Shown here piece by piece: positions 1 to 64,000 of a stretch of DNA of 64,000 bases (positions are counted from its first letter, which is position 1; every line of letters starts with the position of its first letter). Source of the DNA: Gemmatimonadota bacterium (GTDB lineage Bacteria > JBHIER01 > G020348925); NCBI GenBank assembly GCA_020348925.1, contig CP070758.1, forward strand, positions 1,444,469 through 1,508,468, in the 5' to 3' direction. Made by a program: the position numbers and the translations under genes. The notes under the pieces were generated by a model. It ran no database searches and was not told the origin of the DNA. It saw only the letters and a program-made list of their open reading frames with translations.

Positions 1-2097
1 GGATACCGACGACTTCGGAGACATACCTGCTTCAATCTGCGAGATAACATTGGTCCCAAAGTCAATGAGCATGGCGGCATCTTCCTCTGATATCTTCTTC
101 CCGCTCTGAGCCTCGACGTAATTGATGAACGCCTCCAGTTGATTGACAGCCGATCCCTCATTGCCACTTTCCAAAGATGCTACCGCATTGTCCACTTTGG
201 ATATCAAGGCGCTTTCGGTGCCCTGGGGTAACGCCAATTCTTCGATCACGGTTGGCATATCTTCCACACTGTCGATACACCCGTCACCGTTGGCATCTTG
301 AGCGGTTGCATCCTCAAACGGACAGGCATCCTCACTATCGACAATCCCATCGTTATCATCATCCGGATCGCACGCATCACCGAGCCCGTCCTCGTCATAG
401 TCAGCCTGATCGGGATTGAAAGTGATCGGGCAATTGTCCTCCATATCCTCAATCCCGTCGTTATCATCGTCCGGATCGCACGCATCGCCCAACCCGTCCT
501 CATCATAGTCAGTCTGATCGGGATTGAAAGTGATCGGGCAATTGTCCACGTCATCCAATATGCCGTCCCCATCGTTATCGGTCACAACAGGAATCCCGAA
601 GATGACGTATGTCTCACCGGCATCGTACCCCCCAGACTGATCTGCTCGATAGGCACCGATGATGAGGTCGTCATATCCATCTCCATTAAGATCTCCACAG
701 GCCAGAGAACGTTCATAGCCCAAGAAGTCACCTCCGTCGTCGCCCAGAATACGGATGTCCTCTTCTCCTGAGGATAAATCAATCGTCGTCGGCAGGGCGG
801 CAGAACCGTACACGACACACGTCTCACCTGCTTGGATCCCGCTGGAAGGGCTCGCCCCCGGTACTCCGATGACGATATCTTTATACCCGTCATGATTCAA
901 ATCCCCACTCGCCTCCACGGAAAATCCCGCCCAATCCTCGGCATCATCGCCCAGGATACGAACATCTTCCTCGTTAAGTGCGAAATCGATTGTGGCCGGT
1001 AAGCTCTGAGAACCGTAGATCAGGTAGGCCTCACCGACACGATTGCGCTCGGGTTGATCGGCTGACCAAGCGCCAATAAGGATGTCATCGTAACCATCAC
1101 CGGTGATATCTCCACTCGAGACGAAACAGCCACAAAGATCTCCCATATCATCACCCAAGATGCGTACGTCCTCATCACCAGCATCCAAATCAAAGACTTC
1201 AGGAAGAAGTTGAGAACCATAGATCACATAAACCTCACCAGCGTTTATGATCCCGTTTGGATCTGCCCAATTGGCGGCGAGAACAAGATCGGAGTAACCA
1301 TCTCCATTGACGTCCCCGCTCGCAAGGAATCCACCCAATTGATCTCCGAAGTCATCACCCAGAACACGGACATCTTCTTCACCGTTGGCCAAGTCAATGG
1401 TTGCAGGCAAAGTGTCACCACCGTAAATCACATATGTTTCTCCCCCATCTGTGCGCCCGTCGGGATCAGCGTAGAGAGCACCAATAATGAGATCCTCGTA
1501 TCCGTCACCGTTTACATCCCCGGTGGTCTGAAAGGAGCCCATATAGTCATTCATGTCATCACCGAGTATGCGGATATTTTCCTCGCCATTGGCCAGATCA
1601 ATAGTATCAGGGAGGCTGTCGGAACCGTAAACAACATATGTTTCACCTGTATTCCCCACGCTGGGCCCGTCCCCTCCAATAGCTCCGATGACAATATCGT
1701 CATATCCATCACCATTCACGTCTCCGCTTGCCACTGTTCTGCCTGACCAGTCATTGGCGTCATCACCCAAAATTCGCACATCTTCCTCACCGTTGGCCAA
1801 ATCAATGGTTCCAGTCCCAGTAGCGGAACCGTAAATTACATACGTTTCACCGGCATCAGTCCGTCCCGCGGGATCTGCCGAATAGGCTCCGATGATGAGA
1901 TCATCGTACCCGTCCCCATTGACGTCACCACTCGCCACGGAGCCCGAGTAATCTCTGCCATCGTCACCCAGAATGCGCATGTTCTCCTGGTCAAGGTTGA
2001 AGTCAATCGTATCCGGCAACTGGGCCGGGACCGTCCCCACCCCAATAACGGTTACGAACAGGACAGCCATACCGAAAGAAAGAAGATATTTCGCCAT
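1..2097 (-). CDS. Secreted FG-GAP (integrin alpha-like) repeat protein with thrombospondin type-3 repeats and a FIMAH-like helical domain; 3' end runs off window
   Basis: Translated by hand (absent from ORF track because there is no stop in window). ATG at 2097 with AAGGAGAGGG RBS; MAKYLLSFGMAVLFVTVIG signal peptide; repeated 'SGDVNGDGYDDLIIGA...AGETYVIYGS' units; 'DNCPITFNPDQ' TSP3 repeats; 'AVNQLEAFINYVEAQSGKKI' segment. Confidence 0.85.
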   Translation of the reverse strand, partial: MAKYLLSFGMAVLFVTVIGVGTVPAQLPDTIDFNLDQENMRILGDDGRDYSGSVASGDVNGDGYDDLIIGAYSADPAGRTDAGETYVIYGSATGTGTIDLANGEEDVRILGDDANDWSGRTVASGDVNGDGYDDIVIGAIGGDGPSVGNTGETYVVYGSDSLPDTIDLANGEENIRILGDDMNDYMGSFQTTGDVNGDGYEDLIIGALYADPDGRTDGGETYVIYGGDTLPATIDLANGEEDVRVLGDDFGDQLGGFLASGDVNGDGYSDLVLAANWADPNGIINAGEVYVIYGSQLLPEVFDLDAGDEDVRILGDDMGDLCGCFVSSGDITGDGYDDILIGAWSADQPERNRVGEAYLIYGSQSLPATIDFALNEEDVRILGDDAEDWAGFSVEASGDLNHDGYKDIVIGVPGASPSSGIQAGETCVVYGSAALPTTIDLSSGEEDIRILGDDGGDFLGYERSLACGDLNGDGYDDLIIGAYRADQSGGYDAGETYVIFGIPVVTDNDGDGILDDVDNCPITFNPDQTDYDEDGLGDACDPDDDNDGIEDMEDNCPITFNPDQADYDEDGLGDACDPDDDNDGIVDSEDACPFEDATAQDANGDGCIDSVEDMPTVIEELALPQGTESALISKVDNAVASLESGNEGSAVNQLEAFINYVEAQSGKKISEEDAAMLIDFGTNVISQIEAGMSPKSSVS

Positions 2098-2210
2098 TGT
2101 CCCTCTCCTTTCCAAACAGTTCCAAGCTCAGCGAAAATAAATCATTTGTTCTTGAGAGAGAGCGCATCTCCTGAGCACAGGGCTCGCTCTCTCCCCCTCA
2201 AATCGAAATG

Positions 2211-5200
2211 TCACTTCATGTATATCATCCGCTTTGTGTCGACGAAGTCGGAAACCTCAATGCGATAGAAGTATATTCCGCTGGGAACCATATTTCCACT
2301 ACTGTCTCGACCGTTCCAGGTCACGGTATAACAACCGGGTTCCTGAACTTCATCCACCAGCGTCAGCATCTCCTGCCCGAGGACATTAAATACTCTGAGT
2401 CGCGTCAGCGCGGGTACACGTCCCTGTGGTATCTGATACCGAATAGCTGTCGAGGGATTAAACGGATTCGGATAGTTTGCAAAGAGCGCGGAGCTCTCAG
2501 GAGCTACAGGAGCACCCTTGGAAATTTCCGATCCTGTGTTCACATCCAGAGACCGTCCGATCATGTCGGCAATAATCACTTCCTCGAAACGGACTGCTGT
2601 CGAACCGGAAACCGGTATCAGCAAAATAGGTTCTTCTCCTGGAGAAATGTTGCCGCCGTTGAATCCATACAGCAGTATGGTCACAATCCCGTCCCTCGTT
2701 GCCCAAGCCACGTTCATTTGACGGCTCCGATCGGTCAACACCGGAGCACCAAAACAGCCGCTCCCTTCCACAGGACACAGCCTCAATTGAACCCCTCCGA
2801 CGGGAACGGACGATCCAATTGAAATGATCATGTTCCGGTTCTCCTGAAGCTCGTCGTTTTTCTCCGCAACCGTCACGTCAACGGGGGTCGAGGAAGACAC
2901 GGTTTTTGCCGTTCCGCCTCCACCGAGAATATGGTTCACAATGCACAGGACGTCGAGAATATTGACCGATCCATCACCGTTACAGTCACCCGACCAGCAG
3001 TGATCCCCTTCCATTATGGCACAACTGTCATTCAAAATCATGTTGACGACATCGAGTCCGTCAAGGATATCTATTGCGCCGTCGCCGTTCGCATCCCCCT
3101 GCTGTCGCTCGCACACGGTCAGCGAGAGATCTTGCGTATCCGAAGCGTGTACACTGTCAACCACCTGGACGGTAAAGTATGCCGTGAAGGGATCGTACGC
3201 TTCTGGTGTTCCAAAAATATCGCCTGTCATGGCATTCAGGCTTAGACCTTCTGGCAGCGAACCGCTGACAACGCTCCACGTATAGTGTCCCATCCCACCC
3301 ACAGCTTCAAGGTTGGCCGAATACGGAGCCTCGATAACGGCCTTTTTGAGTTGTGCTGTCGTAATTCTCAGGATCGGACTGTAGACAATGGTACTCTGAA
3401 AGATTTCGGACTCGTTTCCCGCCGCATCAATGTACCGCACGTACACGGTCTTGACGCCCGGTTCAGCGTTCCCTCCGTAACTCACGAGATCCCATTCGGC
3501 CTGCTCTTCGGCGTAGGGTTCGGGAGGGGACCAGGTTTCACCATCATTGCTGAATTGCATGGCCGCTATTCCTGACAACGCATCCTGAGCACCGAGTCCT
3601 GTTAAGGTAACGATCAGTGTATCCGTGGTCTGTGCCCCGTCCTCGATTGAAATCGTTCCTGCAACAGGACCACTGGCATCATAAAAGAGGGGGACGGAAG
3701 CGATATTCGTTTCGTTCACATTCCCGGCATTATCCTGAAGCCACAGATAGAACATGTGCTCACCTTCCCCGGCAATCTCCACAACGATCGGATTCTCCGT
3801 GATGAACTCGCCATCGGTATCCGACGAGGGAAGCTCATTCAGCCTGAAGTACCCTCCTGCGACACCCGATATATCCTCAGGATCGGTCCACGTCAGTGTG
3901 AAGACATGACTGTGCGTCCACCCCTCGGGCTCAACGGCGAGATCAATAGGAGCGTCCGGATCGGTCGCGTCGATTCTGACCGAAAAGTGATCGGTAGGTC
4001 CCCAGTTGCCTGCCCCGTCAACAGCCCGGCAGTGAAAATACCAGACACCGTCATCGACGTCAAAGTACTGTTGGGAGTCCTCAGGACCCTGGTTTGTCTC
4101 ATTCGGGATCAGATCAGGAACATTTGACAGAACAGAACTGAATCCTGCAATGCCGGAAAGATCGGACACGATGGTCCAGTGGATTCCAGGGTTCCGATCA
4201 CTGTACCAGGTCGATTCGGAAGGATGCGTCGAGGAAAATATTTCTGGCGCTTCGGGAGCGGACGTATCCTTCCTGAACAGGAAACCCTGGACATCCGGCT
4301 CGTACGCATGCGTCACAGTATTGCCAGCCTTATCGGCGACCCTGAGGCTGATCGCATTCTCACCATTTTCAAGAAGATCCCAATGTACTCCCCACTCGAA
4401 GGTGAAATCCGAAGACCGATCCTCTATGAAAACAGCATACCATTGACCGTTGCCAACGCGATAGGCGGCATAATCGAGAGGTGCATTGTCGCCCCAACCA
4501 AAATCGATATCTATGACGCCCCCGGGATTCGAAGCGTACCACTCAGTGGAAGAACCCATCTCAGGAGTATTGTAGATAATAGTCGGGCCGATGGTGTCCT
4601 TGTAAAACTGCCAGCTCCATTCGCCATGTTCTCCTGCCATGTTCCCTTCGGCATCATCAGCCATAAAATAGATGACATGATGTCCGTCGTCCAAACTTAC
4701 GAATCCTGGAATCTCCCACCAATCATCATCCCACGAGATCCCCTCCGCATTGATGAAAATGGGGATCCACGGTTCGGCGTAGGAGTCGATCTGATACCAG
4801 GCATCGTCAAGATCTTCATTGTCGTCGAAACCGAAATTGGAGAAAACAGGCGTTTCGGCGTAATACTGACCCTCGGCTTCGACGATCGCCTCCATGGTCG
4901 GCGGTTCGCTGTCCGGTGTCTCCTTGTAAAACTGCCAGCTCCACTCACCGCCGTGACCGACATGGTTTCCCGCATCATCCCGAGCTACAAAGTACAGTGT
5001 GTGACTGCCGTCACTCAATTCATGAAAACAGGGAAGTTCCCAGCCGTCACTGTCCCACGAGATCCCGTTTACATCGGCGAAGAGCACGGTCCACTCACCA
5101 CTGAACGAATCAACCTGATATCCGCCCTCATCGAGATCTCTATTATCCTCGAAGCCAAAATTGGAAAAAATCGGTGGGCCATCGTAATGCTGTCCCTCGG

Positions 5201-5224
5201 CTTCGACGATCGCCTCCATGGTCG
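2211..5224 (-). CDS. Large secreted modular protein, 5' truncated by gap: tandem 108-aa repeats, Ig-like domains, dockerin, cohesin-like domain, FlgD/T9SS-like C-terminal domain
   Basis: ORF is open into the N gap. 'LPEGLSLNAMTGDIFGTP' putative Ig domain; 'GDANGDGAIDILD...GDCNGDGSVNILD' dockerin; '[10 protein letters not shown]...SGIYFYRI...TKRMIYMK' C-terminus. Confidence 0.85.
4870..5224. repeat. Intragenic tandem repeat, 324-bp period (108 aa)
   Basis: Identical 31-mer ccctcggcttcgacgatcgcctccatggtcg at 4870-4900 and 5194-5224. Confidence 0.85.
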
Positions 5225-5527
5225 NNNNNNNNNNNNNNNNNNNNNNNNNNNNNNNNNNNNNNNNNNNNNNNNNNNNNNNNNNNNNNNNNNNNNNNNNNNN
5301 NNNNNNNNNNNNNNNNNNNNNNNNGTGGAAGTCCGCCTTATCACAGAGAGGTTGAGGAAGCCCGTTTCATCAAGGGCTAAGATTATGTCCCATTTATTAT
5401 TGCCAATGATATGGAGCTCGGCGAAATTTGTTGAAGGGAGAGATATCCCTCACCATTCCCCGCACAGGAAACATATCCTGTGTGATCTCGTTTCATGAAT
5501 CTTTGTTACGCTCTTCCGAGAAGGTGC

Positions 5528-5556
5528 TTGCCTTTGTGGGAGCATGTTTGTATATT
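5528..5556 (+). promoter_or_regulatory. Putative sigma-70 promoter
   Basis: TTGCCT-17 nt-TATATT upstream of the thioredoxin gene. Confidence 0.45.
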
Positions 5557-5687
5557 ACGCACACAATGAGTCTTCTTGTTATGGTGTTTCAAAATATTTT
5601 TCAAACTTCTCTCTCCTTCGTCACTTCTCTCAATTCAATGAGGGAACCTGAGTGACGAAATTCACTCAAGGAAAGGACGGTCAGCAG

Positions 5688-6524
5688 ATGAAGAAAACTC
5701 TTTTTCTTTCGCTCTTAGTCGCTGGACTTATGTTTGGATGTGCAGCGCGCAAACCTCATATCCAGTGGGAATCGAACCTTGACAAGGGACTGGCAGAGGC
5801 AAAAGCGTCGAACAGAAACGTCGTCATCGATTTTACGAGCCCGACCTGAAAGTGGTGTACGGCTCTGGATGAGTCGACCTTCGTCGATCCTCAGGTGATC
5901 GCTTTTTCAAGAGAATACGTCTTCGTGAAAGTCCAGGCCAAAGAGGATACCATCACGGCTCAGGAATACGGCATTGCCGGTTTTCCCACAGTTGTCCTGC
6001 TGGACTCCAACGGGGAGGAGATCGACCGGATCTTGGGCTATCGAGGCCCGGAACCCTTCATCAAACAGATCGAAAACTATGAAGCCGGTATCGGCACCTT
6101 TTTATCCGTACTGAAAGAGTTTGAGGCAGACCCCATGGATGTGCACCTGAACTTCGAGGTTGCCGAGAAATATTACGGCCGCGGCGACCTGGACGATGCC
6201 GTCACCCACTACGAAAGGGTATTCCTCCTCGACCAGTGGAACGAAAAGGGGAAATCGGACGTGGCCATCTACTATATCGGTGTCACCCATCGCAAGGACA
6301 AAGAGTACGATAGGGCCGCTCTCCAATTTCAGCGCATGATGGATACCTACCCAAACAGTTCCCTCGTACCTGATGCCTTGGTATACAAGGCCTTCGTCTA
6401 CCAGAAGGGAGAGAGAAAAGCGGAGGCCATCGCCGCCTACGAGAGTTTTATCGAAACGTACCCTGATCACGACGACGTCGAATGGGCCCAAAAACAGATC
6501 GCAGAGCTGAAAGGGAACGAATAA
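5688..6524 (+). CDS. Thioredoxin-fold/TPR lipoprotein, probable selenoprotein (UGA at 5847-5849 as Sec, U-K-W-C)
   Basis: ORFs 5652-5849 and 5895-6524 are in the same frame. Read-through gives '[21 protein letters not shown]...[12 protein letters not shown]', i.e. a CxxC-position motif plus cis-Pro loop. Lipobox LMFG-C; C-terminal TPRs. Confidence 0.85.
5854..5879 (+). promoter_or_regulatory. Putative bacterial SECIS element
   Basis: GGT-GTA-CGGCTC-TGGAT-GAGTCG-ACC hairpin; apical loop begins 16 nt after the UGA and has G at its second position. Confidence 0.6.
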
Positions 6525-7999
6525 TGCCGGAGAAGCTGATCTTCGAACTGAGCTCCAAAGGAAGACGAGGCTATACGCTGCCCAAGTGCGACGTCCCCGA
6601 AAAGGAGATTGCTGAACTCATACCGCCTGACATGTTGAGGGACAAGCCGGCCGAGCTGCCGGAAGTGAGCGAAGTGGACGTGGTGCGCCACTTCGTCAAT
6701 CTCTCAACACTGAATCATCACGTGGACAAAGGATTCTATCCCCTCGGGTCATGCACCATGAAGTACAATCCCAAGGTAAACGAGGACATGGCAGGATTGC
6801 CCGGCTTCGCCCACATTCATCCTCTTCAACCGGAGAGCACGGTCCAGGGCGCGCTGCAGCTCATGTACGAGCTCGGACAGTACCTGTGCGAGATCGCCGG
6901 TATGGACGATATCACTCTCCAGCCGGCCGCCGGGGCGCACGGCGAACTGACCGGTCTGTTGATGATGCGGGCCTATCACGAAAAAAGGGGGAACCCACGA
7001 TCAAAGGTGATTCTGCCCGATTCCGCCCACGGCACAAACCCGGCCAGCGTCGTTACGGCAGGATATAAAACAGTACAGATTCGATCCGACAGACGGGGTC
7101 TTGTCGATCTGGATCAGCTCCGGAGCGTCATGGACGAAGAGGTGGCCGTCGTCATGCTCACCAATCCCAATACTCTCGGCCTCTTCGAATCGGACATCTG
7201 CGAGATCGCAAAAATCGTCCACCATGCCGGCGCACTGCTCTACATGGACGGCGCCAATTTAAACGCCCTCTTAGGTATCGCCAGACCTGGCGACATGGGG
7301 TTCGATGTCGTCCATTTCAACCTGCACAAGACCTTCTCCACACCCCACGGCGGAGGGGGACCGGGCTCAGGCCCCCTCGGCGTGAAGAAAGATCTGGCGA
7401 AATTCCTCCCGGTTCCGGTTGTGAGGAAAAATCAAAATCCAAAATCCAAAACTCAAATTGAATATTCCCTCGACTACGACCTGCCCGAATCCATCGGCAA
7501 GATCCACGGCTTCTATGGTAATTTTGGGGTTCTGGTCAAGGCCTACACCTATATTCGGATGCTCGGACCGAAAGGATTGCGGGAGGTGAGCGAGGCGGCC
7601 ATCATCAACGCCAATTATCTCCTGCGCCGTCTTGAGCCCTACTTCGATGTCCCGTATGAGGGCTGCTGCATGCACGAGTTCGTTCTCTCAGGCAACAGAC
7701 AGAAGGACAAAGGTGTTAAAACCCTTGATATCGCCAAACGGCTCCTCGATCACGGCGTCCACGCCCCAACCGTCTATTTCCCCCTCATCGTCCCCGAGGC
7801 CCTCATGATCGAGCCGACTGAGACGGAGAGTAAGGAGAGCCTGGACCACTTTGTGGAGGCCATGATCAAAATCAACGAAGAGGTCGAGACGAACCCTGAC
7901 ATCGTCAAGACCGCCCCCCACACCACACCCGTCGGCCGCCTTGATGAAGCATTGGCAGCAAAGAATCTCGACGTGAGGTGGAAACCAAAGGAGGAATAA
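6524..7999 (+). CDS. gcvPB: Glycine dehydrogenase (decarboxylating) subunit 2
   Basis: [30 protein letters not shown] and [16 protein letters not shown] motifs; ATG overlaps the upstream stop (TAATG). Confidence 0.96.
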
Positions 8000-8069
8000 T
8001 CAGCACCTATTTTTAATCTTCACAATTTTCCTGCAGGAATCCTCTCCAGCACGAAACTGAAGATCACCA

Positions 8070-10427
8070 TCAAGGCGGGCAGGAACCGGTGCCAAATATG
8101 CAGTTGATTATTCCAAGAGCATCCAAAACATCCACACTTCCATCTCTGTTGCAGTCGGCCCGGCAATATCTGCTCATATCCGTTGCTAAGAGCGATATAT
8201 CAAAAATACACTGAATTACACCGACCACATCGATAACGTTCACTGACCCATCTCCGTTCACATCACCCAAGGCCCCACCCTCGCACCAGGCCCAGGCCGG
8301 ACGGCGGGTCTCGGCCAAAATTTCCCAAGACCCTGAGATGGACCGCATCTCTCCCTCGGAATACCACCAACTTCGACCACCATCAAGAGCATTTTCTCTG
8401 GCGAAAAACCGGCCCTCTGTCTGCTCGGTGGCCCGCACATGAAACCAAAAATCCCCTTCCACGTACAGGATATCAATGTACTCCCGCACATCGATCTCAA
8501 TTTGGTCCTGAGGTCCATCAACCCAGATTCCGAAGGGCTCGATGAGAGCCTCCCCGAAGGTGCTGTCATTGACCCCTTCGCCCAAGATGTATATCTCCAG
8601 AGGACCGCTCAATTCCACACCTCTCACGGAAATTCCGGTCAAAGCAATGGCCTCCCAGGAGATGTCAACAGCCGTGAAGCGTACTACCGGTCCGGAATTC
8701 GACTGAGCTTCAAAAAACGTCGTATCTGTGGAGAATCTGTCAAAATAGCCTAAGGTTACCCTCCAGGACTCGTACACATGTACAGGAGCAGGGGTAGTGA
8801 ATATATCATCATACGTTGGATAGAAATTTATAGCCATGATGTAAAAATTACCTGTGTCCACTGGAGTCCATTCAAAGGCAACCTGCGTTGTTTCACCTGC
8901 AGCTACCGTAAGATTTGGAAGTTCAAAAATCGAGTAAGGAGGATCGCCAACCACGTTTAATTCCTCGTCCAAAAGCACCCATAAAAGAGGTGCCAATTGA
9001 GCCGCATGCGATCCATGATTTACAATCTCCGTAGTTACAGGAGTGGGGTAATTTACAGAATTCGGAAATGGGACAATAATCCGTATGATTCGCACAACGT
9101 GCTCCCATTTAGGCTGTTGAAACAGAAGGACATTATCGACAAAAAGCCCCCGCCCATTGCACGGTATCCAATCACAGCCTCCACCTCCATCATCATCTCC
9201 GTCGGTGTGAAGCCGCCACCGAACCTTAACCTGCTGCCCGCAATAGGCATGCAATCCCAAACTATGGTCACGGTCCCAATTATAAACCTTCCACGTTGAA
9301 TCGTTATCGCCCCTCCCATAATCATAGAAGAGCGAAGACCACACCAAAAAATTGGACTCAGCCGTGGAGAGTTCCACATCAAAAAAATCCTCCAAAAGTC
9401 CATCCCCATTACCATCATAATCAGGAACCTCGACAAGGTTGTAAAAACTCGCCCGCGGGTATCCCTCCTCCGGCAAGGTGAAAATTGGGGAGACAAGGGC
9501 AGCATTGATGAGGGGTCGATCGTCGCAAACCATGCTGAAGCTGCCCTGCGTCCAGCCTTCCGGCGGATAATACGGATCACCGTACTTCTGATGAATGGCA
9601 CTATTGTCGTCCGTGATAGTCCAGAAATCTCCATGACAAGGATTTGAAAAAGTCATTCGGCCTGGCTCATGGTCGCCCCCATCATCGAAGAAGAGGGTAT
9701 CGCCGTCACCTGTGAGAACAATCTCGTCGACCCAAACTCCTGTGAAAAAATCGGTGAAGGAGTTGTAACAAACATCACTGACAAAAGTATATCGTATTTT
9801 GATCCTGCTGCTCTCAACATACTCATCGAGATGAAAAATCTCAGTCCACCACACATCGCCCAAACCCGTCCAGCCCGGTGTACCACTCTGCCCTCTGTAT
9901 TCGAAGGCCCTGAGCGTATCAACAGTGTATCCCCCTTCCGGAAAGAGGATGTGAAACGATCCCCCATCCTCTGAGAGAAATACGGCGGAGCCATCCCAAA
10001 CTTGCTCTTCCGGGCTTTCCGTATCCACTTTGTGCACAAACGAAAGCGTTAACGTCGTGATTCCCTCAGGGATCTCAATCTCCGGCGTCTCCAAAAAGTC
10101 CTCCCACAAATCCTGATATCCGCTCCCGACCGGTGTTTCTATGGCACAATAATACGAATGACCGTCATAGGCTCCGGTCGAAGTCACGTGCCAGTGTGGC
10201 TCGCAGGTGAGATCGACCGTCTCCCAGCCTTGGGGCAGCCCGTCCTCGAAATCGAAAAAAGCAAGGGTCTCTCCCCCCGCACTCGCAAACCTGCTCGAAA
10301 CCGTCTCCACCGATCTCTTCTCTCGATGGGATATGACGCTCCTACGATCACGGCCAAAGACATACTCCGTTGTACAAATTGAAGCAATGAGCACAAGAAG
10401 TCCCATAACGATAACTCTTCTTCTCAT
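8070..10427 (-). CDS. Secreted beta-sandwich protein with C-terminal dockerin
   Basis: Signal peptide; 'FFDFEDG..GW', 'GVWVDEI' and 'GLFVDNV' MAM/immune-inhibitor-A-like sandwiches; terminal 'GDVNGDGSVNVID...ADCNRDGSVDVLD'. Confidence 0.8.
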   Translation of the reverse strand: MRRRVIVMGLLVLIASICTTEYVFGRDRRSVISHREKRSVETVSSRFASAGGETLAFFDFEDGLPQGWETVDLTCEPHWHVTSTGAYDGHSYYCAIETPVGSGYQDLWEDFLETPEIEIPEGITTLTLSFVHKVDTESPEEQVWDGSAVFLSEDGGSFHILFPEGGYTVDTLRAFEYRGQSGTPGWTGLGDVWWTEIFHLDEYVESSRIKIRYTFVSDVCYNSFTDFFTGVWVDEIVLTGDGDTLFFDDGGDHEPGRMTFSNPCHGDFWTITDDNSAIHQKYGDPYYPPEGWTQGSFSMVCDDRPLINAALVSPIFTLPEEGYPRASFYNLVEVPDYDGNGDGLLEDFFDVELSTAESNFLVWSSLFYDYGRGDNDSTWKVYNWDRDHSLGLHAYCGQQVKVRWRLHTDGDDDGGGGCDWIPCNGRGLFVDNVLLFQQPKWEHVVRIIRIIVPFPNSVNYPTPVTTEIVNHGSHAAQLAPLLWVLLDEELNVVGDPPYSIFELPNLTVAAGETTQVAFEWTPVDTGNFYIMAINFYPTYDDIFTTPAPVHVYESWRVTLGYFDRFSTDTTFFEAQSNSGPVVRFTAVDISWEAIALTGISVRGVELSGPLEIYILGEGVNDSTFGEALIEPFGIWVDGPQDQIEIDVREYIDILYVEGDFWFHVRATEQTEGRFFARENALDGGRSWWYSEGEMRSISGSWEILAETRRPAWAWCEGGALGDVNGDGSVNVIDVVGVIQCIFDISLLATDMSRYCRADCNRDGSVDVLDALGIINCIFGTGSCPP

Positions 10428-10518
10428 GTCTCACCTCCTGGCCATTTGAATGAGAAGGATTCCGATGAAAGGTGTCCGACGACGCAGCAAACTCTCGAAA
10501 CGAATGAACAACAGATAT

Positions 10519-10546
10519 AATATACCTATCCAGGTTTCGTTGTCAA
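10519..10546 (-). promoter_or_regulatory. Putative sigma-70 promoter
   Basis: TTGACA-16 nt-TATATT on the minus strand upstream of 10427. Confidence 0.5.
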
Positions 10547-10598
10547 GCCTGAAAATTTAACAGCAGAGGTACAAAAATCTTGCTCGGATATGCATACG

Positions 10599-10637
10599 AA
10601 AAAAGCCGCCGTGCACCCAACGCAAGACACGGCGGCT
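10599..10637 (-). terminator. Rho-independent terminator of the M6 protease gene
   Basis: AGCCGCCGTG/CACGGCGGCT stem followed by a T run on the minus strand. Confidence 0.7.
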
Positions 10638-10757
10638 CCTACCCCATATCTCTCTTCCACCAACCGGAGTTGTTACAGTAACACTTTGCGCATGTTGATA
10701 CTTACTTTACCAACCTCCAATCTCTATCCGGAGCAGTCTCACCCGCTCGTACTGGCC

Positions 10758-13700
10758 TTATTTGAGAAGCGTCATCGTCTTCGTCGCTGTGAAATCCCCT
10801 GCCGTCAGTCTGCAGAAGTACGTACCACTGACGACGTCTTTTCCACAATGATCCCGACCATCCCACGTCACACTATAGTGCCCCGGATCTTGGACCCTAT
10901 CGACGAGAGTCCTCACCTCCTGCCCGAGGATATTGAAAAGCTTCAAGGTGACATGGGGTGGAAACCGATCACTGAGCACTGAATACTGAATACTGGTTGT
11001 CGAATTAAAGGGATTCGGATAATTTTCGATCAATGAGAATACAGGCTGCCCGCCAGATTCAAACCGCACAGGCTCTCCCGTCCCTTCAACGGCAAGAGAG
11101 CGGCCTTCCGCGTTTACTGCAAGTACCTCTTCGACATGGAATGCGCTCCCACAATCACCTTTCATAGCCCCCTTCAGGAAGAATACCGGGCCATCACCAG
11201 CAGGCAGAAAGCCGCCGTTCCGACTGTAAACAAGAACCGTTAAGCGACCGTCCCTGTCATTCCACCGCAGGTCCATGGAACCGCACCGTTCCGAAAGCTC
11301 GACAGCATGGAGAGTGAAAAGCCCGGTGTCATAGTCAAGCTCACATTGAACACCCGCAATCCCACTCGCATGATCCACCTCAAATAGAATACGTGCATTC
11401 TCTCCGAATTCACCCCTTGCCCCCCGAACCCCGATCTTCGCGAACGCCTTGTCACCATTTGCAGCGACCGGTGAAGCACCGCAAATGTTGTTGACCATGC
11501 TGACCACATCCATGACATCAATGACTCCGTCACTGTTGAAGTCGGCGGCCCAAAGTTCGGCCTCGGCAGGGGTGATGCTGCCCAGGATGATGTTCACAAC
11601 CCGGACAAGATCCACAACATCAATGCACCCATCGCAGTTCATGTCTCCCTTGCATCCTATAACAATGAGCCCATTGAGGCGCTCTATGGGCAAAGACCTT
11701 CCCTCTTCGTCAGACAGGATCACTTTCTGATACTCGATCCAATATGTTTGCCCTGCCTCAGCCGCCTCATCTATGGTGAAGCGGAAGTGAGCAATGGCCC
11801 CTCTTCCGGACGGTATGACATGGCCGTTCGTGTCCGAAATGAGAAGAATAATACGACCCGGTTCCGGCATACTCCATATCATGGAGTTCATACTCTGGGA
11901 TCTCTCACTCGGAAGAATCTGGACCGGGGAAAAGATTGCACTGTGAAAGTGAAGTTCTACCTGGACGCCGGATACAGGGACGGGTTTTTCGGTCTCGTTA
12001 TCCATCTCAAGATCGATCACAACAGTATCCCTCGGAAAGCCATACGTCAGAGGTGTCCCGACGTATATGGGGGCAGTCTCGACACGCATCGTCACCGGAA
12101 TGGTCACACTCCCGTTCTCAGGATCGTCGCTCGAAACGGTGATCGTTGAAGAATATTCGCCCTCAGCCAAGGAAGCACTGCTGAGGGTAATCATCACATC
12201 CGCGTTTTGATTGGCCCCCACTGTCCCTGAAAGTGGTGCCACAATGAGCCAACTCACCATTTCACCGATTTCAAAGGACAGTGGGGCATTACCCAAATTA
12301 GTCAGGGAAAGCTGTACGGTCAACTCCTCCGCCTCCGAAAGAACTCTCTCAATGGATGAGGCACTCACGCTGATCTGAGGAGCCAATCCTGTACCCGTGA
12401 GGTTTACACATATCGTCTCCTCGTCCTCGTCGCTGCAGGATATCGTAAGGAGACCTGACCGGATACCCGCCGTTGAAGGTACAAACGCCACCGCCACAGA
12501 GATCGACGCTCCCGGTGAAATTGTACAGGGAAAGTTTGGAGAAAGAATTTGAAAATCCTCAGACTCTGATCGAACGGAGGATATTTGCAAATCAATCCCG
12601 CCCGAGTTCCGCATTGAGAAACTCCAACCTCCTGTTTCGCCGAGGGGGACAGGGCCAAAATCATGGTCTCTCACTGCAAGCTCAACCTCAGCTGCAGAAG
12701 GTGGTACGGAACCGAATCCGTCAACTGTCATGGAGATAAGGCTTCTGTCCGGGTCATTGCTGGACAGGGTGAGTTGTCCGGATTTCAGTCCCTCAGACTG
12801 CGGACGAAAACGAACCGTCACTTCAATGGAACCACCGACTGGAACTTCCTGAGGAAAATCTGGAGCCGCAATGTCGAAATCGGAATGATTTGAAACTATT
12901 GAATATACCCTCAGGCTCCCAGATCCAGTATTGAAAATGGTGAACTGCCATGCCGAGGTCTCATTGACCGGAACGTTTCCAAAATCGTGGCTTGTCCCAG
13001 AAAGCTCGATATTGGACTCAGTGTCCGCCCCCACGCCTGTCACGGATACAACGAGCGGATTTTCATTCGGATCGTCGCTTTCAATACGGAGTTGCCCCGA
13101 TACACTTCCTGCAGCTGCAGGGGTGAAAGCGATCGCGACCTCGAGAATACCCCCCGGGATCACCGTTTGCGGAAAGCTCGGGGACGCAACGACGAAGGCA
13201 TCAGAATCGGAAACGATATGCATCACCATTAATAGTGCTTCTCCGTCATTGTGAAGGGAGAAAATTTCGTGGGCAGTTGCATTGACAGAGACCGTTCCGA
13301 AATGAACGCTTGTGACCGAGGATCGAATATCAGGGTATACTCTGCCGCTCACCAGCACATCAGCCCTCATCACGCCGGCCGAATTTCTGACGTCCCGAAC
13401 CGCCACGCTCGTCGCAATCCCTTGATAATTCAGGCTGTTAGGTTTGGAGTGCTCATCCCAGGTGCGATTGCCGGTCGTTCCCGGGAAATAATCGCCCGCA
13501 TCACCACGGTTAAAATTGGCGTACACATTCAAATGATTCAATCCGTCCGCTTCCTCAAGATCGACCAATTTATGGAGTTCGTCATTGTTATGGGGTACGC
13601 TTTCATCAATATGCCAGATAAGCAGACCGCTCCCTGGCAGGAGCGTATCGAAGCCTTCCTTTTGGCGGTTCGAGACAATAAAATACTCGTGTCCAGCATT

Positions 13701-14711
13701 GCCATTGGCCCACAACCGCAGGGCCTCCGGTGTTTGCCCGATGCTGTGCATACCTTGATCAAAGAAATCGTCGTCGACCTCCGTGGCCGAAATCCATCCC
13801 AGTTTCATTTTAGACCAGGCGCACATGTGTACCGGTCGATGCGGCGAGCGACCATCGCCTCCCCATGAGCCGAAACCCATGAGACCGTACAGACCGATTC
13901 CGTCGGAACTTAAATCGGTGTCATAGAGATCAGGCAGTCCCAAGATATGGCCGAATTCATGACAGAAGACGCCGATGCTTATGACATTCCCGTTCTCGTG
14001 CTCCTCCGGTTCCATGGAGTAGGACCAGACCGAGACGCCATCTGCAGGAAGAGGAGATGGTATCGCCCAAGCATGCGACCAGATATCATGGGCGCTGCCC
14101 GTCTCCTCGGCACCGGGTCCGGTGTGAATGATAAAGAGCGCATCAACATATCCATCGCCGTTGGTATCATACTGGGAGAAATCGACATCCGGGTCGGCCA
14201 GTGAGATCGCATGCTCGACCATCTTCTGAGCATTGGCCGGATAGGGACCGAACCCCTGATTCCCGTTCACGTAAAAGGAGTACGGTTGCGGAGCCGTGTA
14301 CCATCGGGTCACGTCTCCAGCCAGAGCCAAAGTTCCGTATGAGACCTCTTGATAGTAATCGTACATGCTGCCGGAGGGATAGGTGTTCTGGGAAAAAAGC
14401 ATATCCCAAAAGAGCGACGCCGGGTGATTCGCCTTGGCGGGCTGATCGGGGAATTCCAGTAAGATGACGAGGGCTTTGCCTGTACCGCTGGCGGAACCGT
14501 ACATCCGTTGCGGTTGGTCGACCCCCTCGGGTTTCACGGGGAGCTTGTCTCCCGTCGTGATTGAGCGCCCGGTCTTTTTATCAAAAAGATCGGGCTTCGG
14601 GGAAACGGGATGGGGACCGACAGGCGGACCGTCTGCGAGACACAACTGCATCCAAAGGAGAACGAGGATCCCCGTGGCCAGTGCAATGATTTTTAACCGT
14701 AATCTCAACAT
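10758..14711 (-). CDS. M6 family (immune inhibitor A-like) metalloprotease with three ASH/choice-of-anchor-D domains, BACON-like domain, cohesin-dockerin-cohesin and FlgD-like C-terminus
   Basis: HEFGHILGLPDLYD zinc motif; 'SMYDYYQEVSYG'; three 'HDFG.V...SNDPD'-type repeats; 'GDMNCDGCIDVVD' dockerin; NYPNPFN. Start placed at MLRLRLK signal peptide. Confidence 0.9.
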   Translation of the reverse strand: MLRLRLKIIALATGILVLLWMQLCLADGPPVGPHPVSPKPDLFDKKTGRSITTGDKLPVKPEGVDQPQRMYGSASGTGKALVILLEFPDQPAKANHPASLFWDMLFSQNTYPSGSMYDYYQEVSYGTLALAGDVTRWYTAPQPYSFYVNGNQGFGPYPANAQKMVEHAISLADPDVDFSQYDTNGDGYVDALFIIHTGPGAEETGSAHDIWSHAWAIPSPLPADGVSVWSYSMEPEEHENGNVISIGVFCHEFGHILGLPDLYDTDLSSDGIGLYGLMGFGSWGGDGRSPHRPVHMCAWSKMKLGWISATEVDDDFFDQGMHSIGQTPEALRLWANGNAGHEYFIVSNRQKEGFDTLLPGSGLLIWHIDESVPHNNDELHKLVDLEEADGLNHLNVYANFNRGDAGDYFPGTTGNRTWDEHSKPNSLNYQGIATSVAVRDVRNSAGVMRADVLVSGRVYPDIRSSVTSVHFGTVSVNATAHEIFSLHNDGEALLMVMHIVSDSDAFVVASPSFPQTVIPGGILEVAIAFTPAAAGSVSGQLRIESDDPNENPLVVSVTGVGADTESNIELSGTSHDFGNVPVNETSAWQFTIFNTGSGSLRVYSIVSNHSDFDIAAPDFPQEVPVGGSIEVTVRFRPQSEGLKSGQLTLSSNDPDRSLISMTVDGFGSVPPSAAEVELAVRDHDFGPVPLGETGGWSFSMRNSGGIDLQISSVRSESEDFQILSPNFPCTISPGASISVAVAFVPSTAGIRSGLLTISCSDEDEETICVNLTGTGLAPQISVSASSIERVLSEAEELTVQLSLTNLGNAPLSFEIGEMVSWLIVAPLSGTVGANQNADVMITLSSASLAEGEYSSTITVSSDDPENGSVTIPVTMRVETAPIYVGTPLTYGFPRDTVVIDLEMDNETEKPVPVSGVQVELHFHSAIFSPVQILPSERSQSMNSMIWSMPEPGRIILLISDTNGHVIPSGRGAIAHFRFTIDEAAEAGQTYWIEYQKVILSDEEGRSLPIERLNGLIVIGCKGDMNCDGCIDVVDLVRVVNIILGSITPAEAELWAADFNSDGVIDVMDVVSMVNNICGASPVAANGDKAFAKIGVRGARGEFGENARILFEVDHASGIAGVQCELDYDTGLFTLHAVELSERCGSMDLRWNDRDGRLTVLVYSRNGGFLPAGDGPVFFLKGAMKGDCGSAFHVEEVLAVNAEGRSLAVEGTGEPVRFESGGQPVFSLIENYPNPFNSTTSIQYSVLSDRFPPHVTLKLFNILGQEVRTLVDRVQDPGHYSVTWDGRDHCGKDVVSGTYFCRLTAGDFTATKTMTLLK

Positions 14712-15030
14712 CTCTCCAAGCTCATCAACCTCAGGTTCACAAGAAACGTTCACTCCTGGACAACCACTCATTCCCACGCAAAACCAGTGCCAGACGCACA
14801 TTCGACGCTCGTGAAAACGTTACTGTTTTGTATTTTATTGAAATATTGAGATTTACAAAAATTAAGATAAAATAGTCCTTCAAGAAGAGTGCACCTTTCC
14901 ATGGTCAAATAACCCAAGTTCTGTATTTTGCAAGGGTGATTTGAAAGGCTCGACGAGTGGATAAGCTGACTGCTGCGAAGATATTTGTGTACACATCGAT
15001 CTGAAGAAACGAAAAGAGACAAACTTCCGG

Positions 15031-15059
15031 TTGACAATTGGGCTGAAAAGCATTACACT
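15031..15059 (+). promoter_or_regulatory. Sigma-70 promoter of rnz
   Basis: TTGACA-17 nt-TACACT. Confidence 0.65.
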
Positions 15060-15134
15060 TCACATTCACTGACATGGCTGTGGACACGGATGCATAAGGA
15101 GACAAGGTCACCTGATTTTCCGGAGGGGTTGCGA

Positions 15135-16046
15135 ATGAGAGTTATTGTTTTAGGGTCCGGTGGAACCATTCCCACACAAACGAGAAATCTTCCCTCCTTC
15201 GCTTTGAAAAGAGACGGTGAGCTTCTTCTCTTCGATTGCGGTGAGGGCACACAACTCCAGCTTATGGGTGCTAAGTTAGGGTTCGGGCCTCTCGAGCGCA
15301 TATGTATCTCTCACCTTCACGGCGATCATGTGACAGGAATACCCGGGCTTCTGATGACCCTTGGCCAGTCAAACCGTGAGAAGCCATTGACGATTCACGG
15401 TCCGCCAGGGATCGACACCTTTATTCAGTCCATCATGAAGAACCTCTCCATTCACCTTCACTACCAGGTGCATGTTGCAGAAATCGAAAAAGGACTGGTC
15501 CACAACAATTCCCACTACAGAATAGAATCTGTACCTGCCGACCATAACATCTTCACTCTGGCGTATGCTTTTATTGAAGCTGAACGCCCAGGCCGCTTCG
15601 ATGTGACCAAAGCCAGGGAGCTGGGAGTACCACCGGGTCCACTCTACCGAGCGTTACAGGAAGGGAAAGACGTGCGTTCCGGTGACGGGCGGATTGTTCG
15701 CTCCTCGGACATCGTCGGACCACCGCGACCCGGACGCAAAGTGGTCTATGCCCTTGATACGCGCCCCTGTTCCGCCGTGGTCGAGCTCGCCAGGGGTGCC
15801 GACGTATTAATTCACGACGCCATGTTCACCGAGGAGCTGCAGGCTGAGGCGAATGAGCGGGGCCATTCCACCGCCAGGCAGGCAGCGGAGATCGCTCAGC
15901 AGGCGGTGGTCGGCCAGCTCATTTTGGCCCACATCAGTCCTCGATATGAGACAGCCAAGGAACTCCTTGATGAGGCACTTTCGATCTTCACCGAGACCAG
16001 AGTTGGGGAGGATTCCATGGGTGTCGAAATCCCCGTTCACAAATAA
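15135..16046 (+). CDS. rnz: Ribonuclease Z
   Basis: LGSGG..P, FDCGEG, HLHGDH, GVPPGP exosite, DTRP, GHST, HISPRY; GGAGG RBS. Confidence 0.95.
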   Translation: MRVIVLGSGGTIPTQTRNLPSFALKRDGELLLFDCGEGTQLQLMGAKLGFGPLERICISHLHGDHVTGIPGLLMTLGQSNREKPLTIHGPPGIDTFIQSIMKNLSIHLHYQVHVAEIEKGLVHNNSHYRIESVPADHNIFTLAYAFIEAERPGRFDVTKARELGVPPGPLYRALQEGKDVRSGDGRIVRSSDIVGPPRPGRKVVYALDTRPCSAVVELARGADVLIHDAMFTEELQAEANERGHSTARQAAEIAQQAVVGQLILAHISPRYETAKELLDEALSIFTETRVGEDSMGVEIPVHK

Positions 16047-16119
16047 GATTTCCCATATTCTTCAACCAACCTGTGAGCAACCGCCAGCCCGAGCGATCAC
16101 AGATCAGTGAAGTTAATCC

Positions 16120-16148
16120 TTGACAAAACCGTCAAAAAATCATATAAT
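16120..16148 (+). promoter_or_regulatory. Consensus sigma-70 promoter of DUF47-pit
   Basis: Perfect TTGACA-17 nt-TATAAT. Confidence 0.85.
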
Positions 16149-16278
16149 TGTTCTTTCAACTTCAAAGGAAGCCATCTCCGTCTCGTGAATGGTTTCCGGT
16201 GGTAATTCAAGAGAGATCCTGAAGGTATTCCTGTTATTCATGATCGACGAAAATCAGTCTTAATAGAGGAGGTATGTT

Positions 16279-16956
16279 ATGCGAGGCATTTTAGCCGGGC
16301 TCTTTGCCAAATCGCCCTTCGGGCCGTTGAGCGAACACATGAATGCCGTAAAAAAATGTGTCAATCTGCTCAAGCCGATGTTCGAAGCGCTCATTGAACA
16401 GGATCATGAACGCGTCGAGGATATTGCCAATCAGATATCAAAGCAAGAACACGAAGCGGACATCATCAAAAATGAAATTCGCAATCATCTTCCAAAAAGC
16501 ATATTCTTGCCGGTTTCCCGGACCGATATTCTCAATTTTTTAAGGGAACAGGATGCTATTGCTGACGATGCGGAGGACGTTGGTGTTCTCCTGACCGTAC
16601 GAAAGACCAATTTACCTGCTGAACTCAAGGATGAACTCTTTGCTTTTCTCGACAAGGTGTTGGAGACTTTTGAGCTCACCGTCAGGGTGAATAGCGAGCT
16701 GAAACTTTTGATGGAAAGCTCCTTCGGGACAGCTGAAGTAGAAAAAGTACTTAAGTTGGTGGACGAGATCGGGCATGCGGAATGGGAAACCGACAGCCAC
16801 CAATTCCGGTTGGCGCAGAAGATGTTCGAGATGGAGCAGAAATTAAGCCCCGGAGACATCATCATTCTGTTAAACGTCTTCCGACAGGTGGCCAGACTGG
16901 CCGATCACGCTCAAAACGTAGGAGACCTTCTCAGGCTCATGATCTCGAAAGGATAA
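16279..16956 (+). CDS. DUF47/TIGR00153 PhoU-like Pit accessory protein
   Basis: 'SPFGPL.EH', 'EHEADIIK..IR.HLP...FLPVSR.D', 'QDAIAD.AED'; directly upstream of pit. Confidence 0.9.
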   Translation: MRGILAGLFAKSPFGPLSEHMNAVKKCVNLLKPMFEALIEQDHERVEDIANQISKQEHEADIIKNEIRNHLPKSIFLPVSRTDILNFLREQDAIADDAEDVGVLLTVRKTNLPAELKDELFAFLDKVLETFELTVRVNSELKLLMESSFGTAEVEKVLKLVDEIGHAEWETDSHQFRLAQKMFEMEQKLSPGDIIILLNVFRQVARLADHAQNVGDLLRLMISKG

Positions 16957-16995
16957 CGATCTGCAAACAGAACTCGAAACCTGGAGCAAGATGGA

Positions 16996-18234
16996 ATGGG
17001 CCCTGAACTGATTATTATAGTTGCTGCGGTTGTTGTTGGACTGTACATGGCCTGGAGCATCGGTGCAAACGATGTGGCCAATTCCATGGGAACCTCGGTC
17101 GCCTCAGGAGCTCTCACCATGAAGCAGGCCATCATCCTTGCCGGAGTATGTAATTTCATCGGGGCTGTCTTCGTCGGAACTCATGTGACCAATACAGTCC
17201 GAAAAGGTGTTCTCGACATTTCCAATTTTGCTCACGATCCCACCACCCTTGTCTATGGCATGCTCGCAGTGTTGTTGGGAGCGAGTATTTGGGTGACACT
17301 GGCAACGTATAAAAAACTCCCTGTCTCTACAACCCATTCAATTATTGGTGCTGTTATCGGTTTTGGAATTGTCGAGATCGGTTTCTATGGAATACGGTGG
17401 CATATCGTTGGAGCCATCGTCCTGAGTTGGCTTATCTCTCCTTTGGGAGGAGCTCTGATTTCATTCACAGTCTTCAAGATTATCAGAAAGACAATTTTTA
17501 ATGCCACATGTCCTGTTGCAGCCGTGAAAAAGATCGGACCTCTTTTTATCGGCCTCGTTTTCACCATTTTATGTTTGGCCATCATCTTCAAAGGCCTCAA
17601 ACATTTGCATCTGGATTTACCATTGCCAAAAGCATTGCTCATATCCCTTGGAGTGGGACTTATGTTCGGCCTCTTGGGGTTTTTATTCCTTCGAAACCAT
17701 CCTGTGAGAAAAGGTGAGGAATACGAACAAGTCGAGGGTCTGGCAAATCCATTACAGATTCTGAGTGCAGCTTACGAAGCCTTTGCACACGGGGCGAACG
17801 ACGTTGCCAACGCCATCGGTCCGGTGGCAGCCATCTATGCCATTCTTCAGACGCATCAAGTGGATATGCAGGTCTCAGTTCCTACCTGGATATTGGCCAT
17901 TGGTGGCCTCGGTATTGTTGCGGGCATTTCCACCTGGGGATACCGTGTCATGGAAACCGTTGGTAAAAAAATTACTGAGATCACTCCTACACGTGGATTT
18001 TCCGCAGAATTTGGGACAGCGACAACGGTACTCATCTTCTCAAAATTGGGTATGCCCGTTTCGACCACCCACGCCTGTATCGGAAATGTGATTGGTGTTG
18101 GATGTGCCCGAGGACTTGCGGCTCTCAACTTCGCCGTCGTCGGGCGGATCATTCTCATGTGGATTGTATCACTTCCCGCAGCTGCAGTACTGACCATCGT
18201 TTTCTTCAAGCTTCTCGTTTTCATTCTGGGATAA
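16996..18234 (+). CDS. pit: Inorganic phosphate transporter, PiT family
   Basis: Two GANDVAN signature motifs and two PVSTTH motifs; hydrophobic. Confidence 0.95.
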   Translation: MGPELIIIVAAVVVGLYMAWSIGANDVANSMGTSVASGALTMKQAIILAGVCNFIGAVFVGTHVTNTVRKGVLDISNFAHDPTTLVYGMLAVLLGASIWVTLATYKKLPVSTTHSIIGAVIGFGIVEIGFYGIRWHIVGAIVLSWLISPLGGALISFTVFKIIRKTIFNATCPVAAVKKIGPLFIGLVFTILCLAIIFKGLKHLHLDLPLPKALLISLGVGLMFGLLGFLFLRNHPVRKGEEYEQVEGLANPLQILSAAYEAFAHGANDVANAIGPVAAIYAILQTHQVDMQVSVPTWILAIGGLGIVAGISTWGYRVMETVGKKITEITPTRGFSAEFGTATTVLIFSKLGMPVSTTHACIGNVIGVGCARGLAALNFAVVGRIILMWIVSLPAAAVLTIVFFKLLVFILG

Positions 18235-18376
18235 CGATAAAATAGATTTTGAAAAATGGTGGCTCAATATTACATTTCACCAGAGCCTGTATCGGTTTGA
18301 AATAATTGGGATAGGAGATTGTTGTCGAGATCGCGTGTAAGATATATTTTCATATTCTCATTGATCGTGGAAAAAT

Positions 18377-19056
18377 ATGGATCAGGAAAGCATTCTCGTC
18401 GTAGATGACGAAAAAGATATACTCGACTTAGTGAGCTACAATCTCGAACAGGAGGGTTTCAGGATTTTAAAAGCAACCGATGGCCCCTCCGCCCTCAAAG
18501 CCGCTGAGAAAGAATTGCCCGACTTGATCGTTCTGGATCTCATGCTGCCGAAACTGTCCGGCATGGAAGTGTGTAAACTCCTCAAGAAGAAAAAAGAGAC
18601 TTCTGAAATCCCAATAATCATGCTCACAGCCAAGACGGAGGAGATCGACCGAGTGCTTGGCTTTGAGTTGGGAGCCGACGATTACGTCACCAAGCCATTC
18701 AGTCCGCGGGAACTTGTGCTTCGAGTAAAGGCGGTCCTCAAAAGAATGAAGGAAAAGGAGGTCAAGGAACTCATAAAAATTGATGCCTTGACGATTGATA
18801 TTCCCAAACACCAAGTTTGGGTTGACAACGAACCCCTTACATTAACGCCAACGGAATTCGATCTCCTGCTCGAATTGGCAGAGCGAAGAGGTAAAGTCCT
18901 TACGAGGGATATTCTTTTGGATACAGTTTGGGATACGATTATTCAAGTTTCAACAGGACGGTAGACACCCACATTCGAAGATTACGATCGAAATTGGGTA
19001 AGATGGGCCAATACATTGAAACAGTCCGTGGATTGGGATATCGTTTCAAAGAATAA
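18377..19056 (+). pseudogene. phoB: PhoB/PhoP-type OmpR-family response regulator with a 1-nt frameshift (mutation or assembly error)
   Basis: Receiver domain (LDLMLP, KPFS) intact. One G is missing at GGG 18930-18932; the -1 frame continues '[23 protein letters not shown]...[13 protein letters not shown]'. Confidence 0.85.
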
Positions 19057-19072
19057 ACAAAAGAAGATTGAT

Positions 19073-20845
19073 ATGACATTCAATGTACGCTGGAAATTGA
19101 TGATCACCTACATCATCATTATTCTCGTTATTCTCCTCGCCATCACGATCTATCTCAATCGGACATTGAAATCGCATTATCTGGATCTAACAAGGGATCG
19201 GCTTCGACATGAGGCCAATCTGGCCAGGGCTTACATTCTGAATGAAACAATCGATCTCCCTTTTTCTCATCAGATTGACACACTGGCAAACGAAATAGGC
19301 GAACAATTAGGGCTTCGAGTGACAATTGTTGATCCACAGGGGATCGTTCGGGGAGATTCCGAGCTTGATGGGCAAGCGCTCATAAACACAGAAAATCATG
19401 CCAATCGCCATGAGATCATGGATGCACACCAAAAAGAAATCGGTATAAACACAAGATACAGTTATACACTCAACACCGATATGATGTATCTTGCCATTCC
19501 GCTCGTTCGCCAAGATAAAAATATTGGTACTGTACGACTGGCTCTCCCTCTGGATGAGATCAATCAAACGTTACGTCGAGTTCGAAGAATGCTCGCTGTT
19601 GCTTTCATTGTCGGGCTCATTCTGGCACTTTTCTTAAGCTACGTTACGGCCCGCGCTGTGACGAGACCTTTCAACGACATGTCGCAAATCGCCGAGAGAA
19701 TGGCACGGGGAGATTTTTCAAGAAAAACAATTGTGAGATCCGGCGACGAAGTGGGCCAGCTCGCCACGACCCTCAATCAGATGGCTCTCCAATTGGACCG
19801 GACTATTCGGGAGATCACGACAGAGAGGGATCGTTTGCGCGGTGTGTTGAGCGGCATGCGGGAAGGAGTCATACTCACCGATAAAGAGGGGCGGATCGTT
19901 TTAACCAATGATGCGCTTTTAAATTTTTTCAACGTGACATCATCCATCGAAGGCCGAACCGCGATCGAAACGATTCGAGACGCGAAACTTCACGCGACCA
20001 TTGAAAAGGCACTCAAAACCAAACAGGAAGTCATCGAGCAAATCGAGCTCACGGTCCCAAAAGAACGCACTCTCTACGTCCATGTTTTTCCATTGGGCGT
20101 TCCTGCCGGCTGCACTGGCACTGTTGTCGTGCTCTATGATGTTACTCAGCTGAAACGGTTGGAAAAAGTTCGAAAGGACTTCGTGGCCAATGTCTCCCAC
20201 GAGCTGAACACTCCTTTGGCTGTTATAAAGGGGTACACGGAGACCCTCCTCGACAAGGCGCTGGATGATACGGAGACGGCCAACAAGTTTTTAAAGATCA
20301 TCTCTAAACATGTGAATCGGATGTCGAAACTGGTGGCCGATCTCTTAGCCCTTTCAAAATTTGAGTCGGACACCTATACACCTCTCTTTGGCTCTCAAGA
20401 TTTACAAAAGATAGTGGCAAGTTCCACTGACACATTCAAAGACGCCCTCGAAAAAAAGAATGTAACGTGTACTGTCGACCTCCCTTCCGATCTCCCCCTT
20501 GTCAAGGGCGATGACAAAGGATTAGAGCAGGTCCTGCTCAATCTTCTCGACAACGCCGTGAAATTTACACCCGCAGGAGGCTCAATCACCGTTAGGGCAC
20601 ACGAGCAAGAAAGCGCTGTCAAAGTATATGTGTCAGATACTGGGATCGGTATTCCTATGAAAGATATACCACGAATCTTCGAACGATTCTATCGAGTGGA
20701 TAAGGACCGATCCCGGGAACTCGGAGGGACAGGACTCGGGCTCTCCATTATCAAGCAAATTGTTCGGGCTCACGGTGGACAGGTGTGGGTTGAGAGCCAG
20801 GTGGGCCAAGGAACCACTTTCTCTTTTACGCTTCCTAAAGCATAA
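19073..20845 (+). CDS. phoR: Phosphate regulon sensor histidine kinase (HAMP, PAS, HisKA, HATPase)
   Basis: 'DFVANVSHEL', 'RIFERFYRVDK.RSRELGGTGLGLSI', 'ENHANR.EI' sensor segment; phosphate gene context. Confidence 0.9.
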   Translation: MTFNVRWKLMITYIIIILVILLAITIYLNRTLKSHYLDLTRDRLRHEANLARAYILNETIDLPFSHQIDTLANEIGEQLGLRVTIVDPQGIVRGDSELDGQALINTENHANRHEIMDAHQKEIGINTRYSYTLNTDMMYLAIPLVRQDKNIGTVRLALPLDEINQTLRRVRRMLAVAFIVGLILALFLSYVTARAVTRPFNDMSQIAERMARGDFSRKTIVRSGDEVGQLATTLNQMALQLDRTIREITTERDRLRGVLSGMREGVILTDKEGRIVLTNDALLNFFNVTSSIEGRTAIETIRDAKLHATIEKALKTKQEVIEQIELTVPKERTLYVHVFPLGVPAGCTGTVVVLYDVTQLKRLEKVRKDFVANVSHELNTPLAVIKGYTETLLDKALDDTETANKFLKIISKHVNRMSKLVADLLALSKFESDTYTPLFGSQDLQKIVASSTDTFKDALEKKNVTCTVDLPSDLPLVKGDDKGLEQVLLNLLDNAVKFTPAGGSITVRAHEQESAVKVYVSDTGIGIPMKDIPRIFERFYRVDKDRSRELGGTGLGLSIIKQIVRAHGGQVWVESQVGQGTTFSFTLPKA

Positions 20846-21071
20846 CCGATTTCTTTTCTTTTCCAAAAACTTCTGAGCACACGTCTTGAAAGGGAAAACT
20901 CTGTTCATATGTTTCTATGCCCCCCTGTTGACCTCATAATATGCTTGACACATCCTTGAAAGGTTCATAACTTAGAGTTGAGTGATATCAATATGCAATT
21001 TCTTTGATTTTGAGAACATCCGAACAGGATTTTCAATACACCCTGATTGTTGTCAAGGAGAGCAAATTAAA

Positions 21072-22238
21072 ATGACAAGACTGAACACTGTGATGTCTTT
21101 ATCACTCATTTTCATTCTAACATCCGCATCTCTTACCCAAAGTGGAGATTCGCCAATCGGAATATTCGGATATTTCCAGAACTCATTTCAACACTGGACT
21201 ACTTTCGAAGACAGAAAAGAACAAAATTCCTTCAGTGTACAACAGCTGAATCTTTTTTTTCAAAAAGATCTGAGTCGAGATTGGACCGCCTTTATTAATT
21301 TTGAATTTCTGAACAGCTTTTCATCCATCAGGCAATGGGGTGCGGCCAATCTCGAAGAGGCGTGGGTAAAATACAGAGCGAATGAGAAATTTAATTTAAA
21401 ACTTGGATTACAGATCCCCATATTCAACAATCTCAATGAAATCAAAAATCGTACTCCCTTGCTGCCTTATATTGTTCGGCCACTGGTGTATGAAACTTCA
21501 TTTAGTGAGTTTATTATTATCGAGGAGTTTGTGCCAGACCGAGCCTTTTTGCAGGTTTATGGATTTCTGCCCAAGGGAGAGACCAAATGTGACTATGCGT
21601 TCTACTTAGGCAACAGTTCAAACATGAATGATAATAGGGAAAAAGGACAAACCGGTATCGATACCACAACCACCTTTCTTGCCGGCGGACGTCTTGGTTT
21701 CCGCTACCGCGAATTAAAACTCGGTCTCTCGGCCACGCATGAGAAGAAAAATGGCATCAGAACTCTCGATTTCATAAGTCTCGCAGATTCTCTCGGAAGA
21801 GAGCCCTCGGAATTGATGGGATTACCGAAAACGCGGCTGGGTGTGGATATGTCCTATAAATTTACCAATTTTATTTTTGAGAGTGAATTTGTAACCGTTA
21901 ATATTGATGAAGGCATTCCCGAATTGGAATTGGATCTCGACTTTTACTACGCAACATTAGGGTACCATTTGACCGAGCAGCTTTTTGCTTATGGAAGCTA
22001 TTGGGTTGTTGATGTTCATAGTGCCCTGTTAGCCACTGGAGATGAAAAAGTTGAGGATGAAGCTATTCAAACATTAAATATTGGCGCTTCTTACGACTTG
22101 AATGACAGAATACGTTTCAAAGGACAGTTCGCCCGGGTAAAAGCCGATGAAGAACTCCATCTCCTGTCTCACGATGATGTGATAAAGGAGGAAGATAAAT
22201 TTAGTGTTTATGCAGTTGCAGTTTCCGTATTCTTCTAA
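21072..22238 (+). CDS. Outer-membrane beta-barrel/porin-like protein
   Basis: Signal peptide, 'LEEAWVKY', amphipathic strands, C-terminal Phe. Confidence 0.7.
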   Translation: MTRLNTVMSLSLIFILTSASLTQSGDSPIGIFGYFQNSFQHWTTFEDRKEQNSFSVQQLNLFFQKDLSRDWTAFINFEFLNSFSSIRQWGAANLEEAWVKYRANEKFNLKLGLQIPIFNNLNEIKNRTPLLPYIVRPLVYETSFSEFIIIEEFVPDRAFLQVYGFLPKGETKCDYAFYLGNSSNMNDNREKGQTGIDTTTTFLAGGRLGFRYRELKLGLSATHEKKNGIRTLDFISLADSLGREPSELMGLPKTRLGVDMSYKFTNFIFESEFVTVNIDEGIPELELDLDFYYATLGYHLTEQLFAYGSYWVVDVHSALLATGDEKVEDEAIQTLNIGASYDLNDRIRFKGQFARVKADEELHLLSHDDVIKEEDKFSVYAVAVSVFF

Positions 22239-22274
22239 ACCTTGGATTCTTATTCTCGAACAAGAAAAAGAAAT

Positions 22275-22703
22275 ATGAAATCGGTGATTGTTGCACTCTT
22301 CTGTTTTCTTGTAAATGCGACGATTGTATTATCGCAAGTTGCCGTCATTTCTCATAAATCGGTTCCTGAAGATTCAATGACAAAATCGGTGCTGCTGGAT
22401 CTCTACACAGGAGATATTCAATCGTGGAGCAACGGTGAACCTGTTATTGTCATAGATTTGAAACCGAGAGGTGACGTCAAAACAGCATTCTATGATTTCA
22501 TCGGTAAGAAATCGTCCCGCATCAAATCAATATGGTTGAAAAAAAAGCTCTCAGGTGAATGGGACACCCCTGAATCACTTGAAACAGAGGATGACGTTGT
22601 AAAAAAGGTTGCCTCAACGGCCGGTGCCATAGGATTCGTCAGTCAATCAAGCGTGACGACTGACGTGAAAGTACTTTTACTCATACAACAGGGAAAGAAT
22701 TAG
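22275..22703 (+). CDS. Small secreted PBP-like protein (phosphate-binding-protein-like family)
   Basis: Signal peptide; 'LYTG....W.NG', 'VKKVASTAGAIGFV'. Confidence 0.7.
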   Translation: MKSVIVALFCFLVNATIVLSQVAVISHKSVPEDSMTKSVLLDLYTGDIQSWSNGEPVIVIDLKPRGDVKTAFYDFIGKKSSRIKSIWLKKKLSGEWDTPESLETEDDVVKKVASTAGAIGFVSQSSVTTDVKVLLLIQQGKN

Positions 22704-22780
22704 ACTATGGCAGCGAACCATCTTCTTTTGCATTTCACTGTTCATAACACGTATACAAAGGACTCTTTGAATCAGACATC

Positions 22781-24421
22781 ATGAGTCTCAAAGATCTACG
22801 ATTAAGTGTAAAACAGAAGATTGGGTTTGGTCTCATTCTCCTGATCATGGCCGGTGTCAATATCTTCTCCATTCATAAGATGGCCATGCTAAAAGTCGAA
22901 CTGGATGAAGTGAGCTTGAATTGGCTCCCAAGAGCCATAGCTCTTTCTGACATTAACCTCAACACATCCCGCCTGTTATTAATTCAGTCACAACACGCAT
23001 TTCCTGCCGACGAAGCAGCCAAGCTTCACCAGGCAAACATCCAGATCAATCTGATAGACAATATCAATGAGAACTTGGATACCTATGAAGAGTTGAAAAC
23101 GGACTCCGAAAAACGAGGTCTGTATTCAGAAGAAGAGGGGAAACTTTTCGCAGAATTCGACTGGAAATGGGAGGAGTATCAGGATTTGAGTCGTGATTTC
23201 CTGGATCTCGTTAACGCAAATAAGTCACCAGAAGCAAATGCGTTATTGAATGGAGAGGGTCGTGAGGTTTTCCGTTCCCTCAGTACCCGACTGGAAGAAT
23301 TGGTCACGATCAATAAAAACGATGCTCTTCAAGCTGCGGGGCGAGCTGAAATCATGTTCAGAGCTACCCGAAATGTGACTGTTGTCCTGCTCATCGCGAC
23401 GATGATCCTCTCCGGAGTTGTCGGAACTCTTTTCGTCAGGTATATAACGATACCTGTCAGGCAACTGGAAAAAGCAGCCAGGACCATAACGGATGGTGAT
23501 CTCAGTGTCCAACTCGAAGTCCCGAGCAAGGATGAAATCGGCAATCTTGCGAATTCATTTAATCAGATGACGGTATCTCTTCGGGAAGCAAGACAAAGAC
23601 TTGAACATCAGGCTGAAAATCTGAGGACAAAAAATCGAGAGCTCGAAAATGCGTTACACGAATTACAGACAACGCAGGATCAACTCATGATGAAGGAGAA
23701 GATGGCTGCCCTGGGTGATCTGGTTGCAGGGATCGTTCATGAGATCAATAATCCCATCGGGGCCGTAAACAGTTCTGCCGATGTTTCCAGACGATGTGTG
23801 AATAGAATTGAGGTTATGGTAGAAGAGGGGAAAACACCTCATGACGTCAAGCAAAATCCAGAGTATCAGAAAGCTTTAAATATCCTTAAAGAGAATATTC
23901 GAATTACACATGCAGCAAGTGATCGCATTGCCACTATAGCCAAAAGCTTGAAAATTTTTTCCACACTCGACGAGTCAGAGTATCAGAAAACGAATATCAA
24001 CGAAGGTATTGAAAGTATCCTCACATTAATGGAGAACGAAATGCGCGGTCGGATATCCGTCATTAAAGACTACGGCGACATTCCAAAGATTGAGTGCTAT
24101 CCAGGTCTTTTGAATCAGGTGTTCATGAACGTGCTGAAAAATGCTTCTCAGGCCATTGAGAACTCTGGTACAATATATATCAAGACCTTCAAGGAAAACA
24201 AAAACGTTCATGTCAAGATTTCCGATACGGGAAAAGGAATTCAGGCTCATGAAATAGAAAAAATATTTGATTTTGGATTCTCAGCGGTCGGTACGCGGGT
24301 CAAGATGGGATCCGGACTGGCAACCGCATACAACATTATTCAGAAACACGATGGTGATATCAGTGTGGAAAGTGAAGTCGGCAAAGGTACAACTTTTAAT
24401 ATTTCCCTGCCCGCGACATAA
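22781..24421 (+). CDS. Sensor histidine kinase (MCP four-helix bundle, HAMP, HisKA, HATPase)
   Basis: 'NWLP' 4HB_MCP motif, 'DEIG.LA.SFNQM', 'EKMAALG.LVAGIVHEINNP', G boxes. Confidence 0.9.
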   Translation: MSLKDLRLSVKQKIGFGLILLIMAGVNIFSIHKMAMLKVELDEVSLNWLPRAIALSDINLNTSRLLLIQSQHAFPADEAAKLHQANIQINLIDNINENLDTYEELKTDSEKRGLYSEEEGKLFAEFDWKWEEYQDLSRDFLDLVNANKSPEANALLNGEGREVFRSLSTRLEELVTINKNDALQAAGRAEIMFRATRNVTVVLLIATMILSGVVGTLFVRYITIPVRQLEKAARTITDGDLSVQLEVPSKDEIGNLANSFNQMTVSLREARQRLEHQAENLRTKNRELENALHELQTTQDQLMMKEKMAALGDLVAGIVHEINNPIGAVNSSADVSRRCVNRIEVMVEEGKTPHDVKQNPEYQKALNILKENIRITHAASDRIATIAKSLKIFSTLDESEYQKTNINEGIESILTLMENEMRGRISVIKDYGDIPKIECYPGLLNQVFMNVLKNASQAIENSGTIYIKTFKENKNVHVKISDTGKGIQAHEIEKIFDFGFSAVGTRVKMGSGLATAYNIIQKHDGDISVESEVGKGTTFNISLPAT

Positions 24422-24512
24422 TTTATCGCAAGATCATTTAAGCTTTCCCGGCAGCCATTTTCCAATAGATTCGTAGATTCATCAAAAGAGATATCTCTTT
24501 CACCTCTCTCTT

Positions 24513-24554
24513 TTTTAACGTAATTGTAACGAGTCTGTAGCAGTTCTGTAACAT
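24513..24554 (+). promoter_or_regulatory. Pho box-like array of four direct repeats
   Basis: TTTAAC (24514), TGTAAC (24525), TGTAGC (24536), TGTAAC (24547); exact 11-bp period; upstream of the porin-pst operon. Confidence 0.75.
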
Positions 24555-24725
24555 AGTTCTTTTAACTTTGAATATGATTTAGGAGAAATTGGTTATTATA
24601 ACATGCAAAATCACTACTGGTGACACGGGAAGGGGGTGATAACCGATACAGAACTTGATATGAATCAAGTCGAAGCTGTAAAAATGTGGTCAATAAGAAA
24701 AAGTAGATTGTAAAAGGAGGAAAGA

Positions 24726-25736
24726 ATGAGCTTACGTCTCGCGGGTGCAGTTCTACTTGTATTCTCTTTGATATTCCGCAGCGTTTCTTTTGCAGGAACT
24801 TCGCAGATCAAAGGACATATGTTTGGCGATTACCTTTATAACGTCGCCAATCATGACAAGAGAGAAGAAAACTTTAACGAATTTCAATTCAGGCGAATAT
24901 ACTTTACTTTCGAAAACCAGCTGCACGACAATATGAAGGTTAGGCTCCGGCTGGAGTCAGAAACGGAGAAGACGAACAGCAGCGGGCTCATCAGTCCCTA
25001 TGTCAAGGATGCCTACTTGGAATGGTCGAATCTTTTCAGAGGGCATAAAGTGGTCTTCGGCCTTTCAAGCCCCCCAACGTGGGAGCTTTCCGAGGCGATT
25101 TGGGGTTACCGGTCAATAGAGAAGACCATTATGGACTTCCGAAAGATCCGGTCATCCCGGGAGATGGGCCTTGGCTTAAAAGGAGCCTTTGACCTCAATA
25201 GTAAGTATAACCATCATTTCATGATAGGTAACGGAAAGGGATACAAAGGTCCAGATGATGACAAGTACAAGCTGTTCATGTACAGCTTTTGGGTAGTACC
25301 TGTTGACGGTCTAACCCTCCAGGCGTATGTTGATTATCAGCGTAAGGAAATGAGTCCGAAAGTGAACGACATTGTGTACAAAGGTTTCTGTGCCTATGAA
25401 ACCCCTCAGTTCTCAGTGGGTGTTGAGGGTTTCCAGCAGTCCCTGAAGAATGATGTTGTCGATTCGAAAAATGTTGGCATTTCTCTTTTCGCGTCTGCAA
25501 TTCCGATACTTGGTTCCAAATTTAAGGTCTTTGGGCGGTTCGACTACTGGGATCCTGATACGGAGAGTGACGATGATGAGGAAAATCTCATCATCGGCGG
25601 ATGGGACTTTATCCCTATCAATGATGTTCACGTCATGCCGAATATTGTGGCCCGCACCTATGCCGAAGAAGACAAAAACAGTGACATCACTGCGCGTATC
25701 ACGGTCTCATACAAATGGAGCAGCGGTCAATTCTAA
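24726..25736 (+). CDS. Porin, probably phosphate-selective (OprO/P-like)
   Basis: Signal peptide; 'FQFRRIYFTF', 'YVKDAYL', 'WGYRSIEKT', 'FGRFDY.DPD'; first gene of the pst operon. Confidence 0.75.
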   Translation: MSLRLAGAVLLVFSLIFRSVSFAGTSQIKGHMFGDYLYNVANHDKREENFNEFQFRRIYFTFENQLHDNMKVRLRLESETEKTNSSGLISPYVKDAYLEWSNLFRGHKVVFGLSSPPTWELSEAIWGYRSIEKTIMDFRKIRSSREMGLGLKGAFDLNSKYNHHFMIGNGKGYKGPDDDKYKLFMYSFWVVPVDGLTLQAYVDYQRKEMSPKVNDIVYKGFCAYETPQFSVGVEGFQQSLKNDVVDSKNVGISLFASAIPILGSKFKVFGRFDYWDPDTESDDDEENLIIGGWDFIPINDVHVMPNIVARTYAEEDKNSDITARITVSYKWSSGQF

Positions 25737-25775
25737 GCATTTTACTACGTTCACATGTATGAAGGAGATTTTAGC

Positions 25776-26666
25776 ATGAAATGGAAAATAGTCTTCATTA
25801 GTCTGATTTTTGCTGGTTTTGCTGTCATGACATGTACGAAGGGGAGTCCTCCTGTTCAAGTGAAAGGATCGGACACTTTGGTCAATCTCGTCCAGGTTCT
25901 GGCAGAGCAGTACATGGACAAGAATCCGGGTACCGCCATTGCTGTGACCGGTGGAGGGTCGGGTGTCGGTATTGCCGCTATCATCAACGGAACCGTCGAT
26001 ATCGCCAATCACTCCCGCCCATTGAAAGACAAAGAATTTAAAGAATTTGAGGAAAAAGGAATTATTCCTACCACTTTGGTCATCGGCATCGACGGTCTCT
26101 CGGTCATTGTCAACGAGAACAATCCGGTCGATTCTCTCTCTATGGAGGACATCGGCAAAATCTACCGCGGTGAACTTGATACGTGGAACCAGATCGGCGG
26201 CTCAGATGAGGATATTTCCACGTACGGGCGTCAACCCAACTCCGGCACCTATGTCTTTTTTCAGGATCTCGTCCTAGGCAAAAAAGACTACTCGCCAAAG
26301 ATGAAGCAGATGAACGGCAACGCCCAGATCATGGATGCTGTGAAGACTGATGCGAATAGCATCGGCTACGTCGGTGTGGGGTACGTGTACGATGAGAGGG
26401 ACAATGTGCAGAAGGGCATCAAGGTGTTGAAGGTTTCTCTGAGCGATGGTCCTGCCTATGCGCCGACCAATGTGGATGATGTCAAGTCCGGCCGATACCC
26501 CATCGCCCGTCCGCTGTTTCAGACCATCAACGGGAAGCCGAAGGGTGCGGTGAAAGATTTCGTGGCTTTTGAGTTAGGCCCGGAGGGGCAAAAAATCGTT
26601 GAGGAGCAGGGATTTTTCCCCATCGGAGGGGAGTATATAGAGGCAAATAAAAAAGCCGGCTTCTGA
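25776..26666 (+). CDS. pstS: Phosphate ABC transporter substrate-binding lipoprotein
   Basis: KGSDT, GGGSGVG, GRQPNSGT, YPIARPL; AAGGAG RBS. Confidence 0.93.
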   Translation: MKWKIVFISLIFAGFAVMTCTKGSPPVQVKGSDTLVNLVQVLAEQYMDKNPGTAIAVTGGGSGVGIAAIINGTVDIANHSRPLKDKEFKEFEEKGIIPTTLVIGIDGLSVIVNENNPVDSLSMEDIGKIYRGELDTWNQIGGSDEDISTYGRQPNSGTYVFFQDLVLGKKDYSPKMKQMNGNAQIMDAVKTDANSIGYVGVGYVYDERDNVQKGIKVLKVSLSDGPAYAPTNVDDVKSGRYPIARPLFQTINGKPKGAVKDFVAFELGPEGQKIVEEQGFFPIGGEYIEANKKAGF

Positions 26667-26711
26667 ACACCAACTTCACGACCGTTTGGAAAAGATCGAA
26701 ATGTTTCACTT

Positions 26712-26747
26712 CCGGCCCTCCAGACCCATCTCTGTCTGGAGGGCTGG
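26712..26747 (+). promoter_or_regulatory. Strong stem-loop downstream of pstS (mRNA stabiliser or attenuator)
   Basis: CCGGCCCTCCAGAC / GTCTGGAGGGCTGG 14-bp stem with no U tract. Confidence 0.55.
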
Positions 26748-26775
26748 CGATTCCTGAAAGAAATTCAAAGAAACG

Positions 26776-27186
26776 GTGAAGCGTATACTTTTTGTCTGTG
26801 TCGAAAACAGTTGTCGCAGTCAAATGGCTGAAGGTTTTGCCCAGCATCATGGCAAAGGAAATATTCTCTCTTCCAGCGCAGGGACAGCACCCGCCAAGAG
26901 AATGGACGAATCGGTGATTCGGGTCATGAAGGAGAAGGGCATAGATATCAGTCGCCACACACCGAAAAAAATCGATGAGAACATGATCGCCCGCAGTGAT
27001 GTCGTCGTCACCATGGGCTGCTGCTCTGCCGAAGAACTCTGCCCGGTTTCCTATCACGGCCGCAAAGTGGACTGGAATATCCCGGACCCAAAAGGTGGTT
27101 CAATAGAAACTTTTCGAAACGTTCGAGATATCATTGAAAAACAGGTCCTGGATCTCATACAGAGCTTGAAAACCGACACTGTTTAA
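26776..27186 (+). CDS. arsC: Arsenate reductase, LMW-PTP fold
   Basis: CVENSCRSQMAE P-loop, SAGT, 'TMGC..AEELCP', 'W.IPDP'. Confidence 0.85.
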   Translation: MKRILFVCVENSCRSQMAEGFAQHHGKGNILSSSAGTAPAKRMDESVIRVMKEKGIDISRHTPKKIDENMIARSDVVVTMGCCSAEELCPVSYHGRKVDWNIPDPKGGSIETFRNVRDIIEKQVLDLIQSLKTDTV

Positions 27187-27233
27187 TGTATATTAGCGTT
27201 TTGTGAACAAGCATATATAGAACAACCCAAAAA

Positions 27234-28190
27234 ATGGAAAGCAGTAATCATATGGGAAAAGAATCCGAGCAACATCTCCCTGTATGGCGCATCTTTTTGA
27301 GAAGTTACCGCTTCCAGAAGATATGGGAAAAAGTTTTAGTCATTTTTTTCTTTTTCAACGGATTCTTCGCCGTTTTTGTTCTCCTGGGTATTTTCTCGCT
27401 CCTCTTCTTCGAGGGCACGCCGGCCTTTAAAACGATTTCCCCGAAAGAATTTTTCTTCAGTTCCGTCTGGAATCCAACGTCACCGATTCAGGAAAAGTAC
27501 GGTATTCTGTCCCTTGTTGTAAGCACGATGTTGACAACGTTAGGTGCTCTGGTTATCGCCACACCCCTGGGCGTGGCCTGTGCCGCTTACCTTTCCGATG
27601 TGGCCAGCCACCGCGTCCGCGAGATCGTAAAACCCGCGGTGGAGATTCTGGCCGGCATACCATCCGTCGTTGTCGGCTTCCTGGGTCTCGTCGTCGTCGC
27701 TCCGCTCCTGGCAAAACTCTTCAACCTTCCCAACGGATTGAACGCCCTGAACGGATCGATTCTGTTGGCCGTTATGTCGCTGCCGACCATCATCAGCCTG
27801 TCCGAAGACGCACTCGTCGCAGTTCCCCAGGAGTATAAGAGCGCCTCTTTGGCCCTGGGAGCAAACCGGTGGCAGACGCTGCTCAGGGTGACCATCCCTT
27901 CCGCCCTATCCGGCATCATTGCCTCCATCATGCTGGGTATGGGCCGGGCCATCGGTGAGACCATGACGGTCCTCATGGCCTGCGGAAACAGCCAAGCCAT
28001 GCCCCACAGTTTCCTCGACTCCGTCCGGACCATGACGGCCACCATCGCCATCGAATTGGGGGAAACGGCCTACGGCTCCCCCCACTATCACTCCCTCTTC
28101 ATCATCGGCTTTGTCCTCTTTCTCATGACCTTTCTGGTCAATCTCGTCTCCGATCTCATTCTGGCGAAATATCAGGAGGTGGCTCGATGA
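27234..28190 (+). CDS. pstC: Phosphate ABC transporter permease
   Basis: 'EILAGIPSVVVG', 'GMGRAIGETMTV'. Confidence 0.93.
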   Translation: MESSNHMGKESEQHLPVWRIFLRSYRFQKIWEKVLVIFFFFNGFFAVFVLLGIFSLLFFEGTPAFKTISPKEFFFSSVWNPTSPIQEKYGILSLVVSTMLTTLGALVIATPLGVACAAYLSDVASHRVREIVKPAVEILAGIPSVVVGFLGLVVVAPLLAKLFNLPNGLNALNGSILLAVMSLPTIISLSEDALVAVPQEYKSASLALGANRWQTLLRVTIPSALSGIIASIMLGMGRAIGETMTVLMACGNSQAMPHSFLDSVRTMTATIAIELGETAYGSPHYHSLFIIGFVLFLMTFLVNLVSDLILAKYQEVAR

Positions 28191-28224
28191 CGTTTCCCAA
28201 AGTCAAAGATCAGGAGATGGTCCA

Positions 28225-29079
28225 ATGACGTTGCGCAAGATCAACGAGGTGGCGGGCTTTACGGTATTGAGAATTGCGGCGGTTCTCGTCTTGGCCTCCT
28301 TAGCCTTCATACTCTTCGACGTCTTCACCAAAGGCTGGGGCGTCATCTCCTGGGAATTCTTAATCGATAAACCACGGCAGGGCATGACGGAAGGCGGGAT
28401 CTTCCCTATTATTGTGGGAACCTTCTATGTCAGTCTGATAACCGTCATCTTCGCCGTACCCCTGGGTATGTTTGCTGCCATATATTTGAACGAGTATGCC
28501 AAGCAATCCAGGATAACCCGTCTCATTCGATTGGCCATACGCAATCTTTCCGGCGTACCTTCGATAGTCTATGGACTCTTTGGCGTGGCTCTCTTTGTGA
28601 AGATGATTGCTTTCGGCACGTGTGTCCTGTCGGCGGGTCTCACCCTGGGTCTCCTCACTTTACCCTGGACCATAACGGCCAGTGAGGAAGCGCTAAAAAC
28701 CGTACCCATGTCCTATCGTGAGGGCGCTCTGGCTTTAGGGGCCACGAAATGGCAGTCCATCAGAACGAACGTTTTACCCTATGCTGTTCCGGGTATGCTC
28801 ACCGGCACGATCTTGGGCTTGGCCCGGGCAGCGGGCGAAACGGCTCCCATCCTCTTCACCGGGGCCGCCTTCTTCTGGCCGTTCCTTCCGAAATTGTTCA
28901 GTCAGTTCATGGCTCTCCCCTATCACATCTTCATCATGTCGACACAGCATCACGAGATTATGAAGGTCAGGCCTCTGGCCTACGGAACGGCCCTCGTTTT
29001 AATCGCCATGGTGCTGTCATTGAACGGATTCGCCGTCTGGATCCGGTACCGTTTCCGCAAGAAATACAGAAGAGTATAG
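28225..29079 (+). CDS. pstA: Phosphate ABC transporter permease
   Basis: 'AIYLNEYA', 'GVPSIVYGLFG', 'RAAGETAP'. Confidence 0.93.
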   Translation: MTLRKINEVAGFTVLRIAAVLVLASLAFILFDVFTKGWGVISWEFLIDKPRQGMTEGGIFPIIVGTFYVSLITVIFAVPLGMFAAIYLNEYAKQSRITRLIRLAIRNLSGVPSIVYGLFGVALFVKMIAFGTCVLSAGLTLGLLTLPWTITASEEALKTVPMSYREGALALGATKWQSIRTNVLPYAVPGMLTGTILGLARAAGETAPILFTGAAFFWPFLPKLFSQFMALPYHIFIMSTQHHEIMKVRPLAYGTALVLIAMVLSLNGFAVWIRYRFRKKYRRV

Positions 29080-29132
29080 CGTGCCAGGGGAAATGATGAT
29101 GCACAATGTTAGGAGTAACAGAAGGAAATACA

Positions 29133-29891
29133 ATGTCTGAGATAAAAATGTCCATAAAGGAATTCAATTTCTACTACGGCAATGATCGGGCACTGAAGGA
29201 CGTCACCATGGATATCCAGACTCATCAGGTCACGGCCCTCATCGGACCCTCGGGCTGCGGCAAATCGACCCTCATCAGATCATTGAACCGGATGAACGAT
29301 ATCATTCCCGGGATCCGCGTGGAGGGCACCGTCACCCTTGACGGGCAGGACATCTACGCCAAAGGTATCGATGTTGTCGATCTGCGTCGGCGTGTGGGTA
29401 TGGTTTTCCAGAAATCGAATCCCTTCCCCAAGTCGATATTTGATAATGTGGCCTACGGCCTGAGGATCAACGGTATGCGGGACAGAAATTTCATCACCCA
29501 CCGCGTCGAGGAAAGCTTGAAAGGGGCTGCCCTGTGGGACGAAGTGAAGGATCGACTGAAGGACAACGCCATGGATCTGTCAGGTGGTCAGATGCAGCGC
29601 TTGTGCATTGCCCGGGCCTTGGCCGTCCAGCCGGAGATCATCCTCATGGATGAGCCCGCTTCAGCCCTCGATCCCCTGGCCACCCTAAAGATTGAAGAGC
29701 TCATCTTTGAACTGAAGAAGAATTATACCATTGTCATTGTTACACACAACATGCAGCAGGCAGCACGAGTCTCCGACTTCACGGCATTCTTCTACCTCGG
29801 TGAGCTCATCGAATTCGACAAAACCGACGTCATCTTCACACGGCCCAACAAGAAAAAGACGGAGGATTATATCACCGGGCGCTTCGGATAA
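29133..29891 (+). CDS. pstB: Phosphate ABC transporter ATP-binding protein
   Basis: [35 protein letters not shown]. Confidence 0.96.
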
Positions 29892-29955
29892 GAGGTATCT
29901 CAATGATAAATCGATATGTTATTGAATATGAATAAAACGAACAGGAGAATAGAAA

Positions 29956-30630
29956 ATGCCTGAAGCAAGACATTTTCATGAAGAACTGGCTGAATTGAAA
30001 AACAAACTGCTTGTCATGAGTTCGTTGGTTGAAGCGAGCATTCAGAAATCCATTCAGGCTCTCGAAGAGCGAAGCCCGACGTTGGCCCGTGAAGTATTTG
30101 ACGATGACAAGGTGATCGATCAGATGGAAATCGAGATCGATGAATGCGGCATTAGGCTCATGGCGCTGGATCAACCCGTGGCCGTCGACTTGCGTATGCT
30201 TTTCGGCGTCCTGAGGATCAATAACGACCTGGAGCGCATCGGGGACCACAGCGTCAATATCGCCGAGCGGGCCCTTCGTTTGGCCGAGGCACCGTTCCTG
30301 AAACAACTCGTGGATATCCCCCGGATGGCCGCCATCGTACAAAGTATGGTCAAAGACGTACTGGACGGATTCGTTCAGGAAGATCCCGAAAAAGCCCGAG
30401 CAACATGCAAACGCGATGACGAGGTCGATGAACTCGATGATCGGTTCATACGAGCTCTCCTGACCTACATGATGGAAAAGCCAAGTGTCATAACACAGGC
30501 GATGGATCTGATTATAATCAGTAAGAATCTCGAGCGCATTGGTGATCTGGCCACAAATATCGCAGAAGACGTCGTATTCATCTATCAGGCCAAGACCATT
30601 AAGCATCATATTGATAAAAAAGAGGATTAA
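29956..30630 (+). CDS. phoU: Phosphate signalling complex protein
   Basis: QPVAVDLR and two LERIGD motifs. Confidence 0.95.
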   Translation: MPEARHFHEELAELKNKLLVMSSLVEASIQKSIQALEERSPTLAREVFDDDKVIDQMEIEIDECGIRLMALDQPVAVDLRMLFGVLRINNDLERIGDHSVNIAERALRLAEAPFLKQLVDIPRMAAIVQSMVKDVLDGFVQEDPEKARATCKRDDEVDELDDRFIRALLTYMMEKPSVITQAMDLIIISKNLERIGDLATNIAEDVVFIYQAKTIKHHIDKKED

Positions 30631-30757
30631 GCCTCTTCACTTAACGAGGATCAGAAATCAGAACAGAGAACCGTGTCCAAGGCGCATTGTAGTACTCGTT
30701 GGGAATACGTTATCGAAAACCCGATTATTTTCAACTTAAACAGTGAGAGGTCGTTCA

Positions 30758-31447
30758 ATGAAGAATCAAAAGGGCAATAACACAAAAATGAGTCGCCGGC
30801 ATTTCATTAAAGTCACTGGGACTATTGTTCTGGTGGCTGGAGCTGGATACCGTCTTGCCGCGTCGGATGAGATCTTGCCTTCGGATGGATATCTCCTGGT
30901 GGACATTGAAAAATGCCAGGGATGCGCAAGTTGTATGCTCGCCTGTTCTTTGGTTCATGAAGGGGCGGAGAGTCTCTCGCTTGCCAGAATTCAGATGATG
31001 CAAAACTCCTTCGAATCCTTTCCAGTTGATGTGACAATCGAGCAATGCCGTCAATGCGTGGAGCCCGCCTGTGTGAAGGCATGTCCTACAGGTGCATTGG
31101 GTGCAGATGCCAGGTATGGCAACGTGAGAATGGTGGATACAGAGCAATGTATTGGCTGCGGCATCTGTTATGATGCTTGCCCTTATACGCCAAGCAGGGT
31201 GGTTCTCGCAGCCGATAAAAAATATGACGGTGAGGACAGGAGTCGAAAATGCGATCTGTGTGCCAATGCCCCTTTTCATTGGGATGAAGCAGGCGGCGGA
31301 CCTGATGGGAAACAAGCCTGTGTCGCAGTGTGTCCCGTAGGCGCTATCGAGTTTACAAAGAAAATACCCAAGCAAGATGGAGATGATGGGTACAAAGTGG
31401 ATTTGCGGGACCGGAATTGGGGGAAACTCGGCTACCCAACCCGGTAA
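30758..31447 (+). CDS. 4Fe-4S dicluster ferredoxin subunit with Tat signal peptide
   Basis: SRRHFIK plus hydrophobic stretch; CQGCASCMLAC, CRQCVEPACVKACP, CIGCGICYDACP, KCDLC...CVAVCP. Confidence 0.9.
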   Translation: MKNQKGNNTKMSRRHFIKVTGTIVLVAGAGYRLAASDEILPSDGYLLVDIEKCQGCASCMLACSLVHEGAESLSLARIQMMQNSFESFPVDVTIEQCRQCVEPACVKACPTGALGADARYGNVRMVDTEQCIGCGICYDACPYTPSRVVLAADKKYDGEDRSRKCDLCANAPFHWDEAGGGPDGKQACVAVCPVGAIEFTKKIPKQDGDDGYKVDLRDRNWGKLGYPTR

Positions 31448-31473
31448 ATGGATCAATCAAGGAGGAATACTGA

Positions 31474-33561
31474 ATGAACGGCTATGCGGGAAAAATACTC
31501 AAAGTGGACTTGACTGAACGAAAAGTCGACGTCATACCTACCAGCACATACCAGCACTGGATGGGCGGACACGGCATGGGCTCGGCCATCTTTTTTGACC
31601 TGGTCAAAGACAAAACAATTGATGGGTTCCATCCCGCCAATGTGGTCACCATGATGACCTCACCACTATCCGCAACCCTGGTACCAGCAGCTTCGGGCCG
31701 AACAGAGGTCCAGGGAATCGGGGTTCAATCCTATCCCATCGGCTGGTTTACGCGAAGTAATCTTGGCGGCAGATTTTCAGGCATGCTGAAGTTTGCCGGA
31801 TGGGACGGGGTTGTTATCCAGGGGAGTGCCGACACACCGGTCTGGATTGACATCAGAGATGGCGATGTTCAAATAAGGGACTGCGCTCCGTTATCGCTCT
31901 GGGGCAAGGAAACATGGGACTGCCAGGAGACCATTTGGGATTACGTGCTCTCAGGTGGCACACCTGATGACTGGATCAGTCCCTCCGGGAAAGAGGGTGG
32001 CAAAACGACCCAGCGCCCGGCGGTGGTTGCCATTGGACCGGCCGGAGAGAATCGAAGCCGGTTAGCCTGTCTGATACACGATGCCAGTAATGCGGCCGGA
32101 CAGGGCGGTTTTGGCGCTGTCTTTGGATCGAAAAACCTCAAGGCGATCAGTGTCATCGGAACCGGGCAGGTGGAAATAAACGATCCAAAAATGCTTCTGG
32201 CGACCCGACTCTGGCAGAAGACAGAATACGCATTTGATCTTGCTCATCTGACACAAACCTGGGGCTCGTTTCAATTTCAGAGCCCACCTGTTCCCATTAT
32301 ATTCTGGAAGGAAGGCCGCCCGAAATTTGACCAGAGACCCCAGGCCTGTATGGGCTGCCATTCTGGATGCCGGGCCAGATACAAAGACGCCGCCGGCAAT
32401 GAAGCGTCATGCTTTGCTTCCGTTTTCTACTGGGATGCCAGAACCCTCGATATCCAGCGGGCAGCCAGCGACCTGATCAATCGTAACGGCCTCAACGCTG
32501 TGGAAATGATCTATGGTCTTTTGTATATCCGTATTCTTCAGCAGAATGGTCAGTTGAAGTCAGCAAAAATCCCTGATTGCCCCCTCGATTTCAGCACCTA
32601 TGGGAGTCACGACTTTATCGAACAATTTGTGAAGATGATCGCCTATGGTAATGATGGCGTGGGCAATGAAAGCCAGTTCGGCAGAGATGTTTCCGGCGGA
32701 TTTGTCAGGGCGGCTGAGAAATGGGGCAGAAGAAAACAGGATTTGGACAGTGGCATCCTGGCGTTTCCCTATTGGGGCATCCCGATACACAAGGAGCCCA
32801 GAGCACAGGTTTACTGGGGTTACGGCACGTTGCTGGGCGACAGGGACATCAATGAGCACGATTTTGACTGGCTCAAATGGGAGGCTACGAGTGCCAAAAG
32901 CTCGGGCAGAGAACCCAGTTTGCCTGCCAAAGAAGTCGTGAAAATCATAACCGACAAAATGGTTCCCTTTCAAGGTGACCTGGATATGCTCGATTTCAGT
33001 GAGAGGAACATCTATTCCGAACACATGGCCAAAATGGTCTCCTGGCAGCGGTATTACACCCGGTTCTGGAAACAATCCATGCTTTTCTGCGATGCCCGCT
33101 GGCCCGATTTCGTCAATAATCACCGACCTGATAAAATTGGGGCAACAGGTATTGCTGAGCCAAAATATGTTAAAGCGGTCACGGGAAGGGACTTCTCCTT
33201 TGAGGATGGAATCGATCTCGGCCGCAAGATATGGAATCTGGACCATGCCATCTGGACCCTTCAGGGCCGCCACAGGGATATGGTCCATTTCTCTGATAAC
33301 GTCTATGAGAAGCAGCCCCTTTTCCAAGCAGATGTCCCTAACGCATACATGCCGGGAAAAGAGAACGGGAAATGGGATTATTACGGCTATTCCCACAGAA
33401 CGCTGGACAGAGACAAATTCGATGAATTCAAAACACGATTCTATCTTCTCCAGGGCTGGGACACAGCCACCGGCTATCCCACCCGCGCGGCCCTGGAACC
33501 GCTGGGCCTTGGATACGTGGCCGATGAGTTGGAAAAAGAAGGCAAACTCGGGAGCGGGTAA
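31474..33561 (+). CDS. Aldehyde:ferredoxin oxidoreductase family (tungstopterin) protein, YdhV-like
   Basis: GYAGKILKVDLT, LKFAGWDG, IGPAGEN, GGFGAVFGSKNLKAI, CMGCHSGC, 'FY..QGWD..TGYPT'. Confidence 0.9.
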   Translation: MNGYAGKILKVDLTERKVDVIPTSTYQHWMGGHGMGSAIFFDLVKDKTIDGFHPANVVTMMTSPLSATLVPAASGRTEVQGIGVQSYPIGWFTRSNLGGRFSGMLKFAGWDGVVIQGSADTPVWIDIRDGDVQIRDCAPLSLWGKETWDCQETIWDYVLSGGTPDDWISPSGKEGGKTTQRPAVVAIGPAGENRSRLACLIHDASNAAGQGGFGAVFGSKNLKAISVIGTGQVEINDPKMLLATRLWQKTEYAFDLAHLTQTWGSFQFQSPPVPIIFWKEGRPKFDQRPQACMGCHSGCRARYKDAAGNEASCFASVFYWDARTLDIQRAASDLINRNGLNAVEMIYGLLYIRILQQNGQLKSAKIPDCPLDFSTYGSHDFIEQFVKMIAYGNDGVGNESQFGRDVSGGFVRAAEKWGRRKQDLDSGILAFPYWGIPIHKEPRAQVYWGYGTLLGDRDINEHDFDWLKWEATSAKSSGREPSLPAKEVVKIITDKMVPFQGDLDMLDFSERNIYSEHMAKMVSWQRYYTRFWKQSMLFCDARWPDFVNNHRPDKIGATGIAEPKYVKAVTGRDFSFEDGIDLGRKIWNLDHAIWTLQGRHRDMVHFSDNVYEKQPLFQADVPNAYMPGKENGKWDYYGYSHRTLDRDKFDEFKTRFYLLQGWDTATGYPTRAALEPLGLGYVADELEKEGKLGSG

Positions 33562-34058
33562 ACCAACGATCAAGTCCAGATGGTCATATCTTTTCAGCCT
33601 GCTGTGGGTTTCATTGATTCAAGACTTCACTACTGCTGTTCAGAACACCGCACCTGGAGATTCCGGATCCAATGCCTGTAAGTCCGTTGCTCACGGGAAA
33701 CACAGCGGAAGCTTAAGACCTATAAAAGGGTGGAAAACGTGCACTCCCGAAGCCGGGAATGGATTCTCAAAAACTGTCGGAAACCGTTGAATACGTGGCT
33801 GGACCAAAGTTCAACACCGAAGGCAGTATTGTGATCAAGGACGGATACATCGGCATGGGGGTTAGGCTTCAGTAAAATTTTTTCTGGTACACTTCTTGGT
33901 TTCTACGACTTTTGGAGAAATTATTCTCTGCAACTAAAAAAATAGAAAGTGAGGTTTATCCTTAATAATCTCACTCCGACCTCTCAAAGCCTCTCAATAG
34001 TTCTTACCTGTTAAAACCTTCGCAAGGGTAAGGTCGGCGTCATCAATTCAAATGGTAT

Positions 34059-35411
34059 TCAAAACTTCAATGTAAAAACCGTCTCCTCAAAGGCTTTCGA
34101 TTGCACACTCATCGATCCCCGGTGCAGTCGCATGATCTGCCTGGACAGACTGAGGCCGATTCCTGAACCATCCTTTTTCGTGGTAAAAAAAGGAATAAAG
34201 ATCTTTTCCAGTGCTTCTTCGACTATTCCGGGTCCGTTGTCGGAGGCCTGAATAATGACTCTCCCTCCGTCCAGATGGGAACGAAGTTTGATCGCAGCCC
34301 CGGGTTGATTATCGACAGCCTCAATCGCATTCAGCACAATATTGATGAGCACCTGTTCGATCAATTCCGGATCTGCCGTGAGTTCGAGGGTCTCCGGTTC
34401 AATGTGGGTCGAAAAGTGAATAGATTTGTCTTTTAACTGCCCATTCATGAGCTGTTGAACCCGTTCGAACAGTGTTGAAACGGGAACGATGTGGAAGTAT
34501 GGCTTGGGGAGGCGCGTCAGCTTTCTGTAGGATTCGACAAAGTGGAGGAGCCCCTGGCTGCGCCGTTCTATCGTCTGGACAGCACCCCGTATGTCATCGA
34601 TGGTTTCCATGCTGACCGAGCCGTTGTTTCCGTTCCCATTCGAAACATCATACAACATGTCCTGAGCCGTCGAAGCCAGTGATGAAATGGGCGTAATGGA
34701 ATTCATAATTTCATGGGTTAAAACCCGAATCAGATTTTGCCACGCTTCCATCTCTTTCTCTTCCAACTCGCTCTGAATATTCTGTAATGAAACAAGAGTT
34801 AAATTTTCCCCGCCGAGCTTAAATTCCGTAGCGTACAGGGCCAGTTGCTGCATTTCACCGCAATTTTCAACTTTTACCAGTGTCTTCTCCCCCGATTTCA
34901 TACGAAGCATCGCATCCACCAACGGTTCGCTCGACGAACTGAGCGAGTGAATGTTTTTCAAACGCGGTACTCCCAGTAACCGTTTCGCCGCTGTGTTGAC
35001 GAGCTCTACTTCCCCATCCCGATGGAAAGAGATCAAGCCCATACCCACATGCTGGACGACGGTTTGCAGATAGCGGTATTGCTCTTCCTTTTCCGAGCGT
35101 GTCCGCCGGAAAGCGTTCAGAACTTCTGAGAACGATGCTCTCAATTCGTCGAAAGATGATCCCAATCCCCTGCCCGTAAAGGACTGTGAAAAATCCGAAT
35201 ATCGGATCGATTCGAGGAAACGGGTCAGATCCCGATTTGTCTTTTCGACAAAATGAATAAGACCGTACATTTGATACACAGCAACAACGGCAAGGATAAA
35301 GGTCATGGCAAAGGATGTGATCTCGAAGGTGGTATAGAAGAGAAGACACAAGGTGATGCCGAGAAGTATCACACGGATGATGCAGCGGAAACGAAAATGC
35401 TTAAAGATCAT
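34059..35411 (-). CDS. Sensor histidine kinase (NtrY-like)
   Basis: 'AWQNLIRVLTHEIMNS', 'IFIPFFTTK..GSGIGLSL'. Confidence 0.92.
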   Translation of the reverse strand: MIFKHFRFRCIIRVILLGITLCLLFYTTFEITSFAMTFILAVVAVYQMYGLIHFVEKTNRDLTRFLESIRYSDFSQSFTGRGLGSSFDELRASFSEVLNAFRRTRSEKEEQYRYLQTVVQHVGMGLISFHRDGEVELVNTAAKRLLGVPRLKNIHSLSSSSEPLVDAMLRMKSGEKTLVKVENCGEMQQLALYATEFKLGGENLTLVSLQNIQSELEEKEMEAWQNLIRVLTHEIMNSITPISSLASTAQDMLYDVSNGNGNNGSVSMETIDDIRGAVQTIERRSQGLLHFVESYRKLTRLPKPYFHIVPVSTLFERVQQLMNGQLKDKSIHFSTHIEPETLELTADPELIEQVLINIVLNAIEAVDNQPGAAIKLRSHLDGGRVIIQASDNGPGIVEEALEKIFIPFFTTKKDGSGIGLSLSRQIMRLHRGSMSVQSKAFEETVFTLKF

Positions 35412-36777
35412 ATTTCTCCAGCCTGCGATACAGGGACGTCCGAGTCAGCCCCAATTCCTGGGCTGCTTGGCTGACATTCCCACCGTGTTTGCTGAGCACC
35501 TTTCGGATGACGGTTTTCTCCACCTCGTCGAGATGAAGATTGTCAAAGACGAAGCCTTTTCTTTCCACATCCGGTGCTTTCAGAAGAAAATCGGATGGTT
35601 GGAGCACTTGTGAATCACTCATAATGACTGCACGCTCTATGGCGTGACGCAGTTCCCGAATATTCCCTGGCCAATGGTATTTCTGCAGTTTTCGCATGGT
35701 GGCAGGTGTGATCCGTATGTATGGTTTATGGTATTTTTTTGCGTACATCGCCAGGAAATGATCCACAAGCAAGGGAATATCCTCCATTCGCTCGCGGAGG
35801 GAGGGCAGGTGGATCTCAACGGTATTAATGCGATACAGAAGATCCTGTCGGAATGTATGGAGGCCCACCATTTCATGAATCGGCATATTGGTCGCGCAGA
35901 CGAGACGGACATCTACGGATCGCGGCTTGTGAGAACCAAGACGGATCACGTGACGATTCTCCAGTACTGAAAGCAATTTGGCCTGGAGGGGCAGAGAAAG
36001 ATTGCCGATCTCATCAAGAAACAGTGTTCCTCCGGATGCAACCTCAAAGCGCCCGGCCCGATCTTCTTTGGCATCCGTGAAGGCTCCTTTGACATGGCCG
36101 AAGAGCTCGCTCTCGAAAAGTGTTTCCGTCAGAGCGCCCATGTCGACGCTGATGAAGACTTCCTTGGCACGCAGCGATTGGCGGTGGAGGGACCGGGCCA
36201 CCAACTCCTTGCCCGTCCCGTTCTCACCGAGAATCAAGACATTGGCCTCGGTCTGGGCGACCTTCCGAACAGCTGAAAAGACGGGTTCCATAGCAGAACA
36301 TTGGCCGATAAAATCCCGAAAACGCTGATCAAGATCGGCACTCAATTGTCTCTGTCTCGAACGAAGGTGATCGACCTCTGTCCGAGATTGCCGCAGGCAC
36401 ATTCCTGCCGACACGGTCGCCAGCAGTTTTTCATTCTGCCACGGTTTGAGAATAAAATCGGTTGCCCCCTCTTTGACGGCCCGGACGGCCATCTCCACAT
36501 CCCCGTATGCGGTTATCAGGACAACCACAGCCTGCGGATCGATTTCCAGAATCCTGCTGAGCCAGAAGAAACCTTCCTGACCGCTGGTGACGTCCCGCGC
36601 AAAATTCATGTCCAGAAGGATGACATCGTAGGTCTCATTTTTGAGAAGCGATGGGATTGTCTCCGGATTTTTTTCCGTGTGTACCACGCTGACGTGCTGC
36701 TTGAGCAAGAGCTTCCCAGCCAGGAGAACATCCTCATCATCATCGACGATAAGGATTTTACCATATTTCCCACTCAT
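35401..36777 (-). CDS. Sigma-54-dependent response regulator (receiver, AAA+, Fis HTH)
   Basis: GENGTGKE, ESELFGH, GAFTDA, DLLYRIN, WPGNIREL. Confidence 0.95.
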   Translation of the reverse strand: MSGKYGKILIVDDDEDVLLAGKLLLKQHVSVVHTEKNPETIPSLLKNETYDVILLDMNFARDVTSGQEGFFWLSRILEIDPQAVVVLITAYGDVEMAVRAVKEGATDFILKPWQNEKLLATVSAGMCLRQSRTEVDHLRSRQRQLSADLDQRFRDFIGQCSAMEPVFSAVRKVAQTEANVLILGENGTGKELVARSLHRQSLRAKEVFISVDMGALTETLFESELFGHVKGAFTDAKEDRAGRFEVASGGTLFLDEIGNLSLPLQAKLLSVLENRHVIRLGSHKPRSVDVRLVCATNMPIHEMVGLHTFRQDLLYRINTVEIHLPSLRERMEDIPLLVDHFLAMYAKKYHKPYIRITPATMRKLQKYHWPGNIRELRHAIERAVIMSDSQVLQPSDFLLKAPDVERKGFVFDNLHLDEVEKTVIRKVLSKHGGNVSQAAQELGLTRTSLYRRLEKYDL

Positions 36778-36963
36778 TCATTACCCTCTTCCAATAGTTG
36801 TATCAGATCATGCGTAACTATGCACACCGATTTTCATCCAACCATCCAATTTCTCGATGTTCCTGTCAGAGGGCAGAACCCTCGATCCTACAGTACCAAG
36901 ACACAGAAAGGTCCTCGGATGTTTCAGCCGTTCACCCGATTCGGTATGAGGTATCGCCGGATC

Positions 36964-37000
36964 GTCCGTTTTCGGACACGTTGTGTTACGCCAGCGGACA
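36964..37000 (+). promoter_or_regulatory. Putative enhancer (UAS) for the sigma-54 activator
   Basis: Palindrome GTCCG-TTTT-CGGAC at 36964-36977 and a degenerate second copy ending CGGACA at 37000. Confidence 0.55.
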
Positions 37001-37033
37001 CATCGACACGCGCTTTCCGATCCTGTCTATCCA

Positions 37034-37046
37034 CAAGTTGTTGATA
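37034..37046 (-). promoter_or_regulatory. IHF-type binding site
   Basis: TATCAACAACTTG matches WATCAANNNNTTR; lies between the UAS and the -24/-12 element. Confidence 0.65.
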
Positions 37047-37064
37047 GACAGCAGGTGAATACAA

Positions 37065-37080
37065 TGGCATGTTCTTTGCG
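37065..37080 (+). promoter_or_regulatory. Sigma-54 (-24/-12) promoter
   Basis: TGGCAT-GTTCT-TTGCG with GG-N10-GC spacing. Confidence 0.85.
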
Positions 37081-37138
37081 AAATCAAACAGTGCACAATG
37101 ATGAGTCAATGTTTTGAAACGAGGCAAGAACCGCAGAT

Positions 37139-38389
37139 ATGGACCGAATACTTGAAAAAAAGAAATGGCCGCCTAAAAAGATTGCCGGCATCTCCTTCGT
37201 AGTATTCTTCTGTGGAGCAATCATTTACGGTTTTTTCTTGGCGGATCGCAGTTCGAAATTGAACATCGATGCCGAAAAAATAACGATCGCCGAGGTTACC
37301 AGGGACCAATTTCAGGAATCTATTCCCGTCATCGGAAACGTCCTCCCCATCAAAACGGTTTATCTTGACGCCGTTGAAGGCGGTAGAGTTGAGACACGAT
37401 TCGTTGAGGCAGGAACCCTCGTCCAGGAAGGGGATAAAATCCTGAAACTGTCCAACACGAATCTTCTCCTGGACATTATGTATCGTGAAGCTCAATTGTT
37501 CGAACAAAGCAACAATCTCCGGAACAGTCGGCTGCTCATGGAACAGAACCGACTCGCTTTACGACGAGAACTTGCCGAGATCAACTATAATATTAAAAGC
37601 CAGAAACGCCTTTTCGAGCGTCGTGCCCAGCTGGCGGAAAAGAAACTCATTTCCCAGGAAGAATACGAACAGGCCAAGGATGACTATGAATTTCTCATTA
37701 AAAAAAGAGATCTTACCATCGAAACGCAAAAGCAGGACTCGCTCTTCCGGCAGATGCAAATTACCCAGTTGGAGGCATCCCTCGAGCGCATGGAGTCCAA
37801 TCTCGTCATTGCCAAACAAAAGCTGGATAATCTCATCATCAATGCGCCAGTAACCGGCGCCCTCACCTCACTCAACGCGGAGATCGGCGAGTCCAAAGCG
37901 GCGGGCGAGCGCCTGGGACAAATTGATGTTTTGGAGGGTTTTAAGGTCAGGGCTGCGATCGATGAGCACTATCTCCATCGTATTGAAATCGGTCGATCCG
38001 GCACCTTTGACTTTGCCGGAAATTCATACCGTCTGACGATCAATAAAATTTACCCCGAAGTACAAGAGGGTCGGTTTGAGGTCGACATGGAATTTATGGG
38101 GGCAGAGCCGGTGGGAATACGGCGCGGTCAAACGCTCCACATCCGTCTGGACCTGGGAGATCTGTCGGAGGCGATCCTCATCCCCAGAGGAGGATTCTAC
38201 CAATCGACCGGCGGTCAATGGGTGTATGTCCTGAGTGAATCCGGTGCGTACGCCACGAAGAGAGCCACAAAGCTGGGGAGACAAAATCCTGAGAAGTACG
38301 AAGTCCTCGAAGGTTTAAAGCCCGGTGAGCAGGTGATCACGTCATCCTACGATACCTTCGGTGATTTTGATAAGCTGATTTTAAAATAA
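37139..38389 (+). CDS. Efflux periplasmic adaptor (membrane fusion protein, HlyD/MacA-like)
   Basis: N-terminal TM, 'DAVEGGRVE', coiled coil, 'APVTG', 'EVLEGLKPGE.VI'. Confidence 0.9.
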   Translation: MDRILEKKKWPPKKIAGISFVVFFCGAIIYGFFLADRSSKLNIDAEKITIAEVTRDQFQESIPVIGNVLPIKTVYLDAVEGGRVETRFVEAGTLVQEGDKILKLSNTNLLLDIMYREAQLFEQSNNLRNSRLLMEQNRLALRRELAEINYNIKSQKRLFERRAQLAEKKLISQEEYEQAKDDYEFLIKKRDLTIETQKQDSLFRQMQITQLEASLERMESNLVIAKQKLDNLIINAPVTGALTSLNAEIGESKAAGERLGQIDVLEGFKVRAAIDEHYLHRIEIGRSGTFDFAGNSYRLTINKIYPEVQEGRFEVDMEFMGAEPVGIRRGQTLHIRLDLGDLSEAILIPRGGFYQSTGGQWVYVLSESGAYATKRATKLGRQNPEKYEVLEGLKPGEQVITSSYDTFGDFDKLILK

Positions 38390-38667
38390 GTCATCCGGTC
38401 CGAGCGAATGGCCGTCCATTGACATCAACGTGGAGTGAAAAAAATGCAAGGCTTTTAATCTGGAAGGCGGAAGAAGGACAGGTGTTGACACTTCATGGGA
38501 GAGGGTCATCAAGGAACACGGAACATCGAGGGAACCGCAGGAGCACGACCAGAAAAAGAACATTCCGTTTCACACGTCGCACACATATCGTTGAACACCT
38601 GATACAGAAAGTACGCTCCTGAGTTTCAGGACGATATCGCACACCAATCATAAAAAAGGACAAAGCG

Positions 38668-39357
38668 ATGATTAAGACGAGGAATCTGAAAAAGATTTTC
38701 AGAACCGAGGAAATTGAAACGACGGCGTTGAATAATGTCAATTTTGAGGTGGCCGAGGGAGAGTTTGTCTCCATCATGGGACCCTCCGGATGCGGAAAAT
38801 CGACGCTGCTCCACCTTCTTGGTCTTCTCGATAATCCGACCGACGGCCAATACTTCTTCCTCGATCACGAGGTCTCAAAATATTCCGAGCGGCAGCGGGC
38901 TCATCTGAGGAAGAATAATATCGGCTTCGTCTTTCAAAGTTTCAACCTGATCGACGAGCTCACCGTTTTCGAGAATGTCGAACTGCCCCTGCTCTATCTG
39001 AAAGTTTCTGCGTCGCAGCGAAAAAAGCGCGTCAATGATGTCCTCGAACAGATGCAGATCATGCACCGCAAAAATCACTTTCCGCAGCAACTGTCAGGAG
39101 GTCAGCAGCAGCGGGTCGCCGTAGCCCGTGCCGTTATCGCCAATCCAAAGCTTATTCTCGCCGACGAGCCGACGGGAAATCTCGATTCGGCTCACGGTGA
39201 TGAGGTCATGAAGTTGTTAACAGAACTGCACGAAAGGGGCACGACCATCATTATTGTCACCCATTCGCCTGCGTATGCGGAATACGGCCACAGAATGGTA
39301 CACCTCTTCGACGGACATATTGTAACCGAAAACATCCGGAGTGAATTTAAGCTGTAA
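38668..39357 (+). CDS. ABC transporter ATP-binding protein (MacB/LolD-like, stand-alone)
   Basis: [36 protein letters not shown]. Confidence 0.95.
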   Translation: MIKTRNLKKIFRTEEIETTALNNVNFEVAEGEFVSIMGPSGCGKSTLLHLLGLLDNPTDGQYFFLDHEVSKYSERQRAHLRKNNIGFVFQSFNLIDELTVFENVELPLLYLKVSASQRKKRVNDVLEQMQIMHRKNHFPQQLSGGQQQRVAVARAVIANPKLILADEPTGNLDSAHGDEVMKLLTELHERGTTIIIVTHSPAYAEYGHRMVHLFDGHIVTENIRSEFKL

Positions 39358-39538
39358 GCCGACTCAGGGAATGATTCGAAAGGAGGTGGAAATTATGCAT
39401 CTTACGACATAGAAAAGATACATTGATTCCAGGGGTTCAGGGCAAATGGTGCGCATTCCTACTACCGCTGCACAACTCAGAACTTCACAGCGACACAGCG
39501 GCTCATTCTTCTGAAACGCAAGAGAAGGAGATACGAAA

Positions 39539-42500
39539 GTGAAAAAAATACTACCCACAATCGTCGCTTTTGTTGTCACAACAACTTTTTGTCTCACAGT
39601 ACTGCGTTGTGAGGTGCGTGCCGATATTCTTTTGCCTGAAAATCCCACCTGGCAAATGCAATCCGGGAGCTTTCCCACAGGTCTGGGCTGGGCCGATATC
39701 GATGGTGATGGCTGGCTCGATCTTGTTGTCACCAACGGACTTGATGTTTTCGACGACCATAATGTGGTCTATTTTAACAATCACGGTGAACTGCCGGACT
39801 CACCGGGATGGATTTCCGACAACGTCATGCCGGGGGACTGTATTTACCTCGGCGACCTCGATAATGACGGTGATCCTGACCTGACCGTCGCCAGCCTGGG
39901 CATCACGAACAACGGCAGCCTTACTCGGGAACACCGCTTTATCTATTACAATAACGACGGTCTCTCCCTTTCACCGGACTGGATGACGCCTCTGGGCAAC
40001 TCGTTCTCATGCACAGGGGGTGATCCTGATGGAGATGGCGATATTGATATCGTCTTCGGACAGGGTGACTACGCGACAGCAAATTTACAGAAATCGAGAT
40101 TATATTTCAACAATGGTGGTCTCTTCGACACGCTTTCCTTCTGGGAGACGGATTTCCCCTATTACGCCGATGAAGTCGTTTTTGGGGACGTCGACAACGA
40201 CGGCGATCTCGACCTCATCCTCGGTAATGAGCGCACGGTGGACAACCTCGGCATACCCGGCATAGTTCTCTTTTATAATCACAACGGAACGCTCGAGACG
40301 ACCCCGTCGTGGCATACGAATGCAATTGTCGGGGGTCGGCAGATGGATTTTGGTGACGTCGATGGGGACGGATACCTGGATCTTGCGGTGGCCGAGCCCA
40401 CGGGAAGTTATCGCCTCTTCAGGAATCGCAACGGAACTCTGGACACCACACCCTCATGGACTGCCGAAGCAAACGAAGCCTCCGCCGTTTCCTGGGGCGA
40501 CGCGGATGGTGACGGCGATCTCGATCTGGCCGCCGGCGCCTGGTTTTCACCCTTCGGTATTTTCGAAAATATCGAAGGGGCGCTGACGGACACCTTCGTG
40601 TGGTCCTACAGCGGATCCGCAGTCCAGCAATTCGCCTGGGGAGATGTTGATGGTGACTATCTCCCCGATACCCTTCAGGTCATCGTTACCGACGGGACCA
40701 AAAAATTGTTCTATCTCGACAGAAGAAATCTTCACGAGATATCCTCGGTCGCATTGAACGGGACACCTCTGGATCTCGACCAGTACTGTTACGACCTCAT
40801 TCAGGGTTGGGTATCCCTGGGTATCCTCCCGCAAGCCGGAGAGACGCTCACCATAGGCTACACGTATTCAAAGGATCTTGACCTGGCCGTAACCGATTGG
40901 GAACGAGTCAGAGTCTTTGAGAATTTGGTGTTTTCCACTGATTTCGTGGCCGAACCACTGACAGGTCACAGGCCTCTGTCCGTGCAGTTTACGAACCGAT
41001 CGCAGACACTGTTACCAGAGCATATCTGGGCCTGGGACATCGACACCGACGGCACGATCGATTCCGACGAACAGCATCCGACCTGGACGTACGAGGAGCT
41101 CGGCCTCTACACCGTCAGTCTGGAGTTTTCGAGCGGCTTATACTCTGAAAGACAAATCCGTGAGGACTATATTCGTGTCTTCGACGGAGAAAGTGCCCTC
41201 CTCTTCAACAATCCCCCGTGCTACGCCACATGTCCTGCCACACCGGATCTGGAACTCTCCGGCACATTTACCATCGAGGCCTGGATATATCCCCACGATT
41301 GGGGCATTTTTCAGACACTGGGACTCGGGCGGGTGGTCGATAAGATGAATATTTCGCTGTACCTCGTCAATTCGTACCTCTCCCTCAACAGGCACAGTCT
41401 CGCGCTCCAGATGATCCACGACGACGGAACCGTCAGTTATTCAAATTCGCCGGAAAATTCCCTCGCTCTCAACGAATGGCAGCACGTGGCCGTGACGTAC
41501 GATGGTCAAGCGAATGTCAGCATGTATATCAACGGTGCGCAACAGACGGTCACTCACAGGACACCGCCGTCGGGCAGCATCAGAGAGAACAGAGACGAAG
41601 ACGTGGTCATAGGCACTTCTCCGGACCACGGTTGGACGTACCTCGGCCTTATCGATGAGGTTCGCATCTGGAACAGAACTCGGACTGCGGAGCAGATCCT
41701 GGCCAACATGAATTTCTCTCTGTGCGGCAACCAGCCCGACCTGGTGGGTTACTGGCAGATGAACGAGGGCAACGGCGCAATCCTTCTGGATCATTCCGGA
41801 CACGAACACAACTGCAGCATCGTTAATCTCTTATGGAGAGAGGGTGCACCTCTGAGTCAATCGTCGGCCGACACTGACGAAGACGGTGTCTCCGACTGTA
41901 TCGACAACTGTCCCGAAAACTACAATCCCGGCCAGGAGGATGGTGATGAGGAAGGTGTCGGTGACCTCTGCGACAACTGTCCGGACGACGTCAATCCGGA
42001 TCAGCAGGATAGCGATAACGACGGTATCGGTGACCCCTGCGACACCTGCATGGACTCCGACGGCGACGGGTACGGCGATCCCGGCTATCCAACCAATACC
42101 TGTCAGGAGGATAACTGCCCCGCGGTCTACAATCCGGACCAGGCCGAGGTCGAGAGGGGCAACATCGACTGCGGGGGAGGCATCGACGTCCTGGATGTTC
42201 TGGCCGTTGTCAATCACATTCTGGGGACAACACCTCTGATCGGCGGCCCTCTCGTTCGGGCCGACTGCAACGCCGACGGAAGTGTGGACATCCTGGACGC
42301 CCTGGGCATTGTGAACGCTATTTTGGGTACTGGCGCATGTTCCCCTGCACTCAGGCCGCTGGTCAATCCCGATGTGATCCGCTACTGCCGGTCCCTCAAA
42401 GCATACCTGTCTCCCGAGGACTTTTCTCAGTTCATGGCTCTTTTAAAATCCGAGACGGCACTACCAACTGAATACGGTTTGACCCAAAATTACCCCAATC

Positions 42501-42745
42501 CCTTCAACCCCGAAACCTCAATACAGTACCTTATCCCGTCTACCTCACACGTCCACCTTGCTATCTTCAACATCCGAGGAGAACTGGTCAAAACCTTGAT
42601 CAACGAAGACAGGGAGCCAGGCCTTTCTGTGGTCACATGGAACGGTACGGACGAGTCCGGAGTGAAGGTCAGCTCAGGCGTCTACTTTTACCGGATGGTG
42701 ACGGATCGGTTCGTTGGTTCAAGGAAAATGCTGTTGTTGAAATAA
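39539..42745 (+). CDS. Secreted FG-GAP/VCBS repeat protein with PKD, LamG, TSP3, dockerin and FlgD-like C-terminus
   Basis: GDVDNDGDLDL repeats; 'WTYEELGLYTVSL'; '[10 protein letters not shown]...IDEVRIWN'; DNCP repeats; dockerin; NYPNPFN. Confidence 0.88.
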   Translation: MKKILPTIVAFVVTTTFCLTVLRCEVRADILLPENPTWQMQSGSFPTGLGWADIDGDGWLDLVVTNGLDVFDDHNVVYFNNHGELPDSPGWISDNVMPGDCIYLGDLDNDGDPDLTVASLGITNNGSLTREHRFIYYNNDGLSLSPDWMTPLGNSFSCTGGDPDGDGDIDIVFGQGDYATANLQKSRLYFNNGGLFDTLSFWETDFPYYADEVVFGDVDNDGDLDLILGNERTVDNLGIPGIVLFYNHNGTLETTPSWHTNAIVGGRQMDFGDVDGDGYLDLAVAEPTGSYRLFRNRNGTLDTTPSWTAEANEASAVSWGDADGDGDLDLAAGAWFSPFGIFENIEGALTDTFVWSYSGSAVQQFAWGDVDGDYLPDTLQVIVTDGTKKLFYLDRRNLHEISSVALNGTPLDLDQYCYDLIQGWVSLGILPQAGETLTIGYTYSKDLDLAVTDWERVRVFENLVFSTDFVAEPLTGHRPLSVQFTNRSQTLLPEHIWAWDIDTDGTIDSDEQHPTWTYEELGLYTVSLEFSSGLYSERQIREDYIRVFDGESALLFNNPPCYATCPATPDLELSGTFTIEAWIYPHDWGIFQTLGLGRVVDKMNISLYLVNSYLSLNRHSLALQMIHDDGTVSYSNSPENSLALNEWQHVAVTYDGQANVSMYINGAQQTVTHRTPPSGSIRENRDEDVVIGTSPDHGWTYLGLIDEVRIWNRTRTAEQILANMNFSLCGNQPDLVGYWQMNEGNGAILLDHSGHEHNCSIVNLLWREGAPLSQSSADTDEDGVSDCIDNCPENYNPGQEDGDEEGVGDLCDNCPDDVNPDQQDSDNDGIGDPCDTCMDSDGDGYGDPGYPTNTCQEDNCPAVYNPDQAEVERGNIDCGGGIDVLDVLAVVNHILGTTPLIGGPLVRADCNADGSVDILDALGIVNAILGTGACSPALRPLVNPDVIRYCRSLKAYLSPEDFSQFMALLKSETALPTEYGLTQNYPNPFNPETSIQYLIPSTSHVHLAIFNIRGELVKTLINEDREPGLSVVTWNGTDESGVKVSSGVYFYRMVTDRFVGSRKMLLLK

Positions 42746-42803
42746 AGAATCAGAATCTATTGTGGATTCGCTCTAGCGGAGTTCTTTTCCAAAAGGAGGA
42801 AGT

Positions 42804-45722
42804 ATGAGGAGACGGGTGTCGAGCGTCACGATCTTGCGTGGTATCCTTACCATGTCACTTGCGTTCGTGAGCGCCAAGGCGAACGCCGCAGAACCCTCTT
42901 TCACAGGACATACTATCGCCGAGAATTTCGATGTCACCATGTCCGTTCAAGGCACGGATGTGGATCAGGATGGAGATATCGACGTCATTGGTGGGGCTTA
43001 CGTTGACGACGGGATCAGGTGGTGGGAGAATGACGGCCACCAGAACTTCACCGAGCACATCCTCGGTGAAAACTATGGATTTGTGCGAACGGTCGAATCC
43101 GCCGACATTGACGGTGATGGTGACGTGGATCTTCTGAATGCTGCGATTCATACCGACAGGATAACGTGGTGGGAGAACGACGGGGCTCAGCATTTTACAG
43201 AGCATCTGATCTCGGACAGTTTTCACCACCCACATACCGTGTACGCAATAGACGTGGATGGGGACCAGGACGTCGATGTCCTCAGTGCTAACTGGGACGA
43301 TGATTTCGTCTGGATGGAGAACGACGGCAATCAGAATTTCAGCCAACACGTATTTTCCAATCGTCAACGCGGTACATGTGTCACTGCCCTCAAGGACGGC
43401 AACAACAGGGTGCATCTGTACGGTGCGCAATTTACCGAGACCGGCGGTATCCTGTGGTGGCAGAACGACGGCGCCCAGAACTTTACCGAGCATTTTTTCC
43501 CCTTTCCCTGGGCTCACTGGGTATACGCCACCGATATCGACGGTGACGGTGACACCGATATTCTGGGATCGGCCTGCGGCAGCGCCGTCGCCTGGTGGGA
43601 AAATGATGGACATCACAATTTCACGATGCATATTCTCACGGACAATTTCAACTGTGCCGCCTCCGTCTATGCCGTGGATATCGACGCTGACGGAGATGCG
43701 GACATCCTCAGCGCCGGTGAAGGGGCCAACGATATTCGATGGTGGGAAAACACCGGAAGTCAGGATTTCATTGAACACTCCGTGACCGGAGGAAATTTCG
43801 GGGGCGCCAGCGGCATTCATGCCGCGGACGTGGATGGGGACGGTGACATGGATGTCTTGGGCGCTGCATACATGGACGGCAGGATCGCCTGGTGGGAGAG
43901 TCATCTCATCGGAGCCCACTTTGTGGCGCAACCGGTCACAGGCCATGCTCCCCTGGATGTTCACTTTACGGATAAGTCTTTTGTCCTGAATCCTATCACT
44001 TGGTGGCAGTGGGATTTTGACAGCGATGGCGTCATCGACGCCGAGGAACAGCATCCCTGGTACACCTATGAAGACCCAGGGACCTACACGGTAGCCCTCC
44101 ACATTTCAAGCCATTCGCAGGAGTTCTCCACGATCTATGAGAATTACGTTCGGGTGTTCGACGGTGAGAGCGCTCTCGAGTTCGTCGACGCATACAGCTC
44201 CGTTTCATGTCCTGCCGCACCGTCTCTCAATCTGACGGATCAACTGACCCTCGAAGCCTGGATCAATCCCACCGGCTGGGGAGACTTTTTCACCTTCGGT
44301 CTCGGTCGCGTGCTTGACAAAAGATACATATCCCTGCAATTGATACAGTCCTACCTCAACTATAACAGGCACAGCCTCCTCCTTCAGCTTTTTCATCAGG
44401 ATGGTCCCACGAGCACCACCAACTCCCCGGATTCATCGTTAACATTGAACGAATGGCAGCACGTCGCCGTCACCTATGATGGTCTGAATGAAATTCGTAT
44501 GTATATCGATGGTATTCCACAGCCCCTCACTTCCACAACATTACCATCAGGTCCCATCCTGGATAACAGCACTGAGAACCTCTATATCGGGAATGACGCA
44601 TTCGGCGGTTTCAACTTCGAGGGAACCATCGATGAGGTCCGCATCTGGAGCATCGTCCGAAGCGCAGAGGAGATCAACGCCACGATGCGTACCTGTCTGA
44701 CAGGAGAGGAACCGGGGCTCGTGGCCAACTGGCGGATGAATGAGGGATGCGGTGGGACGATTACAGATTGTTCTATAAATAGACACGACGGGAGTGTGAG
44801 CGGCACCGCATGGATCCAGGGCGTACATCTGACGCCAACAATCGTGGATGCTGATGAAGATGGGATCGTCAACTCGGAGGACAACTGTCCGTATGCATAC
44901 AATGCCGGACAGGAGGATGAAGACGGAGACGGTCTGGGTGACGTCTGCGACAATTGTCCCCACGACTTCAATCCGGATCAGGAGGATGGTGATCATGACG
45001 GGACCGGTGATCCCTGCGATACCTGCATTGATACCGATGGTGACGGGTACGGTGATCCGGGTTACCCGGCTAATACATGTGAGGAGGACAACTGCCCTGC
45101 TGCCTACAATCCGGATCAGACCGACGTCGAGAGAGGCAACGTAGACTGTCAGGGGGCAACCGACGTGCTGGATGTATTGGCAGTTATTAATCACATATTG
45201 GCCTCAGCGCCCCTGCTTGGGGCTTCGCTTGAGCGAGCCGATTGTAACAGTGACGGGAGTGTGAATGTTCTGGATGCTCTGGGCATTATTAATGTGATTC
45301 TGGGTCTGGGTGAGTGTGCTCCAGGGACTTCCAAACCAGTGCTGACCACTGAAATGATGGAGTTTCTGAAATCGTTGGCGTCTTACCTCTCAGTCGATGA
45401 CTTTGACAGATTCATGTCTCTGATGAAAGAGGTGTCTGTTCCTGCCGCATATTATCTCTCTCAGAATTACCCCAATCCCTTTAACTCGGAGACATCCATA
45501 GACTTCAGTCTCCCCCGCATCTCCCACGTAAACCTTGCCGTTTTCAATATCAGCGGTGAACGGGTGAAGACCCTTGTATCTGAGGAACTTGATGCTGGAT
45601 ATCATTCGATAGTGTGGAATGGAAAAAACGAGCGAGAAGAGGAGGTGTCATCAGGAATCTATTTCTACCGGATCACTGGAAATGGTCACTCTGTAACAAA
45701 ACGGATGTTACTTCTCAAGTAG
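42804..45722 (+). CDS. Secreted FG-GAP/VCBS repeat protein with PKD, LamG, TSP3, dockerin and FlgD-like C-terminus
   Basis: 'DIDGDGD.D...WWENDG.QNFTEH' repeats; same C-terminal cassette as the upstream gene. Confidence 0.88.
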   Translation: MRRRVSSVTILRGILTMSLAFVSAKANAAEPSFTGHTIAENFDVTMSVQGTDVDQDGDIDVIGGAYVDDGIRWWENDGHQNFTEHILGENYGFVRTVESADIDGDGDVDLLNAAIHTDRITWWENDGAQHFTEHLISDSFHHPHTVYAIDVDGDQDVDVLSANWDDDFVWMENDGNQNFSQHVFSNRQRGTCVTALKDGNNRVHLYGAQFTETGGILWWQNDGAQNFTEHFFPFPWAHWVYATDIDGDGDTDILGSACGSAVAWWENDGHHNFTMHILTDNFNCAASVYAVDIDADGDADILSAGEGANDIRWWENTGSQDFIEHSVTGGNFGGASGIHAADVDGDGDMDVLGAAYMDGRIAWWESHLIGAHFVAQPVTGHAPLDVHFTDKSFVLNPITWWQWDFDSDGVIDAEEQHPWYTYEDPGTYTVALHISSHSQEFSTIYENYVRVFDGESALEFVDAYSSVSCPAAPSLNLTDQLTLEAWINPTGWGDFFTFGLGRVLDKRYISLQLIQSYLNYNRHSLLLQLFHQDGPTSTTNSPDSSLTLNEWQHVAVTYDGLNEIRMYIDGIPQPLTSTTLPSGPILDNSTENLYIGNDAFGGFNFEGTIDEVRIWSIVRSAEEINATMRTCLTGEEPGLVANWRMNEGCGGTITDCSINRHDGSVSGTAWIQGVHLTPTIVDADEDGIVNSEDNCPYAYNAGQEDEDGDGLGDVCDNCPHDFNPDQEDGDHDGTGDPCDTCIDTDGDGYGDPGYPANTCEEDNCPAAYNPDQTDVERGNVDCQGATDVLDVLAVINHILASAPLLGASLERADCNSDGSVNVLDALGIINVILGLGECAPGTSKPVLTTEMMEFLKSLASYLSVDDFDRFMSLMKEVSVPAAYYLSQNYPNPFNSETSIDFSLPRISHVNLAVFNISGERVKTLVSEELDAGYHSIVWNGKNEREEEVSSGIYFYRITGNGHSVTKRMLLLK

Positions 45723-45910
45723 ACCTTTATACTATAAACGGTCTGACTATTCGATCGAAGTTCTGGACCTCTTAGCAATCGTGAGTAGCATCCTTCAGAG
45801 AGCCCCGTGAAAAAAAGAATTGTACTGTCCCTTCGTATTTTCGAAGAGATATGTGTAGCAGGTAACCGCAGGAATATGTGCATAAAGTCAGAACAGAAAG
45901 GAGGCAAAAC

Positions 45911-48900
45911 ATGAAAAACCTGGCATTTGTTTTCTCCGTTTCGCTTTTCCTTTGTCTTATGACGGCTCCTGTTTCATGGCTGATGAAAACGGTTAGCGCC
46001 TCTTCAAGCGACTTGACGGAGAGAGAGCTGGACAATCTCATCGCCTTCACCAGGCTGATGGGCTACGTGCGCTTCTTCCATCCCAGCGACGAGGCGGCGG
46101 CGACCAACTGGGACCTGTTCTGCGTCGAAACCATGCCCACGGTGATAGACGCCTCGGATGCCGCCGACCTGGCCCAGAGGTTGGAGGATCTCTTCGCACC
46201 CATCGCCCCGTCGGTGCGGGTTTATGTCACCGGAACGTCCCCACCGGACATGCCGGACATGATTCCAGAAGAAGAAACCGATTCATTGCGGATTATCCAG
46301 TGGCGCCACGAGGGTGTCTGGATGCCTCAAATGCTTTTCCCTGAACATGAAGCCAGTTACAGTAGCGACCGCGCTCTTGAAGCTGCCCCCAGCGGATGCA
46401 TCCCTGATGGTTTTCATGATCCTGAAGATCCCTTTACTGCCGACCTGGAAGGCTCGGTCACCTGCAGCGTACCGCTGGCACTCTTTGTGAACGAACATGG
46501 GACATATCCGCCTTCCGATGTCATCAATCCATGGACTCACGCTACCGATCCGACCGACTATTCGGGGGACGATCTGGCCACCCGTCTGGCCGGCGTGGCC
46601 ATTGCCTGGACCGTCTGGCAGCATTTCTATCCTTATTTTGATGTTGTGCAAACAGACTGGCCGGCCGCCCTCCGCCAGGCCCTCTCCTCGGCCGCAACTG
46701 ATGAGAGTGAGCTGGACTTTCTCTATACGCTCCGCCTGCTTGTGGCGGCCTTACACGATGGTCATGGACTGGTCCTCCATTCCTCAGAGCCTTTTGGAAC
46801 CGCCTACACCTATAACCCTGCTTTTGTCACGGATTGGATCGATAACCGCCTCATTGTCATGTATGTCGATTCATTGAGTCTCCCTGAGATCCACCTGGGC
46901 GATGAGATTGTGACTCTCGATGGCGTGCCCATCGAGGAGGCTTTTGCCGACAGAGCGCAATATACCTGCGGGTCAACCCCCCAACACATACGTGCTCTGG
47001 TGACGCCAACGCTCTTCCTGGGCGAAATGAATACCTCTATCACTGTGGGGATTCAACCATACACTGGGGAATTTTTTTCGATGACGCTGGTCCGCGATCG
47101 GCTGTATCATTTTGATCTCCTGGAACATGCCATGCCGCGACCGGAAAAATTCACCATGCTCGGTACGGACGTGTATTATATCGATCTGACTCGAACCGAA
47201 TTCAGCGATATTGAGGATCACCTCCCGCAACTCCAAAAGGCACGGGGTATCATTTTTGACTTTCGCAGACTTTCAGGAACTATCGATGTTTCAGTTTTCC
47301 CGTATCTCCATGATACACCTGTACTAGGTCCGCAAACGTATACCCCTCTTGTGACGCACCCGGACAGGGAAAACCTCACCTTTCTTTTCAACCAGTGGAC
47401 AGCAGACCCGGCGGATGCTGAACAGTCTCTCAGCCATGTCCAAAAAGTATTTCTGACGGACGGTGAAATAATGAGTCACGGTGAAACGATCATGGGTATC
47501 ATTGAACATTACCACTTGGCCGACATTGTCGGGGGGCCGACAGCCGGTACGAACGGGAATGTGAATCCCTTCGTTCTTCCCGGAGACTATCTCGTCGCCT
47601 GGACGGGTATGAAAGTACTCAAGCAAGATGGGTCCCAACATCACGGTGTCGGTATCCTGCCAACCCATCCCGTTTCAAGAACGATTGAAGGTGTCAGACA
47701 GGGGAAGAAGGACGAAGTTTTGGATTATGCCATGGGCCTCATCGGTATTTTTCACGGCCTGGCCGAACCGAATACCGGCCATGGGCCCCTGACGGTCCAA
47801 TTCGATATCGATCTGGCACATTTCACCACACCCATCTCAGCCATCGATTGGGACGTGAACAACGACGGGCTGACCGATGTCCAGGGACAGGCCCCGCAAT
47901 GGACGTACACACAGCCCGGTACCTATACGGTCGGCTTGGCGGTGTCCACCGATTCTGAACGCATTGAGGTGACATATGACGACTTCATCCACGTTTTCGA
48001 CGGCGAAAGCGCCCTCTTGTTTGAGGAACGGGAGAGTTCTGTCAATTTTTTCCCCGCCCCCTGGCTGAATCTCACGGACGAATTGACCGTCGAAGCCTGG
48101 ATCAAACCCATCGGCTGGGGATCGTTTCCTTATCTGGGCCTGGGAAGAGTGGTGGACAAAAGGAGTATATCCCTGTACCTTGTCGAATCGTACGCTCCCT
48201 TTCATGATCACAGCCTTGTCTTGGAGCTGCACCATGAGAACGGTTCGACGAGCTCTTCGTATACGCCAGCGGAATCCATACGCCTGAACGAATGGCAGCA
48301 TGTCGCGGTGACCTACGACGGACAGCGAACGGTAAAGATGTATCTCAACGGCGCAGAACAGATCATCGCCCACACCACGCCGCCCTCAGGACCTGTTCAG
48401 GACAACAGCCACGAACATCTCATCGTTGGAAATCTCCCCGATCTGACGAGAACGTTTCACGGCTTGATCGACGAAGTTCACGTGTGGAATACTGCTCGAA
48501 GCGGCGAAGAGATCCGGGAGGACATGAATTCGTATCTGGCCGGAACAGAACCGGGTCTGGCCGGTTGCTGGTCGATGAACGAGGGAGTCGGTGATACGAT
48601 CTTCGACACGTCTCACAACGGATCCGACGGTCACGTCAGCGGCGCACTGTGGCGACAGGGGATACGATTTCACCCCGAATCCTTCGATACGGACGAGGAC
48701 GGTATTGTGAACTGGGATGACAACTGTCCCTGCATCTTCAATCCTGACCAGAATGACAATGATAGCGACGGCCTGGGGGATGCCTGCGAATCACTCCGGG
48801 GCGATGTGGACGGCAGCTGCTCTATCGATATTTTGGACGTTGTGAAACTGGTCAACATCATTCTGGCTCAACTGGATCCAACCGATTACGAGCGCGCGGC

Positions 48901-49024
48901 CGGGGATTGTGACCGGAACGGTGTATTAAATATCCTCGACGCCGTATGCATCGTAAACCTCGTACTGGGTATTGGTGAACGTCCGACCCAGGGGGGTGTA
49001 AACCCATACGGAAAGACGAAGTGA
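45911..49024 (+). CDS. S41 family peptidase with PKD, LamG, TSP3 and dockerin; C-terminal sorting domain lost
   Basis: '[11 protein letters not shown]', 'QHFYPYFD', LHDGH, 'MSHGE', '[10 protein letters not shown]', 'GVGILP'. Confidence 0.85.
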
Positions 49025-49091
49025 TGGGTACCTGTATGGAGAGGCTATGAAAACTTTCGTGAATTGCTTCACTTTCAAAAAGGAGGTCATC

Positions 49092-52000
49092 ATGAAAGTC
49101 TCTCGTTTTTGTTTTTCGATGTTCACGCTTCTCACAACCTTCATGCTGTGTTACCGAGCCGAAGCTCAATGGCCGGGTGAATTTTCCTGGCAGGACTCCC
49201 AGTATCCTGATGAAAGTATTGTGCAACATAAGCCTCAAGCGAATACAGTATATTCCTCAACGAATTCTGAAAGTCTCACCGAACTTGAGCTGGACAATCT
49301 CATCGCCTTCACCAGACTCATGGGCTATGTTCGATTCTTTCATCCCAGTGACGAAGTGGCCGTCACAAACTGGGACGAGCTCTGTCTTCAGGCCGTTCCG
49401 ATCGTCAGAGGTGCCCTCGATCCAACGGATTTAGCTCTGAAGCTGCAGTCGTACTTTGCACCGATCGCCCCCTCGGTTCGTGTATATCCCACGGCAACCG
49501 ATCCCGCAGATATCCCAACCATGATCCCGCCGAGCGGGAACGATTCATTATATATCACCCAGTGGTACCACGAGAGTGTCGGGTTCGACTACGCCCATTC
49601 ATGGTTTTTGCAGCATGGTATTCCACCGGAGAGTTCGTGCATAAGCCAACGTATCTCGGAGCGGCTGTTCCATGCCTCAGTGCCTCAGGGCTTTCACGAT
49701 CCTGAGACGCCCTTCGTGAGAGACCTGGAGGGATCGGTGACGTGCATGGTTCCTCTATCGCTTTTCGGCACCAGGGAGGGGACCTTCCCCCCCTCAACCC
49801 TGCCTCATCCCTGGACGACAATGACCGATCCTTTTGATTACTCGGGGAACGACCAGGCCGTGCGACTGGCATGCGTATCGATCGTCTGGAATGTGTTTCA
49901 ACACTTCTTTCCGTATTTCGACGTTATTGAAACCGATTGGCACCAGGTACTCCGAGAGACATTAGCCAGGGCTGCAGTTGATGCAAATGAGCGGGATTTT
50001 GCAAACACACTCCGTCTTCTCCTCGTTCCTCTCGAGGATGGACATGGTACTGTATTACAACAAGATATGATGACGGGGGGAATGTTTTCGCCTCGTCTTA
50101 AAGTGAATTGGATCGAGGATCAGCTCGTCGTAACGTTTGTCGATACGACCATCGTGCCCAGGATACGACTGGGGGATGTCATTGTCGCTATCTATGGGGT
50201 ATCAGCGAGGCAGGTTGTGGAAGAAAAAGAGAAATATATATCGGGATCGCCCCAGCGGAGACGTCTCATGGCCACAGAGAGAATCTTAACCGGTGATCCG
50301 AATACGTCCGTTACCCTGGATGTCCTGTCCTTTTCAGGTGAATCATTTACAATTACGCTGAGGCGTGATCAATATTACACTCATCTTGATGGATTCGAGG
50401 AACCGCGGCCGGATAAGTTTGACGTGCTCGGCGATAACTTCCATTATATTGATATGACACGAATTTCCACGATGGAAGAATACGAGGAACGGTTTCCTAA
50501 ACTACAAAATGCGGATGGTCTGATTTTCGATCTGCGGGGATCTCCGGGTGGACCGTTCATCATCGGTCATCTCATAGACAAACCAGCCCACTGGTCACCA
50601 ATGTATATACCCGCAGTCACGTACCCGGATCGCGAGAATTTTTCATTTCTCTGCACATCCTGTGGATGGGTTGTGCCTCCCGAATATACGCTGAGTAAAA
50701 TAAAGAAGGTGTTTCTGACAAATGCGGGTGCAATGAGTTATGGTGAGACAAATATGGAAATCATTGCCTCCAATCGGATAGCTGAAATTGTTGGGGAGCC
50801 AACGGCCGGTACGAATGGCCTAGCAAATCGTCATTATCTGATAGGCGGTTATTATATTTTGTGGACATGTATAAAAGTGCTCAAGGGTGATGGCAGCCAA
50901 CTCTACGGTATAGGCGTCACACCGACACATCCGGTGTCACGTACCATTGAAGGTGTGGCCCATGGACGGGACGAAGTCCTTGAATATGCGATGGACCTGT
51001 TGGGGGTGCATGCTGTTAGCGCTGTACCCAACACAGGTCATGCGCCATTGACCGTTCAATTGACCTTTGATCCCTCGCATCTCATCATGCCGGTTTCCTC
51101 GTTACGCTGGGATTTTGAGAATGACGGTACCACCGATTCCCGTGAGCAGCAGACGGAGTGGACGTACGAGCAACCCGGAGACTACACTATATGTTTAGGT
51201 GTAGAAGGGAGTAACAGCTTCGATACGTTAATGTACAAGGACTTTATCCGCGTCTTCGATGGTGAAAGCGCTTTGCTGTTTGATGGGAAACAGAGCCTCG
51301 TCTCATGTCCCGCTGCACCATCTTTGAATGTGACCGATGCGTTGACAATAGAGGCGTGGATCAACCCCCAGGGGTGGGGAGAATTTCCTCATCTTGGTTT
51401 GGGTAGAGTCGTGGACAAAGGGAGCATATCCCTGTACCTCGTCGAGTTCTACGCTCCATTTCATGATCACAGTCTTGTCATGGAGCTGCACCATGAGAAC
51501 GGTATGACGAGTTCTTCCTACACGCCAGCGGAATCCATTCACCTGAACGAATGGCAGTATCTTGCAGTCAGCTATGACGGTGAGCATAGTATAAAAATGT
51601 ATATCAACGGCGCTGAACAGGTCCTCACCCACACAGGGACGCCCTCAGGACCTGTTCAGGACAACAGCAATATTAATCTGATTTTCGGAAATCTCCCCGA
51701 TCTGACCGGGACGTTTCACGGCCTCATCGATGATGTACGGTTGTGGAATACTGTCCGAACCGGAGAAGAGATCCGGGAAAACATGAATTCGTATCTGGCC
51801 GGAACAGAACCGGATCTGGTGGGGTACTGGCCGATGAATGAAGGAAACGGGGATACGATCTTTGACAGCTCCGATAAAGGATCCGATGGTCACATCAGCG
51901 GTGCCCTGTGGCGACAGGGGAGGCAATTTCACCCCGAATCCTTCGACACGGACGAGGACGGTATTGTGGACTGGGATGACAACTGTCCCTGCATCTCCAA

Positions 52001-52634
52001 TCCCGATCAGAAGGACTCAGATGAAGATGGCCTGGGTGATGCCTGCGAATCCCTCCGGGGCGATGTGGACGGCAATTGCTCTTTCGATATTCTGGACGTT
52101 GTGAAAGTCATCAACATCATTCTGGCTCAACTGACGCCAACAGATTACGAGCGTGCGGCCGGCGATTGTGACCGGAACGGCTCGCTCAATATTCTTGACG
52201 CTCTGGGCGTCGTCAACCTTGTCCTGGGTATTGGTGACTGCCCGCCCCAGGGATGCAAACCCGTATGGAACGACGAGGTCATGGCCTATCTCAAAGGACT
52301 GCAATCCCACTTCACACCGGAAATTTTTGACCGACTCATGACGACATTGCATCGCATCGATTTTGCACCGTCACACTTTTCTCTGGCCCAAAATTATCCC
52401 AATCCCTTTAACCCGGAGACGTCGATTGAATTCGCTCTCCCCCGGACAGCTTACATAAGGTTGAGTGTCTACAACATTCTGGGCCGGGAGGTAAAGGTCT
52501 TAGTGGATGATCGGATGGAGGCCGGATATCATGCGGTGAGGTGGGAGACATCAAACATGCCCAGCGGGGTCTATTTCTATCGTCTGAGGGCAGGTGATTT
52601 CTCAGCAGTGAGAAGTATGGTTTTAATGAAGTAA
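49092..52634 (+). CDS. S41 family peptidase with PKD, LamG, TSP3, dockerin and T9SS/FlgD-like C-terminus
   Basis: FDLRG, 'MSYGE', '[10 protein letters not shown]'; paralog of the preceding gene; AGGAGG RBS. Confidence 0.88.
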
Positions 52635-52650
52635 CCAAAGGAGGTGCATA

Positions 52651-55308
52651 ATGCACACAAGTATACTTTTTGTAATGCTCATCTCTCTGGCGTTGATGGC
52701 AGTCCCGACGAGGGGAACTGTCATCCATGTTCCCGGAGATCAAACCTCTATTCAAGGGGGAATCAATGCCGCGGTGGACGGCGACACCGTCCTCGTTGCG
52801 CCCGGAACCTACTCCGAAAACATCTCTTTTCGCGGCAGAAACATCGTTCTCGCCAGTCACTTCATCTTAAACGGCGATCCGGATTTTATCGAAACAACCA
52901 TCATCGACGGCAGCAATCACACCGATCCCGATACAGGCAGTACTGTCCTGATCATTTCCGGTGAAGATTCGACGGCCGTGCTGGAGGGATTCACCGTGAC
53001 CGGCGGTACAGGGACCATCTGGTGGGACACACACGATTTGCAGTGGCATCGGGAAGGCGGCGGGATACTCATCGAACTCTCCTCCCCAACCATCAGGAAT
53101 AACCATGTCGTGGACAACGAGGCCGTCAATCTCTCCGGCGTTATTGCCGCCGGTGGAGGCGGTATTCGCTGCATGGACGGAAATCCTCTGATTGAGAACA
53201 ATCTCGTCATGCACAACAGGGGAACCCACGCCGCCGGGGTCGAGATGCTGTTCTCCACCGGCACTATAAGAAGGAACGTCATCGTTGAAAACAGCGGAGG
53301 ACAGCTTTGGGGTGGTGGCGGTTTCTTAAAGTATTTCGGAGGGACCACCCTCTTAGAGAACAATACCATCGCCGGGAATTCATGCACTGGGGGCGGAGAT
53401 CCTCCGGCAGGCAGGGGAGGTGCCATGGTAGTCTGGGGAGGTGTCATTATCGCCCGCAACAATATCATATGGGGGAACACACAGGAAGTTGGGGATCAGA
53501 TTCATTACGCTGTAAACAGGAGCTCAGACATAAGCTACAACGATATCGAGGGTGGCTGGGAAGGTGTGGGCAACATAAATGAGGATCCTTTGTTCGCGGA
53601 TGACGGGTATACGCTCTCCGAGAACTCACCCTGCATCGATGCCGGTGATCCCAACAGCCCTCTGGACCTTGATGGGACGAGGGCGGATATAGGAGCATTC
53701 ACATACTATCATCTTGACACCCCGTACATACGGATTGTGCACTGTATTTTGGATGACAGCCAGGGGAACACCAATGGAAATGCCGACGGCGGTGAGACGG
53801 TAGATCTCGTTGTGACATTGATCAACACCAGCTTGGATGCAACCGGGGTCTCAGCCGCACTTTCGACCATCGATCCGGATGTCGAATTGATTCAGGACAC
53901 AGCCACCTTCGGGGACCTGCCACGTGATGAATGCTCTCTCAACGACAGCAATCCCTTCTCGTTCTCGGTTGACCAATATGCCGTCCCCCACCGGAGCATG
54001 TTCTACCTGAACATTGCGGCAGATGGCGGGTACGAAGCCTCCTATAGCTTTGAGCTCACCGTCGGCACAGCCACCATTCTCCTGGTGGACGATGATGAGG
54101 GGACCTCTTACGAGAGGTGTTACTTCGACGCCCTGGAGACCAAGAATATCGCTCCGGGGGAATGGAATGTCGCAGCCAAGGGTTGCCCCACAGTCCCTGC
54201 ATTACTGCAATACGGAACCGTCGTCTGGCTCACCGGAAACGACCGGGAGAGCAGCCTGACTTCGGAAGAGCAGGGGGCCATTGCTGCCTTGCTGGATGGT
54301 GGGGGAAATCTTTTCATGGCGGGATCGAATATTGGATACGATCTCGTGGAGGACGGTTCTTCCGGTGATGCGGCTTTTTACGCCAATTATCTTCATGCCG
54401 AGTATATCAGTGACTCGATTGAGGAGACCTTCCTGTCCGGAGTCGAAGGGGATCCCATCTCCGGACAGTTCTCGCTTCTTTCATTGGATGTGAATCAGAC
54501 GTCTCCCAGTGTCATTGCTCCTCTTGAAGGTGCGAGCACGGTGCTCACCTACTATTCCTCGCAGGAGGCGGCAGCCATAAAATTCGACGGGGAGCACAAG
54601 GTTGTCTACTCTGCTGTCGGTTTTGAGGGTATTCGGTCCATGGGTGGAAATGATGATGTGGTTCGGGGGACACTGTTGAAGAATGCGCTCCAGTGGTTCA
54701 GCTATGTTCCCAGTCGAGGGGATGTCAATCAGGACGGCGGGACGGACATATTGGATGTGCTGGCGGCCGTAAACATCATTCTGGGCGCGATACAACCTTC
54801 GGGACCGCAGGACTGGGCAGCCGACTGTACCGGAGATGGAGCGGTCGATATTATTGACGCCCTGGGCATTGTGAACGTCGTCCTCGGAATTGGCGAATGT
54901 GTGCCCTCGACCTCCAGGCCCGTAATCACCGCGGCGACAATCCGGTTCTGCGAATCTCTCGAAAACCATCTCTCGCCCGAAATGTTCGCGCAGTTCATGG
55001 CTCTCGTCAATGCCGAGACATCATTACCGACCGGCCACAATCTGGCCCAGAACTATCCCAATCCCTTCAACCCTGAAACAACGATTCGATTCACCATACC
55101 CCAGGTTTCGCACACCAGCCTGACTATTTATAATATAACCGGGGAGCTTGTCAAAAAACTGGCCGACGGTGAATTACAGGCCGGATATCATTCCGTCACC
55201 TGGGATGGAAAAGACACATATTGTCTCAAGGTAAGCTCGGGAGTCTATTTTTACACCATGAAGACTGAGAAGTTCACTCGTACTCGAAAAATGTTGATCG
55301 TGAAATGA
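52651..55308 (+). CDS. Secreted right-handed beta-helix protein with dockerin and FlgD-like C-terminus
   Basis: 'SIQGGINAAVDGDTVLVAPGTY.ENI', GGG/NN repeats, 'SPCIDAGDP...DG.RADIGA'. Confidence 0.85.
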   Translation: MHTSILFVMLISLALMAVPTRGTVIHVPGDQTSIQGGINAAVDGDTVLVAPGTYSENISFRGRNIVLASHFILNGDPDFIETTIIDGSNHTDPDTGSTVLIISGEDSTAVLEGFTVTGGTGTIWWDTHDLQWHREGGGILIELSSPTIRNNHVVDNEAVNLSGVIAAGGGGIRCMDGNPLIENNLVMHNRGTHAAGVEMLFSTGTIRRNVIVENSGGQLWGGGGFLKYFGGTTLLENNTIAGNSCTGGGDPPAGRGGAMVVWGGVIIARNNIIWGNTQEVGDQIHYAVNRSSDISYNDIEGGWEGVGNINEDPLFADDGYTLSENSPCIDAGDPNSPLDLDGTRADIGAFTYYHLDTPYIRIVHCILDDSQGNTNGNADGGETVDLVVTLINTSLDATGVSAALSTIDPDVELIQDTATFGDLPRDECSLNDSNPFSFSVDQYAVPHRSMFYLNIAADGGYEASYSFELTVGTATILLVDDDEGTSYERCYFDALETKNIAPGEWNVAAKGCPTVPALLQYGTVVWLTGNDRESSLTSEEQGAIAALLDGGGNLFMAGSNIGYDLVEDGSSGDAAFYANYLHAEYISDSIEETFLSGVEGDPISGQFSLLSLDVNQTSPSVIAPLEGASTVLTYYSSQEAAAIKFDGEHKVVYSAVGFEGIRSMGGNDDVVRGTLLKNALQWFSYVPSRGDVNQDGGTDILDVLAAVNIILGAIQPSGPQDWAADCTGDGAVDIIDALGIVNVVLGIGECVPSTSRPVITAATIRFCESLENHLSPEMFAQFMALVNAETSLPTGHNLAQNYPNPFNPETTIRFTIPQVSHTSLTIYNITGELVKKLADGELQAGYHSVTWDGKDTYCLKVSSGVYFYTMKTEKFTRTRKMLIVK

Positions 55309-55360
55309 GTTCACAAAAAAGAGACGAACTCATATTTTTTCAAAAAGGAGAACAACGATA

Positions 55361-58318
55361 ATGAAGAATCTTCGTTTTTTCGCTGTTCTGGCACTCTCTT
55401 TCTGTATTCTTGGTAGCGGTCATACAATTACCGAGGGAGAGAGACCCGACTTGGTGAGTATCTCCCGAAACGATCCGTCAGTGGTATCTTTACTCAAGGA
55501 TCGTGGTATTCCAGTTCACCTTGTATTGAAGGAATGGTTTCTTGCTCAAGCTGCCCCGGCCGATCTTGCGCAACTCGAAAAGGCCGGGATAGAGTACAAA
55601 GTTCTGGACAAGGAAGCCTGGTCAGATCCGTATTACCTCATCACGAGACCTCGTGGAAAAGAAATCGGTGAAATCCCGGATGTGACACAGGTTGTGTTCA
55701 AAACCGGTACGGAAGCCCTGGTGAAGAGTCCGCCGAAACAAGCTTTTGAACTGGGACGGTTTGGTTTTCATGTGACCAGAATATCTTCGAAACCGCAGCC
55801 ACTTTTTACGAACCGGACCAGAGATACGGACCGCATTTTGGAGAAATTTCAGGCCGGGCATCGGACGGACGATGTCATCGGCGTCCTCGTGAATCAGGTC
55901 TCTCAGGAGATCATGCGACCACACGTGCAGAGATTGCAGGATTTTCAGACGCGATATTATGCCTCCGATTCCCTCAACGCGGCTGCTCAGTGGCTCTTCG
56001 ACCGCTTCGTCGAGTTCGGATACAGTAATGTCCAATTCGACGAGTTCGAGGAACCGCTGGATCATACACCGGTCAAGAACGTGATCGCGACAAAGCCGGG
56101 AGTTGTCCATCCGGACAGTGTCATCATGATGGGTGCTCACTACGATTCTGCCGTTATCGACGGGACGGATCCGTATGTTTGGGCACCAGGGGCCGACGAT
56201 AACGCTTCCGGGGTTGTGGGTGTATTGGAAGCGGCCCGTATTCTGGCCGACGTTGATTTCGATTGCACGATCAAATTTGTCTGCTGGAGTGCTGAAGAGT
56301 GGGGTTATTTCGGGAGTGAGCACTATGCGGAACGTGCATACAATCAAGGTGAGAAGATAGGGCTGTATATCAACTATGATATGCTGGGTTATATTGATGA
56401 GGATGATCCGGTGAGGGATATTGATATTGGCTGGAATCCCACCGGCCAGCCCTACGCCGATCTGATGGCCGAGATGGTCACCACATACACGAGTCTGGTG
56501 CCAATAACTTATCCTGCAGCTCCGGTCGGCAGCGACTACGGCCCCTTTATGGCCTACGGCTACGATATCCTCAGTGTCATGGAGAGTGATCCGTATCCGT
56601 TTATACATTCCGCCGGGGATATCATAGACCGCATGAACTTCTCTTACATGTGTGAAGCCGTCAAAATGGGCCTGGCCACGTTGGCCACGGTAGCCGGTCC
56701 ACCGGCATCGGTGTCTCTTCCCCATCCCATGATTGCACTTGAAAGTTACTCATGGGACGATGACAGTGAGGGAGGAAGTGTTGGAAACGGAAACGGCTTC
56801 TTTGATACCGGTGAAACAATTGACATTTCCCTGTCACTCCGCAACATTGGCGACACGCCGGCCGACAATGTCACGGCGTACCTTCTCACCGATGATCCCT
56901 ACGTAACCCTTTCGGACAAAGTGGTGTCTTGTGGCCATATTCCCGCCGGCGGCACCGGCACAGGTCAGGATCAGTTTCGGTTCTCCATATCGGAGGCTTG
57001 CCCGAACGGCCATTTCTTAGATTTTTCTGTCGAAGCGCATGCGGCAGGAGGATATGAATGGATGAGCTACTTCTCAGTTCGTGTCGTTCAACCTACTGTT
57101 TGGTACATAACCTTTAACCTCCAGGAGACGGTTGGTAATGAAAATGGCGCCGTTGATCCGGGTGAGACAGTGAATTTGTCTGTATTCCTGGGAAACGACG
57201 GACTGAGAAATACCTCCGGAGTAACAGCCACCCTGGCAACCGATGATCCTGATGTACTCATCGTTGACGGTGATATCGGTTTCCCCGATATGGACGTTCA
57301 CGATATCAAGGAGAACGAGGCCGAACCTTTTGTCCTCTCTGTGGCGGAGGGAGCAATACCGCGTACTCTCTATTTCACACTGAACGTCTCCGAAGGAGAG
57401 GGATACTACCGCACAGAGATACCCATTCAGGTTTCTATCGGACAGAGCACCCTGCGGCTTGTAGCAGATGACGGTGGTGCCGGGTACACAGGGTACTATA
57501 TCGATGCTCTTCAGAATATCGGTGTCCCTTACGAAATCGATGAGATCGAGGGTGTGGTAATGCCCCATTCCGAAGATCTCAGTAATTACTCAGAGGTCAT
57601 CTGGTTCACGTCAGGTGAGGAGAGCAATACCTTGACCCCTGATGATCGGAGTGATCTGGAGATCTTTCTCGAATCCGGTGGAAAACTCATTCTGTCCGGG
57701 GCCATGATCGGGTATGAGGTAGGCAATACGTCCTTCTACAGGAATTACGTGCACGGGAGATACATCTCTTTCATAACGTTGCTTCACCATCTCAATGGTG
57801 CTCCCTCCAATCCGGTCGTGGGCTCGCAAGACATCACACTGGCTTCTCGAGGATTCAACGGCCAGGGGTTCACTGGCGAGATCGATCCCATCAGTCCAGC
57901 CGTGCCACTGTTCACCTATGACCGGAGTACGGACCAAGGACCGGGTATTATCCGATCAAGCGGGAGTGCGGCATTGGCAGTGGAGACATCCGCTTACAAG
58001 GTTGCCTATTTCTCCTTTGGATTGGAAGGTATAGAGCCCCTAGAGAGCAGGGCTCAAGTCCTTGAAGACATACTTTCGTGGTTCAAGAAGCCGGGCATTG
58101 ACAAGGGTGATGTGAATGGCAACGGCGTGACGGACATCATCGATGCGGTTGTGACCGTGAACATTGTCCTGGGTATGTATCAACCGGACGAGCAGGAGGT
58201 GGAACGCGCTGATATGAATTATGACGGAGCCATCGATATCATCGACGTCGTCAGAATCGTCAACGCTGTGCTTGGGACGAGTGGAAAAGCTGCCCACAGT
58301 TATGCCACGGATCTGTAG
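55361..58318 (+). CDS. M28 family aminopeptidase with terminal dockerin
   Basis: GAHYDS, PGADDNASG, AEEWG, NYDM, GSDY, HSAGD. Confidence 0.9.
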   Translation: MKNLRFFAVLALSFCILGSGHTITEGERPDLVSISRNDPSVVSLLKDRGIPVHLVLKEWFLAQAAPADLAQLEKAGIEYKVLDKEAWSDPYYLITRPRGKEIGEIPDVTQVVFKTGTEALVKSPPKQAFELGRFGFHVTRISSKPQPLFTNRTRDTDRILEKFQAGHRTDDVIGVLVNQVSQEIMRPHVQRLQDFQTRYYASDSLNAAAQWLFDRFVEFGYSNVQFDEFEEPLDHTPVKNVIATKPGVVHPDSVIMMGAHYDSAVIDGTDPYVWAPGADDNASGVVGVLEAARILADVDFDCTIKFVCWSAEEWGYFGSEHYAERAYNQGEKIGLYINYDMLGYIDEDDPVRDIDIGWNPTGQPYADLMAEMVTTYTSLVPITYPAAPVGSDYGPFMAYGYDILSVMESDPYPFIHSAGDIIDRMNFSYMCEAVKMGLATLATVAGPPASVSLPHPMIALESYSWDDDSEGGSVGNGNGFFDTGETIDISLSLRNIGDTPADNVTAYLLTDDPYVTLSDKVVSCGHIPAGGTGTGQDQFRFSISEACPNGHFLDFSVEAHAAGGYEWMSYFSVRVVQPTVWYITFNLQETVGNENGAVDPGETVNLSVFLGNDGLRNTSGVTATLATDDPDVLIVDGDIGFPDMDVHDIKENEAEPFVLSVAEGAIPRTLYFTLNVSEGEGYYRTEIPIQVSIGQSTLRLVADDGGAGYTGYYIDALQNIGVPYEIDEIEGVVMPHSEDLSNYSEVIWFTSGEESNTLTPDDRSDLEIFLESGGKLILSGAMIGYEVGNTSFYRNYVHGRYISFITLLHHLNGAPSNPVVGSQDITLASRGFNGQGFTGEIDPISPAVPLFTYDRSTDQGPGIIRSSGSAALAVETSAYKVAYFSFGLEGIEPLESRAQVLEDILSWFKKPGIDKGDVNGNGVTDIIDAVVTVNIVLGMYQPDEQEVERADMNYDGAIDIIDVVRIVNAVLGTSGKAAHSYATDL

Positions 58319-58453
58319 GCTGAGATCAGAATGTTGAGAGAAATTCCGGTAAAACTTACGGGCGAAACAAGAGGAGGACTCATAGGAAGATGAAAGAATG
58401 AGAGGTTTTATCCCTTACATTTTCAACATGACACCAAACATGCGAGGTGCATC

Positions 58454-59116
58454 ATGATCAGACTCCAGAATATTTTTAAATTCTACTCCAACCGATTCGT
58501 GAAAACCTATGTTCTCCAGGATATTGACCTGGAAATTCAACGTGGGGAATTTGTCACCGTTATGGGGCCGTCAGGTGCAGGAAAATCGACCCTGTTGTAT
58601 ATAATAGGCATGTTGGATGAACCCAGTGACGGTGAGTACTACTTTCGCGATGAGCCGGTCCATACGATGAAAGAAAAACAGCGCACCGAACTTCACCGAG
58701 GTGAGATCGGGTTCGTCTTTCAAAGCTACCATTTGATCGATGAGTTGACCGTGTATGAGAACATTGAGACACCTCTTCTCTATCAGAAAGTGAAGGGATC
58801 GGAGCGCAAAGGGCGCGTGGCGGAAATGCTGGACCGCTTCCAGATTGTGGCCAAGAAGGATCTCTTTCCCAATCAGCTCTCAGGCGGTCAACAACAGCTG
58901 GTCGCCATTGCCAGGGCCATCATCGGACAGCCTGGTCTCATCCTGGCCGACGAACCCACCGGCAATTTGAACTCCGAGCAAGGGATGGAGATTATGGAGC
59001 TCCTGAGTAAATTGAACAAAGAAGGCACGACCATCATCCAGGTCACCCACTCGGAAGAAAAAGCAGCGTACGCACACCGGATCATCAATTTACTGGATGG
59101 GAGAATTGTGGAATAG
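58454..59116 (+). CDS. ABC transporter ATP-binding protein (MacB/LolD-like, stand-alone)
   Basis: GPSGAGKST, IGFVFQSYHL, LSGGQQQ, ADEPTGNL. Confidence 0.95.
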   Translation: MIRLQNIFKFYSNRFVKTYVLQDIDLEIQRGEFVTVMGPSGAGKSTLLYIIGMLDEPSDGEYYFRDEPVHTMKEKQRTELHRGEIGFVFQSYHLIDELTVYENIETPLLYQKVKGSERKGRVAEMLDRFQIVAKKDLFPNQLSGGQQQLVAIARAIIGQPGLILADEPTGNLNSEQGMEIMELLSKLNKEGTTIIQVTHSEEKAAYAHRIINLLDGRIVE

Positions 59117-59250
59117 AAGTGGATTACCCTCAACGTTCAGCTTTATTCTGTTCCATTCAAAGAAAGCTGATTACTAGTTTCTAACGTAGGGACCGAAAAT
59201 ATTGTAATGCCTCGAACTTTGAGATATTGTGTACGAATACGGAGGATATC

Positions 59251-61668
59251 ATGCGAAAGAAATGGATAGGCTGGTATCTTGCTCTGGTTCTCATGACCAA
59301 TGTCACCCATTCCGAGGTCAGGAAGCTCGTTCGAGTAGACGTGAGCAATCAACCGCAAGCCACAATTATTGATTTCATGCGACTTCATCCTGATATTATC
59401 TCACGCGGGCAACAGGGACGATCCGTGGATGTGCTTGCCCCGGCATCGCAGTTGGAAAAAATCACCGATCTCGGTATTCCCCTCGAAGTTCTGGTGGATG
59501 ACGCCGATGAGTATGCTCAAACCTTGAAACAACAGGGATATTTCGATGCTTTCCATTCATATGAAGAGATGTTAGCCGAGATGCGGACTGTCGAAGCGAA
59601 CCATCCTGAAATCGCCAAACTCTATGACATCGGTGACAGCTGGGAGAAAACTCAAGGGTTGGCGGATCGAGACATCTGGGCCATCAAAATCTCTGATAAC
59701 GTGAATAGAGAGGAACCACAAGAACCGGAAGTGTTGTACATAGGCTGCCATCACGCTCGGGAGATTATTACGCCGGAAGTCCTACTCTATTTCATGGACT
59801 ACCTTGTGGATACCTACGGTACCGAGCCTGAAGTAACATATCTTGTCGACAATCGTCAGCTGTGGTTCGTACCGATGCTCAATCCTGACGGCCACGACTT
59901 TGTCGTGAGTTCGAGGAGGTATACTGAAGATATGTATTGGCGGAAAAACAGGCGTGACAACGGCGATGGAACATTTGGAGTGGACCTGAATAGAAACTAC
60001 GGTTACATGTGGGGTTTTGACGATATCGGCTCCAGCCCGGACCCGAGCAGTTTGCTCTATCGAGGCACACACCCTTTTTCTGAGCCGGAAACCCAGGCAA
60101 TTCGAGACTTGGTGACGGCCCACCATTTCGTGACATCACTCTCATATCATGCCGCTGGCGGATTGTGGCTGTATCCCTGGATGTATATCCAACAAAACAC
60201 TCCGGATCATGATACCTTCGTGGCCATCGCCGAGAGTTGTGTGGCCTACAATGGCTATGAACCCGGCAACCCGGTGTCGGAAACCATTTACACCTGCAGC
60301 GGTAATTTTATTGACTGGATGTATGGCGAACAGACAACGAAATGTAAAACATATAACTTCGATCCTGAAGTGGGGTACTCTATGTATCCGGACACCTCTC
60401 GCATAGTGCCCTATTGCCGGGATAACCTCGGCCCCAATTTATACGTCGCGAAAGTGGCGGAAGAGTATGCACTCCCGTTCATTTCTTACAATGAATACAA
60501 GGTCACTGAAATGCATGGAAATCGTGATGGGATTTTTGATCCCGGTGAGACGGTTCATCTGACGTTCACACTGTTCAACATGGGTTATGTATCCACTGGC
60601 CTCGTGGGATCCATGTCGACTGAGGATCCGGCCGTAGATTTTATGAAACGGACAGCGTATTTCGGGAACGTGGACTTCCGGGAGATGGCTTCAAATGAAC
60701 AAGATCCTTTTGTGTTCACAATCGAAGCTGATACGAAAAGCCACGTTTCCAGTTTTGTCTTGACCATCACAGATGATAGTGGATACACAACCAGTGAAAG
60801 TCTCGATGTGAGTATCGGACCAGCTACCGTTCTTGTTGTCGACGACGACCTCGGAGAGGAATATGAGCAGTATTATACGGAAGGGTTGTCTCAAAATTAC
60901 CCTTTCGATATGTGGGAGATTGAAACGCAGGGGATTCCTTCGGAGACGCTTTCCCATTACGAAGCCGTAGTCTGGTTCACCGGCGATGACAGAACCACCT
61001 CCCTTACGCCAGGGGAACAGACAGTTCTTCAAGAATACCTCGACAGCGGTGGCAACCTTTTTCTCACAGGGCAGAATATCGGATACGATCTCGTCGAGGA
61101 GGGATCGGAAGGAGATGCTCTGTTTTACCGCACGTACCTTCGGGCAGACTATGTAAGCGATGACTCACATGAGAACGTTTTAACCGGCGTCCCTGGGGAC
61201 CAGATCTCCGGAGATTTTACATTCTTGACCGTGGGAGCAGGAGGTGCCGGAAATCAGACCTCGCCCAGCAGTATTGAACCTCTGTCCGGGGCAACCGCAG
61301 TCTTCACCTATTACGGATCGGCCCATACGGCGGCCGTCAAATACAGCGGTGCATTTAAAGTGGTTTACTTCGCCTTCGGCTATGAAGGAGTGGGCGCCTT
61401 CGGGACAGGCGCTGCCAGATTGAGATCTTCCCTCATGGACAATATCGTCGCCTGGTTTCGGTATGAGCCGCACAAGGGGGACGTCAATGAGGATGGGAAC
61501 GTCGACATCCTTGATGTGGTCGAGGTGGTAAACATCATTATAGGGTTGGTGGAACCGACAACCGCTCAATTTTGGGCTGCCGATGTCACCCAAGATGGGA
61601 GTATCGACATTCTGGATGTCGTGAACATCGTGAACGTTATTCTCGGGCCAACGGTATCGGTACGATAA
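59251..61668 (+). CDS. M14 family zinc carboxypeptidase (carboxypeptidase T-like) with terminal dockerin
   Basis: HHARE, WRKNR, GVDLNRNY, FSEPET, SYH. Confidence 0.92.
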   Translation: MRKKWIGWYLALVLMTNVTHSEVRKLVRVDVSNQPQATIIDFMRLHPDIISRGQQGRSVDVLAPASQLEKITDLGIPLEVLVDDADEYAQTLKQQGYFDAFHSYEEMLAEMRTVEANHPEIAKLYDIGDSWEKTQGLADRDIWAIKISDNVNREEPQEPEVLYIGCHHAREIITPEVLLYFMDYLVDTYGTEPEVTYLVDNRQLWFVPMLNPDGHDFVVSSRRYTEDMYWRKNRRDNGDGTFGVDLNRNYGYMWGFDDIGSSPDPSSLLYRGTHPFSEPETQAIRDLVTAHHFVTSLSYHAAGGLWLYPWMYIQQNTPDHDTFVAIAESCVAYNGYEPGNPVSETIYTCSGNFIDWMYGEQTTKCKTYNFDPEVGYSMYPDTSRIVPYCRDNLGPNLYVAKVAEEYALPFISYNEYKVTEMHGNRDGIFDPGETVHLTFTLFNMGYVSTGLVGSMSTEDPAVDFMKRTAYFGNVDFREMASNEQDPFVFTIEADTKSHVSSFVLTITDDSGYTTSESLDVSIGPATVLVVDDDLGEEYEQYYTEGLSQNYPFDMWEIETQGIPSETLSHYEAVVWFTGDDRTTSLTPGEQTVLQEYLDSGGNLFLTGQNIGYDLVEEGSEGDALFYRTYLRADYVSDDSHENVLTGVPGDQISGDFTFLTVGAGGAGNQTSPSSIEPLSGATAVFTYYGSAHTAAVKYSGAFKVVYFAFGYEGVGAFGTGAARLRSSLMDNIVAWFRYEPHKGDVNEDGNVDILDVVEVVNIIIGLVEPTTAQFWAADVTQDGSIDILDVVNIVNVILGPTVSVR

Positions 61669-61802
61669 AATTATAGCATTCGTTGTTCAGCCTTACTCTT
61701 TTCTACTACAATGAAAGGCTTATCACTGGATTCTGATATGATCACTGAAAAAATTGTAATGCCTCAAACTTTGAGATATTGTGTACGAATACGGAGGATA
61801 TC

Positions 61803-61884
61803 ATGCGAAAGAAATGGATAGGCTGGTATCTTGCTCTGGTTCTCATGACCAATGTCACCCATTCCGAGGTCAGGAAGCTCGTTC
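61803..61884 (+). CDS. 5' fragment of a tandem paralog of the M14 gene, cut by the gap
   Basis: Coding start identical to 59251-59332 (MRKKWIGWYLALVLMTNVTHSEVRKLV). Confidence 0.6.
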
Positions 61885-61984
61885 NNNNNNNNNNNNNNNN
61901 NNNNNNNNNNNNNNNNNNNNNNNNNNNNNNNNNNNNNNNNNNNNNNNNNNNNNNNNNNNNNNNNNNNNNNNNNNNNNNNNNNNN

Positions 61985-64000
61985 ACCATCCAGAACACTG
62001 CCAGGACAGCCTTCAAACTCGATCTGATAGGTGATATCGAAGAAGCTGTCGATATGATACAACCCGCCGCCAAGATCTGTTATGGTCGTCTGGCCCGGAC
62101 TCGGCAGACCTAAATCTGTACCACCTCTCACTCTGAATGTGCAGAAATCCGGATCCCCGAAGAGTTCCCCCTGGAGGCGATACATGTCGGCCGGAAAAGT
62201 CTGCACAGGATCGCCCGGAACCCGCGGTCCGGTGTGGACCTCGCAGAAAACCGGAAGAACGGCGAGATGCCGGTTGAATCCAGCAAGGTCACCGGTCCCA
62301 TGAAGAGTCAAATCCAGGGTTGCCTCGAAACAATGGCCGTCACCGCCTAAAGAACCACCGCTCGTCTCGCATTCTCCCGGAGCAAGTGGCAAAGTACAGT
62401 TAGGATCGTCGTTACAGAGAAAATCCTCGAGAATACCCGGCCCCTCGATCGTGCTTCCGGGGGGAAGCCCGTCGATGATCTGCCACAGCTCGTCAGGTGA
62501 TGCATACTGGCAATCCATGGGAGGCAGTGTTGCCGTACCCGTACCATTATCATCGACAATACAGGGACCACCGACTCCCTCAGAGATATCAATACGACAG
62601 TCCTCCTCAGAAACGCATTCGCACTCAGTGACCGTAACATTCTCTGCGTTGAAATCCAAGTTCACGCACTTCGGACGGCACTCCTCGTCAGGGTTCGGAC
62701 AGGGTATGTCCTTGCAGCCCTGACCGTCCGGTGTCGGCCCGCACTCGGCTTGACCCAAAATGACAAAGGCCAGATCGAGGGAGCGACTGCATTTGTGGGT
62801 GATGGTCCCTTCGATCGATAGGTTCGTTCCCCTGACATCGATGGAGACCCATTCGGGATTATAATCGTGAATCTCAAAAATAATATCCTCATAAAACTTT
62901 CCCTCAGGAACCCCATCATCAACGAGGATCTCGCGACCGATGTACAGCGCTTCTTCCTCAGGCGTGAGGGGTGGCAGAGGCGGTTCACGGTTCTCACCCG
63001 GCGGATTCCCCACCAGAGACCATTCCGGGGTGGACCAGTTCACGGCAACCTGAAATTCAGCTCCCGGTCCCCATGGTTCTGCACCGAAGGTAATGGATAT
63101 ATCCTTGCGCCCCTCAACGTAGGGATGGTCGTAAAACCATATGTTCCACCAGTTCGTATTCGGGTACTCATACCATCCCAAGCCGAAGTAATCCGTCCCG
63201 CCGCCCCCGTCGAAACTTCCATCCGGGTTGAAAGCGACGCTGAAATCATTGACAATGGGCACAGAAGGCTCCCACAGTTCCACCCAGTGAAACTCCACCT
63301 GCCAATCCTCTCCGCAGACCGCATCATCATTCCAGCGATCCAGCGACGACTTCCAGCCCCAAATCGCACCACCATTTTGAGCCACAACGGCAGAAATGCT
63401 CAGCCAGTAAACGGTCCCTTCCTGTTGAATGAAGGGATCTGCAATCTCTTGTATTTTATACTCGTAGTACCCCTGATGGTCCTGTAGGTTGAGAGAGGTT
63501 CCACTGCAGGGCCTGTACCACCCCTGCATCTCCAAAGATTTGACAGGATAGACACTAAACTGGCCGAGAGAGAACGTCCTCTCCCACAGCAAATCCCCCG
63601 GCCGGCTGTGCATAATTTCAGCAGCGGGATTGACCGGAATATCGGCATATATTCTTACAATGAATTCTGAGATTATACCGACGCTGCCTCCCTCCCACGA
63701 GCCCCAGAATTGGATCGCCTCGACCGCTCCTGTTTTCGTACAGAGCCAGTCATCCGCCAGCAGGTTGCCCGTGGCATCCACAGCCCAGCCCGACGGGTTC
63801 GGCATCTGGGGAAAGTGCATCTTGGGATCGTACCAGATCGCAGTGGCGGTCCCGTATGCGGCAAAGGCAATCTCGAGCACCTCACCGGCCACGGGTTCCA
63901 CCACACCAATCTCCGTCAGAGGGATCTCAAACTCGTAGACTTTGTGCTCATAGGCCGCCCGGCTCGTATACGTGAAGCCCGGCACCCCCCATTCCTGCTC
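61985..64000 (-). CDS. Internal fragment of a large extracellular protein (acidic, Trp/Cys-rich domains); open at both ends
   Basis: Frame is open to 64000 (EQEWGVPG...) and into the gap; 'LADDWLCTKTG....IQFWGSW' and 'YHIDSFFDITYQIEF' segments. Confidence 0.75.

Follow-up and report, generated by a model that had tools for sequence, protein, structure and literature searches.

Pairing of dockerin and cohesin modules builds the cellulosomes. A search of 305,693 genomes for glycoside hydrolases fused to dockerins, together with scaffoldins, is reported to have yielded 33 species, mainly of Acetivibrio, Ruminococcus, Ruminiclostridium and Clostridium (PMC11557425), and a cellulosome-like complex has been proposed in silico for Candidatus Stygibacter of the Cloacimonadota (PMC8542988). 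In Ruminococcus bromii the enzyme Amy4, which carries both a cohesin and a dockerin, is described as binding its own dockerin and multimerizing, and dockerin-bearing peptidases of the same organism also bind an anchoring cohesin (PMC4611034). Extensive dockerin and cohesin proteins are reported from ANME archaea (PMC9012536), and the mucinolysomes described in gut Bacillota use cohesin-dockerin with mucin glycosidases (PMC12997984).

The window analyzed here, a stretch of 64,000 nucleotides, holds ten dockerin genes that are probably the local part of a cohesin-dockerin display system which extends over the whole genome and relies on type IX secretion (T9SS). An earlier note had assigned a dockerin to each of these ORFs, and all ten show a Pfam Dockerin_1 match; nine score above the 22.9-bit cut-off, and the match of ORF F (45878/45911), at 22.3 bits just below it, has an i-E of 2.2e-21 when scored with an HMM of dockerins from the same genome, whose matches in the window are these ten modules and none besides. 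The translated modules contain the duplicated calcium loop that had been claimed, i.e. two D-x-N-x-D-G-x-(I/V)-(D/N)-h-h-D loops with a helix after each; for ORF A (2211) Pfam covers positions 2-29 of 57, half a module, and the genome HMM covers both repeats (1-64). The hydrophobic pair noted ahead of the final loop aspartate is likewise seen in the window modules and, among the 179 of 302 dockerin modules of the genome in which a regular expression matched two loops, both residues are hydrophobic in 161 first loops and 168 second loops. This pair occupies loop positions 10-11, which we take to be the recognition positions of type I dockerins. The N-termini of nine of the ten window proteins appear signal-peptide-like by eye.

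Three of the ten ORFs lie on the minus strand. ORF A (2211..5219) encodes an Ig-like surface protein (Big_13 and He_PIG by Pfam), the N-terminus of which is unreadable where the 5' end enters a stretch of N; its dockerin (2901-3122, own HMM) and its T9SS sorting domain at the C-terminal end (about 2211-2468, NCBIfam TIGR04183) enclose a divergent cohesin (2517-2864) that aligns by hhalign with a 62-sequence cohesin profile at a probability of 97.4% (E 9.5e-12). ORF B (8070..10427), examined by Pfam, motif scan and Atlas, is a secreted protein of unnamed family with a dockerin at its extreme C-terminus (8073-8291); an InhA-like MAM domain is its sole other domain match, the motif scan found no HExxH, and it belongs to a cluster of 10 paralogous ORFs. 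ORF C (10758..14711) is an M6 metallopeptidase (92 bits by Pfam, 220 bits by TIGR03296) with an HEFGH motif and Ig-like domains next to it, followed by cohesin 1 (11676-12080), a dockerin (11457-11672) and cohesin 2 (11082-11453), all placed with our own HMMs, and by a sorting domain (about 10758-11015); an orthologue is found in G001, the sole other genome of the phylum compared.

The remaining seven ORFs are on the plus strand, with domains assigned by Pfam. ORFs D (39539..42745) and E (42804..45722) are composed of FG-GAP, PKD, LamG and TSP3 modules; in ORF D the dockerin (42134-42349) is separated by a 50-aa helical spacer from the sorting domain (about 42488-42745), and in ORF E the dockerin (45111-45326) is also followed by a spacer and sorting domain. 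Two S41 serine peptidases come next: ORF F (45911..49024), which has PKD and LamG modules and ends in a dockerin (48776-48991, own HMM) without a sorting domain, and ORF G (49092..52634), with PKD, LamG and TSP3 modules and a dockerin (52035-52250) preceding spacer and sorting domain; their S41 matches, entered at 45878 and 49047, score 34 (34.4) and 42 bits. ORF H (52651..55308) is a right-handed beta-helix protein with a dockerin (54694-54909), spacer and sorting domain. It has a shared stalk module, as have ORF I (55361..58318), an M28 aminopeptidase-family protein (113 bits) whose C-terminal dockerin (58082-58297) is of an M28-specific subtype, and ORF J (59251..61668, entered at 59227), an M14 zinc carboxypeptidase (231 bits; also Atlas) in which the stalk module spans aa 405-745 and a dockerin (61453-61665) forms the C-terminus.

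The window thus does encode five peptidases, as had been stated, but they comprise four families and two catalytic classes rather than four classes; catalytic residues were inspected for M6, and S41, M28 and M14 are family assignments by Pfam score. No glycoside hydrolase family matched any window ORF, in agreement with the earlier reading, and the two ORFs credited with cohesin-like domains, A and C, do carry them. In ORF C the Pfam Cohesin match reaches 28.2 bits (cut-off 24.1) and the second cohesin an i-E of 1e-10 with the genome's own cohesin HMM. Cohesin 1 of ORF C models as a cohesin, as expected: the AF2 model has a pLDDT of 96.9 and pTM of 0.87, and in a Foldseek search of the PDB all listed top matches are cohesins (TM 0.80-0.86), with 88 matches at E<=0.001. 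What had been overlooked is the T9SS type A sorting domain at the end of six of the ten ORFs, which changes the model of anchoring.

The same modules occur throughout the 5.04-Mb genome, where our own HMM detects about 302 dockerin modules in 295 ORFs, amounting to 13.6% of bases; Pfam gives at least 148 dockerin matches with 150 of 527 candidates scored. Cohesins number at least 160 modules in 96 ORFs by a one-round HMM seeded with 33 Pfam hits, a count that may include non-binding Ig-like look-alikes and that misses divergent modules such as that of ORF A; Pfam gives 81 matches, 73 of them above cut-off. At 45% identity 202 of 278 full-length dockerin modules fall into one group, a uniformity of sequence consistent with a small number of shared specificities. 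Among the enzymes on dockerin proteins, peptidases form the largest class, with 43 ORFs in a census in which 178 scanned ORFs represent 246 of 271 dockerin ORFs; they comprise M28 (9), C25 (7), M14, S41 and M1 (5 each), S8 (4), C1 and M6 (3 each), and M64 and M56 (1 each), 11 of the 43 being assigned by paralogue clustering alone. The same census contains five glycoside hydrolases (GH13, GH31, GH57, GH99 and GHL10), the first three of alpha-glucan families, and no match to a cellulase family. Consequently the description of a peptidase-rich, glycoside hydrolase-poor set holds for the window and for the genome as a whole. G001, in which the expansion is also seen, has at least 116 matches to dockerin and, at E<=1e-6, 44 to cohesin; among 39 genomes of other phyla, 14 have any dockerin match, with a maximum of 20.

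The T9SS sorting domain points to a division of labour between the partners: 73 of the 96 ORFs with cohesins carry it (35 of the 41 cohesin-only ones), compared to 104 of 295 dockerin ORFs. Scaffoldin-like ORFs, all outside the window, combine 3-6 cohesins with Ig-like domains and a sorting domain; no carbohydrate-binding module (CBM) was found on those scanned. The genome has a SprA_N match of 153 bits, a PorU sortase match of 738 bits (cut-off 420) and, directly downstream of PorU, a PorV-like gene at 190 bits, below the 250-bit cut-off; PorP/SprF and GldM were not found by profiles with which the controls fell below cut-off too, which gives this negative little weight. A lone dockerin without a sorting domain forms the end of about 170 ORFs, and these count against the display reading, which offers their products no route across the outer membrane; the single Pfam secretin match of the genome lies in a pilM-pilN-pilO cluster. 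The C-terminal arrangements are regular. Dockerin, cohesin and sorting domain (Doc-Coh-CTD) succeed one another in 33 ORFs, cassette linkers measure 7-25 aa from dockerin to cohesin and mostly 8-13 or 28 aa from cohesin to dockerin, and in 62 of the 66 Doc-CTD ORFs 48-53 aa separate the dockerin from the CTD.

The earlier proposal of a protein-degrading complex survives as regards genuine modules and richness in peptidases, but not as regards one dedicated complex on the window's own cohesins. That the ten proteins are such an extracellular protease complex, encoded by a co-regulated locus, is highly improbable, even though seven of the ORFs (39539-61668) run in one direction with short gaps, endo-, amino- and carboxypeptidases adjoin one another, two ORFs supply cohesins, and the window's ten dockerins are a 2.6-fold enrichment over the 3.8 that 64 kb of the genome hold on average. 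Only these two of ten have cohesins, and their three modules, facing ten dockerins, each sit in a cassette beside their own dockerin; the same families and C-terminal cassettes extend over the 295 ORFs, every window family having paralogues elsewhere, e.g. the M28-dockerin genes, 8 of which stand in tandem at 2.57-2.60 Mb, and a LamG-linked cluster of 39 members. At least ten dockerins are found in 5.9% of sliding 64-kb windows, the densest with 23, multi-cohesin scaffoldin-like proteins lie elsewhere, and the window dockerins divide into at least four sequence groups, with five of the ten in the main group of the genome.

Two further readings concern the pairing itself. Dockerins could be calcium-binding stabilizers or spacers, or bind another ligand, with the cohesin-like domains as Ig-like spacers of T9SS cargo: non-cellulosomal dockerins are described as widespread and few as tested (PMC9012536), TSP3 calcium-binding repeats often adjoin the dockerin just upstream, and the Cys pair in about half of the dockerins (143 of 302) could simply staple the fold. 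We regard this as improbable in view of the joint expansion of both module types in both genomes of the phylum, the resemblance of the cohesin models to cohesins solved in complex with dockerins, the conservation of the 10-11 pair in both loops, and multi-cohesin ORFs with sorting domains that have the layout of anchoring scaffoldins. Moreover, of 11 homologous M6 peptidase loci in other phyla, 8 retain the sorting domain and none has a dockerin or cohesin, so that the modules are a layer added to these proteins rather than a spacer they require. In the other reading the dockerin of Coh-Doc-Coh-CTD and Doc-Coh-CTD cassettes (ORFs C at 10758 and A at 2211) is bound in cis to form a rigid stalk above the anchor, and lone dockerins alone pair in trans with scaffoldin cohesins. 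The 331-aa Coh-Doc-Coh segment of ORF C gives an AF2 model with pLDDT 91.3, low confidence only at residues 203-207, and pTM 0.77, too high for three independent domains; since it folds as one confident unit, cassette modules may already be taken up in cis and so be unavailable to partners, a point against the display system. The very short, fixed linkers and the retention of the cassette in the G001 orthologue agree with this. However, the model was built on a shallow alignment (31 rows) and judged by pLDDT and pTM, and Amy4, with a cohesin for its own dockerin, is reported to form multimers in trans (PMC4611034); we regard a cis stalk as unlikely.

For the genome-wide display system that we favor, we infer cohesin-dockerin binding, surface anchoring and a proteolytic role from what is observed, i.e. 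the modules with their fold, number and arrangement, and T9SS components encoded in the genome. T9SS would export the cohesin-bearing proteins, among them scaffoldin-like ones, in which as many as 6 cohesins occur, and enzymes or adhesins whose C-terminal cassette is Doc-Coh-CTD or Coh-Doc-Coh-CTD. The PorU sortase would cut off their C-terminal sorting domain and fix them to the outer-membrane surface. Proteins with a lone dockerin or Doc-spacer-CTD would then plug into the cohesins in a calcium-dependent manner, and the M6 peptidase of ORF C and other proteins with both modules could also chain together. The product would be a cell-bound coat with endo-, amino- and carboxypeptidases as its largest enzyme class, mixed with FG-GAP/LamG and other binding modules and a few alpha-glucan hydrolases, esterases, nucleases and phosphatases. 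If true, this would be a protein-scavenging analogue of the cellulosome in a diderm bacterium.

The genome-wide system shares with clostridial and ruminococcal cellulosomes a large repertoire, enzymes that carry duplicated calcium-loop dockerins, nine-strand cohesins that occur several to a scaffoldin-like protein, and some proteins with both modules as in adaptor scaffoldins. It differs in its host, a diderm of another, barely sampled phylum; in anchoring, which would use the T9SS sorting domain and PorU in place of SLH domains or a Gram-positive sortase; in cargo, with no cellulase family found, no CBM on the scaffoldin-like ORFs examined and peptidases as the largest class; in the Cys pair of half of its dockerins; and in its higher counts by our own HMMs (295 dockerin ORFs and at least 160 cohesin modules). 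Like Amy4, ORF C joins catalytic module, cohesin and dockerin in one protein and could allow enzyme-to-enzyme chaining, but Amy4 is described as an amylase of a sortase-anchoring Gram-positive with 26 dockerin proteins, and its binding was measured (PMC4611034), whereas ORF C, known from sequence and models, is an M6 peptidase that has a cohesin on either side of its dockerin and ends in a T9SS tail. ANME archaea (PMC9012536) and mucinolysomes (PMC12997984) likewise are reported to extend the cohesin-dockerin pair beyond cellulose degradation, with scaffoldin-like proteins bearing a dockerin and several cohesins; their lineages, envelopes and cargo differ, with an archaeal S-layer context and mucin glycosidases, respectively, and in those descriptions neither is presented as T9SS-coupled. 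Candidatus Stygibacter is similar as an FCB-type diderm with proposed breakdown of polypeptides and polysaccharides, in which S8 and C25 peptidases as well as GH18/GH57 enzymes have C-terminal dockerins; its description comprises a handful of such enzymes and a single scaffoldin of 3,755 aa that carries CBM2/CBM3 domains (PMC8542988), unlike the hundreds of modules, 96 cohesin ORFs, CBM-free scanned scaffoldin-like ORFs and recurrent Doc-Coh-CTD and Coh-Doc-Coh-CTD cassettes found here. A similar cellulosome-like idea is already published for the Cloacimonadota (PMC8542988), and what is new is the scale and the recurring cassettes.

Ten large ORFs with Dockerin_1 modules were found in the window by a six-frame ORF listing and Pfam, and they are the ten that the earlier note had read as a candidate cellulosome-like, protease-rich extracellular complex. 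The dockerins themselves stand: nine of the ten exceed the Pfam PF00404 cut-off (22.9 bits), and the tenth, in ORF 45878 (22.3 bits, 0.6 bits below the cut-off), is unambiguous with a profile built from hits in the same genome. In alignments the module shows the duplication seen earlier, two tandem segments of ~22 residues each consisting of an EF-hand-like loop (D/N at 1, 3, 5, 9, 12) and a helix, together with the hydrophobic pair at Ca-loop positions 10-11; D21 and D55 are invariant and G9, D10, D44 and D48 nearly so, and the dockerin forms three helices in an AF2 cassette model. The five peptidases likewise are recovered by Pfam, i.e. M6 in ORF 10758 (a motif scan finds HEFGH in its M6 domain), S41 in ORFs 45878 and 49047, M28 in ORF 55361 and M14 in ORF 59227, and no glycoside hydrolase is matched by Pfam in the window. 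Pfam assigns FG-GAP and LamG domains to ORFs 39539 and 42804, a beta-helix to ORF 52651 and Ig-like domains to ORF 2211; ORF 8070 belongs to an unnamed family, and its N-terminal region in an Atlas look-up matches only unnamed modules of type IX secretion system (T9SS) cargo from other FCB phyla. The earlier starts 45911, 49092 and 59251 fall at ATG codons inside ORFs 45878, 49047 and 59227, and signal peptides are better from these codons. Signal-peptide-like N-termini are seen in nine of the ten ORFs, that of ORF 2211 falling in a stretch of N.

The earlier reading made no mention of a T9SS type A sorting domain that is C-terminal in six of the ten ORFs (2211, 10758, 39539, 42804, 49047 and 52651; TIGR04183 above the 23-bit cut-off, and Pfam). 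TIGR04183 and Pfam find no sorting domain in ORFs 8070, 45878, 55361 and 59227, where the dockerin is the extreme C-terminus. Dockerin and sorting domain are separated by 48-53 aa in 62 of the 66 ORFs genome-wide in which the sorting domain is the next module after the dockerin. This spacer of ~50 aa looks helical by its sequence, with the pattern ...SL..(H/Y)LS.E.F..FM.L..., and is conserved in ORFs 39539, 42804, 49047 and 52651 (window 42350-42487, 45327-45464, 52251-52376 and 54910-55050). A second element, a stalk of ~340 aa between catalytic domain and dockerin (aa 405-745 of window 59227-61668), is shared by ORF 59227 with ORFs 52651 and 55361, has no Pfam name, and in predicted structure resembles unnamed parts of T9SS cargo of Zixibacteria, Calditrichota, Cloacimonadota, Fidelibacterota and Ignavibacteriota (TM 0.56-0.65). 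In 143 of the 302 dockerins of the genome, those of window ORFs 8070, 39539, 42804, 49047 and 52651 among them, the second residue of the second Ca loop is a cysteine, and another cysteine follows the last helix within a G-x-C-x-P motif; the pair could possibly staple the dockerin by a disulfide, a feature not known to be common among dockerins.

Cohesins are present, as had been proposed, in two window ORFs, 10758 (Pfam and genome-derived HMM) and 2211 (hhalign). The order in ORF 10758 is M6, Ig-like domains, cohesin, dockerin, cohesin and sorting domain, and that in ORF 2211 is dockerin, divergent cohesin and sorting domain; the linkers of these fixed tails, or cassettes, are short and constant. 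Module 1 of ORF 10758 scores 28.2 bits against the 24.1-bit cut-off of Pfam PF00963, module 2 matches the genome-derived cohesin profile only (i-E 1e-10), as does the cohesin of ORF 2211 (hhalign 97.4%). The earlier note had made its proposal depend on such segments modelling as cohesins. Cohesin 1 of ORF 10758 does so: its AF2 model (pLDDT 96.9) has nine strands in a beta-sandwich (jelly-roll) like that of solved cohesins, and its best Foldseek matches in the PDB are all type I cohesins (TM 0.80-0.86, probability 1.00). The cohesin-dockerin-cohesin segment of the same protein is predicted by AF2 as a single confident unit (pLDDT 91.3, pTM 0.77), which hints that the three modules may be packed in cis and so complicates the reading of docking in trans. 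A complex prediction of this cohesin 1 with the dockerin of ORF 59227, both entered as alignments, scored 0.13 against a mark of 0.32 and, run without controls, speaks neither for nor against their pairing.

The genome is a single contig of 5,038,017 bp, and in six frames Pfam finds at least 148 dockerin matches, with 150 of 527 candidates scored, and 81 cohesin matches, 73 of them above cut-off. Profiles built from these hits and run on all stop-to-stop ORFs of at least 60 aa yield 302 dockerin modules in 295 ORFs, which make up 13.6% of the genome bases, and at least 160 cohesin modules in 96 ORFs, the latter a lower bound because the ORF 2211 module is missed. Dockerin density averages 3.8 per 64 kb; the ten of the window are equalled or exceeded in 5.9% of sliding windows, the densest of which holds 23. 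The ten window genes represent a small part of a system that extends over the whole genome. Module orders across the genome are few and fixed: with D, C and T for dockerin, cohesin and sorting domain, they are D (170 ORFs), DT (65), CT (20), DCT (17), CDCT (13), CD (10), CCCT (7) and CCT (6). Scaffoldin-like ORFs with 3-6 cohesins, Ig-like domains between them and a sorting domain last are found in the genome outside the window. The sorting domain, C-terminal in 261 ORFs genome-wide, is carried by 73 of the 96 cohesin ORFs vs 104 of the 295 dockerin ORFs. The dockerins vary rather little in sequence: they share 45% identity on average in pairwise comparison, and one group takes in 202 of the 278 full-length modules. 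Separate sequence groups exist for the dockerins of M28 peptidases, those of S41 peptidases and those of one cassette type. At G000:C1:2574147-2600583 of this genome (loci L074 and L075) lie eight tandem paralogues of ~940 aa, each with M28, stalk and dockerin, all with the M28-specific dockerin subtype of window ORF 55361; at G000:C1:4080164-4080334 a strong match to the dockerin (54 bits) has a TGA within its reading frame and may represent a broken gene or read-through.

The cargo was surveyed by clustering the upstream regions of the 271 ORFs with at least 80 aa before the dockerin (24 shorter ones were left out) into 144 clusters, and by scanning with Pfam the representatives of 119 clusters and all members of two heterogeneous clusters that hold window ORFs; 25 singleton clusters were left out, and the 178 ORFs scanned stand for 246 of the 271. 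Among these 246 there are 43 dockerin peptidases, 11 of them assigned through clustering only: M28 (9), C25 (7), M14, S41 and M1 (5 each), S8 (4), C1 and M6 (3 each), M64 and M56 (1 each). Possible further peptide-bond hydrolases are an S12-like beta-lactamase fold (5), DJ-1/PfpI (2), transglutaminase-like proteins (2) and the unnamed cluster of 10 members that includes ORF 8070. Five dockerin glycoside hydrolases were found (GH13, GH31, GH57, GH99 and GHL10), and a few lyase-like beta-helix, DUF4962 and heparinase-C proteins are further carbohydrate-related matches; GH5, GH9, GH48 and other cellulase families are absent from the 178 ORFs scanned. The description as protease-rich and free of glycoside hydrolases holds for the window, but genome-wide it softens to an excess of peptidases over glycoside hydrolases of about eight to one. 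Other cargo includes esterases, nucleases and phosphatases, and many non-catalytic proteins, including ~30 with FG-GAP, seven with LVIVD, and LRR, Omp28-like and Ig-like proteins. Two dockerin-bearing Porphyromonas-type peptidyl-arginine deiminases (G000:C1:2611318-2613246 and a paralogue) and one dockerin-bearing multi-Kazal protease inhibitor (G000:C1:346729-348345) were also noted.

Between two groups of dockerin genes the window holds a complete phosphate-uptake neighbourhood (16279-30630), with a PhoU-like DUF47 protein and PHO4 transporter, an OmpR-type response regulator, sensor kinases, two porin O/P-like proteins, PstS, two Pst permeases, PstB and PhoU. In the response regulator (ORF 18377-18964) the DNA-binding domain is covered at positions 2-41 of 77 only, and ORF 22242-22703 is a partial PstS-like piece. 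A 4Fe-4S protein and an aldehyde:ferredoxin oxidoreductase lie at 30743-33561 and subunit 2 of the glycine-cleavage P-protein at 6482-7999; the oxidoreductase and glycine-cleavage genes fit an amino-acid-fermenting lifestyle that would suit a peptidase-rich surface. Amid the dockerin genes, 37139-39357 and 58454-59116 encode an HlyD/DarC-like periplasmic adaptor and two DarD/LolD/MacB-like ABC ATPases, all below NCBIfam cut-offs, and no permease matching these ATPases is found among window ORFs of at least 150 aa. At the two ends of the window, on the minus strand, lie two flanking ORFs that look secreted, one at 1-2115 with FG-GAP, TSP3 and FIMAH that runs off the window, and a DUF7901 protein at 61742-63985 whose 3' part enters a stretch of N that hides its tail; the genome-derived HMM finds no dockerin in either, the DUF7901 tail being unreadable. 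A look-up of RNA sequencing runs covering 52651-61668 returned no entry.

Components of the T9SS are encoded in the genome, namely a SprA homologue (SprA_N 153 bits, above cut-off), a full-length PorU sortase (738 bits vs the 420 cut-off) and, directly downstream of PorU, a PorV-like gene (190 bits, below its cut-off). Pfam searches for PorP/SprF and GldM give no match in the genome, and since the control genomes likewise have none above cut-off, these negatives carry no weight. From the modules, with their fold, numbers and order, and these T9SS parts we infer cohesin-dockerin binding, surface anchoring and function. In the best-supported reading, cohesin proteins with a sorting domain would leave the cell through the T9SS and be attached to its surface by PorU, dockerin-tagged enzymes and binders would dock onto them, and proteins with both modules would be able to form bridges or chains, as has been measured in R. 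bromii Amy4, to give a mainly proteolytic surface coat. The protein-degrading complex proposed in the earlier note is upheld in part: its modules are genuine and its cargo is rich in peptidases, but the ten genes described as a local assembly are only a sample of a genome-wide set.

The reading as a displayed coat raises the question of the exit route of the numerous dockerin proteins that lack a sorting signal. Some 170 ORFs carry a dockerin and no sorting domain, mostly with signal-peptide-like N-termini; a crude signal-peptide score is positive for 140 of 162 such ORFs of at least 300 aa vs 144 of 400 control ORFs. Pfam matches a secretin only once in the genome, in a pilM-pilN-pilO-SPOR-secretin cluster, so that this one belongs to a type IV pilus-type machine, and no separate type II secretin is seen. 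In some bacteria type IV pilus machinery can export proteins itself. Since these lone-dockerin proteins have no evident outer-membrane route, there is room for export by the pilus machine or for hitch-hiking, in which they would meet cohesin proteins with sorting domains in the periplasm and cross the outer membrane as folded complexes via the SprA translocon, the cohesin-dockerin pair then being both export adaptor and surface anchor. The signal-peptide scores, the lone pilMNO-type secretin and the skew of sorting domains towards cohesin proteins suggested this scheme, which nevertheless we consider improbable. A milder variant, put forward as an idea, is that cohesin-dockerin-cohesin proteins with sorting domains polymerise on the surface into a lattice to which the enzymes with a lone dockerin are attached. 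The view that the dockerins are chance EF-hand matches was rejected, since their profile matches, their duplication and their expansion together with the cohesins all speak against it.

Among the species genomes compared the phylum has two, the present one and a fragmented genome from the same family (G001), and the dockerin-cohesin expansion is present in both; in G001, ORF 10758 has a full-length orthologue that ends in the same tail (53-67% identity). In other phyla 14 of 39 genomes have any dockerin match, with a highest count of 20. With the single M6 protein of ORF 10758 as query, homologues of 33-41% identity were found at 11 loci in other lineages (Neomarinimicrobiota, Eisenbacteria, Latescibacterota, Krumholzibacteriales and others); eight of the 11 keep the sorting domain, and none has a dockerin or cohesin. 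The two modules look like an addition made in this lineage to a T9SS exoproteome of the ordinary FCB type.

Cohesin-dockerin assembly has been worked out almost exclusively in Gram-positive bacteria that degrade plant fibre. In the present bacterium, a diderm from a phylum of which two species are known, both modules are linked to type IX secretion, the cargo is mainly peptidases, and the scale exceeds that of the largest described cellulosome, a system of 78 cohesins and >200 dockerin ORFs. If the binding is true, the pair would be a general surface-assembly toolkit rather than a cellulose speciality, the coat would be a model for protein digestion by particle-attached bacteria, and the genome would offer protein engineering a large supply of new, possibly disulfide-stapled cohesin-dockerin pairs.

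With cellulosomes the genome shares scaffoldins of several cohesins (3-6), found outside the window. It differs in that the main cargo is not cellulases or hemicellulases (five glycoside hydrolases vs 43 peptidases) and in that CBM families are unmatched (E<=1e-5) in the nine multi-cohesin ORFs scanned. It would work like a cellulosome but lacks two of the defining features, cellulase cargo and a CBM-bearing scaffoldin, among the ORFs scanned, and a true cellulosome is rejected on that ground. Specialised variants include the amylosome, for which PMC4611034 reports the measured chaining of Amy4, and the mucinolysome (PMC12997984); non-cellulosomal dockerin/cohesin expansions are noted for ANME archaea in PMC9012536. 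Closest among published proposals is a cellulosome-like complex predicted in silico for Candidatus Stygibacter (Cloacimonadota), made up of peptidases with dockerins and a scaffoldin that ends in a T9SS tail (PMC8542988). No published system of such size or with such cassettes was found in the literature searched, which covers few of the subscription journals, and what stands out in the present system is its scale and its peptidase load.
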